35,300 bases of DNA from Herpetosiphonaceae bacterium (GTDB lineage: Bacteria; Chloroflexota; Chloroflexia; Chloroflexales; Kallotenuaceae), in the NCBI GenBank assembly GCA_030147335.1, contig JASKZZ010000083.1, positions 1-35,300 on the forward strand, given 5' to 3'. Within the stretch, counting starts at the first letter, position 1; each line of letters opens with the position of its first letter. The notes under the pieces were generated by a model. That model did no database searches. It had not been told where the DNA came from and worked only from the letters and a program-made list of their open reading frames with translations. Of the stretch, positions 1-35,300 are shown piece after piece. The position numbers and the translations under genes are program-made.

Positions 1-675
1 AAGGCGGCAAGCGGTGTTGATGCACTGGCCGTCCTCGGCGATGTCCTGCGCGGCCCTGATTACCAGAGCGACAAGGCCGGTGTTGCTGAATATTCGTGGC
101 ATAAGGCTGGTCGAGCAATTGATCTAAATATGAACGGCGGATTTCGCGTCGTTCCTGAGCGACTCCGTATTAATGGACGCACATACCAGTATCATCGCGT
201 GTATGTGCGCGATGTCGATATTACTGCAATTTTTCTTCGTCATGGCTGGACCCGCATTGGTGCACAAGGCAATGTGTCGGAGTGGTGGCATTTTGAATAT
301 CATCCGGAGCATGTGCCCTGGGCGGTCGCAATGCGACAGGTATGGAGCTTGCGCCAGCTTCAAGCAAGCTATCCTGATATTGCGTGGAAGCGCTGCCCGC
401 GTGGACCGCTGCCACGAATTACGGTGATAACGACGACTGCAACGCCAACGCCAAGCCCAACAGCAACGCCAACGGTCCCGCCAACACCGGAGCCGACTGC
501 AATGCCAACGCTTGTTCCGACCGTCGAGCCAACACCGGAATCGACCGCGATTCCAACGCTTGTTCCGACCGTTGAGCCAACACCGGAACCGACCGCGCAT
601 GAACCTGCGCCGTCGGAGGCTACCGACGCTCCTATTACTGAGCATATTCATGCCGAAGCAACGGCGACACCATAA
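1..675 (+). CDS. Peptidase M15 (VanY/LAS-type) cell-wall hydrolase, C-terminal part with Pro/Thr-rich tail; 5' end lies outside the window
   Basis: Frame 1 is open from nt 1, so track ORF 130..675 is only the first internal ATG. Nt 1-129 translate to ...AEYSWHKAGRAIDLN, matching the SxHxxGxAxD metal-ligand motif of VanY/M15 peptidases. SEWWHFEY supplies the second His motif. The tail is TPTP/EPTP low complexity and ends with TAA at 673-675. Confidence 0.7.
   Translation, partial: KAASGVDALAVLGDVLRGPDYQSDKAGVAEYSWHKAGRAIDLNMNGGFRVVPERLRINGRTYQYHRVYVRDVDITAIFLRHGWTRIGAQGNVSEWWHFEYHPEHVPWAVAMRQVWSLRQLQASYPDIAWKRCPRGPLPRITVITTTATPTPSPTATPTVPPTPEPTAMPTLVPTVEPTPESTAIPTLVPTVEPTPEPTAHEPAPSEATDAPITEHIHAEATATP
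505..600 (+). repeat. 48-bp tandem duplication (2 copies, about 44/48 identical) inside the PT-rich linker coding region
   Basis: Copy 1 is ccaacgcttgttccgaccgtcgagccaacaccggaatcgaccgcgatt (505-552). Copy 2 is ccaacgcttgttccgaccgttgagccaacaccggaaccgaccgcgcat (553-600). Both encode PTLVPTVEPTPE(S/P)TA. Confidence 0.85.
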
Positions 676-689
676 AGGGACTCAGCGTC

Positions 690-2288
690 GTGAAGCAAAG
701 CCGTTCAATTCATATCGTGCTAGCACTGAGCGTCATTGCCTTGTTGACCGGATGCGCCGGTGAGCTAACGCACGCTGACCTTAAAGCAACAGCAGTTATT
801 ACTCGCTGCTGGCCCGGTAACTTCCCAACACCGGCGCCCATTACCGTGACACCCGCGCTCCCTGTATCGACGACAACACCGGAAGCGGGAACACCGACTG
901 CCACTGCGCTGCCAACAACAACGCCGCTACCGCGCTGCGCGCCCCTGCCGGGACAACCGACGCTGATTCCATATCCAACAGCATTGCCGACCCCTGTCAG
1001 CTATCCTACAGATATACCTCGGCCAGTGCGTGGAGGCAGCGATACGCGCACGATTATGGATCTGCCGGGTGTCATTCACAACATTGATATAGCGGTTCAT
1101 CCGGCCTATGGCTGGCCAGCAGTTGTTGTGACCAATCAAGACTGGATGGGCTGGAGCGACTCAAACCGTCGGCGTATTTTTGCAATGGTGTACAACCCCA
1201 AAGCGCGTACCTGGGGCACAGGCTACCAGCTAAATCTGCCTCCGGAAGACGGCAATGGCGGGTACGGCGGTGCTGCTGTCGGCATTACCGGCGACGGAGT
1301 TGTGCATGTCGCATGGGGCGGCTCGTTCACACCAGATCGGCCCGTGTGGTACAGCCAAAGCTCTGACTACGGCGACACCTGGAGCGTGCCCATTAAGATC
1401 GGCCGTAACTGCTACAACGTTCAAGATATTGCAACAACGCTTGATGGACAGGTGCTTGTCCTTGCCTTATGTTCCCCTGCGAACGAGTCAGCATTCAATG
1501 TGCGACCGGGACTTATTCAGCGTCGCGCAGACGGTACATGGCTCCCGCAAGAAGAATACGATGTCGATGGCCGCTGGGGCAGTGTGGTCATTATGCGGGA
1601 CGGCGACGACGCCAGAGCGGTTGCCTTGCTCGCCAACCATGACAATACGGGAACAGGCTACATTTTACAAAAGCGATTGGGTGATACCGGTGAGTGGAAC
1701 GTACAATCGAAAGATCTGTCACCACCGGCAGGCTACACACGAACGGATGCTGATTATTATCTGTTCCGTGCTATGCCGTTCCGGCGTCCAAACGGCAGCG
1801 ATGGACTTGTGTTCACATGGTCCACCTATGGTGCAAACGCGGTGTATGCCATAACGTCGCTTGATGGTGGTCGTAGCTGGGGAAACACTGAGGCTATTGT
1901 TGCCTATCAAGAAACACCCGAAACAGAGCCGCAGCCGCTGGATTACCGCTACTCTGCGCCTGCGTATGATGCGGCGTCTGATCGTCTGGTCATGATGTAT
2001 GTCGGACGCGACATGAAAACTACGTTTCCCCAGGTCGGCACGCATTACGCGAGCTGGTCAGTTCCGGGAAGTGGCGTGTGGTCGCCATCAGAAGTGCCAG
2101 GCAACTACCAGCCCCATATTCCTGTTGTCACAGGCGCGGAGCGAGCGGCGTATACCGCAACTGCGCAAACCAATAATGCTAGTTTCTTCTGGTTGGCCTG
2201 GGTTGATCGGTATCAACAGGTCAAGGTGCGTTCTATGGATCTTAATCTGATTATCCCAATTGATCAATATGGGCGGGGAGGTTCGTAA
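690..2288 (+). CDS. Lipoprotein with BNR/Asp-box (sialidase-like beta-propeller) repeats
   Basis: GTG start lies downstream of AAAGGGA. Signal peptide carries the lipobox LLTGC, followed by a PT-rich linker. Asp-box motifs are SSDYGDTWS and SLDGGRSWG (S-x-D-x-G-x-T/S-W). The stop overlaps the next start (TAATG at 2286-2290). Confidence 0.6.
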   Translation: MKQSRSIHIVLALSVIALLTGCAGELTHADLKATAVITRCWPGNFPTPAPITVTPALPVSTTTPEAGTPTATALPTTTPLPRCAPLPGQPTLIPYPTALPTPVSYPTDIPRPVRGGSDTRTIMDLPGVIHNIDIAVHPAYGWPAVVVTNQDWMGWSDSNRRRIFAMVYNPKARTWGTGYQLNLPPEDGNGGYGGAAVGITGDGVVHVAWGGSFTPDRPVWYSQSSDYGDTWSVPIKIGRNCYNVQDIATTLDGQVLVLALCSPANESAFNVRPGLIQRRADGTWLPQEEYDVDGRWGSVVIMRDGDDARAVALLANHDNTGTGYILQKRLGDTGEWNVQSKDLSPPAGYTRTDADYYLFRAMPFRRPNGSDGLVFTWSTYGANAVYAITSLDGGRSWGNTEAIVAYQETPETEPQPLDYRYSAPAYDAASDRLVMMYVGRDMKTTFPQVGTHYASWSVPGSGVWSPSEVPGNYQPHIPVVTGAERAAYTATAQTNNASFFWLAWVDRYQQVKVRSMDLNLIIPIDQYGRGGS

Positions 2289-3550
2289 TGCGCCACTCGC
2301 TTAGCACCCGTGCGCGACTTGCAATCGCTGCCGTCGTTATTGTGCAAACACTGCTTGCGCTTGCCTGCGCGCCCACAACGGCAATTCCGACGAGCAGCGA
2401 GCCACGCTGGGCGTGTCCCAGCGTTACGCCACAGCCGACACGCGTTAAGGAGTCTCGGCCTTTGCCGACAACAACTCCAAGTGTTGATCCAGGCACGGAG
2501 GACACGTATTACGAGACGTGGGAACAAGAGTACGGCCATCCGATCATGACGCCAACACCCTATGCGCGAACCGGGTCCACGCATCTATTGGGCCAGCGGG
2601 TTGAAGTGTGGCCGTTGCATGTGCTGGTAACCGCACGCGACGGGGCGCTGGTTGGTGACAAGCAACTGCATACCATCCGCATTACCTGGCTCAATAATGG
2701 CTCAGAGCCGCTGCCGATGGATTATGTAACACGTGTGCGTCTGCGCGGTATTCGTAAGCCAAATGGGCAAATGGTGCTGACCGATGCGCCAACAACGGCT
2801 GCCGCGCGAACCGCATCCGGTTTACCGGAGTTGCCCGACATGATACCGCCGGGAGAAAGCACGGTTGACATCCCGATCATGTCGGAGCAGGGAACGACGG
2901 AAACCGTAGCGGTGTTGTTCCTTATGTCAAACTCTGCGGCAATGGCGCAAACGACAACCGCCCAATCATCAACACCAGTACCCACGCCAACGCCGACAGC
3001 AACAGGGAACACAGAGCTGCGCAACGACGATGGTTTGCCGCTCTTAACCGTGCAATGGAACAAAGGTGTTCAACAACCACCGTGCGATGATCCGGGCGTG
3101 ATTACCAATTGGGGCGACGGTGCCGCACCCGTTGCGGGGATTGCAGCGCCTGCCGGCGCTGATCGGGTTGTGCAAATCGCGCTCAACCAGGTTGGCAAAC
3201 GGTATGTCTGGGGAGCGAAAGGTCCAAATCAATTTGATTGCTCAGGACTTGTGCAATGGGCGTATGCGCAGATCGGCATTCGCATCCCGACTGGCACCGC
3301 TAATCAATGGCCTGGCCTGCCGGTCGTGTCGCCGTCACAGGCAAAGCCGGGCGACCTGATTTTCTTCGACACGCTTGGCGCTGGACGCATAACGCACGTC
3401 GGTATGCTTGCAGGCGATCTTAACGGTGATGGCAAGTGGGACATGGTTCACGCTGCTAGTCCCGAGTATGGCGTTCGCATAGATTACAGCGTATTTGAGC
3501 GTCCATATTACGCCAATATGTTCCGTGGCCTGCGCACGGTGCGAAGATGA
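2288..3550 (+). CDS. NlpC/P60 (C40) family peptidoglycan endopeptidase with N-terminal lipoprotein signal and an unknown middle domain
   Basis: GGGAGG RBS precedes the ATG. Signal and lipobox are LLALAC. The C-terminal block VGKRYVWGAKGPNQFDCSGLVQWAYAQIGIRIPTGTANQW...GDLIFFD...HVGML is the classic NlpC/P60 Cys/His core. Confidence 0.9.
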   Translation: MRHSLSTRARLAIAAVVIVQTLLALACAPTTAIPTSSEPRWACPSVTPQPTRVKESRPLPTTTPSVDPGTEDTYYETWEQEYGHPIMTPTPYARTGSTHLLGQRVEVWPLHVLVTARDGALVGDKQLHTIRITWLNNGSEPLPMDYVTRVRLRGIRKPNGQMVLTDAPTTAAARTASGLPELPDMIPPGESTVDIPIMSEQGTTETVAVLFLMSNSAAMAQTTTAQSSTPVPTPTPTATGNTELRNDDGLPLLTVQWNKGVQQPPCDDPGVITNWGDGAAPVAGIAAPAGADRVVQIALNQVGKRYVWGAKGPNQFDCSGLVQWAYAQIGIRIPTGTANQWPGLPVVSPSQAKPGDLIFFDTLGAGRITHVGMLAGDLNGDGKWDMVHAASPEYGVRIDYSVFERPYYANMFRGLRTVRR

Positions 3551-4230
3551 AACGTTGCACGTGCTCATTTGTTCGTTCTCTGTATCTGCGGTTGCAGCGT
3601 GTTGGCACCGTACTGCTGGCGTTGATTGCGCTGGCGATCCTGCCGATGCCAACGCTGGCACAAAGCGCCACGACAACATTAACGGTTCAAGTACGAGATA
3701 CCGCTGATCGACCACTCGCGGAGATCGCAGTACGTGTGGTTGGAGCGTCCAGTCGAGAACCGTTGGGGCAGGCAACCACCAATGCGAATGGTCTTGCAAT
3801 ATTTGATGCCATACCTGCGAGTGAGGTGCGTGTGGTGCTTGAAGGTACCCTGCCGAGTGGCACAGCGCTCACCTTGATCGGGCAGGATGCGACTGGTATC
3901 TATGCCAACCTGTCAACGTCAAGTTGGCTGATGGATCTGCGGGTTGATGAGGATGGTTCTGTCTTTCCTGATCTTGGATTGAACAGCGCAGGCGCTGCGG
4001 ACGGCGATGATCACGCTGCCATTATGGTCGGCACCATACCAGCAGCGATGGCACAAACTGATCCCAACCCGACCGAGCGTGTATCAGTCACCACTGAGTC
4101 CGCTGCTGGATATGCAGAACCTGCGACTGATGTGCAGGTGTCACGAGTCGAAATATTCATGAGCCTGCTACTGGCGTTGATCCTGATTACATCACTGGGT
4201 GCGCTTGTTGTTTTTGGCCGTCGTATTTAA
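3547..4230 (+). CDS. Secreted, C-terminally membrane-anchored protein with a carboxypeptidase-regulatory-like (Ig-like beta-sandwich) domain
   Basis: ATGA start/stop overlap with the upstream gene. Signal peptide is LLALIALAILPMPTLAQS. LTVQVRDTADRPLAEIAVRVVG...ATTNANGLAIFDAIPASEVRVVLEG resembles CarboxypepD_reg-type domains. The C-terminal TM is IFMSLLLALILITSLGALVVFGRR. Confidence 0.55.
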   Translation: MKRCTCSFVRSLYLRLQRVGTVLLALIALAILPMPTLAQSATTTLTVQVRDTADRPLAEIAVRVVGASSREPLGQATTNANGLAIFDAIPASEVRVVLEGTLPSGTALTLIGQDATGIYANLSTSSWLMDLRVDEDGSVFPDLGLNSAGAADGDDHAAIMVGTIPAAMAQTDPNPTERVSVTTESAAGYAEPATDVQVSRVEIFMSLLLALILITSLGALVVFGRRI

Positions 4231-4252
4231 CGGGTGATTGGAGCTAGGTCGT

Positions 4253-4693
4253 ATGTCCAAGATCACACAGCATCGCTTTGTATTCGTATTAATCACCAGT
4301 TGTCTTATGATAGGTGTGTTGTCCGGGTGCAGCATTATTTCCACGCCGAAAACGAGTCCTGATAACGTCCACACATCATTTCTCACGGCGCTTCAGAACA
4401 ATGACCGGACCAAACTTCTCGCGCTTTCTCACGACGAAACATATAAGACCGAAAATGCGGATAACCGCCTGGAAAAGATTCGATACGAAATGAGTTCCAC
4501 CAACCCGCGTACGGGTGGACTCCTGTCAAACATCGAAGTCGTGTCATTCTCAGCCGAAGGTGAGGGCAGACGGGGTATTAGCCGTTGGCATTATGCCAAG
4601 CGAACCATCTGCCACGATGCGTTGTTGGCGCAAACCGACAAGGGCTGGCGCGTCATTGCCTGGTACGAATTAGCTCAATGTCCCACTTCATAG
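4253..4693 (+). CDS. Small lipoprotein, possibly NTF2-like fold (function unknown)
   Basis: The track ORF starts at TTG 4238, but ATG 4253 sits 9 nt after GGAG (4240-4243). Lipobox is VLSGC. PDNVHTSFLTALQNNDRTKLLALS is typical of the first helix of NTF2-like lipoproteins (weak inference). Confidence 0.6.
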   Translation: MSKITQHRFVFVLITSCLMIGVLSGCSIISTPKTSPDNVHTSFLTALQNNDRTKLLALSHDETYKTENADNRLEKIRYEMSSTNPRTGGLLSNIEVVSFSAEGEGRRGISRWHYAKRTICHDALLAQTDKGWRVIAWYELAQCPTS

Positions 4694-4719
4694 TCTAGTA
4701 ACGTTTGGAGATATCAACT

Positions 4720-7362
4720 GTGCGCTCGCTCATCTTACCCCGGTTGCGATCCTTGCTCGCGTTGCGTATGCCCCGGTCTTGGCTGCGGCTATCGCGAAGT
4801 GAACAGGCGCTGCTTCTTCTTTCATGGCTGTGCACCATGTTGATCCTGCCCGCGCAGCGTGCAGCAGCATGTAGTTGGGACGATGTCGGATGCACCTTCC
4901 AGAGCTTTAGCTACCCGTTATATCTTGGCGTAGCGAGCTCGATCTGGACCCTTGATCGGATGCTGCTCATGTTGACCTACCAGCTTGAGCATATGCGCGC
5001 ATGGCTGATTGAGGTTGTGTTTACATCAGCTTACCAGACGTTAGCCGAGGCGATCCGTCCGGGTCTTGCTCCGATTGCCACGATTGCTGTCATTATCGGC
5101 GTGCTTGCCTTTTTGATCATGCCCGTTTTCGGCAAAATCGAGGTCGTGAACATTCGACGTGCCCTGGTCTGGATCGTTATCGCACCGACGCTGCTCACTG
5201 TAAGTGGCGCATGGCTGGCCCAGGTTGAAACGTTCCGAACAAACATCGGCGGTGTGTTGTTCAATGCAGCAGCTGGCGCGGCAGCAGGTGATATCTTCGG
5301 CGCATCCGCAGGTGATATGCCGACAGAAGCTAATCTGCTGTATGCTTCGCCCAGCAATGCGTGTGGCTCGACCATTGAGCGAGCCTTTCCGATGGAAGCA
5401 GGCGGACAACCCGTGCCACAGATGGATGATCTGGCTGCAACAATGTTGTATGCCGACGCCGTCGACATTCATTGCCCACAAAAGCGTGAAAGTCAGCCAG
5501 GCCGCGGCGTATTGCCGCTCAAGTTTTTCCAGACGCCGGAACCTAACTACGCGGTTGACGGCGATATCGGAAATTTCAGCGATGCTGAACGCGCCGAAGC
5601 AATCTACAACATCCAGGAAGGCATTAATCGCCTGTTGCTTGGCATCATTCCGTGCGTGCTTGCCGTTTGTTTTGCCTTAATCCAGCTCATCTTCTCATTT
5701 GCGCTGGTTGCGATCTGGATCAGCCTCCCGATTGGCCTGTTGTTCGTTTTCTTCAACGAAACTGCCGGTGGCGTTACCGGTATGTTCCGCCGCGTCGTTG
5801 GTGTGCTCCAGGCCAGTTGGTCCGCCAGTCTGTTGATGGGCATCGTTTTTGCGGCCCTGATTGCGTCAGCAAGAACCGGGAGCGCGACGTCGTATGCCGG
5901 CTTGTCGATTGGCGGCATTTTGATGTCCATCTATGTCATGAAAAGTGCCGTTGAAACCCTGCTTACCAGCATGAAAACCATCAGCGCATCGATCAGCAGC
6001 GCGGCAGGACTGAGTGACGGCGGCACGTTCACCAAAGCGGCAGCTGGCGTGATGGTCGGTGGCGTAGCTGGCGCAGTTGGCGCAGTTGGCGTAACCATGG
6101 CCACATCGTCAAGCATGGCAACGTCGGGAATGGTTGCGTATCGCGCAAGTGGCGGCAATGGACGATACGCTGCCGCTGCCGCGCTCGGCCGGATCAAGCC
6201 GGTGGCCCGGTTAGGCGAAGTGGCATCCATGATGGGTATTCAGAACGAATTTACCGAGGGCATGTACGCTTCTCAACTTGCTGCCAAAAACAAAGATAGC
6301 GGCACGGCGTGGCGAAAAATGCGCGATCTTACGGTGAAAGATCAGACGAAACGGCTGGGTGATGGTACAACAACGCTAGCCGAGCGGGCCGAAGAGCGTA
6401 AAGTGCGCAGCCAGCTTAAGGATCATGAACCGTCGATTGACGCGTTTACCGCAGCTCGCAATCAATGGCGCGCTGTTGGACGGGGTCTTAGCAAAGCAGG
6501 CACAGCCGTTGAAGACGCGGTGCTTAATCCTGGACAAACGGCTCGCGCAGCCCTCAATATTGCCGGTAAACCGCTCGGTCCTGCCCGTCGCAACATTGCT
6601 GCGCTTCGCGCCGATGCGCAATCACCACACACATCTGGTGGGGCACTTCGTGCCACTGCGCGTGCTGCGTCGCGCGGCTCATTCCGTAACCACGATATGA
6701 TGGGTGTCGTGCTTAATCGGGGAGACAACGGTCCTACACTCACATATGTTGATCGTGTGGCGGATGAGCTTATTCCCGAATCAGCAGTAACCGAACGCGG
6801 AACGTTAGCGCAACGGGCTGAATGGCTACGGGATGGGCATATCGTCCAGCGAAATACTGACCGCACCTTTACGCACTGGGATCAGAAAGAAACCCTCGAA
6901 CCGGCTGTTGCAGAACGTGACGATGATGATGAAATCGTCGCGGCAGCGAGTGTTTCAGATGATGACGATACGACATTGATCCCTGTTGTCAATCCATCCA
7001 GTCCACGCCAACGTGCCTTGAGTCGTGCGCGCGTGAACTCAACGGCTCGGTCGCTTAACCAAGCGCCACGCGATGCGGCAGGCACACGGCGCCGCCCACG
7101 CGCCATGTTGCATGCCGAGCGCGAACAGCGTACCCACATCGCAACAACGCTGCGTGAAGAACAGGCGCTGCAGGCTGAAACCGCACGACGAGGCGCGCAA
7201 CGTGAACGAGCGCATCAGGTGCGTGCACGTGGACGAACCACGGCCGCACAGCGACGTGACCAACATCGGTCTGCTCCAGCCGTGCCCATTCGCAGGTTTG
7301 GGTCAACCCGTGCCTACCAGCAATCAATGAATCGCCATCTTAATCCACCAACCAACTTGTAA
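4720..7362 (+). CDS. Polytopic membrane protein, VirB6/TrbL-like candidate, with a long Arg-rich hydrophilic C-terminal tail
   Basis: The track ORF starts at TTG 4705, but GTG 4720 lies 9 nt after GGAG (4707-4710). At least 7 hydrophobic segments are present, e.g. IATIAVIIGVLAFLIMPVF, LLLGIIPCVLAVCFALIQLIFSFALVAIWISLPIGLLFVFF and SLLMGIVFAALIASA. The last ~400 aa are charged or disordered. The VirB6 call rests on topology and context only. Confidence 0.55.
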   Translation: MRSLILPRLRSLLALRMPRSWLRLSRSEQALLLLSWLCTMLILPAQRAAACSWDDVGCTFQSFSYPLYLGVASSIWTLDRMLLMLTYQLEHMRAWLIEVVFTSAYQTLAEAIRPGLAPIATIAVIIGVLAFLIMPVFGKIEVVNIRRALVWIVIAPTLLTVSGAWLAQVETFRTNIGGVLFNAAAGAAAGDIFGASAGDMPTEANLLYASPSNACGSTIERAFPMEAGGQPVPQMDDLAATMLYADAVDIHCPQKRESQPGRGVLPLKFFQTPEPNYAVDGDIGNFSDAERAEAIYNIQEGINRLLLGIIPCVLAVCFALIQLIFSFALVAIWISLPIGLLFVFFNETAGGVTGMFRRVVGVLQASWSASLLMGIVFAALIASARTGSATSYAGLSIGGILMSIYVMKSAVETLLTSMKTISASISSAAGLSDGGTFTKAAAGVMVGGVAGAVGAVGVTMATSSSMATSGMVAYRASGGNGRYAAAAALGRIKPVARLGEVASMMGIQNEFTEGMYASQLAAKNKDSGTAWRKMRDLTVKDQTKRLGDGTTTLAERAEERKVRSQLKDHEPSIDAFTAARNQWRAVGRGLSKAGTAVEDAVLNPGQTARAALNIAGKPLGPARRNIAALRADAQSPHTSGGALRATARAASRGSFRNHDMMGVVLNRGDNGPTLTYVDRVADELIPESAVTERGTLAQRAEWLRDGHIVQRNTDRTFTHWDQKETLEPAVAERDDDDEIVAAASVSDDDDTTLIPVVNPSSPRQRALSRARVNSTARSLNQAPRDAAGTRRRPRAMLHAEREQRTHIATTLREEQALQAETARRGAQRERAHQVRARGRTTAAQRRDQHRSAPAVPIRRFGSTRAYQQSMNRHLNPPTNL

Positions 7363-7430
7363 CAACCTGCGCTACAACAACGAAGCAGACAATGAAATCT
7401 TTTACCACAATCACAGGAGAGTACGGACCC

Positions 7431-9428
7431 ATGAGACGCGCTTTGACGAGGGGTGTTACCCTCGCCGTCCTGGTCCTTTCGCTGGTAGCGGCGGGCTGGG
7501 CTGGAGCGCCCATGTCCTACGCCTCCAACGACATGACCCCGACGGCCACACCATCCGGCACTTCAGAAACGATGGTCACAACCTTCGCGAACGATCCAGT
7601 GCCACAACCCGATGCGTCCGAGCCAAATGACGGACGTGAACAGGCGACGCTGATCACGGTCGGCCAACGCATTGACAAGCTATCGTTCTGGCCCGTTGAT
7701 GATATCGACATGTATGCCGTTGACATCAAGGAAAATCAGATCGGTCAGCTGCTGGCGCTCGATACCTACCAGCAACTTGGCCTCGACACAAAACTTCGCC
7801 TGTTTTTTCAAGACGGAGCGCTTGTTGGTGAAAATGACGACCGCGCGGCAACCGATACAAGCAGTCATATCGAAATTGTGATCGCTGCGCCGGGACGCTA
7901 CATCATTGAAGTGACCAACCAGAGCCAGACACGTCCGGAATTCAAGACCTATAGCCTTGAAACGTCATGGAAGGTCGCGAAGGCAAGCGCAGCACCCGCA
8001 GCAAGTAGCCCGGCAGCGCCGACTACAGCAGACAAGCTGGAGCCGAATAACACCTGGGAAACGGCACGTGAAGTTCCGGTTGGTGAAATCGTTAAGGAGT
8101 TGAACTTTGTATGCCCGGATGCGTCGGGCTGCGCCGATAACGACTTTATCAAGGTCGCGCTCAAGGGCGGCGTGTGCTATCGCGTCGCGACAAGCGAGCT
8201 GGCCAACGGCCTCGACACCAACGTGATCGTGTACGGGCCGAATCGAGACATGGACCCCCCGCTCGCCGGGAATGATGATGTTGCAGCGGGCGAGTTCCGA
8301 AGCGAAGCGCGCGTTTGCGTTCCAGAAAGCTATGGCGCGACAAACGGTTACATTTTGGTCGGTAACGCCGGCAACCGCTTGCCACCAGAACCAATTGCAA
8401 CGCGAACGTATGCGTTGCAGGTGCACGTAGAAACGCCGCCATCGCCATCACCGTCACCTGTAGCAACGCCCGAACCTGCCCAGGCGAGCGCGCCTTCTGC
8501 TCCAGTGAAACCGGCACCGGTTGCTTCTGAGTCAGAGCCAGCAAAGCCAGTGAAACCTGCGCCGGTAGCGGCAGCGCCTGCCGCTCCGGTAAAGCCGGCA
8601 CCAGCACAACCAGCACCAGCACAACCAGCACCAGCGCCGTCTGCAGTACCATCTGCATCCCCGGCGACTAGCAGCAGTGCTCCCGCAACCAGTGGTGTCT
8701 CGACCGATATGGTATCAAAGATCAATGATGCGCCGAAGGGCGATGCGCTGGTTGTCGTAGAAAAGACTAATCTCCACGTCGCGCCGGGATCACGTACCGA
8801 AGTAATTACGTCCTTGAAGATCGACGAGCAGGTTAAGCTGTTTGGCGAAGCACAGGGAGCGTGGGTTCGTGTGCAGCCGTACACCGCCGTTGTTCCTGGA
8901 TGGGTGTATGCGGCTGACCTGAAGCCAATTGAAGGAACAATACGCAGCAAGCCAAAGGTACAAACTGGTCCGGTGGACATCACCACGCCAAGCGGTGATG
9001 GGCAAGTTCCATCATTTGGCACACCATCTACAGACGGATCAACACAGCCTGTCGGCTCTGCGACGGTTGAGCAACTTGATCCGGTAGCACCAGAAGCACG
9101 GCAGGTACCGCAAGCAGGGATGCCGGTTGCGGTCACGGTTGAGGTCATCGCGGCGACGACCGAACGCAAGGCATCCTCGTCGGCAGAAGCTCCGCCGCGT
9201 CCCATTGCAGGTGTTCGTGTCCAGCTCGTCAATGCGTTCGGCGATGTCATTGCTGAAGGCGTAACCGCAATCAATGGTCGCATTACCCTATCAGCTGACT
9301 TACCACCAAAGACCGCTGTATATATTCAGATTCCGGCAACTGGCGTGCAAACGTTGGTCAGTCAGGACCGTATCGCAAGTGGTAACTCGGTTATGACAAT
9401 TGCACTTCCGCAGGCCGACGTTCGCTAA
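7431..9428 (+). CDS. Secreted multidomain surface protein: two PPC (pre-peptidase C-terminal)-like domains, PA-rich linker, SH3b-like domain, carboxypeptidase-regulatory-like domain
   Basis: The track ORF starts at 7392, but ATG 7431 follows GGAGA and opens a signal peptide (MRRALTRGVTLAVLVLSLVAAGWAGAP). EPNDGREQA...DDIDMYAV and EPNNTWETA...DNDFIKV match the PPC pattern (EPN...A...D.DWY.F). VVVEKTNLHVAPGS...GAWVRVQ...GWVYAADLKP is SH3b-like. VRVQLVNAFGDVIAEGVTAINGRITL lies at the C-terminus. Confidence 0.6.
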   Translation: MRRALTRGVTLAVLVLSLVAAGWAGAPMSYASNDMTPTATPSGTSETMVTTFANDPVPQPDASEPNDGREQATLITVGQRIDKLSFWPVDDIDMYAVDIKENQIGQLLALDTYQQLGLDTKLRLFFQDGALVGENDDRAATDTSSHIEIVIAAPGRYIIEVTNQSQTRPEFKTYSLETSWKVAKASAAPAASSPAAPTTADKLEPNNTWETAREVPVGEIVKELNFVCPDASGCADNDFIKVALKGGVCYRVATSELANGLDTNVIVYGPNRDMDPPLAGNDDVAAGEFRSEARVCVPESYGATNGYILVGNAGNRLPPEPIATRTYALQVHVETPPSPSPSPVATPEPAQASAPSAPVKPAPVASESEPAKPVKPAPVAAAPAAPVKPAPAQPAPAQPAPAPSAVPSASPATSSSAPATSGVSTDMVSKINDAPKGDALVVVEKTNLHVAPGSRTEVITSLKIDEQVKLFGEAQGAWVRVQPYTAVVPGWVYAADLKPIEGTIRSKPKVQTGPVDITTPSGDGQVPSFGTPSTDGSTQPVGSATVEQLDPVAPEARQVPQAGMPVAVTVEVIAATTERKASSSAEAPPRPIAGVRVQLVNAFGDVIAEGVTAINGRITLSADLPPKTAVYIQIPATGVQTLVSQDRIASGNSVMTIALPQADVR

Positions 9429-9430
9429 TC

Positions 9431-9457
9431 GGCATCCGGGGAAATTCCCCGGATGCC
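9431..9457 (+). terminator. GC-rich hairpin directly after the stop of the 7431..9428 gene (11-bp stem, 5-nt loop); possible terminator without a U-tract
   Basis: ggcatccgggg-aaatt-ccccggatgcc is followed only by tt. The same core recurs inverted at 25309-25331. Confidence 0.45.
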
Positions 9458-9571
9458 TTGACCTCAAAACGATCAATCGTGCGGGGGACCAATGGGCTAG
9501 CTGGTACTGGCCGTAATGGGTTATCCCCTGACTGATCGAAACATAGTATAAGAAGTAGGATCACGTTAGCT

Positions 9572-11287
9572 TTGCTGCATTCTCTACTGCATCTATGCTA
9601 CGTGACCTCCCATCAACGGTTGAATACGATGATAACGCTGCCAGGCAGAAAACCAACTGCCGCTGAAACCGCAATATTAGAACGAGCCGGCCACGTCACA
9701 CTTTGGCGAGACTGGATTGCGTATCTTAAAGCCCATCTGGACCTGCTGGCTGTCGAGGACATTGAGTCAGACCCTCGACAATTAAGTCAAGGTCAATTCG
9801 AGAATCACGCGGACAATCCTGGTACGAGGCGTAATGTGTCCAGCGCGGTGTTGAAGGGCATCAAGCCAGCGCAACGTGCTATTTATGATACAGTGCGTGA
9901 ACATCGTCGCAGTGTGGTTCAAGCACAGCTGGAGAACGAAGAGCGACAGGACGGTGGCCGGTATCGACCGCATGTCGATACCAGCAAGGTTGACAAGACA
10001 ACCTTGGAGCAGTTGCTGCAAGAAGCGCGTGGAGGTGATACGGGTGTTGGTAAATTCCCGCGCTCCGTTGATCAATGGTACTCCATTAATACAACGACGC
10101 TCGATGAGTCGCCGCCAGCCGTTGAATATAGCGCCAAGCCGTCAGAAAAGGTGGGGCAGCGCAATCTTATCCTTATTGCGGCGCTGGTGTTACTGGCACC
10201 GATTGCGATGTATATGGCGTGGCCAGCGTCACCGGCGGCACGTGCGGCTAAAGCGCGGCCTGCGCTGACTATTGATGGAATTGTGCCAGCAGTCTGGCAG
10301 ATTTCTGAAGCAACAGGTATCGAGGCTACCGGAGCTGTTAAGGTATTTTCCCTTGTCGATGAACCGAGCGCATCGTGGTCAGATCAGGGTGATGAAACAG
10401 CGAGCGGTATGTGGCATAGCACGTCAACCTATCCAGTAGAAATTTGTTTGCCGGCAGGCGCAGTTAACAACCTTTCGACCTTGCGGTTGAAGGGGACGGG
10501 CACCACGCCGGAACGCACATACACGCTCACTTCATCAGCGCCATCCAACCCTGATGTTCTGGTTGCATCGTGCAGCGCATCCTACGGAACATGGAAACAC
10601 TACGGCACGTTATCGAATGTTGCGCCGATTGAATCGTTTGACCAGGGTGATGCCGTATCGTTGCCGGATGACCAGACAGTGACGTTGAAGTCAGTGCGAG
10701 TCATCGGTCCAGGTGAGGGGTTTTTAACCGATGGTAAGTTTCAGGTTGTACTGCAGGTGCAGGCTCCAAAAGCCTTCGCATGGGGCAGCTTTAACCCGAC
10801 ACTCACATTGCGTGATGGACAAGCGGTATTGAACCAAACACCGGACAAGGATGGCGAGTACACCCGCCTTACCTACTCGGTCGCGCAGTGGACAGGCGAT
10901 GTGGAAGCATCATGGACATTGACTGTGCCGGGTACGTTGGAAAGCAAGCGCTGGCGCTTCCAGTTGCAGGAACCACCGACGCATGAAGCACTGATCCGGC
11001 AGTCCCTGCAGGTGTCAGCGGTGGATGCGCAACCAACGCTATCCGGTGAGTCAATCATGATCCAGTTCAAGTTGCACAATACCGGGTCAACACCGCTCCT
11101 CATCAAGCCGACAGATGTTCAGCTAGAGCAATCATCCGGACGAATCACCATTCCTGATGTTGCTGAAATGAGCAAACCACTTGATCCTGGCGAGCAGCGG
11201 GTCGTACAGTTAAAGGTGACCAGCCTACGGACGGACCAAGAAGCAATACTGACTGTGGGTGTTGCGCGGTTCAGAATTCAGTTCTAA
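9572..11287 (+). CDS. Bitopic membrane protein (about 200-aa cytoplasmic N-domain, one TM, about 350-aa beta-rich ectodomain); possible T4SS scaffold component
   Basis: TTG 9572 lies 11 nt after AGGA; an alternative start is ATG 9629 (MITLPGRK). The single TM is LILIAALVLLAPIAMYMAW. The C-terminal segment IMIQFKLHNTGSTPLLIKPTDVQLEQSSG...LDPGEQRVVQLKV resembles Ig-like DUF4352-type domains. It is the last gene before the terminator. Confidence 0.55.
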   Translation: MLHSLLHLCYVTSHQRLNTMITLPGRKPTAAETAILERAGHVTLWRDWIAYLKAHLDLLAVEDIESDPRQLSQGQFENHADNPGTRRNVSSAVLKGIKPAQRAIYDTVREHRRSVVQAQLENEERQDGGRYRPHVDTSKVDKTTLEQLLQEARGGDTGVGKFPRSVDQWYSINTTTLDESPPAVEYSAKPSEKVGQRNLILIAALVLLAPIAMYMAWPASPAARAAKARPALTIDGIVPAVWQISEATGIEATGAVKVFSLVDEPSASWSDQGDETASGMWHSTSTYPVEICLPAGAVNNLSTLRLKGTGTTPERTYTLTSSAPSNPDVLVASCSASYGTWKHYGTLSNVAPIESFDQGDAVSLPDDQTVTLKSVRVIGPGEGFLTDGKFQVVLQVQAPKAFAWGSFNPTLTLRDGQAVLNQTPDKDGEYTRLTYSVAQWTGDVEASWTLTVPGTLESKRWRFQLQEPPTHEALIRQSLQVSAVDAQPTLSGESIMIQFKLHNTGSTPLLIKPTDVQLEQSSGRITIPDVAEMSKPLDPGEQRVVQLKVTSLRTDQEAILTVGVARFRIQF

Positions 11288-11373
11288 GAGACGACTTACA
11301 ACCGAGGCCCCAGCAGCGAGGGCATGAGTAATATCGCGTTGCGGTTGAGGGACCTACGTTCTTAAAGTTTTTT

Positions 11374-11420
11374 AAGAGCGCCCGATGGAGGCAGAAATGC
11401 GTCCGCGGGCGCTCTTTTTT
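11374..11420 (+). terminator. Rho-independent terminator ending the first operon
   Basis: aagagcgcccg (11374-11384) pairs with cgggcgctctt (11406-11416) and is followed by a T-run to 11420. Confidence 0.75.
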
Positions 11421-11592
11421 GTTAAGTTTTTATACCGATCAGGATGAAGGGGGTGTTGCTCAACACAACAACATAATCGCCTGCATCACCTGGCCACCCT
11501 GATATTGGCCCATGTTCGCCCAATCACTCAGGTTCGTGTATCGCATCGGTTTCGTCAACAACCTGTTTTACTTGTAAAGGATCGTTGTACAC

Positions 11593-11823
11593 ATGGACGC
11601 AATTAGCGGAGCATTAACATCACTTACTGACCAGCTGATGAGTTTGTCAGTGCCTCTCGCAATTCTTGGTGTTGTTGTTTTCATTCTGTCGTTTCTGATT
11701 TCCCCATTGCTGCCGGATGCTATGGGCAGTATGAAGGGCTACATTTCACGCGCTATGTTGGGCGTTGCGTTTCTTAGCTTTGTACCAGCCATCATGACGG
11801 GTCTTGCCGGACTAGGTGGTTAA
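11593..11823 (+). CDS. 76-aa two-TM hairpin protein, VirB2/TrbC pilin-like topology
   Basis: AAAGGA RBS precedes the start. The layout is a short hydrophilic N-terminus, TM1 SVPLAILGVVVFILSFLISPLL, a loop PDAMGSMKGYISRA and TM2 MLGVAFLSFVPAIMTGLAGLGG. It is the first gene of the operon carrying VirB3-like and VirB4-like genes. The call rests on topology and context only. Confidence 0.5.
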   Translation: MDAISGALTSLTDQLMSLSVPLAILGVVVFILSFLISPLLPDAMGSMKGYISRAMLGVAFLSFVPAIMTGLAGLGG

Positions 11824-11919
11824 GTTCGTGTTGGACGGGCCAGCTTCAATCATTGCGGCTGGCCCGATGTGTACCGGACGAAATGTATTACATAACTGAT
11901 CGCGGAGTGGAGTTTTGGG

Positions 11920-12480
11920 ATGGCCTACGAGCAACTTGAAGAAATACGATCCAGAAAACGCGAGAAGGTCGCCATGTTTTTGACAGCAGAAAACATGGGT
12001 GGGCTATTAATGGCAACGCTGCCCGTGTATATTGCCACAGCCCAATTTCAATCATTCTTTTTGCGCATGGTGTTGCTGGTGCTGGCGGCCGTGCTTGGTG
12101 TCGTCATCACGTTCGAGATCGGCGGACTCGCGCTCTACGAGCGACTTCTATGGCGACTCCGTGGGCTCATGCGAGTACAAACAGCGGGAGCGTTGATTAA
12201 TCCCGATCAATTTTCGGTTGTGCCCTCGACCACGTATGTGGAGGCACTTCCAGCTGACGGACCAATCAGTATGTTGCCGGTCATCAAGCACGACACGTCC
12301 TTTCGTGGTCGTCGTATTGGAGTACCGGAGATACCAAAGCAAAGTACCACAAATGTTTCCGAACGTTGCGCTGCATCCCAATTGTCGCCGTTCGATGAGG
12401 TAATGGAAGCTGAGGCGCAGCGAGAAACACGACAAGCAGCACAGTCAACAGCGGAGGAAGCAGTCTATGCAAACGTTTAA
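11920..12480 (+). CDS. PrgI/VirB3-like small membrane protein
   Basis: GGAGTGGAG RBS precedes the start. The N-terminal charged segment is followed by REKVAMFLTAENMGGLLMATLPVYI and a second TM, LRMVLLVLAAVLGVVITFEIGGLAL, the layout of PrgI-family proteins. The 3' end overlaps the VirB4-like start by 14 nt. Confidence 0.55.
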   Translation: MAYEQLEEIRSRKREKVAMFLTAENMGGLLMATLPVYIATAQFQSFFLRMVLLVLAAVLGVVITFEIGGLALYERLLWRLRGLMRVQTAGALINPDQFSVVPSTTYVEALPADGPISMLPVIKHDTSFRGRRIGVPEIPKQSTTNVSERCAASQLSPFDEVMEAEAQRETRQAAQSTAEEAVYANV

Positions 12481-14791
12481 GCTAGGCTCGTTTCCAATCG
12501 AGCAGATCAGTGATCTTCATGGTCTTGAATGGCGACTCGGTCAATGGTTTGCCGCACGATCCTATCCGGTCCGGCAGATTGCTGTGTCACGGCGCTTCGA
12601 TATGCGAACACCGATTAACAAGCTGACACAAACGCAAATCGACATGATGCGCTTGGCTCGCAAGGCTGAACCATTGCTTGTCGCTATTGAGGACCTGTTT
12701 GAACATGAACGGGGCAACCCGGCCGCTGTGCTCGCAGCGTATGACCAGGATGAGCAGCGCTGGTTAACACAACTTTTGCCGCAACACAAAGGACTTCAAG
12801 CATTTGTCCGCAATGTGTTTGCGGGAACGCAGGTTGCGGACGATGAAGCGCTCCGCTATTGGGCAGTTATTGCTGAACACATCACCATGTCAATCTGGCC
12901 GCTACCCTGGCAAAAAGAAATGACCCGCTTTTATCAAGCCCTTGAAGATCGCCACCTGCGCAGCATCGAGCACTATATGCTGACCTGGGAAGGCGGGGAT
13001 ATCAGCGGCCAGGCGATACAGGCACAACTGCGGAATGCGTTTGGACGTGACGTGGCGATTGTTGAGGGCACGCCGCCAATTGTTGGCTGCCCGTACACCG
13101 AACAATCAACCAAGCTTGTCCCGACCCAGCCTGGACACCCCTACTATGCTGTGCTTCACAGCTATGAGGTGCGTGGACAGTGGGACGCGACCACACTCCA
13201 TCCATTACTGGAAGGAAACTTTGACCTGTCAGTGGTTATTGACGTTGAAACATTGCCGCGGAACAAGGCAATGCGCGTTGCCGAAACGGCCCATGCAACA
13301 GCAAAAATGGTTCAGCGCGACGACAAGCTTATTGATACACGTGCCGCGCGTGTGTTCCAAGACTCTGAGCGCGTGATGCATGAGCTAAGTGTGCAGTCGC
13401 TGCACCTTGTTACAATCGCTGTGCTGGTATCCGGTGAAACCGAGCAGGCGCTTGAAGATAATATCGCCGAGGTCATCAGCCGCCTCGGCACAACATTGCG
13501 CTTGACCCGAGTTGCGGGAGCACAGGGCGAGCTTATCAAGTTATGGTCTCCCATTCCGACCAACCGCCTCGATATCCCGGCTAAGCCGTGGAACATGATG
13601 TCGCATGGTGTTGGCTGCTGCGCAGGCATTATTGGCTATCATCGAGCCAGCTCCACCAACGGTATTTTGTGGGGGCTTGACGCTGTTCGTCGAGCACCGC
13701 TATTTCACGACCCGTTTGCAAACAACCAGGCCGCGCACATGTGCATCCTGGGAAAAACCGGTTACGGGAAAACATGGTTCCTGAACCAGATTACGATGCG
13801 TGCGTCAGCCATTGCCGGATGGAAAATCATCGGCATCGACGCGTTCCGCAACGGCGAGCGCATTGAGCGTGCGGCGCGAGTGGGCGCCCGTTGCAACTGG
13901 ATTGGCCTTGAAAGCTCCGTCAACATTCTTGATATCGTGTACGACAAAGCAGAAGAAGGCGGCTGGATTGGTAAACAGGTGCAGCATGTCATTGGCCAGC
14001 TGGCCATGCTCCTGGGCGAGCCGGGAACAAACGCGAATGGGGAAGAAGAACTGTTGCCCCGGCGATTTTCGATTGCGGAGCGCGGCCTGCTCGACCAAGC
14101 GTTGTCGGCGATGTACAGCCACGTTGATCCGGATGCGCATGTCAGCAACATGCCGATTCTGAGTGACCTGATTGCGCTGCTTGAGGAGATCGGCGAGGAA
14201 GAAACTGATTGGTTGGCGCGTGATATGCGGTTGTTTCTAAGTGGGTCAATGGCAGCAAGTTTTGATGCAACCACCACCGTCGATTGGGATTTTGCCTCCG
14301 ATATCAACTATTTCGACTTTTCAAATGTGCCGGAAACGCTGCGCGCGTTTTACTACGGGCAGGCCGTTGGCGCGATTAACCGCTTCATGCGTGATCCGCA
14401 TCGTGACCTTTCCCGTCCCACGCTGCTCTTGATTGACGAGTTTCATTATGTCACCAAGACCGAGGCGGTGGCACGCATGGCAGCAGAGATCGCCAAAGTC
14501 GCGCGCAAGTACCGGCTGGCCGTTGTTCCGGTCGATCAAAACCCCGCGACCTTTTTGGACAACAAGTATGGGCTGTTTATTTTCGAGAACAGCACCGGCA
14601 AAGTGTTGTTTCACCTCGACGACCTTCCGGCACAGCGTATGGGCGACGCAATCAGCGACCTGACGCCGGATCACGTGGCATTTCTGTCGCAGGCGGTCGC
14701 CGGCCAGTCGATCATGATTTTCAACAATGATGTGTATGTCGCACATGTTGAAACCAATCCTAAAGAAACACGTGCGTTTGCAGGAAGTTAG
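12467..14791 (+). CDS. VirB4/TrsE/PrgJ-like type IV secretion ATPase
   Basis: GGAGGA RBS precedes the start. Walker A is ILGKTGYGKTWFLN and Walker B is PTLLLIDEFHYV, followed by RKYRLAVVPVDQNPATFL. The 774-aa length and its position after a VirB3-like gene both fit. Confidence 0.88.
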   Translation: MQTFKLGSFPIEQISDLHGLEWRLGQWFAARSYPVRQIAVSRRFDMRTPINKLTQTQIDMMRLARKAEPLLVAIEDLFEHERGNPAAVLAAYDQDEQRWLTQLLPQHKGLQAFVRNVFAGTQVADDEALRYWAVIAEHITMSIWPLPWQKEMTRFYQALEDRHLRSIEHYMLTWEGGDISGQAIQAQLRNAFGRDVAIVEGTPPIVGCPYTEQSTKLVPTQPGHPYYAVLHSYEVRGQWDATTLHPLLEGNFDLSVVIDVETLPRNKAMRVAETAHATAKMVQRDDKLIDTRAARVFQDSERVMHELSVQSLHLVTIAVLVSGETEQALEDNIAEVISRLGTTLRLTRVAGAQGELIKLWSPIPTNRLDIPAKPWNMMSHGVGCCAGIIGYHRASSTNGILWGLDAVRRAPLFHDPFANNQAAHMCILGKTGYGKTWFLNQITMRASAIAGWKIIGIDAFRNGERIERAARVGARCNWIGLESSVNILDIVYDKAEEGGWIGKQVQHVIGQLAMLLGEPGTNANGEEELLPRRFSIAERGLLDQALSAMYSHVDPDAHVSNMPILSDLIALLEEIGEEETDWLARDMRLFLSGSMAASFDATTTVDWDFASDINYFDFSNVPETLRAFYYGQAVGAINRFMRDPHRDLSRPTLLLIDEFHYVTKTEAVARMAAEIAKVARKYRLAVVPVDQNPATFLDNKYGLFIFENSTGKVLFHLDDLPAQRMGDAISDLTPDHVAFLSQAVAGQSIMIFNNDVYVAHVETNPKETRAFAGS

Positions 14792-14799
14792 ATTGCACC

Positions 14800-17289
14800 A
14801 TGTCACTACTTCGAACATCAACATTATGGTCTATTCAAGACCTGCCGCAAAAACTTACTGATCCTGAAGCTGGGTTCTTGAACGCCCTGCAACAGCACAT
14901 TGATCTTGCGGGTCAGGGTTTAATCACTGTCCTGATGCAGATTGGCACACAACAGAAATCCTATGTACGTGTGTACGGATGTGGATCGTGCCAAGTCGAG
15001 CGCTGTGTTGCCGGTTGTCGGGTCCGCCTACTGGAACGTGTTATCCGGTCCGGGTGGAAAGGAACATCACTCTCGCATGTATCACAGGGGCTGGTGGCGC
15101 GACCGTACACGCGGGTCTACATCGGCATGCCGATGTATGATGCCGAGCCGCTTGATGGAACACTCCTACACTCGTGGCAGGAGGCCCGGCTAACGCTCCA
15201 CTGGCACAAAGGCCGCATGCCTCAGCCTGAGCAAAAGTCACTTCTTCGCCACACACCAGGATTGCTGCGCAAACGAATCATGGTTAGTGCGGTGCTGGTG
15301 TTGGGCAAAGAAGGGCCGGATGACCCGCAGCTTATTTTCGGTTCGCGAAAATGGAAATTCGTCCCTGCGGACAAGCTTCACCTGCCGTTGCTCAATTGGT
15401 ATGGCGGTCCGGAGATTCGGGCGCCACGTCTGTTCATGGGCACGCCCAGTACCATCTCGCCCCATCTGTTACTTCCAGATCCACGTGACCCGCACACCAA
15501 TCCGGAGCCAGACCTACCGGATTTTGGAAACGTTCCACACGATAAAGCCGTGATCGCCCATGCGAATGCCACTGCGATCTCGCGCCAGTTGCATGAGGCA
15601 GGCGCGCGGGTGGAGTTTCTTGATCTAAATGGTGATCTGTGGACGGCAACACTGGCAGCGATTCATCCTGCGGGTATGCAATCATTTCTGACCGAGCTTA
15701 GCGCTGCCCATGCCGGTCTGTATGTTAAGAGTGTAGCGAAGGCTGTTGTGGGACTGCGCAACACATCTGAACACGTCCCTGCAATGCTGCCGCCGGTGCT
15801 CAAGCTGGGAACGTTGCGTGAAGGGCAAATCCGGTATCGACCGATCGGGAGCACCCATCACATGATTGTAAGTGGCCCGTCACTGGCCGGTATTCTAGCT
15901 GGCCTGGTCGCGCCACTGGTCGATGGCCGCTCGGATGTGCGAATTGGTGTCCTTGATGTCGCCGATGGCAAGATTGCGTCTGTTCTCGGAAACGTGCCGC
16001 GCCGGTTACCGACTGTTCGGGCCGATGATGAGCAAGAATTGCTTGGTGTGGTAAGCAGCGTCAACGGCACCGGCGTACCGGTGATGGTGATTGTGCATGC
16101 CAACGATGCCGAACGCTGCCGCAAAGCCGTTATCCCACTGATGCGAGCCGCCTCGTACCTTAATATCTCGCTGGTTATTGCAACTCATGATGAGGAAATT
16201 ATCCCGGAGCGTATACGCAATCGCGTGCCTGTGCTGCGCATTTCTAATCGACAGGCACACTGGGAATCACCATATGGCGCTTACTACGAGTGGGGCCGCA
16301 TGACCCCCTTGCGCCTGCCGTTCCGCGATCCCGAATTGCCGTGGTCGCTGCCGGACTCGGCAACAGTTCCGAATTTAATTGAACGTGATCAGTATTGGGT
16401 TACACCAGATCATCTGACTGACACACTTGTTCCAGGATTAAGAGAGCTTCTGGAAGAGCAATCGAAAGCAGATGGTAATACCGAATCAGAGGGCGAGAGC
16501 AAAACTCCGCCAAGTGATGCGTCGTCTGAGCAGAACGATGCAGTTGATGGTCCTGAAATCAAGCCGGTGGCCGAGCAAGCAAAGCCTGCCGTTCAGCTGT
16601 TTCGATTTGATGCAACCAACACACTAATAGTAGATGACGAGTTACTTGGGCCTGTGTTGCAATGGATGAATAGTCGAACAACTGAGCCGACGATTAGCAT
16701 CAAGCAGCTCATGACTCAATACAACATACCAAAAGAAGCTGCAACCCAGATTTTCGAGTCGCTTAAGGGCCGACGTATTACGAAACACGAAAAGCGGACG
16801 GGCCACTTGTACTACGAAACAGTTGCAGAAGCAATCAGCAATGGCCACCTAGCAGACGGACCGTGGGCGGTGCCTGTCGAGGTAGATCCGGTTGATGCGA
16901 CAGCTTCGCCAGGATTTGATAGCGACGCAGATGAAACAACGACGCAACCGGTAATGTCGGACGAGAACACTGTCCTTGAACACCATGCGGGAGCGATCGA
17001 TGAAGCCGCTCCCGATGACAACACCGTGGTAACTACAAATGGTGCACCTGTTCTCGTTGAGGGTGCCGGATTATGGCAACTAACCGGAGTACAGGCCGGT
17101 GCTGAAAACGCTGATGCTACAGCAACGCTTGAATTGGCTGAAACGCTTGATTTCGGTTTTGACCGTGAAGATGCGATGGAAACCAACGTCTGGGAAAGTG
17201 ACGCGCTGATTATTGAAACACACACACCGGTAGTTAGCACTGACGCGGATGGTCATATGAGACAAGATGAGACACGAGGTGCGCAATGA
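14800..17289 (+). CDS. FtsK/SpoIIIE-like protein with degenerate nucleotide-binding motifs, N-terminal Cys4 cluster and acidic C-terminal region
   Basis: The core region resembles the FtsK motor-domain layout (...LKLGTLREGQIRYRPIGSTHHMIVSGPSLAGILAGLVAPL ... GVPVMVIVHANDAERC ... ISLVIATHDEEIIPERIRNRVPVLRISNRQ). However, the P-loop reads GPSLAGIL (no Lys-Ser/Thr) and the Walker B position reads VIVHAND. The Cys cluster is CGSCQVERCVAGC. A putative winged-helix is TISIKQLMTQYNIPKEAATQIFESLKGRRIT. Confidence 0.45.
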   Translation: MSLLRTSTLWSIQDLPQKLTDPEAGFLNALQQHIDLAGQGLITVLMQIGTQQKSYVRVYGCGSCQVERCVAGCRVRLLERVIRSGWKGTSLSHVSQGLVARPYTRVYIGMPMYDAEPLDGTLLHSWQEARLTLHWHKGRMPQPEQKSLLRHTPGLLRKRIMVSAVLVLGKEGPDDPQLIFGSRKWKFVPADKLHLPLLNWYGGPEIRAPRLFMGTPSTISPHLLLPDPRDPHTNPEPDLPDFGNVPHDKAVIAHANATAISRQLHEAGARVEFLDLNGDLWTATLAAIHPAGMQSFLTELSAAHAGLYVKSVAKAVVGLRNTSEHVPAMLPPVLKLGTLREGQIRYRPIGSTHHMIVSGPSLAGILAGLVAPLVDGRSDVRIGVLDVADGKIASVLGNVPRRLPTVRADDEQELLGVVSSVNGTGVPVMVIVHANDAERCRKAVIPLMRAASYLNISLVIATHDEEIIPERIRNRVPVLRISNRQAHWESPYGAYYEWGRMTPLRLPFRDPELPWSLPDSATVPNLIERDQYWVTPDHLTDTLVPGLRELLEEQSKADGNTESEGESKTPPSDASSEQNDAVDGPEIKPVAEQAKPAVQLFRFDATNTLIVDDELLGPVLQWMNSRTTEPTISIKQLMTQYNIPKEAATQIFESLKGRRITKHEKRTGHLYYETVAEAISNGHLADGPWAVPVEVDPVDATASPGFDSDADETTTQPVMSDENTVLEHHAGAIDEAAPDDNTVVTTNGAPVLVEGAGLWQLTGVQAGAENADATATLELAETLDFGFDREDAMETNVWESDALIIETHTPVVSTDADGHMRQDETRGAQ

Positions 17290-18578
17290 GTAGCCACAGC
17301 AAAACTTCACAACCACTGGGAATGGGATTTGACAAAGCCCGTGGCAACAAGCCGGCGCATCCAGATGCGCCACGGTGGATACTCGCGATTATTAGCCTGG
17401 TCGTAGTCCTGATTGGCATATTCGGTGCTTCGATGGTGGAAGCCGTGGAACGCAACAGTGTCTCGTTCCAGGCATATATGCTTGAGCGCAGCACTGCTGT
17501 GAACAAGCTGGTCTGGTATTTCCAGATGGCTGCAATGGGCATTGGACTGCTTACAGCAATTGGCTATGTGTTGATTCCAGTTCGCTGGTGGTGGTGGCGA
17601 AAAACCATACGGGGATTTAGCGGTGAGTATATGGCTGTGGTTCTTCCCCGTCCCGACGGTAAGACCACGTCTACGAGTAATAATCCTGACGCTCCATTTG
17701 TATTCTGGGATCGCCTGTTCAAGATTATCGGACGTGCCAAGAATAAATCATCCAACGCATATCTCGCGGCAGAGCTGTGGGGGAGTGGAAGCGGTCGTGT
17801 CCAATGGGCGTTCTACCTGCCCTCAACTCTGCAAACAGAGCGCGAAGCCATCCGGCGCTTAATTACAGCTGAACGACCACAAGCACGCCTGGTCACGATG
17901 CCTGACCCTTTGGAAAAAGCGTTAAGCCTCGACCCAAGTGATCCAAATGACACGGGTGAGCGTTACTACGCCGGCGCAGTTCTCAACCTTCGAACGCGAG
18001 ATTTTTATCCGTTGCCGGTTGACGGACTGATGCTTCCTTCATTGGTCAGTACATTGCGACCGCGTACTGGAGTGCTAAGAAGTGGTGTTTCAGTCGTTGT
18101 CTCACCTGCAAGCTATCTATGGGCCAGACGAGTCAACCAACTTGTCCAACGATGGTTATATCACAGCCACGACTATAAATGGGACCAGCGCTTCGGTGAG
18201 GAAACAAAAGACATCAGGATGAAGGTTCAACAGAACCATGCTCGCACGTGCGTGCGCGTCCAGGTCATTGCTACAACCAAAGACGGAGCGGTAGCTGAGC
18301 GGGACGCCTTGATTACGTCATTGGAAAGCAGCGAAAGACAGTATAGCCTTACATCTCAGTCGCTTAAGGTTCGCAAAAAGATTGTGCTTCAGCTGCGCAA
18401 ACCTGCCCCGACGAAAAAACCCGGTGCCATTGAGGTGCCAGCACATATGCCTGCGGGGGGGCGGCCATCGGCTACTGACGTCGTGGTACGTGAAATTCCA
18501 GCCGAGTTTCGTGTGCGGGCTCCGTTCCGCCCTGACATTCGCAATTTGTTCATCATCCCGTTCCCTCCATTTTCTTAG
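17286..18578 (+). CDS. Two-TM membrane protein with about 330-aa cytoplasmic domain; candidate membrane partner of the downstream coupling ATPase
   Basis: ATGA overlap with the upstream gene. TMs are WILAIISLVVVLIGIFGASMV and VWYFQMAAMGIGLLTAIGYVLIPV. It is in the same reading frame as 18600..20792, separated only by two TAG codons (18576, 18585). Confidence 0.55.
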   Translation: MSSHSKTSQPLGMGFDKARGNKPAHPDAPRWILAIISLVVVLIGIFGASMVEAVERNSVSFQAYMLERSTAVNKLVWYFQMAAMGIGLLTAIGYVLIPVRWWWWRKTIRGFSGEYMAVVLPRPDGKTTSTSNNPDAPFVFWDRLFKIIGRAKNKSSNAYLAAELWGSGSGRVQWAFYLPSTLQTEREAIRRLITAERPQARLVTMPDPLEKALSLDPSDPNDTGERYYAGAVLNLRTRDFYPLPVDGLMLPSLVSTLRPRTGVLRSGVSVVVSPASYLWARRVNQLVQRWLYHSHDYKWDQRFGEETKDIRMKVQQNHARTCVRVQVIATTKDGAVAERDALITSLESSERQYSLTSQSLKVRKKIVLQLRKPAPTKKPGAIEVPAHMPAGGRPSATDVVVREIPAEFRVRAPFRPDIRNLFIIPFPPFS

Positions 18579-18599
18579 ATTGCATAGGACGTAGCGTAT

Positions 18600-20792
18600 A
18601 TGCCTGGTTTAGTAGATTTAGTGGCTCGCCCAACCGTTTGTTCATCTGGTGAAGTTACACAGATGTGGGCTATGCCTGGTGCCGAGTTAGATCAGATGGT
18701 GGAGTGGGAATCATGTACGTTTTTGCCGCCACCGCAGTTCGCCTTTCTACCGAATTATACGGAGCCTCGCACCCGCAATGCGGATGCGATGCCGACCATT
18801 GGTGATTACCCTGTCCGGCTAGCAGAGGCCGAGCGGCCTGATGGTTCGACCCAGTTCGTTGGGATGCTTGCCCGTGACTTCTTAACGGCGATGACCATTA
18901 TGGCGCCGATGGGTACCGGCAAGACGCATCTTGCAAAGATTATTCTGAGCGAGATGCTGCGTATAGGCGCAGGGGTCTCCGTCACTGACTTCAAAGCCGA
19001 CCTTGTTACAGATATGCTCGACACGATGGTGCCCCGTGACAAGGAAACCACCACCTGGGTCGTTGATATGGCCGATACCGCTTGGCCGGTCGCCATTAAT
19101 CCGCTGATGCAGCCTGGAGTTAACCCCCGCGATGCCGGCGATCGCGGCCGCATGGCTGATGGTCTCCAGTCGCTCATTAGCCGGTTTGATGATTCGTTCG
19201 CTCAGGGCGCGGGTATGCAAGAGTTTGCGCGTAACGCGACGCTGGCGTTGGTCGAAGCGGAGCCAACGCCCGACCTGTTGAAACTACACCGCTTCATGGT
19301 ATCCGAGCCGTACCGCATGAGCTTAGTGCCTCATATGCACGACGGTATGGTGCGTGAGTTCTGGGCGCGCGATTTCCCCGCACGTGGCGAGCAGTCGAAA
19401 ACGAGTGTCGATGCACTTGTTCGACGTTTCGGCATGTTCTTGATGAACCCCGTCATCCGGCACGTGGTCTGCCGTCCGCGCACAACGCTTGATTATCGTA
19501 AAGCAATGGACCAGGGGTATATTGTGCTCGCGAGCGTGCCGGTCGAGACGATCGGCAACAAAATCGGCGGTTTTGCTGCCATGATGATCCAGGAATTGTT
19601 GAATGTAGCTGCGTTCTCACGCGCTGCGGACAAGGTGCCAGATGAAGAACGTCGATTTTTCCTGAACCTGATCGACGAGTTCCAACAGGCCGTTAACTCC
19701 GGCGATCCCGCAGCAGTTGCAACCCAGATTTCAAAACTCCGTGCAATGGGTGTTGGCAGTGTGTATCTGTATCAGTCGAGCGCACAAATTCCGCCGGATC
19801 TCCGAGCGCAAATTGAATCAAACGTCGCTAATGCCATTTGTCTGGGAGCTATGGGTGGCGATATCCCGACACTGATGCAACGATGGGGCACACATCTTAC
19901 CGATGCCGACTTTGCAGGAATGCGGCGGCGCGAAGATATGTACATGCAAGTTCAGGTCAACGAGCAAAAAACACCACCTTTCCGTGCTCGCTCGTTGCCA
20001 CTATGGCCGACGCTAGAGCCGTTGCCTCTGGGTCCAACTCCACGCGAAGATTGGCGTGACATCCGCGCGCCCATCGCTGAAGATTGGCATGCCTGGATGG
20101 ACGAAAAGATCAAGGGCATCCAGGATTACGAGCGCGCGGCCACAATCCAGCGCGATGAGGCGAGAGCGTTGGAGTCGCAGGCAAACTTGCTGGAGCGTGG
20201 TCAAAAACAGGCCGCCGACGTCGCCCGCGACCAGTACCAAAAAACACGGAGCGAGTGGCCAAACGACGCGCAAGCCTTGCGAGATCGGGCCTTTATGATC
20301 AAGCGTACAGCAAACGATCTCGAGCGAGCACCGTTGCAGTTGCTGATCCAGGCACCCGGCCGCATTTTTGACCTGTATCGTGACCGCAGTGCCCAGCACC
20401 GGAAAGCACAACACCAATTTATTAACGCCAACCCAGCTGCGATCCCTGATACCCGCCAGCGTATTACCTGGCTTAGCCGTCTTGCCCTTGCCGAACCGCA
20501 GGTCGAAGTTGCAGCCTATGTCGAGCGCACCATTGCCCAACTTGCGGGGGTGGAACCGGTTGTCGAAGTTACGAAAGGTGGGAAGGACAAGGAGCAATCG
20601 TCGCGAGTAAGCCAGATCATCGCGCCTGGTCAAATCAAACAAACCAGCGACCAGGGGCCGTCTCACTTAAGGCGATTGGGCGGCGATATTCAAACAAAGA
20701 TTGCAGAAGATCAACGAAGTGAGCAGCAGGCAATTGAGGACGTTACACCGGTGTGGAATCCTAATGAGGACACCGAAGACATGAGTTTCTAA
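18600..20792 (+). CDS. VirD4/TraG/TraD-like type IV coupling protein ATPase, no N-terminal TM helices
   Basis: AGGA RBS precedes the start. Walker A is IMAPMGTGKTHLAK and Walker B is RFFLNLIDEFQQAV, followed by KLRAMGVGSVYLYQSSAQI (T4CP-like Q-S..Q motif). The first ~100 aa contain no hydrophobic helix. The C-terminus has a coiled-coil and an acidic end. Confidence 0.8.
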   Translation: MPGLVDLVARPTVCSSGEVTQMWAMPGAELDQMVEWESCTFLPPPQFAFLPNYTEPRTRNADAMPTIGDYPVRLAEAERPDGSTQFVGMLARDFLTAMTIMAPMGTGKTHLAKIILSEMLRIGAGVSVTDFKADLVTDMLDTMVPRDKETTTWVVDMADTAWPVAINPLMQPGVNPRDAGDRGRMADGLQSLISRFDDSFAQGAGMQEFARNATLALVEAEPTPDLLKLHRFMVSEPYRMSLVPHMHDGMVREFWARDFPARGEQSKTSVDALVRRFGMFLMNPVIRHVVCRPRTTLDYRKAMDQGYIVLASVPVETIGNKIGGFAAMMIQELLNVAAFSRAADKVPDEERRFFLNLIDEFQQAVNSGDPAAVATQISKLRAMGVGSVYLYQSSAQIPPDLRAQIESNVANAICLGAMGGDIPTLMQRWGTHLTDADFAGMRRREDMYMQVQVNEQKTPPFRARSLPLWPTLEPLPLGPTPREDWRDIRAPIAEDWHAWMDEKIKGIQDYERAATIQRDEARALESQANLLERGQKQAADVARDQYQKTRSEWPNDAQALRDRAFMIKRTANDLERAPLQLLIQAPGRIFDLYRDRSAQHRKAQHQFINANPAAIPDTRQRITWLSRLALAEPQVEVAAYVERTIAQLAGVEPVVEVTKGGKDKEQSSRVSQIIAPGQIKQTSDQGPSHLRRLGGDIQTKIAEDQRSEQQAIEDVTPVWNPNEDTEDMSF

Positions 20793-20802
20793 GGAATGCA
20801 TT

Positions 20803-21243
20803 ATGTCACTCGTCTATGCCCCAGTTATGTCTCCTGGTGCTGCACTAGCTGCATTACGTGCATCTCGACATATGACTCAGGAAGAATTAGTCAAGCTAAG
20901 TGGCTTAGGACGTAGAACTATTCAGAGGTTGGAGAACGGTGAAAATGCTCGGCCGAGGCGGGCGTCGCTGGTTGGTCTCGCGCGTGCATTTGGACTAACA
21001 GTTGATCAACTGAAACATGATCTGGGATTAGCTCCTTTTGGCTCTCAACGGCCGGAAACACCGACAAACAAACAAGCGGAAAGCTCTCGATTTCCTTATG
21101 GACCACGTTTGGATCGTATAGCTCTTATGTTTCTTAATCTTTCATCGGCTCAACAGGACTATGTTGAGAGTGTAATTCTGAATTTACACAGCGCACGCTA
21201 TCAGCCAGATCCGAGGGACATCGAAAAGGATGCAAATAAATGA
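20803..21243 (+). CDS. XRE-family helix-turn-helix transcriptional regulator
   Basis: AAGGA RBS precedes the start. MTQEELVKLSGLGRRTIQRLENGENARPRRASLVGLARAFGLTVDQL is a canonical HTH_3 (Cro/C1) domain. Confidence 0.85.
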   Translation: MSLVYAPVMSPGAALAALRASRHMTQEELVKLSGLGRRTIQRLENGENARPRRASLVGLARAFGLTVDQLKHDLGLAPFGSQRPETPTNKQAESSRFPYGPRLDRIALMFLNLSSAQQDYVESVILNLHSARYQPDPRDIEKDANK

Positions 21244-22340
21244 ACACAGTACCTCGACACCTGACACGTGGCCAGCTTGACGATAACGCAACACGGATCG
21301 ATTGGGAAATCATGCGCATGTTATGGATATGTCATTTTGCATCACCGCACCAGTTAACCAGGCTCGTACTTGGAACAGCATCTCACTCCAATCGAGTGAA
21401 AATGAATGCGATTTTGCTGCGACTCCGTGCATCGACAAAAGTTTGGTACGAGCCTAAAAATTTATTCAGGGGGAGTACTGATAACAAGGAACATTTCAAC
21501 GGAATGGTATCGGGAGGTCGATTTTACGGTCTGACCCAAGCGGGAAAGAACCTCATGAGCGACATTGCTCCTGACTTCATGCCCGAACTCCTGCAAAGCC
21601 ACTGTACTGTTCGTGAGTTCTATTTTTCAATGGCAGGCCGAAATTCCATGCGCCATTCTGGTCACTATACAGAATTCTGCACGCGTTTTATCACTGAGAT
21701 GCGCCACCATCCACGCACACTTGGAATATTCATAGACACTGAGTGTACACGCTTGGGCAGCCACCTGCGTATGGATGGACTGCTTCGGCACAGATTCTTG
21801 AAAAATCTTCAGCCTAATGTTCCGAATACCGACGTTATGCCGTGGTATGTACCGTGGCTACTTGGACTACGCTCGCCAGGTGATCCTAATGTGATTGACC
21901 GCACATACTCTATTGAGATTGACGAGAACACGGAAGAACTCGAGATCATCGTACGGAAAGCCCAAAATTACAAACGAACGTTTCTTGGTGGGATGGATCG
22001 TCCAAACGTACCCCGAGTTGCGTGGGACAGTATTTTATGCCCTTCCGGGGCGCAACTACCACCCGAGGCGCGGCAAAAATACTTTCCCATTCCTGTCTTT
22101 GTTGTCCCAGGACCGCAGCGGTTGGCGAATGTACTGGCAGCATGGCAGATGGGATGGCCCAACGGACCATTTCTTGGGACACATTGGGGATTACTTAACC
22201 AAGCACAGTCGATAACAAATGCACCATACCTCAACATCAATGGTCAGTGGATAAATTTGATTGGCAACTCCCATGGCTATCAAGGACAACTACCGACACC
22301 GGCACGTATAACGCTTGACCCTCGAGGCAAACACGTATGA
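21240..22340 (+). CDS. Replication-relaxation (Replic_Relax, PF13814-like) family protein
   Basis: ATGA overlaps occur at both ends (21240-21243 and 22337-22340). The N-terminal pattern TRIDWEIMRMLWICHFASPHQLTRLVLG...NRVKMNAILLRLRASTKVWYEP matches the family's winged-helix opening (D..IL..L...R.lT..QL..L.F ... L..L). Assignment is by eye. Confidence 0.55.
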   Translation: MNTVPRHLTRGQLDDNATRIDWEIMRMLWICHFASPHQLTRLVLGTASHSNRVKMNAILLRLRASTKVWYEPKNLFRGSTDNKEHFNGMVSGGRFYGLTQAGKNLMSDIAPDFMPELLQSHCTVREFYFSMAGRNSMRHSGHYTEFCTRFITEMRHHPRTLGIFIDTECTRLGSHLRMDGLLRHRFLKNLQPNVPNTDVMPWYVPWLLGLRSPGDPNVIDRTYSIEIDENTEELEIIVRKAQNYKRTFLGGMDRPNVPRVAWDSILCPSGAQLPPEARQKYFPIPVFVVPGPQRLANVLAAWQMGWPNGPFLGTHWGLLNQAQSITNAPYLNINGQWINLIGNSHGYQGQLPTPARITLDPRGKHV

Positions 22341-22792
22341 CGACATCAGCAAATGTTCCAGCACTCTTTGACTCAGCAACGAATAGCGAGTGGTTAGTGC
22401 TTTTGCATCAGGGGCTCGATTCTCTCCGACGTTCACACGAATTAACTCAGCAACAACTAGCTGAGGCTTCGGGTCTGAATCGAGAAACGATTGGCAGAAT
22501 TGAACGTGGACTGGTTCGCACAAAGCTGCAGCAAGCAACAGTAGCAGCTCTTGCCGCAGCCTTTAAGTGTTCAACATTATTTGAGTTTCGGGAGGCCTTA
22601 CAGCGATCACGGAATTTAGGTGTTATTCGAAATACAACAGCACTCCAGATCGATGCGCGATCTCATCGACTCCTTCTGGCTTTTCAAGAACTTTCGCCTG
22701 CACAGAAGGACACCGCCGAAGCTGTTGTTATGCGCTTACTTGCAAATGTGCGGGCGCACCGAGTCGGCGAGGAAAAGCTGTGCACCATGTAG
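22337..22792 (+). CDS. XRE-family helix-turn-helix transcriptional regulator (second copy)
   Basis: LTQQQLAEASGLNRETIGRIERGLVRTKLQQATVAALAAAFKCS is an HTH_3 domain. The gene is translationally coupled to the upstream gene. Confidence 0.85.
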   Translation: MTTSANVPALFDSATNSEWLVLLHQGLDSLRRSHELTQQQLAEASGLNRETIGRIERGLVRTKLQQATVAALAAAFKCSTLFEFREALQRSRNLGVIRNTTALQIDARSHRLLLAFQELSPAQKDTAEAVVMRLLANVRAHRVGEEKLCTM

Positions 22793-22905
22793 TCACGATC
22801 ATTGTCGGTATGCTGCAGATATGTCCGTGCGTCTGCTCCATTTGCTACCATTCGGCACGGAACCCGTTCACGTCGTAATACCACTACATCGGAGCAATTA
22901 CCGTC

Positions 22906-24339
22906 ATGGCTCGCATCTACACCCAGCCGACCACCGCGTCAACAGGCGCTTTGACCGTCGCTCTTTCCGTTCCAACCTTTGTCGATGAGGCTCCCACTAT
23001 GCTCAATCAAGCACCGTCCAACGACTACAACGCAATGCTCGAGTCCACCGTTCTTCCTGCCCTTTCCAACGACCCCGTGATGACAGTGCCGGCATATGAT
23101 CTTGCCGATGCTGCACCGGAATCAACCACACCTGCAACGTTGCCGATGGCATTGGCTACAGCCGTTTCAAACGGAAGCACGAGTAAGAAGAAGCGAAAGA
23201 AGAATAGAAACACACAGGATGGCCAGGATTCAGCAACTGTGAACTCAGCGGCTCAGACAAAACCACCAGTCCAAACTGAGGAGGCGCCGACTGCAGGGAC
23301 ACCTCCAGTATCTGTTGAAAGCTCGCTGCCGATCGACGATACAACGCCGTTATCACCGGTTGACGATCCCAACAATCCTGACTGGAAAGACTACTGGCCG
23401 TCGAACGAACTTGTCATGTATGCAACGATGGATCCATCAACCGCTCAGGCGCCGACGCTTGACGGCATCCGCATGATTCGCACCCAGGCGCAGATTACCG
23501 AAATTGATCCTGAAACCAGCGAAGTGGGCATCGTTGCAAAAGTGCCGGTGCAGATTTTGCCGATGGCGCGTGGCTACGAACCGTTGTTCAACGAGATTAC
23601 ACGGGCACGCCGACGCAGTGAGCGAGTGCGACCTTTCATTGTTGAGCTGCGTGGTGTGTGCAAGCGATTAGCTGACCAGGATACCCGTTTTGCAACTGCT
23701 CGACGGACCACCTTGTTTGGTATGCAGATCAGCCAGGTAAAGCGCATCGACAAGGATCATATGCAGTTTGGCCGATGGCGGGGACGCGGCACAGTTGCTG
23801 CGGTTCGTCCATTTGACCTTAACGGCACTGAGTATTTCCGCGTCACGTTGGAAGTTGCCTCCACGAAGAGAAAGGTGTTCCTCCGTGGTGAAACAGCCCA
23901 GGTTGATCTGGTAGACGTGTTGATCCGCCGTGACCACAAGCATGCCAATCGCTTCAGCCGTGTCGGGCAGCGTTTGTTGGTCGAGGCTGAAATCACATCG
24001 CAGACCAGTGTTCTTCGGGATGACCACCCATCGCTTGAGGGACTGGACGACGATACCCGCGTAAAGCTGGGAACACTTCGCCAGGGTATTGTGCTGGTTA
24101 ACATGGGCGAGTTTGCCGACGCACGGGCCGAAACGGATTTCAACAACTGGTTGCGAACTGGACAAGGTAATCATGGACGTCCGGGACGAGGCCGACACCA
24201 GGACGGCACCGGCACGCGGATGACGCGCCGATCTGCTGCATCAACCGGTAATGGGTACTACACCCGTGAAAAGAATCAGTCAGGACAAACCAAGCAGGCG
24301 CAACATCAGGTTAGCAAGCAGGCCGAAGTTACTGCTTAA
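22906..24339 (+). CDS. Hypothetical protein; disordered N-terminus with a KKKRKKNR basic patch, folded core, Gly/Arg/Gln-rich C-terminal tail
   Basis: 477-aa ORF with GGAG 11 nt upstream. It is the last gene before a strong terminator. No family motif recognised. Confidence 0.6.
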   Translation: MARIYTQPTTASTGALTVALSVPTFVDEAPTMLNQAPSNDYNAMLESTVLPALSNDPVMTVPAYDLADAAPESTTPATLPMALATAVSNGSTSKKKRKKNRNTQDGQDSATVNSAAQTKPPVQTEEAPTAGTPPVSVESSLPIDDTTPLSPVDDPNNPDWKDYWPSNELVMYATMDPSTAQAPTLDGIRMIRTQAQITEIDPETSEVGIVAKVPVQILPMARGYEPLFNEITRARRRSERVRPFIVELRGVCKRLADQDTRFATARRTTLFGMQISQVKRIDKDHMQFGRWRGRGTVAAVRPFDLNGTEYFRVTLEVASTKRKVFLRGETAQVDLVDVLIRRDHKHANRFSRVGQRLLVEAEITSQTSVLRDDHPSLEGLDDDTRVKLGTLRQGIVLVNMGEFADARAETDFNNWLRTGQGNHGRPGRGRHQDGTGTRMTRRSAASTGNGYYTREKNQSGQTKQAQHQVSKQAEVTA

Positions 24340-24360
24340 TCACAACTCGCAACAACAAAA

Positions 24361-24393
24361 CAGCACGGGTCGCATGACCCGTGCTGTTTTGTT
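24361..24393 (+). terminator. Rho-independent terminator ending the second (transfer) operon
   Basis: cagcacgggtc-gcat-gacccgtgctg is a perfect 11-bp stem, followed by ttttgtt. Confidence 0.85.
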
Positions 24394-24897
24394 AAAACTC
24401 CAACCGCATTCCACCAGCTAGGAGCAATCGCCGAGCATCAGTTCTGCCTCATTATGCTTTAGGGGAGCATGTCCTTCATGCCATAGGCTTCGTTGTTGTG
24501 GGCATCCAGCTTTTATCTTCCTCAAGCATTGACGTAATCGGCCTTGAAGTGATGCTTAGTAAACAAATGATGATGTGGCAGAAATGCTTAGGCGTATCCT
24601 GTGCAACTATACAGAGCAATACCCCACACCCGACGACGACTAAATATACATTTCTTCACCTCGATACCTACAGTGTAGCCACCTGTTGCTGTTTGGATAT
24701 CCCACGGTCGACCACTGGATAGAAGTACGTACCACAACTGGTCTATGCCGGTTAGCCGTTGTTATTTCATCTAATGACCTAATCCAGCGGTAAAAATGGT
24801 CAAAACACTTTACACTTGACAAAAGTCCTCAAAATCACAAATCCACCACAAGATGCTGTATGGCATCCGACATAGGTAGCATTTTGGGAAATATGTG

Positions 24898-24948
24898 ATA
24901 AAGCGCCAAATAAAGGGCCAAATAAAGCGCCAAATAAAGCGCCACAAC
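24898..24948. repeat. 12-bp tandem repeat AAGCGCCAAATA, about 4 copies
   Basis: The copies are aagcgccaaata / aagggccaaata / aagcgccaaata / aagcgccacaac starting at 24901, preceded by ata. They are contiguous with no spacers. Confidence 0.9.
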
Positions 24949-25020
24949 GGCAGTACTGATTTTTTTCCGCCTGGGGAGCCGCCAAACCGGCATTTGGGGG
25001 GTCCCACATGTCTTAATAGG

Positions 25021-25310
25021 AAAGTACCGTTTCCTTCGTCGTATTCGACTACGAATTCGATACGCTTTTTCTTTCGTTATTCGTAAAACGTATTCGTTTT
25101 CGAAGTTCGAATGAACTTCGAGACATTCGAAGTTCGAATGAACTTCGAGACATTCGACGTTTGATTTCGATTCGTTCTTCTTCTTTCGTTTCTTCGATTC
25201 AGTACTCGATCTCGATTCCGATGTCGTAGCGCCCCCTTTCGAGTCTCCGAATCTCCGTATTCGTCAGACGTTCGAACTCCGCCCTCGATCCTCGACCTAC
25301 GATATTCGCA
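25021..25310. repeat. About 290-bp non-coding tract saturated with TTCG/TCGA/ATTCG words (dispersed GTATTCG copies and TTCGAA palindromes)
   Basis: cgtattcgac, gttattcgta, cgtattcgtt, cgtattcgtc, gatattcgca, acgaattcgatacg and the ttcgaagttcgaatg units are all visible by eye. No ORF with protein-like composition is present. Confidence 0.8.
25099..25157. repeat. 27-bp perfect tandem repeat, 2.2 copies (TTCGAAGTTCGAATGAACTTCGAGACA)
   Basis: 25099-25125 and 25126-25152 are identical, followed by a partial third copy ttcgac. Confidence 0.95.
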
Positions 25311-25331
25311 TCCGGGGAATTTCCCCGGATG
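25309..25331. repeat. Hairpin catccgggg-aattt-ccccggatg; inverted copy of the hairpin at 9431-9457
   Basis: The reverse complement of 25309-25331 equals 9433-9455 (catccggggaaattccccggatg), and the match extends by 1 nt. Confidence 0.85.
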
Positions 25332-25420
25332 GCCTGCATCGTGTGGGTGATGCGGTGGTGACAATGCCGACCGGCGGGGTGGCGGGACAGCGGTGCGGAG
25401 ATGGTCGTGGTGGAGCGATT

Positions 25421-25673
25421 AAGAACACTGTTCGGATTAGCCCCACGAGCACTGTTCAGGCGGGGGGTGGACCATCCTGGTTTCCGGCAAATAGCGGCAG
25501 ATTGGGGCCGAGCAATGAACAGCGAACGGGGTGTTCAGGACCGTGCAATATGCCGTTCCGCCAGTGTTCATGCAGTGTTCGGGCTGAACAGGCTGAATGA
25601 GCGGCATCTGTTCGAACACCGGCATGAACACCCCATTGAATACCTGAAGCGGTGTTCTGGACAGTGCAGAACC
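25421..25673. promoter_or_regulatory. Cluster of at least 8 TGTTC and 4 GAACA pentamers within about 250 bp (candidate protein-binding array: iterons, centromere or operator)
   Basis: TGTTC occurs at 25429, 25453, 25532, 25565, 25576, 25609 and 25654. GAACA occurs at 25517, 25586, 25614 and 25626. The extended form is (C/G)ACTGTTC(A/G)G or GTGTTC(A/G)(G/T). Confidence 0.5.
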
Positions 25674-25801
25674 AGCTAACCGTCGACCACCACACTATCA
25701 CCTATCACGCCTGTATTGGACATGCTATCGGGCTATATGCGAAAGGGCTGGTCATCTTTAGAGTAGACGTGGTTACGCGCTTCGCACCAATTATTTCTTG
25801 A

Positions 25802-25859
25802 TGTAATACATACTGTAATACAGCATGTGTTACACATCGTAATACGTAGGTGTACGACG
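25802..25859. promoter_or_regulatory. Phased 12-bp array of the near-palindrome TGTAATACA (4-5 units); candidate operator or parC-like centromere
   Basis: Units are TGTAATACA at 25802, TGTAATACA at 25814, TGTGTTACA at 25826, cGTAATACg at 25838 and TGTAcgACg at 25851. Spacing of the first four is exactly 12 bp. Confidence 0.5.
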
Positions 25860-25889
25860 TCCACTAAACACATTTTTGTTTCTCCTTAG

Positions 25890-27274
25890 TACTACAGCCG
25901 CAGTTATGCGGTAGACTTTGCTGGAAACAGCGGAGGAAGCAGGAATGGTTGAAGTTGTTCAGGCATGGAATCAGGAATTCGATGTGCTCCATCACCACAT
26001 TGCCCCACGCTTTGGACGCGCTGAGCCGCGACGACGGGTGCGTGGCTACCTGCAGGCACTTCTAAGTTCATGTGAACGCAAGAACGGCTGGCAGGTCGCC
26101 GAGTTAGTCGGCGAGACTACCCCAGATGGCATGCAGCGATTGCTGAATACCGCTGAATGGGATGCCGACCTCGTGCGCGACGACCTACGGGCGTACGTCG
26201 TGGAACATTTGGGCGATGCGGAGGGGGTGCTGGTGATCGACGAGACCGGTTTTCTCAAGAAAGGCATCAAATCAGTCGGCGTCAAGCGTCAGTACAGTGG
26301 CACGGCGGGTCGCATCGAGAACTGCCAGATCGGCGTCTTTCTCTGCTATGCAAGCCAACATGGAGCCGCCTTTATTGACCGGGCCTTGTACCTCCCAAAA
26401 GAGTGGGCACGCGATCCGGCGCGTCGTGAGGAAGCAGGTGTGCCGGTGGACGTCTCGTTCGCCACGAAACCAGAACTCGCTACGACGATGGTGCTCCGAG
26501 CGCTGGATGCAGGGGTACCATGTCGTTGGCTCACGGGGGACACGATTTACGGCGGTGACCGGAGCTTACGGGTCAGGTTGGAGCAGCGTAAGCAGCCGTT
26601 CGTGCTTGCTGTACCGTCGAATGAACCGTTGTGGCGGGATGGCCCGCAGTATCTGGAAGCGCGTGTGATTGCGGACCAACTTCCGGTCGAAGCATGGGAG
26701 CGGATATCGGCCGGGGAAGGGGCCAAAGGACCACGGTGGTATGACTGGGCCTGGCAGCCGTTGTGGCGCTTGCAACTGACACCGGAGGAGCGAGCACAAG
26801 GCCATTGGTTGCTGATCCGCCGCAGTCTCGATGACCCGACCGACATCGCCTATTATGTAGTTTTTGCCCCACGCGCAACAACGACTCTCGAAATGGTGGT
26901 CCGAGTCGCGGGAATGCGTTGGCAGATCGAGGTCGGGTTTGAGGCAGCGAAAGGAGAATGCGGTTTAGATGAATATGAAGTGCGGAAGTGGACTGCCTGG
27001 TACCGCCACATCACCCTTGCACTGCTGGCGCACGTCTTCCTGACAGCCATCCGGAAACGGGAGCTTGAAAAGGGGGCACTACGCCAGACGAACTGCTGCC
27101 GCTGACCGTGCCGGAAGTTCGTCGGCTGTTGTGGCGACTGATCTGGGTGCGGTCAGCAACGGCGCAGGAGGTCACTGCCTGGTCGTATTGGCGGCGGCGC
27201 CACCAGCTCCGTGCCAAACGCTGCCACTACAAGAAACGCCAGGCACGGTGCCCGACGTAAGTGCGGCTGTAGTA
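25890..27274 (+). mobile_element. IS701-family insertion sequence (about 1.39 kb)
   Basis: Perfect 13-bp terminal inverted repeat: tactacagccgca (25890-25902) and tgcggctgtagta (27262-27274). It encloses the DDE transposase ORF. Exact ends and target duplication are not resolved. Confidence 0.65.
25945..27105 (+). CDS. IS701-family DDE transposase, reading frame broken near the 3' end (C-terminal 56+ codons continue in the -1 frame to 27260)
   Basis: ATG 25945 lies 7 nt after GGAGGA; the track ORF starts at TTG 25918. VLVIDETGFLKKGIKSVGVKRQYSGTAGRIENCQIGVFL ... WLTGDTIYGG are IS701/DDE_5-type blocks. The -1 frame from 27069 reads KGGTTPDELLPLTVPEVRRLLWRLIW...WSYWRRRHQLRAKRCHYKKRQARCPT*, the usual C-terminus of this family. 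Confidence 0.8.
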   Translation: MVEVVQAWNQEFDVLHHHIAPRFGRAEPRRRVRGYLQALLSSCERKNGWQVAELVGETTPDGMQRLLNTAEWDADLVRDDLRAYVVEHLGDAEGVLVIDETGFLKKGIKSVGVKRQYSGTAGRIENCQIGVFLCYASQHGAAFIDRALYLPKEWARDPARREEAGVPVDVSFATKPELATTMVLRALDAGVPCRWLTGDTIYGGDRSLRVRLEQRKQPFVLAVPSNEPLWRDGPQYLEARVIADQLPVEAWERISAGEGAKGPRWYDWAWQPLWRLQLTPEERAQGHWLLIRRSLDDPTDIAYYVVFAPRATTTLEMVVRVAGMRWQIEVGFEAAKGECGLDEYEVRKWTAWYRHITLALLAHVFLTAIRKRELEKGALRQTNCCR

Positions 27275-27294
27275 TTACGAAAGGGCAAGTACGA

Positions 27295-28305
27295 ATGAGC
27301 AGCATGAAGTCCAAGCCGGGCCTGGGTGCAAATATTGGCCATGGCTTCGTTAAGATCGTGGTCCTGATAGATGGCCACGAGCCACAATCCATTGTTCTCC
27401 CGGCAGCCGTCGCACCTGCACAAAAGCAGCTAGCAGGCGCGTTATTAAAAATCGACACCGTGGACGTCGCCGGTGGCTCCTGGTGGGTTGGGGAAGACGC
27501 AGCGTTAAGCAACAACATGCGAACTGTTTTGTCACAAGAACGAATTTTTGACTCATCGTACATTCCCGCTCTCGTTAAGGCCGCGCTATCGCGCATTCAG
27601 GGCAATGGAATTCCTGCCGAGGAAATCATTGCGACCGCCAAGTATGTCACCGGTCTGCCAGCGACATGGTCAACCGACCAAGAGCTTGCACGTGCGTTGG
27701 CGCAACGTTTACGAGTGGGCACAGGCGTTGCTGATCTTAAGCCTCGAGTCATTGCCGAGCCGCTTGGTATTGTGTATGCTGCGTTGCTCAACAACGATGG
27801 CGAAGTAGCAGGAGATCCCGTGCTGCAAACAGGAAAGGTTGCGGTCATTGATCTCGGCCACCACACGGTCGACGTTGCAGTTGTCGATCGTATGCGCCCC
27901 ATGCCGGAGCGACTAGCCACGTTCCAGCTCGGCACGTCAAAGCCGCTTGCTGCGATCAAGCAACGCCTGGCTGCGCGTTTTGAAATTGACTATTCGCTGC
28001 ATGCAGTGGATCAGGCCATGCAGGTTGGAAAGATCAAAGTCGCGGGGCAGATGATCGACCTGCCGTCAGGTACGGAACAGCCGCTCCGAGATAACGGTGC
28101 CGCAATTGCCGTGCAACTCCGTGAGCTTTGGGGCAACGGTGGTCAGTTCGATACGATTTTGATTGGTGGCGGGGGTTCAGCCGTTCCAGCCATCGTCGAA
28201 CAACTTAAGGCGCAATTCCCGCATGCACAGCCTGTACAAGATGGACAGATGGCAGTGGCAATGGGATACGCGCGGCTGGCCCGTCGCTTTGGGAAGCAGC
28301 ACTAA
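27295..28305 (+). CDS. ParM/StbA-like actin-fold plasmid segregation ATPase
   Basis: The track start 27211 lies inside the IS. ATG 27295 (MSSMKSKPGLGANIGHGFVK) lies just outside the IS end. Actin-fold motifs are phosphate-1 GANIGHGFVK, phosphate-2 VAVIDLGHHTVDV and adenosine ILIGGGGSA. Confidence 0.7.
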   Translation: MSSMKSKPGLGANIGHGFVKIVVLIDGHEPQSIVLPAAVAPAQKQLAGALLKIDTVDVAGGSWWVGEDAALSNNMRTVLSQERIFDSSYIPALVKAALSRIQGNGIPAEEIIATAKYVTGLPATWSTDQELARALAQRLRVGTGVADLKPRVIAEPLGIVYAALLNNDGEVAGDPVLQTGKVAVIDLGHHTVDVAVVDRMRPMPERLATFQLGTSKPLAAIKQRLAARFEIDYSLHAVDQAMQVGKIKVAGQMIDLPSGTEQPLRDNGAAIAVQLRELWGNGGQFDTILIGGGGSAVPAIVEQLKAQFPHAQPVQDGQMAVAMGYARLARRFGKQH

Positions 28306-28760
28306 TGTTGAAAGCCCAAGATACTACGCATCCAAGTTCTCCGCGAACCTTTCACCGAAGTGAGAGCCTGGATGCTTTTCTCGGGGACATCAGCGCCAAT
28401 ACCAGTGTTGCAATTCGATCGTTGATCGTTATTGGCGCTGATTCGATTGGGCGCGATATTAGCCGATTGCTGCCTGACATAGCAAAACTGTTACAGGTTC
28501 CATTACCAGATGATGTTCATGCAGCGTTGATTGAAGCGTTGCAACACGCCGTAGCGCATGCACAGGCTCACCCGTCTCAATCTGGACCAGTCGAGCTACC
28601 CGCCATTGTCGAGCAGCCCGCACCGCCAGCATCACAACGTCGTCATGAGGACAAGGTATCTTCGGTTGGCAATGACCGGCAGCAACCAGACACCGCTCAC
28701 ACGGCTATGAACGCGCCCGAAGGCGATCCTTTCGATATCGGATTTGAGGTTGACCTGTGA
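28305..28760 (+). CDS. Putative ParR-like adaptor (ribbon-helix-helix-like N-terminus, acidic tail)
   Basis: TAATG overlap with the parM-like gene. RTFHRSESLDAFLGDISANTSVAIRSLIVIGA fits a beta-alpha-alpha RHH pattern. Position downstream of parM also fits. Inference only. Confidence 0.45.
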   Translation: MLKAQDTTHPSSPRTFHRSESLDAFLGDISANTSVAIRSLIVIGADSIGRDISRLLPDIAKLLQVPLPDDVHAALIEALQHAVAHAQAHPSQSGPVELPAIVEQPAPPASQRRHEDKVSSVGNDRQQPDTAHTAMNAPEGDPFDIGFEVDL

Positions 28761-29000
28761 CAACGCGTCATCACACTCTTCTTGTTGCCGAGGATCATTT
28801 ACATATCCGCATGCTGCTCCAAGAGCTAAGGGACGCTACACCCTAGTCGTCGCGCAAAACGGCCTGGAAGCGCTCCGGCCCGTCGCAAAGACACAACCGC
28901 CACTTGTGTCATTATCGACGGCAACATGCCCGTAATGGACGGCTGGGAAGCGTCCACGCATCCGGGAAAGCCACCCGTCATTACAGAAAACGAGGGAGCG
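28757..29000 (+). pseudogene. Decayed response-regulator receiver domain remnant (at least 2 frameshifts, truncated)
   Basis: Three frames together spell TLLVAEDHLHIRMLLQEL (from GTG 28757, stop TAG 28844), then GRYTLVVAQNGLEAL, then VIIDGNMPVMDGWEAS. This is the order of the beta1, beta2 and beta3 (phospho-Asp region) blocks of CheY-like receivers. Confidence 0.65.
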
Positions 29001-29004
29001 CGAT

Positions 29005-29035
29005 GGGGCGGTAAAGCCCCCAGCTTTACCGCCCC
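29005..29035. other. Perfect 11-bp-stem hairpin (ggggcggtaaa / tttaccgcccc, 9-nt loop)
   Basis: Read directly from the sequence. It lies 22 nt before the left end of the first IS4-family copy and has no U-tract. Confidence 0.7.
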
Positions 29036-29056
29036 AGCAGCTACACGGACCCACCC

Positions 29057-30490
29057 CCCTCTCAAGGGCAATGGCATTAAGTTAGGCAACACATCGCTTC
29101 GTATAGCGGTAAAATCGCAGTCGTTGGCTCGGTGTGGCTTTCGTTCTTGGCACCTTTCGTCCAGTTCTGGAGCGTGACGGATTGGTCTTGAACAACCTAT
29201 GTAACTTCTGGAGGGTCACCTCCACGCTTGTGCGGTGATCGATCAGTAACGCAACGACATGATCCAGCATGGTGCCATACCTCACTACCTGGTTGACGTG
29301 CTGGACGTGGCGATGCCCCTTCGCCCGACTCTCATCAGCCAGTTCCGCCTCGGCTGGCATACTCAGTACGCTTTCCAGCGTTGCCAAGAACACGATGCCG
29401 TAGAAATCTTGCTCGATACTGTGGATGCTCGTGCCGCTCCACCGCTCCAGGTCGAACACGTTTTTGAGCCGATCGAAATACGTTTCGACACCCCAGCGCC
29501 ACCCATACACCTGTTTGAGGTCGGCACGTGAATACATGGCTTGGTCAAACAAACTGGTACCCAACACCTCAATCTCGCCGCTGTCCAACTCCACTTTCAC
29601 CAAACGGATACGTATGACCTCCGGCAGCCCCCGGTCGCGGACGAAACGGCGTTGCTTACCGGTTACCTCGATGTCAACCAATCGATCCGTGGCATTGGAT
29701 GCCCAAAAGGCGTGAACCTGTTTGAACCTCCCATGGGGAAAACGGATGACGAAATCGCGGCGATGCCCCTGCCAAAACGCCAGCACGGCAGAGTCGGCGT
29801 AGAGGCGATCCAGCACGATAACATCACCTTCTTTCATACAAGCTGCGTGCTGCTCAAAGAGGAAATCTTTTTCGGCACGCTTCGTATCAAGCGTAGCGTT
29901 GAGGCCAAGATTATTCAGGAGATCGTACAGGACACTGGCCAAGGCCTGCACACAGGCACCACCATCCCACTGATTCTCTTGCAGACTGTAGCGTGCCCGT
30001 GTGTCGGGCGTATCGGGGAGATTCAAATAGGTGCCATCCGCTGCCAGCAGGCGCCGCCCATGCCAGGTCTTGATCGGCGCACGCGAGGTGCCGGATTGGT
30101 CCATATGGTCGGTGACGATGCGATTCAGATACAAAAATACGTCGGGTTTGAGTTTCCGTCGCGCCTGACAATAGGCGCTAGCGGTCGGGAGTTGGTCAAG
30201 CGCGTCCAAGGTGCCAAACACGGTGTTGCGGGTGTTTTGAATCGGAAGTTTGTGCCCACGCAAGATGAGGGCAAGCACCCGTGCAAACGGGAGTTTGCGC
30301 TGGCGTGTCCAATCGGTTTCCGCCATCTTGAAGCGCTGCACCGTCTCTGTTGCCTGGACCGCCTCTTTGAGCGCGCTGATGAGTGCTACCTCTTTTTTGT
30401 CACGGTCATCATCATGTCTCCGTTCTGTGTTTTAGCCATACAATACCATCCTCGCCTCGGCAACGGACCTTAACTTAATGCCATTGCCCT
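29057..30490 (-). mobile_element. IS4-family insertion sequence, copy A (outer 8 bp of one terminal IR missing)
   Basis: One IR is CCCTCTCAAGGGCAATGGCATTAAGTTAGG at 29057-29086. The inverted partner ccttaacttaatgccattgccct at 30468-30490 runs directly into copy B. Confidence 0.8.
29082..30341 (-). CDS. IS4-family DDE transposase (copy A; N-terminal region frameshifted relative to copy B)
   Basis: YGWRWGVETYFDRLK carries the IS4 Y-(2)-R-(3)-E-(6)-K signature. DDE blocks are LLAADGTYLNLPDT and VIVLDRLYAD. It is roughly 80% identical by eye to copy B. The upstream codons EVALISALKEAVQATETV are in frame but cut off from ATGs at 30406-30414 by a frame change in the A6 run (T6 on +, 30392-30397). 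Confidence 0.8.
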   Translation of the reverse strand: MQRFKMAETDWTRQRKLPFARVLALILRGHKLPIQNTRNTVFGTLDALDQLPTASAYCQARRKLKPDVFLYLNRIVTDHMDQSGTSRAPIKTWHGRRLLAADGTYLNLPDTPDTRARYSLQENQWDGGACVQALASVLYDLLNNLGLNATLDTKRAEKDFLFEQHAACMKEGDVIVLDRLYADSAVLAFWQGHRRDFVIRFPHGRFKQVHAFWASNATDRLVDIEVTGKQRRFVRDRGLPEVIRIRLVKVELDSGEIEVLGTSLFDQAMYSRADLKQVYGWRWGVETYFDRLKNVFDLERWSGTSIHSIEQDFYGIVFLATLESVLSMPAEAELADESRAKGHRHVQHVNQVVRYGTMLDHVVALLIDHRTSVEVTLQKLHRLFKTNPSRSRTGRKVPRTKATPSQRLRFYRYTKRCVA

Positions 30491-31927
30491 CTCAAGGGCA
30501 ATGGCATTAAGTTAGGCGACACATCGCTTCGTGTAGCGATACAAGCGCACGCGTTGGCTTGGCGTGACCTTTGTTCGTGGCTCCTTGCGACCGGCTCGAT
30601 GGCGTGATGGATTGGTTTTGAACAACCTATGTAACTTCTGGAGGGTCACCTCCGCGCTTGTGTGGTGATCGATCAGTAACGCAACGACGTGATCCAGCAT
30701 GGCTCCATAACTTACCACCCGGTTGACGTGCTGTTCGTGGCGATGCCCCTTCACCCGACTCACATAAGCCAGTTCTGCCTTCGCTGGCATGCTCAACACG
30801 CTTTCCAGCGTTGCCAAAAAGAGCAAGCTGTAAAAATCCTGTTCGATACTGCCCACGCTCTTGCCGCTCCACCGCTCCAAGTCAAACACGTTTTTCAGCC
30901 GATCGAAATACGTTTCTACACCCAAGCGCCACCCATACACCTGTTTGAGTTCAGCGCGTGAATACAGTTCTTGGTCAAGCAAACTGGTCCCCAATACCTC
31001 AATCTCGCCACTGTCCAACTCCACTTTCACCAGGCGAATCCGCACCACCTCCGGGAGGCCGCGCGCACGAACGAAGGCGCGTTGCTTGTCGGCCACGGCG
31101 ATGTCGAGTTGAACATCCAGAGCAGTGGACTCCCAAAAGGCCTGGACCTGCTTAAAGCCGCCGCGCGGAAAACGGATGACGAAATCGCGGCGATACCCCA
31201 ACCAGAACGCAAGGACGGCTGAGTCAGCATAGAGCCGATCCAGCACAATGACATCACCTTCGGCAGTATGGTCGAGATGACATTCAAACAGAAAATCCTT
31301 CTCTGCACGCTTGGCATCAAGGGTGGCATGCAGCCCAATATCATTCCGAAGATCGTACAGCACACTCGCCAGCGCTTGCACACAGGCTGCTCCCTGCCAC
31401 TGATTTTCCTGGAGCGTGTAACGAGCGCGCGTTGCTGGCGTATCTGGGACATTCAGATATGTCCCATCAATGGCAAGGAGGCGTCGCCCGTTCCAACTTC
31501 TCAGGGGGTCCGTCGTGGAGCGGGACTGGTACAGGTGCTCGATCACAATGCGGTTCAGATACACGAACACGTCGGGGTTGAGTTTGCGCCGAGCTTGACT
31601 ATACGCGCTCGGGGTCGGTATAGGGTCGAGCGTGTCCAGCGCCTCAAAGACCTTGTTGAGCGTGTTTTGCATGGGAAGTTTGTGCCCACGGAGGATCAGT
31701 GCAAGCACCGTTGCAAAGGGCAGGATACGTTGTCGTGTCCAATCACCGTCCGCAACCTTGAACTGCTGCACCGTTTCTGGTGACTGGATCGCCCGTTTCA
31801 GCGTGTTGATCAGTGCGACTTCTTTTTTTTCATGGCAGGGCTGGCTTCCTTGCATCTGTTTTGGTCCTACAGTACCACGATCTGTGCATTTGTCTTGCCT
31901 AAATTAATGCCATTGCCCTTGAGAGGG
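30487..31927 (-). mobile_element. IS4-family insertion sequence, copy B (both 30-bp IRs present)
   Basis: The IRs are ccctctcaagggcaatggcattaagttagg at 30487-30516 and cctaaattaatgccattgcccttgagaggg at 31898-31927, with 1 mismatch. Confidence 0.85.
30512..31855 (-). CDS. IS4-family DDE transposase (copy B, apparently intact, 447 aa)
   Basis: YGWRLGVETYFDRLK is the YREK signature. LLAIDGTYLNVPDT and VIVLDRLYAD are DDE blocks. The ATG lies upstream of an A8 run (T8 on +, 31823-31830). Confidence 0.85.
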   Translation of the reverse strand: MQGSQPCHEKKEVALINTLKRAIQSPETVQQFKVADGDWTRQRILPFATVLALILRGHKLPMQNTLNKVFEALDTLDPIPTPSAYSQARRKLNPDVFVYLNRIVIEHLYQSRSTTDPLRSWNGRRLLAIDGTYLNVPDTPATRARYTLQENQWQGAACVQALASVLYDLRNDIGLHATLDAKRAEKDFLFECHLDHTAEGDVIVLDRLYADSAVLAFWLGYRRDFVIRFPRGGFKQVQAFWESTALDVQLDIAVADKQRAFVRARGLPEVVRIRLVKVELDSGEIEVLGTSLLDQELYSRAELKQVYGWRLGVETYFDRLKNVFDLERWSGKSVGSIEQDFYSLLFLATLESVLSMPAKAELAYVSRVKGHRHEQHVNRVVSYGAMLDHVVALLIDHHTSAEVTLQKLHRLFKTNPSRHRAGRKEPRTKVTPSQRVRLYRYTKRCVA

Positions 31928-32112
31928 ACCAGCCACTCCCACCACTCGATGAGTCAATTTTCAGCACCGCGTGGTTGCCGGGAAACACTGGCAATGCGGT
32001 AGCCGTGGATCGCCCACGTCCCACCCACCGATCACGAACGCGCTGCAGAACCCGTGCAACTAGCGTTTGGGGGATGGGCATAATCGTCCCTTATGTCATA
32101 TGGCTGTTTAAA

Positions 32113-32307
32113 TCACGAATCGTTGCCGCACCCCTGGAGCGCCTTCGCCTGCTGCATGCCGGCTTCCTGCGACTGGGTATCACGGCGTTCAAGCGCCTGC
32201 AAAAATGCCTTTTGTTCGGTCAGGCGATCTTCTCGTGCCTGCTCGACCTGTTTGACCACAAATGGCCAGACGTGCTTGACGACAAACCAGGCCAGCGCGG
32301 CGAGCAC
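32113..32307 (-). CDS. Hypothetical 64-aa protein (hydrophobic N-terminus plus charged helix); weakly supported
   Basis: Track ORF with a GTG start and no clear RBS. The upstream in-frame codons (VWGFPAL) would extend the hydrophobic helix but lack a start codon, so this may be a decayed gene. Confidence 0.3.
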   Translation of the reverse strand: MLAALAWFVVKHVWPFVVKQVEQAREDRLTEQKAFLQALERRDTQSQEAGMQQAKALQGCGNDS

Positions 32308-32345
32308 TAACGCAGGAAAGCCCCAGACTTTTCCAATCTCGATAA

Positions 32346-32408
32346 GGTCGATAAAACAAAAAAGGCACGCAGTTCTCTAGTCGAGAACCACGCGCTCATA
32401 GCAGCGAA
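32346..32408 (-). promoter_or_regulatory. Leader element A: conserved box TTCGCTGCTATGAGCGCG, hairpin GTTCTC-gacta-GAGAAC and T-run (minus strand)
   Basis: Paralogous to 32755-32816. It shares the box, the hairpin position, TTTTTGT and the (A/G)(T/A)CGACC end. Confidence 0.45.
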
Positions 32409-32424
32409 TACAAAAATACTTTAG

Positions 32425-32754
32425 TTAGGCGAGCTGCGGCACCAGGCGCAACGTCCGCTGTTCATCGTTCTGAAGCTGCCGTTGTCGACTCGGACTTTGG
32501 CGCTTCGAGCGCTCCCCACGCAGCTGTTCAACTTTGATTGGCTCGTAGGTGACTTTGACAACCACGATGCTGCCACGTGTTTCGGTCTCAATGTCATTGG
32601 AGGTAATGACAATTCCGTGCTTGGCTAGCACCTCGGGCAAGGCCTCCAGCACAACCTGGAGATTCGCGCGAATCGACACATGCGCAACGTAGCCACAATT
32701 CCACAGCCAACCATCGTTCGGCCAGGTGATAAACCCAGGCGTATCGGCTAGCAT
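32425..32754 (-). CDS. Hypothetical 109-aa protein
   Basis: AAAGGA RBS lies 5 nt before the ATG. Composition is protein-like. No family recognised. Confidence 0.6.
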   Translation of the reverse strand: MLADTPGFITWPNDGWLWNCGYVAHVSIRANLQVVLEALPEVLAKHGIVITSNDIETETRGSIVVVKVTYEPIKVEQLRGERSKRQSPSRQRQLQNDEQRTLRLVPQLA

Positions 32755-32816
32755 GGTCGTCCTTTAGACACAAAAACGCCCCGATCCATGGGGATCGACG
32801 CGCTTCTAGCAGCGAA
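32755..32816 (-). promoter_or_regulatory. Leader element B: conserved box TTCGCTGCTAGAAGCGCG, hairpin GATCC-ccat-GGATC, T-run and RBS (minus strand)
   Basis: On the minus strand the sequence reads ttcgctgctagaagcgcgtcgatccccatggatcggggcgtttttgtgtctaaaggacgaccATG. Confidence 0.45.
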
Positions 32817-32961
32817 GGGGGACGGTGTGTTGTCATCGCTAGTATAAACGTTCTGCTAAACAAAAAGCGATGGTGTTAGCGTCATGTCGTGGAGTCGCTC
32901 CACTGGAGTCAGGGGACTAGGACTTCTTCTGCCTTAGCATTTCATACACAAATACGAGCAG

Positions 32962-34059
32962 CTATCTATCAGTAGAATTTACTTCTGGCCAAAAGCGGAT
33001 CCTTTTGTCTTCACTCCCTGAAACAAGCCATGAATTATCAGGACTAAATACTAATGCGGGAATACCACCTCTATGAGCACGGAAGGTTTTCAGTAGTTGC
33101 CAATCCATCGTTCGCCATATCATAACACTCCCTTCAGATGATCGTCCTGGTACAACGAATCCACCTAAATCTAACCCTCCTGCCGCTAAAGTTTGAGCAT
33201 TTGGACTCCATGTGAGAGTGGTAAGCTGGACCTCCACAGGCAACGAAATCTCTTGGGTTTTATTATTCATTTGCCAGATGTTAATTGACGGTCCTTTTGT
33301 CGAGTTGTTGTCAGCAATTGCTAATCGCGTTCCATCTGGACTCCACGATATACTGTTAGCGTCGGGTGTGGCAATATTCATAAACGCATTTCCACTTTGT
33401 ACCTGCCAAATTTTAACTACCGACTCCGAACCATACCTGCGGATACCCGCAAGGAAGGTTCCATCAGGACTAAATGCTATCGAACGTGCCCCTGGGGTGA
33501 ATTCTGTCACCTTCTTCCAATCTGCCGTCTTCCACAAAGTTATCTGTTCCTCGCTACCAATTGCCAGTATTTGATTATCATGGCTAAAGGAAATATTTTT
33601 TGCGAATGGGCTAGATTTTGACGGTAAGGTTACGAGAATTTCACGTCGAGAAACATCCCAAACTTTTGTTGTATCATCTGCACTACTTGCCGCAATCCAC
33701 ATACCATTAGGACTAAAAGTAACCGCCCAAACATCATCAGCCAGTCCATCTAGTGTAGATACCACTTCCCCGTCGGCAAAACGCCGCACGTGAATACTAC
33801 GTGTTTCCTGCGTACTTCTTGATGCTTCACCGGGAAGCTGGTCAAGCCGTTCTTTGCTCGATTCAGCTGCTACTATTAGGTTGCCGTCTGGACTGAAGGC
33901 AAGATCAAATATGTAATGATTCGTGTTCCAGGTGTATAAGGAGTACCGCCACCAAAAAACTGCTATCGTGGTACATGCAAGCAAACATACAATTAGGAGC
34001 ACTCCGTACCCAACTGTTAGCCTACGTTTCGATATATATGGTTGGTGTCGTAGACGCAT
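32962..34059 (-). CDS. WD40-repeat protein with N-terminal transmembrane anchor
   Basis: The TM is VGYGVLLIVCLLACTTIAVFWW. Repeated blocks are FSPDG/FSPNG/WSPDG...(W) (FSPDGNLIVAA, TFSPNGMWIAASSADDTTKVWDV, IAFSPDGTFLAG, WSPDGTRLAIAD, VFSPDNSWLVSGSEDKRIRFW). RBS is AAGGAAAGAG. Confidence 0.85.
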   Translation of the reverse strand: MRLRHQPYISKRRLTVGYGVLLIVCLLACTTIAVFWWRYSLYTWNTNHYIFDLAFSPDGNLIVAAESSKERLDQLPGEASRSTQETRSIHVRRFADGEVVSTLDGLADDVWAVTFSPNGMWIAASSADDTTKVWDVSRREILVTLPSKSSPFAKNISFSHDNQILAIGSEEQITLWKTADWKKVTEFTPGARSIAFSPDGTFLAGIRRYGSESVVKIWQVQSGNAFMNIATPDANSISWSPDGTRLAIADNNSTKGPSINIWQMNNKTQEISLPVEVQLTTLTWSPNAQTLAAGGLDLGGFVVPGRSSEGSVMIWRTMDWQLLKTFRAHRGGIPALVFSPDNSWLVSGSEDKRIRFWPEVNSTDR

Positions 34060-34125
34060 ATCTCTTTCCTTATATTACTAACTTGACAATTGTACAAATA
34101 TTCGTATCGGCTCTGTTAATACAGT

Positions 34126-34175
34126 ATTTGTGCTAGGTGCTACTTAGCTCACGTCAAGCACCACCTAGCACAAAT
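34126..34175 (-). terminator. 14-bp perfect inverted repeat (atttgtgctaggtg / cacctagcacaaat, 22-nt loop) between the lipase-like and WD40 genes; possible terminator
   Basis: Read directly from the sequence. It lies 70 nt downstream of the lipase-like stop on the minus strand and has no U-tract. Confidence 0.4.
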
Positions 34176-34245
34176 GCTAAATTCAAGGAACAGCACGTCT
34201 AGCTAACGTAGATCCTTCATAGCAACCATACCAGTAGGGCGGTTA

Positions 34246-35163
34246 CTAGCTGCGAGCAACTGTCCATGCAATAAATGGATGTGCTAACCACCCGTTATTA
34301 CCGTCCATCACACCGTCCCAGCCACCATCAGTAACGCCACTTGGATTCGGCCATGAGTGCCATATACCCGAGTTCCATTCACCAACACTGATAACACCTG
34401 CTAACGATCCACCTGTCACACTAATTCCATCCGGTACGGCAGGCGTTATCAGATCATCCGGAAACGTGCGTTCAGCAGTGTCAGTAATCAACATAATGCT
34501 GCCTGGATCATAATTAGATACTTGAATTTGGTTCATAACACAATCTCGCAGATTGTTCGTACCATCACCTCGAACCATTGTCGATTTCCACTTCCCTGTT
34601 GCTGTCCAAGGAGTAATAACTACGGTATGGAGCGACTCGGAAGACGTCGACACTTGAACCGCTGTATTCCATCCAGCAATCATATTTGGGTAGTTTTGCG
34701 TTGCTGGTTGATAGTCAGGACAACGAATAGTTGCGGTATAGAACTGCATAACGTAGTTATGCCGGCAGTATTCAGTCTCACTGAATGGAACATAAAAGGC
34801 AGGATCAGATGTACGTTCCCTATCGCACCCAGGTTGAACAAAATAACCACCAGCGCGCTTTCTTGCATCTGTTACCCAATTAATGTTGAACTGCCTATGT
34901 CCCAGCCCTACACGGTTACCTGTACCTGCAAAATTGGACGTATGATAAACATCAACAAATTGAGCATCAGAGTTGTCGAGCCGACCACCACGACCAACAC
35001 TATCCATTTCTGTATGGTATGACACAAACACAGGACCCGCCGCATCTAATCCGGTAATGCGATCGACCTTTTGACCTGGATAGTAACAGTCAAGATAATC
35101 ACTGGCATAACTCGCTGTAATGCCCCCAATAATCTGGACAGGATGACATGTTAGAGTCTTCAC
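34246..35163 (-). CDS. Pancreatic/vespid-type lipase-like (PF00151-like) protein fragment plus an unknown ~170-aa C-terminal domain; 5' end apparently truncated by the IS3-family element
   Basis: DRITGLDAAGPVF, RLDNSDAQFVDVYHTS and GLGHRQFNINW...VQPGCD match the lipase-family blocks RITGLDPAGPxF, RLDxSDAxFVDVIHT and GHxDFYPNGG..QPGC. The ORF opens with a GTG only 15 nt from the IS transposase ATG, and no N-terminal region or signal peptide is present. Confidence 0.55.
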   Translation of the reverse strand: MKTLTCHPVQIIGGITASYASDYLDCYYPGQKVDRITGLDAAGPVFVSYHTEMDSVGRGGRLDNSDAQFVDVYHTSNFAGTGNRVGLGHRQFNINWVTDARKRAGGYFVQPGCDRERTSDPAFYVPFSETEYCRHNYVMQFYTATIRCPDYQPATQNYPNMIAGWNTAVQVSTSSESLHTVVITPWTATGKWKSTMVRGDGTNNLRDCVMNQIQVSNYDPGSIMLITDTAERTFPDDLITPAVPDGISVTGGSLAGVISVGEWNSGIWHSWPNPSGVTDGGWDGVMDGNNGWLAHPFIAWTVARS

Positions 35164-35300
35164 CGTGGAGGACCAAGATGAAGACCAATCAGCACACGGC
35201 CGAACAGATCATCCGCATCTTGACACAGGCTGACAAGGGGGCACAAACGATCGGAGAAATCTGTCGGGAATACGGCATCGCCGAGGCAACCTTCTATCGC
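35144..35300 (+). mobile_element. Left end of an IS3-family insertion sequence (continues beyond the window)
   Basis: A candidate IR starts with TG (tgacatgttagagtc...). A GGAGG RBS and the orfA start follow 34 nt later. The boundary is inferred, not proven. Confidence 0.55.
35178..35300 (+). CDS. IS3-family transposase OrfA (HTH protein), N-terminal 41 codons; 3' end lies outside the window
   Basis: MKTNQHTAEQIIRILTQADKGAQTIGEICREYGIAEATFYR matches the typical IS3/IS407-group OrfA opening (..EQI..IL...e.G....e.cR..GIs..TFYrW). GGAGG lies 5 nt upstream. Confidence 0.8.
   Translation, partial: MKTNQHTAEQIIRILTQADKGAQTIGEICREYGIAEATFYR

Follow-up and report, generated by a model that had tools for sequence, protein, structure and literature searches.

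How far can a long run of co-directional genes be read as a machine for conjugation when the majority of its components escape the standard detection profiles used in the analysis, and which of these genes would process the DNA? The window (the whole stretch of 35,300 nucleotides that was analysed) holds at positions 1–24339 what is, judged from its sequence, a genuine gene cluster of filamentous Chloroflexota for the transfer of DNA between cells, and a very divergent one. We favour, with a probability of about 75%, the reading that this span covers the larger part of a transfer region belonging to a conjugative element of filamentous Chloroflexia and encodes a lineage-specific, monoderm-type type IV secretion system (T4SS); the element that carries it is probably a large plasmid. 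The original prediction of an unusual monoderm-type module with a VirB4 ATPase and a coupling protein (T4CP), very divergent and with several components lacking a profile, stood up to the analysis, but its statement that a relaxase is absent did not. The gene set does not map one-to-one onto a typed MPF class; such a mapping had been named as speaking against the prediction.

The span contains 18 genes (20 proteins had been counted before), and all its long ORFs lie on the + strand in two co-directional operons. The junctions are as previously described: genes meet in a TAATG at 2288 and overlap by ATGA at 3547, 17286, 21240 and 22337. The frame of the first ORF is open up to base 1, and the module is therefore cut at the left contig end. 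The division into two operons by a terminator was seen in the sequence as a hairpin at 11374–11417, part of an intrinsic terminator with a T-run on the + strand (aagagcgcccg...cgggcgctctt, then TTTTTGTT; 11374–11424), and a perfect 18-nt inverted repeat (24354–24393) closes the second operon. An order of 13–18 genes recurs in at least eight Chloroflexota contigs (L001, L003, L004, L006, L007, L009, L010 and L014), with identities of 27–87%, and is partly kept on the Herpetosiphon plasmids pHAU01 and pHAU02, both called non-mobilizable by MOB-suite. The earlier guess at the taxon agrees with these relatives, which come from Chloroflexales, Chloroflexia and Chloroflexota MAGs and from the Herpetosiphon plasmids.

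In the second operon, the protein encoded at 12467–14791 shows the Walker A (GKTGYGKT) and Walker B (LLLIDEFH) motifs read earlier and matches VirB4-family T4SS ATPases significantly in NCBIfam (conju_CD1110, E 7e-31; TIGR00929, E 3e-17), at 107 bits against a curated cut-off of 325 and hence far under it. Pfam returned P-loop noise and no VirB4 match. Over 99% of its length the protein is 28.7% identical to Haur_5240 of pHAU02 ('VirB4 protein-like'). The end of the preceding gene (11920–12480) shares 14 nt with the start of the VirB4 gene and encodes a 186-aa protein with a TM hairpin at residues 38–74, as had been described for the proposed VirB3/PrgI-like protein, and its family support consists of one NCBIfam match under the cut-off, to the N-terminus of the SCO6880 family (E 2.4e-5). 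Further upstream, the 76-aa protein at 11593–11823 has the two predicted TM helices attributed to it, is kept at 47–87% identity in all related loci and gave no family match in profile searches. Topology and position make these two proteins, together with the polytopic protein of operon 1 described below, candidates for VirB3-, VirB2- and VirB6-like subunits, respectively, with a sub-threshold profile match for VirB3 only. No VirB8/PrgL/TcpC-like component was identified in the cluster.

The VirB4 gene is followed by that of a lineage-specific protein of 829 aa (14800–17289), in which an alignment of homologues delimits an N-domain with four invariant Cys residues, a central domain with a P-loop-like motif that lacks the lysine, a winged-helix domain and an acidic tail. 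Only nine full-length homologues were found; the N-domain occurs by itself in 184 representative clusters, and the 10 that were sampled gave no meaningful Pfam match for it. The AlphaFold prediction is of poor quality (pLDDT 50), and its Foldseek matches to R388 VirB4 chains (E 4e-3 to 1.6e-2) and to the FtsK gamma domain (TM 0.64, E 0.17) are not significant. An hhalign comparison with VirB4 was likewise not significant.

The coupling protein is divided between two genes. The ATPase encoded at 18600–20792 contains the Walker A (MGTGKTH) and Walker B (LNLIDEFQ) motifs from which a T4CP had been proposed, as well as a C-terminal coiled-coil region, and has no TM segment. It gave no direct sequence match in Pfam, NCBIfam or the PDB; the lack of a profile match had been put forward as evidence against the proposal, but is overturned by transitive homology and fold. 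The protein is 33.9% identical (E 2e-64) to Haur_5107 of the Herpetosiphon aurantiacus plasmid pHAU01, which passes Pfam T4SS-DNA_transf (26.0 bits, cut-off 20.1), and a distant homologue (P0018) has TrwB_AAD_bind and TraG-D_C domains. The AlphaFold model (pLDDT 69.7) gave Foldseek matches at E 2e-5 to 8e-4, including HerA (2e-5), DotL (9e-5), VirB4 (1.5e-4) and TrwB (2e-4), a comparison that is unable to tell a T4CP from HerA or VirB4. The assignment as a soluble VirD4-type T4CP is established only indirectly, through Haur_5107, P0018 and the predicted fold. The adjacent gene upstream (17286–18578) encodes a two-TM membrane protein that matches residues 135–322 of Haur_5107 in BLASTP (E 1e-6), residues 69–340 of the same protein in hhalign (probability 94.6%, E 6.6e-8) and residues 102–367 of a fused, 1215-aa protein of L014 (hhalign 79.7%, E 1.5e-5). 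On these alignments it is the N-terminal membrane module of the T4CP, encoded apart from its ATPase, whereas the two are fused in the Herpetosiphon coupling protein.

The first operon (1–11287) encodes envelope-facing proteins, among them the two hydrolases of the original prediction. The M15-like one (1–675), of which the contig end leaves the 3' part, is weakly supported: the motifs SWHKAGRAIDL and WWHFEYH and a PT-rich tail suggest a secreted peptidoglycan peptidase, with 19.1 bits against Peptidase_M15_4 (cut-off 25). The NlpC/P60 hydrolase (2288–3550) is clear (Pfam NLPC_P60, E 1.2e-20; NCBIfam RipC-like, E 6e-23) and would play a VirB1/PrgK-like role; its N-terminal 160 aa also align with the M23B peptidase Haur_5249 of pHAU02. 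Between them, a lipoprotein (690–2288; lipobox LTGC, residues 19–22) with BNR/Asp-box-like SxDxGxTW-like motifs is probably a beta-propeller surface protein; it is 28% identical to Haur_5250 of pHAU02, and its L010 orthologue (36% identity) has a faint BNR_2 match. A predicted type I membrane protein (3547–4230), with an N-terminal signal and a C-terminal TM segment, carries an Ig-like/CarboxypepD_reg-like domain (weak Pfam match, E 3e-4) for which the match in the L010 orthologue is unmarked. The small lipoprotein at 4238–4693 (lipobox LSGC) gave no family match in Pfam or NCBIfam profile searches and has a homologue placed elsewhere in L010; a VirB8-like (NTF2) role for it is only a guess.

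The large polytopic protein, predicted at about 880 aa, has 885 aa (4705–7362), with some 5–7 TM segments and a hydrophilic tail of about 400 aa. Its homologues form 37 clusters that carry the names of Chloroflexota/Chloroflexales MAG proteins (Pfam matches in 0/37), it is 26% identical to Haur_5246 of pHAU02 (E 3e-29), and a PDB search gave no VirB6 match. The VirB6/TrbL-like identity given to it earlier is reduced to that of a candidate VirB6/PrgH/TcpH-like channel, by topology and position only. The secreted protein at 7392–9428, with a signal peptide and SH3_3 (Pfam E 9e-6) and PPC (E 4e-4) domains, is 43% identical to Haur_5245 of pHAU02 ('peptidase domain protein') and is probably a wall-binding or adhesion protein. 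The last gene of the operon (9572–11287), conserved in L001, L003, L006, L007, L009 and L010, encodes a bitopic membrane protein, with some 190 aa inside the cell, a TM segment at 194–220 and some 350 aa outside, that matched nothing in the PDB or Pfam. Among the ORFs once regarded as unassignable, 17286–18578, 3547–4230, 7392–9428 and the BNR-like 690–2288 can now be placed, while 9572–11287, 14800–17289 and 22906–24339 stay without assignment.

As had been stated, the span holds no HUH relaxase. The wider claim that it holds no relaxase fails because the protein encoded at 21240–22340, directly after the T4CP gene and between two HTH genes, passes PF13814 (Replic_Relax) at 26.9 bits, and its orthologues match too. 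This family is equated with the MobC (MOBC) relaxase superfamily of CONJscan by Coluzzi et al. 2017 (Table 1; PMC5357655). Conjugative systems typically have T4CP and relaxase side by side (PMC12857230, section 13), and the pairing of T4CP and replication-relaxation protein is found as in the window on a Streptomyces plasmid. The protein is a candidate MOBC-type, PD-(D/E)XK-related relaxase. The Xre-type HTH protein before it (20803–21243; Pfam HTH_31/HTH_3, E ~1e-10), found at the equivalent position in L001, L006, L007 and L009, is a candidate relaxosome accessory factor or regulator; a second one follows (22337–22792; HTH_3, E 9e-11), its position conserved in relatives. The last protein of the operon (22906–24339), kept behind the second HTH gene in L001, L005, L007 and L009, has a disordered acidic N-terminus; in the alignment, about 260 aa at its C-terminal end form a conserved domain. 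PDB and Pfam searches gave no match, and an OB-fold or ssDNA-binding role, suggested by the sequence pattern, is only a guess.

The PF13814 score is marginal (1.6 bits above the gathering threshold of 25.3) and the family is named 'replication-relaxation', so the product of 21240–22340 could be a replication protein. In that case T4SS and T4CP would still be conjugative, this protein would serve replication or regulation, and the relaxase would be a novel protein (e.g. 22906–24339 or 14800–17289) or lie outside the window, whose left end cuts the module. NCBIfam profiles give no match for 21240–22340, and two conserved proteins without assignment flank the DNA-processing block. We consider this unlikely, however, as PF13814 recurs in the orthologues of L001 and L006 (unmarked) and L007 (weak) and reaches 40.4 bits in Haur_5116 of pHAU01, the sole PLSDB homologue; the gene stays right after the T4CP gene in every locus, Streptomyces included; and the invariant alignment columns include E145, D179, E226, D228 and K240, acidic and Lys positions such as a PD-(D/E)XK-type active site would show (PMC12857230).

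A real T4SS might also serve to deliver effectors or lytic enzymes on contact, or for adhesion and predation, as proposed for most T4SSs of Patescibacteria, the sister lineage of Chloroflexota with MPF-FATA-like systems mostly devoid of relaxases (PMC12102498). Operon 1 encodes an unusual wealth of wall hydrolases and of surface or protease-like domains, a C25 peptidase gene stands directly after the T4CP gene on pHAU01, and Herpetosiphon is a predator (PMC4451040, Introduction). Such a use is nonetheless decidedly unlikely: the T4CP and MOBC-type genes are neighbours in every related locus, Pfam and NCBIfam profile searches recognised no toxin/immunity pairs inside the module, and plasmid-type partition genes adjoin it. 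The latter are ParA/ParB in L001 and, in the window, an actin-like (ALP/ParM-type) segregation ATPase with a 151-aa partner (27211–28760, + strand; Pfam ALP_N, MreB-like_C), with orthologues (46–55% identical) directly downstream of the module in L005, L007 and L014. That the cluster is a decaying remnant that has lost its function is most improbable. The right flank does carry the IS and WD40 genes noted earlier (one DDE_5 and two IS4-like transposases, all three within 25.9–31.9 kb, and one WD40 gene), and some relatives look truncated or frameshifted: the L010 cluster ends after VirB4, that of pHAU02 contains a reverse transcriptase gene of the group II intron type and gave no match in the T4CP search, and L005 and L011 are fragmented. 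In the window, however, the IS elements all lie outside 1–24339, and the ORFs, apart from the one cut by the contig end, are intact, with coupled starts, and match full-length orthologues across the whole protein.

Read as a region for conjugative transfer, the cluster would be organized by operon. Operon 1 would form the envelope side, with the M15-like and NlpC/P60 hydrolases, the BNR-like, Ig-like and PPC/SH3 surface or wall-binding proteins, the polytopic channel candidate and the bitopic protein. Operon 2 (11593–24339) would provide a cytoplasmic-membrane engine (the small two-TM subunit, the VirB3-like hairpin, VirB4, the 829-aa protein and the split coupling protein) and a DNA-processing set (the HTH/Replic_Relax/HTH trio and the conserved last protein). 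The MOBC-type enzyme, aided by the HTH proteins, would nick the element at its oriT, and the soluble coupling ATPase, docked on its membrane partner, would pass the DNA to the VirB4-powered channel; the wall would be opened by the hydrolases. A repeat search revealed about four direct repeats of 12 nt (ATAAAGCGCCAA) arrayed at 24898–24944. This array, separated from the ALP gene by one of the transposase genes, is a candidate for a partition centromere or for a relaxase binding site within oriT. Arrays with a period of 11–12 nt and another sequence are found at the corresponding position, upstream of the actin-like gene, in L005, L007 and L014.

The gene cluster with VirB4 and coupling ATPases that the original prediction placed at 1-24339 of the window, which is the entire 35.3-kb NCBI contig, was confirmed, and all the motifs quoted for it were found in the sequence. 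The long ORFs of this stretch all lie on the + strand and amount to 18 genes instead of the 20 proteins initially counted. They are tightly packed, with a TAATG junction at 2288, ATGA overlaps at 3547, 17286, 21240 and 22337, and 14 nt shared by 11920-12480 and the VirB4 gene (12467-14791); the remaining junctions are gaps of 8–30 nt, plus three larger gaps. A strong hairpin with a T-run (11374-11424) is placed in the 305-nt gap past 11287. At its 5' side the first ORF runs open into base 1, and the cluster is therefore cut by the contig end; no terminal overlap was found on the contig, so its circularity cannot be shown. As to markers of an integration site, neither a tRNA gene nor an Rfam family was found in the window. 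The interpretation of the cluster as an atypical type IV secretion system (T4SS) of Chloroflexota is upheld, but the claim that it lacks a relaxase is not, and the view that its remaining ORFs are unassignable proved too pessimistic for some of them.

From the VirB6-like gene (4705-7362) to the gene for a 477-aa protein (22906-24339), the order of the genes is repeated in six related loci on contigs from JGI, Logan and NCBI (L001, L003, L004, L006, L007 and L009), with 27–87% identity per protein. Operon 1 (1-11287) is also present in L010, and L014 holds a more divergent version. In two other loci, L005 (CAWAJS010000043.1) and L011 (ERZ25039476), the module appears as many short ORFs, of which only the intact genes were used; this fragmentation looks like assembly indel errors rather than real decay. 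The relatives that bear names are MAG proteins of Chloroflexota, Chloroflexales and Chloroflexia. The sole cultured and annotated relatives are plasmids pHAU01 and pHAU02 of Herpetosiphon aurantiacus DSM 785, whose cluster genes are annotated as hypothetical and show only 24–43% identity to the window. Haur_5250, 5249, 5246, 5245, 5243 and 5240 of pHAU02 correspond one by one to the genes of operon 1 and on as far as VirB4 (26–43% identity). pHAU01 shares with the window VirB4, a coupling protein (T4CP, Haur_5107) and the genes for Replic_Relax (Haur_5116) and NlpC/P60. Two differences concern the T4CP, fused in pHAU01 and split in the window, and the catalytic domain of the hydrolase, M23 in pHAU02 and NlpC/P60 in the window. 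The T4CP search gave no match on pHAU02, whose cluster may be defective or dependent on pHAU01. In the pHAU02 cluster the small gene for a 2-TM protein is separated from the VirB3-like gene by Haur_5242 (9353-11116 of that locus, L013), which is annotated 'RNA-directed DNA polymerase' and resembles a reverse transcriptase of the group II intron type.

The VirB4 identity of 12467-14791 is borne out by significant NCBIfam matches to conju_CD1110 (E 7e-31) and TIGR00929 (E 3e-17), with most of the profile aligned in both cases, and both Walker A and Walker B are there. The best profile, that of the CD1110 family, reaches 107 bits, its cut-off being 325; because the scores fall below the curated equivalog cut-offs, the protein is assigned to the VirB4 superfamily and not to the curated subfamilies. 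Only P-loop noise was obtained in Pfam, phmmer against the PDB gave no match, and VirB4 proteins of non-Chloroflexota plasmids show at most about 22% identity (E ≥ 1e-4; tblastn, PLSDB).

The second ATPase (18600-20792) had been called a T4CP with the proviso that the lack of a T4CP profile match would speak against it. Taken literally, this is what was found, with no Pfam, NCBIfam or PDB match (phmmer; nothing relevant for a 14-sequence profile against the PDB), but three independent lines overturn the objection and identify the protein as a VirD4-family coupling ATPase. Its distant relatives at E 1e-10 to 1e-16 in a search of 5.8 billion proteins include P0018, which contains TrwB_AAD_bind and TraG-D_C, both over the Pfam thresholds. 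In PLSDB (tblastn) it matches Haur_5107 of pHAU01 with 33.9% identity (E 2e-64), and this homologue is itself recognised by T4SS-DNA_transf, with 26.0 bits where 20.1 are required; the weaker PLSDB matches are annotated T4SS DNA-binding or conjugative DNA-transfer proteins of Sulfitobacter, Embleya and Streptomyces. Finally, the AlphaFold model (pLDDT 69.7) is matched in Foldseek by HerA, DotL, VirB4 and TrwB (E 2e-5 to 8e-4), which, as far as a predicted fold goes, puts the protein in the right ATPase clade without separating a T4CP from HerA or VirB4. An all-helical block (residues 179–304) is seen in the model between Walker A (103–109) and Walker B (355–361), where VirD4-family T4CPs have an all-alpha domain inserted in the nucleotide-binding domain, but in view of the Foldseek matches to HerA and VirB4 it is not specific; the TrwB_AAD_bind profile is matched by the homologues P0018 and Haur_5107 only.

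The T4CP polypeptide contains no N-terminal TM anchor, as no TM segment is present in 18600-20792. The gene directly 5' of it (17286-18578) encodes a 430-aa product with two TM helices and had been listed as unassignable, a label that is lifted by its alignment with the part of Haur_5107 ahead of the ATPase domain. This alignment covers residues 135–322 in BLASTP (E 1e-6) and residues 69–340 when a 7-sequence profile of the family is used (hhalign probability 94.6%, E 6.6e-8), and the ATPase gene of the window aligns with residues 365–814 of the same protein. A second case is the 1215-aa fused protein of L014, with the N-module at residues 102–367 (hhalign probability 79.7%, E 1.5e-5) and the ATPase at residues 523–1124. 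The 430-aa protein and the ATPase thus both align within single fused proteins, and the window therefore represents the fission form, which is found alike in all close relatives (L001, L003, L004, L006, L007 and L009). By these alignments the anchor module of the T4CP is encoded separately, by 17286-18578. The link is significant only for Haur_5107 and the L014 fused protein. The most distant T4CP relatives, P0016–P0018 (22–24% identity), resemble the fused forms in that a long N-terminal module of about 400 aa precedes their ATPase, and hhalign of the 430-aa family against these N-modules was not significant; our guess is that they come from Patescibacteria. In pIP501, TraI/TraJ consist of a T4CP without TM segment and a separate 2-TM anchor (PMC12857230). 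The soluble VirD4-family ATPase and the separately encoded 2-TM protein of the window may be the analogous pair, with the difference that the latter is 430 aa long and demonstrably homologous to the N-terminal part of fused T4CPs. The coexistence of split and fused forms offers a natural handle on T4CP anchoring.

The claim that no relaxase is encoded is countered by 21240-22340, which passes the Replic_Relax profile PF13814 (26.9 bits against a gathering score of 25.3), with no match to HUH relaxase profiles. PF13814 is equated with the MobC superfamily of CONJscan (Coluzzi et al. 2017; PMC5357655, Table 1). MOBC relaxases are non-HUH, PD-(D/E)XK-related proteins whose prototype, TraX of pAD1, carries a winged HTH at its N-terminus and attaches to direct repeats far from nic (PMC12857230); this class is the commonest one reported in Patescibacteria, often beside t4cp (PMC12102498). 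The window gene has PF13814 in common with these non-HUH, PD-(D/E)XK-related proteins, pAD1 TraX and CloDF13 MobC, and would further resemble TraX in its N-terminus, HTH-like as read from the sequence, and in an array of direct repeats that lies some 2.5 kb further downstream. Residues E145, D179, E226, D228 and K240 are invariant among six orthologues. Orthologues are matched by PF13814 as well, weakly in L007 and with no such flag in L001 and L006; Haur_5116 in the pHAU01 cluster, the sole homologue in PLSDB, reaches 40.4 bits for Replic_Relax. In every locus this gene comes right after the T4CP and is flanked by two Xre-type HTH genes, and the T4CP/replication-relaxation pairing is also seen on a Streptomyces plasmid. 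These features point to 21240-22340 as a candidate MOBC-type relaxase. In contrast to TraX and MobC, its profile score is marginal, and because of this score, and because relaxase activity is only predicted, the alternative that the product is something other than a relaxase is kept beside the candidate assignment.

Between VirB4 and the T4CP, 14800-17289 encodes an 829-aa protein in which the alignment distinguishes four parts: an N-domain containing four invariant Cys, a central region in which a lysine-less GxxxxG motif stands where a P-loop is expected, a winged-helix region and an acidic tail. It has only 9 full-length homologues. None was detected on the pHAU plasmids, where BLASTP against Haur_5108 was not significant, and hhalign against a Streptomyces protein of 826 aa was not significant either. 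The N-domain of about 210 aa (window 14800-15500) is found alone in 184 representative clusters (50% identity), mostly in proteins of 200–560 aa; 10 sampled members matched no Pfam family, apart from one that carries an unrelated fn3 domain. For two members the neighbouring genes were seen, and both belong to related T4SS clusters, namely a 431-aa protein immediately ahead of the fused T4CP in L014 (8001-9296) and 20008-21168 in L010. The AlphaFold model is poor (pLDDT 50). In Foldseek it is paired with R388 VirB4 chains at E 4e-3 or weaker and with the FtsK gamma domain at E 0.17; none of these matches is significant, and they are leads only. A degenerate FtsK- or VirB4-like ATPase was suspected for this protein, but hhalign yielded no significant match with the VirB4 family.

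Among the other components, the NlpC/P60 hydrolase (2288-3550) is supported. Its N-terminal 160 aa or so show 32% identity to Haur_5249, an M23B peptidase at the same cluster position in pHAU02 (L013 19030-20289); since this N-terminal module is common to both, the catalytic domain has been swapped behind a conserved module. The VirB3-like protein, a TM hairpin whose gene overlaps virB4, was considered as a PrgI/TrsC-type VirB3; it gave no Pfam match and aligns with the N-terminus of the SCO6880 family below threshold (E 2.4e-5). PPC and SH3_3 domains are present in 7392-9428 and lipoboxes in 690-2288 and 4238-4693, while the calls of an M15 peptidase, of an Ig-like/CarboxypepD_reg domain in 3547-4230 and of a BNR-like propeller in 690-2288 are weak. 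The 885-aa polytopic protein (4705-7362) is VirB6-like by topology only, and the 76-aa 2-TM protein is placed in the same way. The former has no Pfam or NCBIfam match, its 37 homologue clusters are all without Pfam match, its family profile gave low-complexity matches only against the PDB, and a first metagenome scan with it recovered no relative. Nothing was found in the PDB or Pfam for the families of the 477-aa protein (22906-24339) and the 571-aa protein (9572-11287), the latter a bitopic membrane protein.

By analogy, the cluster probably works like a monoderm (MPF-FATA-type) conjugation system, such as pCF10 Prg/Pcf, pIP501 Tra or C. difficile CTn2 with CD1110, CTn2 being a reference element for MPF-FATA (PMC12102498). 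The best VirB4 profile of the window is that of the CD1110 family, and the overlap of virB4 with a small VirB3-like gene for a 2-TM protein recalls that of prgJ with prgI (PMC12857230). The two kinds of system also share a hydrolase of the NlpC/P60 type, a VirB6-like protein that is large and polytopic, a T4CP of the VirD4 family adjoining the relaxase, and surface proteins with no obvious pilus. However, plain membership was rejected on the VirB6 and VirB8 features. No window protein is matched by the PrgI, PrgH/TrbL, PrgL/TcpC (VirB8-type, NTF2-like) or T4SS-DNA_transf profiles (Pfam, NCBIfam). With the VirB6 and VirB8 profiles unmatched, a VirB4 identity of at most about 22% with the VirB4 proteins of non-Chloroflexota plasmids, and three genes, those of the conserved 829-aa, 571-aa and 477-aa proteins, without counterpart, the cluster is not filed under MPF-FATA. 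In the logic of CONJscan, which looks for co-located VirB4, T4CP and relaxase, all three are found here, the T4CP through its homologues and fold and the relaxase marginally.

A different comparison is offered by actinomycete SCO6880-type loci such as that on the Streptomyces goshikiensis plasmid NZ_CP108771.1, where small proteins, a VirB4-like ATP-binding protein, a hypothetical protein of about 826 aa, a C40 peptidase, an ATP/GTP-binding T4CP-like protein and, directly after it, a replication-relaxation family protein follow in an order analogous to that of the window. Detectable sequence similarity between pairs of proteins is restricted to the T4CP (23% identity, E 2e-8), and VirB4, the proteins of about 830 aa and the relaxases do not align; a further link is the SCO6880 family N-terminus matched by the VirB3-like protein of the window. 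A tentative reading, with a probability of roughly 0.3, is that the cluster and its relatives form a distinct, untyped mating-pair-formation class of Chloroflexia, perhaps linked to the SCO6880-type loci. What would define this class is a T4CP that is prone to fission and has a large membrane module at its N-terminus, a relaxase of MOBC type with an HTH protein on either side, and, between VirB4 and T4CP, an obligatory extra protein with the four-Cys N-domain. The full-length form of the extra protein would also contain a P-loop-like domain that is catalytically dead and may be a degenerate VirB4 paralogue, plus an FtsK-gamma-like winged helix with which it could read the substrate DNA. No description of a T4SS from Chloroflexota or Herpetosiphon was found in the open-access literature searched.

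Conjugation is the chief route of gene flow among bacteria, and the MPF/MOB typing schemes were derived mainly from Proteobacteria and Firmicutes. These schemes comprise eight MPF classes and nine MOB classes (PMC12102498). On pHAU01 and NZ_CP108771.1, VirB4 and a T4CP are accompanied by a gene of the replication-relaxation family, and at least VirB4 is present on pHAU02; MOB-suite (PLSDB) types all three as 'non-mobilizable'. Since Pfam also misses the VirB4 and T4CP of the window, surveys may underestimate the mobility of Chloroflexota plasmids, and the same may apply to some actinomycete plasmids. Conjugation genes on Chloroflexota plasmids are not surprising as such; what is noteworthy is the blindness of the typing tools, the split and fused T4CP and the conserved 829-aa protein between VirB4 and T4CP. 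Profiles built from the Chloroflexia family would reveal such elements, and the culturable H. aurantiacus DSM 785 provides an experimental entry point.

Downstream of the module, the window encodes an actin-like ATPase (ALP_N and MreB-like_C) with a 151-aa downstream partner (27211-28760). This cassette, 46–55% identical to the corresponding genes of L007, L005 and L014, adjoins the module in all four, ParA/ParB do so in L001, and tyrosine recombinases are close to the module in L006 and L010; both a plasmid and an ICE are therefore possible for the window. About four direct repeats with a period of 11–12 nt are seen at 24898-24944, as well as at 19691-19734 in L007, 16581-16626 in L005 and 14218-14279 in L014. 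Their sequence differs per element and their place is constant, with the transfer module ending on one side of them and the actin-like partition gene lying on the other. The array could be a partition centromere or, by analogy with the oriT of pAD1, a direct-repeat binding site of the MOBC relaxase. A 27-nt unit (TTCGAAGTTCGAATGAACTTCGAGACA), internally palindromic and present in two perfect tandem copies (25099-25152), lies within a 1.5-kb stretch without convincing genes. In the window the repeat arrays are separated from the actin-like gene by a DDE_5 transposase gene (25918-27105; Pfam E 3e-53), while in L007 and L005 the distance is only about 550–600 bp; the transposase gene looks like a recent IS insertion parting the partition operon from its upstream region. 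On the - strand follow two tandem, clearly paralogous IS4-like DDE transposase genes (29082-30341 and 30512-31855), a WD40 beta-propeller protein whose N-terminus contains a TM segment (32962-34059) and a lipase-family protein (34246-35163; Pfam Lipase E 2e-12). The WD40/lipase stretch at the right contig end has a G+C content of 0.45 against about 0.55, and is probably cargo or flanking DNA.

Follow-up and report, generated by a model that had tools for sequence, protein, structure and literature searches.

A candidate non-catalytic FtsK/SpoIIIE-type protein in a VirB4/VirD4 conjugation operon of Chloroflexota

The gene at positions 14800–17289 of the window (the whole stretch of 35,300 nucleotides of contig JASKZZ010000083.1 that was analysed) encodes an 829-aa protein whose residues ~330–490 very likely represent an FtsK/SpoIIIE-derived, dead ATPase domain. 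Taken as a whole, the protein is best read as soluble, non-catalytic and derived from a translocase of the FtsK/SpoIIIE type, forming a fixed part of a monoderm-type (VirB4/VirD4) conjugative type IV secretion system (T4SS) in Chloroflexota; we would put the probability of this reading at roughly 0.6. From the N- to the C-terminus, the protein is composed of a Cys4 N-domain, a small alpha/beta domain, the dead FtsK/SpoIIIE-like domain, an acidic linker, a winged helix and an acidic tail, laid out as follows:

14800–17289, forward strand: open reading frame of the dead-motor gene, from the ATG at 14800 to the stop at 17289 (829 aa)
14800–15504, forward strand: N-terminal domain (residues 1–235), without a Pfam match; model pLDDT ~90
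14980–15018, forward strand: Cys4 cluster, C61-x2-C64-x4-C69-x3-C73
15538–15765, forward strand: small alpha/beta domain (residues 247–322), located where FtsK has its alpha domain
15787–16269, forward strand: degenerate FtsK/SpoIIIE-like RecA-fold domain (residues 330–490), from hhalign and Foldseek
15874–15897, forward strand: Walker A remnant, G359-P-S-L-A-G364-I365-L366, from the family alignment, hhalign and the model
16084–16104, forward strand: Walker B remnant, M429-V-I-V-H-A434-N435, from the family alignment and hhalign
16303–16344, forward strand: conserved post-core motif, T502-x-LRLPxRDP-x3-W515, in a block with 55% identity
16432–16599, forward strand: acidic, poorly conserved and probably disordered linker (residues 545–600)
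16612–16869, forward strand: winged helix-turn-helix (wHTH; residues 605–690), located where FtsK has its gamma domain
16870–17286, forward strand: acidic C-terminal tail, predicted to be disordered (residues 691–829)

All of the peptides quoted in the initial annotation of this DNA are present in the translation of the open reading frame: CGSCQVERCVAGC occupies residues 61–73, LTLHWHKG residues 131–138, THHMIVSGPSLAGILAGLVAPL residues 352–373, VMVIVHANDAERC residues 428–440 and ISLVIATHDEEIIPERIRNRVPVLRISNRQ residues 456–485. The long acidic tail described there is evident from composition, as residues 691–829 contain 22% D+E and 2% K+R and carry a net charge of -28. A hydropathy scan revealed no N-terminal transmembrane (TM) segment in the protein, and only the buried strands and helices of the RecA-fold core were hydrophobic.

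The initial annotation also proposed that the central region follows the motif order of the FtsK motor domain, with hmmscan against PF01580 as a check. No PF01580 match to the 829-aa protein was obtained (Pfam hmmscan, E <= 0.1), and the FtsK relation came to light via profile–profile and fold comparison only. Likewise, the protein had no meaningful match in hmmscan searches of Pfam, NCBIfam and PHROGs, phmmer and profile hmmsearch against PDB sequences gave nothing, and plain HMM comparison with the FtsK/SpoIIIE family yielded only 4–9 bits. For profile–profile comparison, a query profile of residues ~330–490 from 16 family members was aligned with a reference profile of 18 FtsK/SpoIIIE sequences. 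The reference genes were drawn from a plasmid collection, since E. coli FtsK as a query retrieved only homologues at least 76% identical, which helped little towards a diverse profile. The resulting hhalign score was 47.2 (Prob 88%, P 3.2e-6) over 148 columns, spanning from the LGxxxxG ahead of Walker A to IKxNxP. Controls remained well below this value: 200 column shuffles scored 13.4 +/- 2.2 (maximum 21.0), 200 block shuffles 15.2 +/- 2.3 (maximum 23.2) and the reversed alignment 10.8, which puts the resemblance to the FtsK motif order far outside what chance would give. Against the same domain, profiles of diverse VirB4 and VirD4 sequences scored 12–16. The signal was kept with the mobile-element-type FtsK/SpoIIIE subset alone (48.5), and a narrow profile of chromosomal FtsK alone reached just 21. 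Beyond the Walker motifs, the aligned FtsK-specific segments were LGxxxxG before Walker A, DVRxxxxD after helix 1, LxRxAxxxxIxLVxAT and IxxRxP. Judged from these profiles, the protein is a remote FtsK/SpoIIIE homologue and not a member by Pfam's own threshold.

The AlphaFold model (pLDDT 85 overall and >90 over residues 330–490) shows a beta-loop-alpha start of the central domain, followed by alternating beta and alpha elements. Among PDB structures, the best Foldseek matches of this model were EssC (5fv0_B, E 4.4e-5) and an ESX-3 chain (6umm_E, E 1.5e-4), both from FtsK/SpoIIIE-family proteins (the type VII secretion system, or T7SS, ATPases EssC and EccC), and generic RecA-like folds came after them. 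FtsK proper was absent from the top 50 PDB matches. In a viral library, the best compact structure matches included a phage FtsK and A32-like packaging ATPases. Thus, the FtsK/RecA-like fold that had been predicted was recovered both by profile–profile comparison and by a structure search with a high-confidence model. On the N-terminal side of this fold, the FtsK alpha domain (PF17854) was not detected, and residues 247–322 scored only 17.6 (Prob 1.6%) against an FtsK alpha alignment in hhalign. On the C-terminal side, the winged helix matched 2j5p (FtsK gamma) in Foldseek with a probability of 0.99 and a TMt of 0.64, amid many other wHTHs; the hhalign match to FtsK gamma was weak (Prob 26%, P 7e-4) with 51 columns in register, and the gamma winged helix PF09397 had no Pfam match in the protein.

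The nucleotide site of the central domain appears to be lost throughout the family. In the protein itself, Walker A reads GPSLAGIL, with Ile-Leu where Lys-Ser/Thr would be expected; the 15 members that cover this site all have I, V, M or T in the Lys position and L, I or V in the Ser/Thr position. Compared with FtsK, the P-loop lacks ~3 residues: the hhalign alignment contains a 3-residue gap at this point, and the model has a strand at 355–358, a 4-residue loop and a helix from 363, which points to the same shortening. In Walker B (VIVH-A434-N435), Ala (A434) invariably stands where Asp would be expected, and the catalytic Glu position is N, T or A in the clade of the protein and E or D in 11 of the 16 members. 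Read column by column across the family, these states bear out the degenerate P-loop and Walker B of the initial annotation and answer its question of whether orthologues conserve them. An intact GxxGxGK[ST] elsewhere in the protein, which would have spoken against degeneration, was not found: neither this pattern nor [AG]xxxxGK[ST] occurs in the protein or in the 14 family members closest to it. The AGPGTGKS of a distant relative (P0021), which resembles an intact Walker A, was taken as a chance occurrence, since it lies in a Pro/Ala-rich linker of a protein without an FtsK-like domain. With hydrophobic Lys-Ser/Thr positions, a short loop and an invariant Ala for Asp, the predicted non-catalytic pseudo-ATPase is supported, and we infer that the domain would not hydrolyse ATP and probably would not bind it either.

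The dead module is also the best-conserved part of the protein. The members are only ~35% identical overall, and mean pairwise identity reaches 50% in the RecA-fold core and 55% in the post-core block, with 16–42% elsewhere (16% in the linker). The module holds 26 invariant positions, R345, R402, R449, R475, R505 and R509 are invariant arginines of the family, and the open reading frame is intact in every full-length member.

The genes surrounding the dead-motor gene are as follows:

11920–12480, forward strand: 186-aa membrane protein with a weak SCO6880-family match, conserved upstream of VirB4
12467–14791, forward strand: divergent VirB4 ATPase with an intact Walker A, GKTGYGKT
17286–18578, forward strand: 430-aa protein with two N-terminal TM segments
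18600–20792, forward strand: VirD4-like coupling-protein ATPase, 730 aa, Walker A GTGKT
20803–22792, forward strand: HTH regulator, Replic_Relax (putative relaxase) and second HTH regulator, with conserved synteny

The product of 12467–14791 matched a TrwK/TraC/PrgJ/TcpF profile with an hhalign score of 125 (Prob 98%). The start of the gene for the 430-aa protein overlaps the stop of the dead-motor gene (ATGA), and its product aligned with the N-terminal part of 1170–1215-aa fused proteins in related elements (hhalign Prob 88%); going by this alignment, it represents the N-terminal portion of the coupling protein, split off as a separate polypeptide. The location between VirB4 and the coupling protein given in the initial annotation is therefore correct, with one 430-aa open reading frame intervening before the coupling-protein ATPase. 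The coupling-protein role is filled by the products of 17286–18578 and 18600–20792 and not by the dead-motor protein, which scored 13–16 in hhalign against VirD4/TrwB-type coupling proteins and has neither a TM segment nor Walker motifs. The order VirB4, dead-motor protein, TM protein, ATPase, HTH, Replic_Relax is kept in the two longest homologous loci; in a shorter contig (L003), VirB4, the dead-motor protein and the ATPase are present, with no ~400-aa gene call. A tblastn search of 72,556 plasmids with the protein gave no match.

The N-terminal Cys4 cluster, put forward in the initial annotation together with an HWH tripeptide, proved to be a hallmark of a wider family. Its cysteines are invariant among orthologues, at least 90% conserved in a 73-sequence alignment and present in most of the 157 relatives, with the consensus CxGCxxxRCxPGC; presumably, they form a metal site, either Zn or Fe-S. 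The tripeptide fared differently, as W135 alone is conserved among orthologues and HWH is not a motif; for the same reason, the idea of an HUH endonuclease, which the tripeptide had prompted, was dropped. The Cys4 N-domain is common to more than 150 representative protein clusters without annotation, and the motor-like module is wholly absent from most of the relatives that carry it. In two such relatives whose contigs were examined (P0047 and P0021), the gene occupies the same T4SS slot as the dead-motor gene. In elements whose Cys4 protein has no dead-motor module, we looked for the module in neighbouring proteins and found none. The N-domain, represented by the deep 73-sequence alignment, showed no profile similarity to VirB4, VirD4 or FtsK.

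Several other explanations of these data deserve consideration, two of them concerning descent. The central domain might be a generic RecA/ASCE-fold pseudo-ATPase (KaiC/RadA/DnaB/BcsE-like) without specific FtsK/SpoIIIE ancestry, the motif order then merely reflecting a shared fold. In line with this, Pfam FtsK_SpoIIIE has no match, the chromosomal FtsK profile scores low, and KaiC C1, BcsE, DnaC/DnaB, RadA and RecA follow EssC closely in Foldseek (E 2e-4 to 3e-3). Because KaiC, RadA and RecA come within ~10-fold of EssC, and FtsK lies outside the PDB top 50, the preference for the FtsK family over RecA-like folds in general leans mainly on hhalign. However, the 148-column alignment (P 3e-6) takes in FtsK-specific segments outside the Walker motifs, equally diverse VirB4 and VirD4 profiles score at background, the top two PDB matches both belong to the FtsK/SpoIIIE family, and a gamma-like wHTH stands where FtsK would have it; hence, we consider generic ancestry quite unlikely. 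Very unlikely, in our opinion, is a degenerate VirB4 paralogue, in which a VirB4-like N-domain and a decayed VirB4 ATPase domain would stem from a duplication of the upstream gene. The gene does lie directly 3' of virB4, and the top Foldseek matches of a first, low-confidence model came from chains of the inner-membrane complex of R388 and took in the complex with TrwK/VirB4 (8rtd_h, 8rtb_B and 7o41_A; E ~4e-3, prob 0.96–0.99). That model, however, was built at full length from 9 sequences and has a pLDDT of ~30 in the ATPase-like region, whereas the confident model has no VirB4 chain in its Foldseek top 50, and the N-domain and central domain score only 12–17 (Prob <=0.3%) against local and diverse VirB4 profiles. 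The VirB4-like matches are thus unsupported by both profile comparison and the better model.

The other two explanations accept the FtsK/SpoIIIE-type domain and concern what it does. It might still matter enzymatically, either by binding a nucleotide in a non-canonical way or by contributing an arginine finger or other trans-acting residues to a mixed oligomer formed with the coupling-protein ATPase, which it would thereby regulate and not just scaffold. The catalytic Glu position, being acidic in 11 of the 16 members, leaves room for residual or trans-acting chemistry, and the invariant arginines would suit such a role. Nevertheless, the Walker A Lys and Ser/Thr are missing, the loop is shortened and the Walker B Asp is replaced by Ala in all members covering these sites, and the EccC5 DUF domain, a comparable case, fails to bind ATP (PMC11154593), so an enzymatic role strikes us as unlikely. 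Alternatively, the central region might be what is left of an FtsK-like coupling protein that was active in the past and became superfluous beside the VirD4-like ATPase; it would then have no role of its own, with only the Cys4 domain and the wHTH still of importance. Most Cys4 relatives do without the module, while both contigs examined show the same gene slot, and TcpB of pCW3 is dispensable for transfer (PMC6137059). However, a relic would hardly be the most conserved stretch of the protein (50–55% identity, 26 invariant positions) next to a linker that has drifted to 16%, nor would an intact reading frame be expected in all full-length members; we regard this explanation as highly improbable.

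Returning to the soluble, non-catalytic FtsK/SpoIIIE derivative as a T4SS component, its action might be envisaged as that of an adaptor. The dead domain would serve as a structural or oligomerisation platform, like the degenerate DUF/D2/D3 domains of T7SS EccC/EssC; the gamma-like C-terminal winged helix would recognise DNA of the element or a relaxosome protein, by analogy with FtsK-gamma/KOPS and Streptomyces TraB/clt; and the Cys4 N-domain, which shorter relatives in the same gene slot also have, would attach the protein to the ATPases of the T4SS. Within the DNA of the element, the repeat-rich region 24340–25918 and the surroundings of the relaxase gene would be the first candidate targets of the winged helix. 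As a net effect, VirB4 and the split coupling protein of VirD4 type would be linked with the DNA substrate. This specific mechanism is tentative, and we hold it to be somewhat short of an even chance. It is tempting to go further and suppose that a ring of dead FtsK-type domains lies on top of, or interleaves with, the hexamer of the VirD4-like coupling protein, while the FtsK-gamma/TraB-like winged helix reads a specific DNA motif of the element. The protein would then correspond, in a T4SS, to the regulatory pseudo-ATPase tiers of EccC, and the Cys4 N-domain would define a widespread and so far undescribed family of T4SS subunits in conjugation systems of the Chloroflexota type; this elaboration is speculative and unlikely. 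On this view, a T4SS that transfers single strands would rely for guidance on a sequence-reading module descended from pumps of double-stranded DNA. Should the main reading of a non-catalytic FtsK/SpoIIIE derivative be right, the theme of dead FtsK-like structural or regulatory modules would reach beyond type VII protein secretion into type IV conjugation, and would do so in Chloroflexota, a phylum with essentially uncharacterised mobile elements.

The same reading would provide a first domain-level annotation for a protein family so far labelled "hypothetical", and the wider unannotated Cys4-domain family (>150 representative clusters) looks like a fixed subunit of such T4SSs. For annotation pipelines, the protein is an example of a remote FtsK/SpoIIIE homologue missed by HMM libraries. 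Practical consequences will be modest until function is shown.

Finally, we would like to compare this arrangement with known systems. The initial annotation regarded a degenerate FtsK-like protein beside VirB4 and a separate coupling protein as non-standard; it is indeed unusual, and literature searches for such an architecture in Chloroflexota found nothing, but there are precedents in TcpA/TcpB of pCW3 beside a VirB4-like ATPase and in the non-binding FtsK-like domains of T7SS EccC/EssC. The DUF/D2/D3 domains of the latter were the best structural matches of the protein and resemble it in combining a RecA fold of the FtsK type with Walker motifs that depart from the canonical form. In the DUF domain of EccC5, Walker A is shortened and reads Val-Leu instead of Lys-Thr/Ser; this domain does not bind ATP and has been proposed to play a structural role; such domains seem pivotal for secretion, since a Walker B mutation in a DUF domain abolished ESX-3 secretion (PMC11154593). 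Our protein has Ile-Leu at the Val-Leu positions, and its loop is ~3 residues shorter than that of FtsK. Unlike the dead domains of EccC/EssC, which share a single membrane-anchored polypeptide with an active D1 ATPase and serve T7SS protein secretion, it is a soluble protein with a lone dead domain, fused to a Cys4 domain and a wHTH and encoded in a DNA-conjugation T4SS operon.

The tcp locus of pCW3 (Clostridium perfringens) is similar in being a monoderm T4SS with a second, smaller FtsK/SpoIIIE protein, TcpB, besides the coupling protein TcpA and the VirB4-like TcpF. However, TcpB has an intact Walker A (GEMGVGKT), is readily seen as FtsK/SpoIIIE (hhalign 113) and lacks a Cys4 domain, and the coupling protein of pCW3 is FtsK-like, whereas that of the Chloroflexota operon is VirD4-like. 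In direct hhalign comparison, TcpA and TcpB scored 12–13 against our protein, which is background. An N-terminal membrane anchor is typical of FtsK, SpoIIIE, TcpA and EssC, and the winged helices of FtsK (gamma/KOPS) and TraB (clt) read specific 8-bp DNA motifs. With FtsK, SpoIIIE and Streptomyces TraB, our protein has in common a RecA-like beta domain with the same motif order, a linker and a C-terminal winged helix; it differs in lacking catalytic residues, a TM anchor and a detectable alpha domain, and in adding a 235-aa Cys4 N-domain and a long acidic tail. The role proposed for its wHTH would resemble that of F TraM, pCW3 TcpK (a wHTH protein binding oriT; PMC6137059) and pCF10 PcfF. These are small proteins that bind DNA and link oriT or the relaxosome with the coupling protein. 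None of them has an ATPase-derived or Cys4 domain, and the likeness is one of functional analogy only.

The gene under study (14800-17289, plus strand; ATG start; 829 aa on translation of the window, with every peptide quoted in the initial annotation present) begins 9 nt past the stop of a 774-aa ORF (12467-14791) and ends in an ATGA overlap at 17286, where the following ORF starts. This spacing suggests that it belongs to an operon. Even at E <= 0.1, hmmscan assigned it to no Pfam or NCBIfam family; a tblastn search of 72,556 plasmids gave no match, phmmer and family-profile searches of all PDB sequences found nothing relevant, and the single weak match in PHROGs was meaningless. An index of 5.8 billion proteins yielded only eight relatives (35-57% identity), those with names being called "hypothetical protein [Chloroflexota bacterium]". 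A genome scan placed relatives in an uncultured Chloroflexia MAG, and when 1.84 billion representatives were searched exhaustively by profile, more divergent central-region members came to light (P0010-P0015, P0025).

The initial annotation described the central region as FtsK-like. Standard hmmscan gave no match, yet profile comparison and AlphaFold/Foldseek agree on this point. Our reference alignment comprised 18 FtsK/SpoIIIE sequences from real genes: chromosomal FtsKs (E. coli K-12; beta-, gamma- and alphaproteobacterial; Micromonospora) and mobile-element proteins from Niallia, Tolypothrix, Hymenobacter, Enterococcus, Clostridium perfringens (TcpA type), Paenibacillus, Streptomyces, Bacillus cereus and Rhodococcus.

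Scores of hhalign comparisons
Target central domain (residues 325-520, 16 sequences) against FtsK/SpoIIIE: 47.2 (Prob 87.9%, P 3.2e-6, 148 columns)
200 column shuffles against FtsK/SpoIIIE: 13.4 +/- 2.2 (maximum 21.0)
200 ten-column block shuffles against FtsK/SpoIIIE: 15.2 +/- 2.3 (maximum 23.2)
Reversed alignment against FtsK/SpoIIIE: 10.8
Target against diverse VirB4 (TrwK, F TraC, PrgJ, TcpF, six local): 13.6, background
Target against diverse VirD4 (TrwB, F TraD, PcfC, six local): 15.6, background
Diverse VirB4 and VirD4 sets against FtsK/SpoIIIE: 99 and 59, over only ~67 columns round Walker B
Target against nine mobile-element-type FtsK/SpoIIIE alone: 48.5, signal kept
Target against nine closely related chromosomal FtsKs alone: 21, low-diversity profile

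The alignment starts at "LGxxxxG", ahead of Walker A, takes in Walker A, the "DVRxxxxD" strand, Walker B and "LxRxAxxxxIxLVxAT", and ends at "IKxNxP". Since it extends far outside the Walker motifs, with VirB4 and VirD4 at background, the match is specific to FtsK/SpoIIIE. The score of 21 against the chromosomal subset is probably due to the low diversity of that profile, but it is still a caveat.

A first AlphaFold run (nine sequences, full length) yielded a pLDDT of ~30 over residues 350-430; the second (residues 1-560, 73-sequence alignment) reached a mean of 85.4, mostly above 90 in the central domain, and the modelled domain is firmly supported as a RecA-like fold. When this second model was searched against the PDB with Foldseek, the cytoplasmic domain of EssC ranked first (5fv0_B, E 4.4e-5) and the ESX-3 translocon second, through its chain E (6umm_E, E 1.5e-4), a match that may cover the EccC DUF region. 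Among viral models, a phage protein named "DNA translocase FtsK" (E 9e-6, TMt 0.40) is one of the compact high-ranking matches, as are A32-like packaging ATPases.

The Walker motifs are dead, as had been proposed. Neither GxxGxGK[ST] nor [AG]xxxxGK[ST] occurs in any of the 15 closest members. At the FtsK GTTGSGKS site, the family has G359-x4-G364, with I, V, M or T at the Lys position and L, I or V at the Ser/Thr position in 15/15 sequences covering the site. A 3-residue gap at Walker A appears in the hhalign alignment, and in the second model only residues 359-362 separate the end of the strand (358) from the start of helix alpha-1 (363); thus, the phosphate-binding loop is ~3 residues too short. 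The Walker B Asp is replaced by an invariant Ala (A434); orthologues keep both degenerate motifs. The catalytic Glu position is N, T or A in the target's own clade, whereas 11 of 16 members have E or D. The ATQRP segment appears as AT-HDEE, with xxP-SED in other members.

Could the central domain be a generic RecA-like pseudo-ATPase? The next PDB matches (KaiC C1, BcsE, DnaC/DnaB, RadA, RecA; E 2e-4 to 3e-3) are generic RecA-like folds, and the structural margin over these is modest, but profile and structure comparison, two independent routes, both put FtsK/SpoIIIE first among families. A VirB4 paralogue, directly after a VirB4 gene, seems improbable in view of the background score; the top 50 PDB matches of the second model contain no VirB4 chain, TrwB chain or FtsK proper. 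The regional conservation bears on a further rival, a functionless relic.

Mean pairwise identity by region, 11 full-length members
N-domain (residues 1-235): 42%
Small alpha/beta domain (residues 247-322): 42%
FtsK-like core: 50%
Post-core LRLPxRDP block: 55%
Linker (residues 545-600): 16%
Winged helix, wHTH (residues 605-690): 38%

Judged by these sequences, the dead domain is not decaying. We read the central region as an FtsK/SpoIIIE-derived RecA-fold domain that is strongly constrained and devoid of the residues needed for Mg-ATP binding, an identity to which we assign a probability of about 0.9. Because the defining catalytic features of the family are missing, we file the protein as a remote, degenerate FtsK/SpoIIIE derivative.

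The remaining parts largely bear out the initial description. The proposed N-terminal Cys4 cluster is invariant (C-x2-C-x4-C-x3-C; family consensus CxGCxxxRCxPGC), the winged-helix-like segment corresponds to the modelled wHTH matched by Foldseek, and the long acidic tail spans residues 691-829 with a net charge of -28; only the HWH tripeptide fell away, showing no conservation beyond W135. Linker and tail are both acidic and predicted to be disordered, and no TM segment or membrane anchor was found. The N-domain (14800-15504) defines a large unannotated Cys4 family (relatives P0016-P0157; loci L021-L023); on its own it occurs in >150 representative clusters of proteins of 200-560 aa that have no Pfam domain. 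These shorter proteins lack the FtsK-like module, and both of the two checked share the target's slot, with a ~780-aa VirB4 before and a 1170-1215-aa protein, then Replic_Relax, after. The C-termini of the shorter Cys4 proteins weakly match the target wHTH at a consistent position (22/57 at E < 1). Profile comparison of the N-domain with VirB4, VirD4 and FtsK detected no similarity; a marginal structural match to R388 VirB4-containing chains was not confirmed. The small alpha/beta domain, at the FtsK alpha-domain position, has no detectable similarity to FtsK alpha. Foldseek matches of the wHTH include FtsK gamma (2j5p, prob 0.99, TMt 0.64) alongside numerous other wHTHs, and hhalign aligned the wHTH with FtsK gamma weakly but in register (P 7e-4), which is no more than suggestive.

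The placement between VirB4 and the coupling protein was correct. The product of the upstream ORF is a divergent VirB4, matched below cut-off by NCBIfam VirB4 models (7e-31 and 3e-17) and scoring 125 in hhalign with classic VirB4s. Downstream, the first ORF encodes a 430-aa protein with two N-terminal TM helices (17286-18578), a homologue of the N-terminal region in ~1200-aa proteins that related elements encode (hhalign Prob 88%). The second encodes a 730-aa ATPase (18600-20792; hhalign 44.9 over 289 columns against TrwB/TraD/PcfC) that matches the C-terminal part of those proteins (BLAST 4e-58); the VirD4-like coupling protein is therefore split in two. It is fused (1170-1215 aa) at L021 (11911-15525) and L023 (11309-14956); among only five loci compared, the split form co-occurs with dead-motor Cys4 proteins and the fused form with module-less ones. 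After the ATPase come two HTH genes with a Replic_Relax gene between them; an NlpC/P60 hydrolase gene lies upstream and an actin-like segregation gene further downstream. The two longest homologous loci share this order; on the shorter L003 contig, VirB4, target and ATPase are present, with no ~400-aa gene call. Genes in the 5' part of the operon encode the NlpC/P60 cell-wall hydrolase (2288-3550), a 678-aa protein that weakly matches SH3_3 and PPC (7392-9428) and an 885-aa protein without known domains (4705-7362), a set consistent with the channel, hydrolase and adhesin of a monoderm-type T4SS. In plasmids of Paenibacillus (L016 1162-2987) and Bacillus cereus (L018 973-2785), a replication-relaxation gene, of the family seen here after the coupling ATPase, comes directly after an FtsK/SpoIIIE-domain gene.

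Features beyond the conjugation module
24340-25918: 1.6-kb non-coding repeat-rich stretch
24898-24944: four 12-bp iterons ATAAAGCGCCAA
25099-25152: perfect 27-bp tandem duplication TTCGAAGTTCGAATGAACTTCGAGACA x2, palindromic core TTCGAAGTTCGAA
25801-25845: three 12-bp xTGTAATACA repeats, just 5' of a transposase gene
25918-27105 (plus), 29082-30341 (minus), 30512-31855 (minus): DDE transposase genes (one DDE_5, two DDE_Tnp_1/IS4-like)
27211-28760: actin-like segregation gene (ALP_N and MreB-like_C, ParM-type), then a 151-aa ORF
32962-34059 (minus): WD40 beta-propeller protein
34246-35163 (minus): lipase-like protein

The repeat-rich stretch might be a parC, ori or oriT, and might be where the wHTH binds. 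Homologous genes also follow the conjugation module at L001 and L023, which suggests a plasmid-like or partition-competent element. The transposases, one of them inserted between the repeats and the actin-like gene, probably mark an edge or disrupted part of the element, and the two genes beyond them are probably host or cargo.

Overall, the protein is soluble, combines a dead domain, a Cys4 domain and a wHTH, and holds a fixed position in a VirB4/VirD4 conjugation operon. It is tempting to suppose that the dead domain would act as a structural or oligomerisation platform, like EccC DUF/D2/D3. The winged helices of FtsK-gamma and TraB read DNA, and the wHTH might by analogy recognise a relaxosome partner or DNA of the element. 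The Cys4 domain, which all proteins in the slot share, would dock to the T4SS ATPases, and the protein may thereby couple substrate DNA to the split coupling protein. We regard this mechanism as a whole as tentative, at somewhat less than even odds. A less likely alternative is a trans-acting regulator of the partner ATPase.

We consider the annotation of this unannotated family solid and well supported, and infer its function. The architecture had been called non-standard, and this holds in part: the literature yielded no description of a free-standing, catalytically dead FtsK-type domain fused to Cys4 and a gamma-like wHTH and conserved in a Chloroflexota VirD4-coupled T4SS, but a second FtsK/SpoIIIE protein beside a VirB4-like ATPase has already been described in pCW3 (TcpB). 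Non-binding FtsK-like domains have likewise been described in T7SS. The EccC5 DUF has an FtsK-like fold with a Walker A one residue short, in which Val-Leu replaces Lys-Thr/Ser; this Walker A folds into an extended helix, ATP is not bound, and a Walker B mutation in a DUF domain nonetheless abolished ESX-3 secretion (PMC11154593). It is an interesting and close parallel to our protein, each having a hydrophobic pair in a shortened Walker A, which in the target is Ile-Leu in a loop ~3 residues short.
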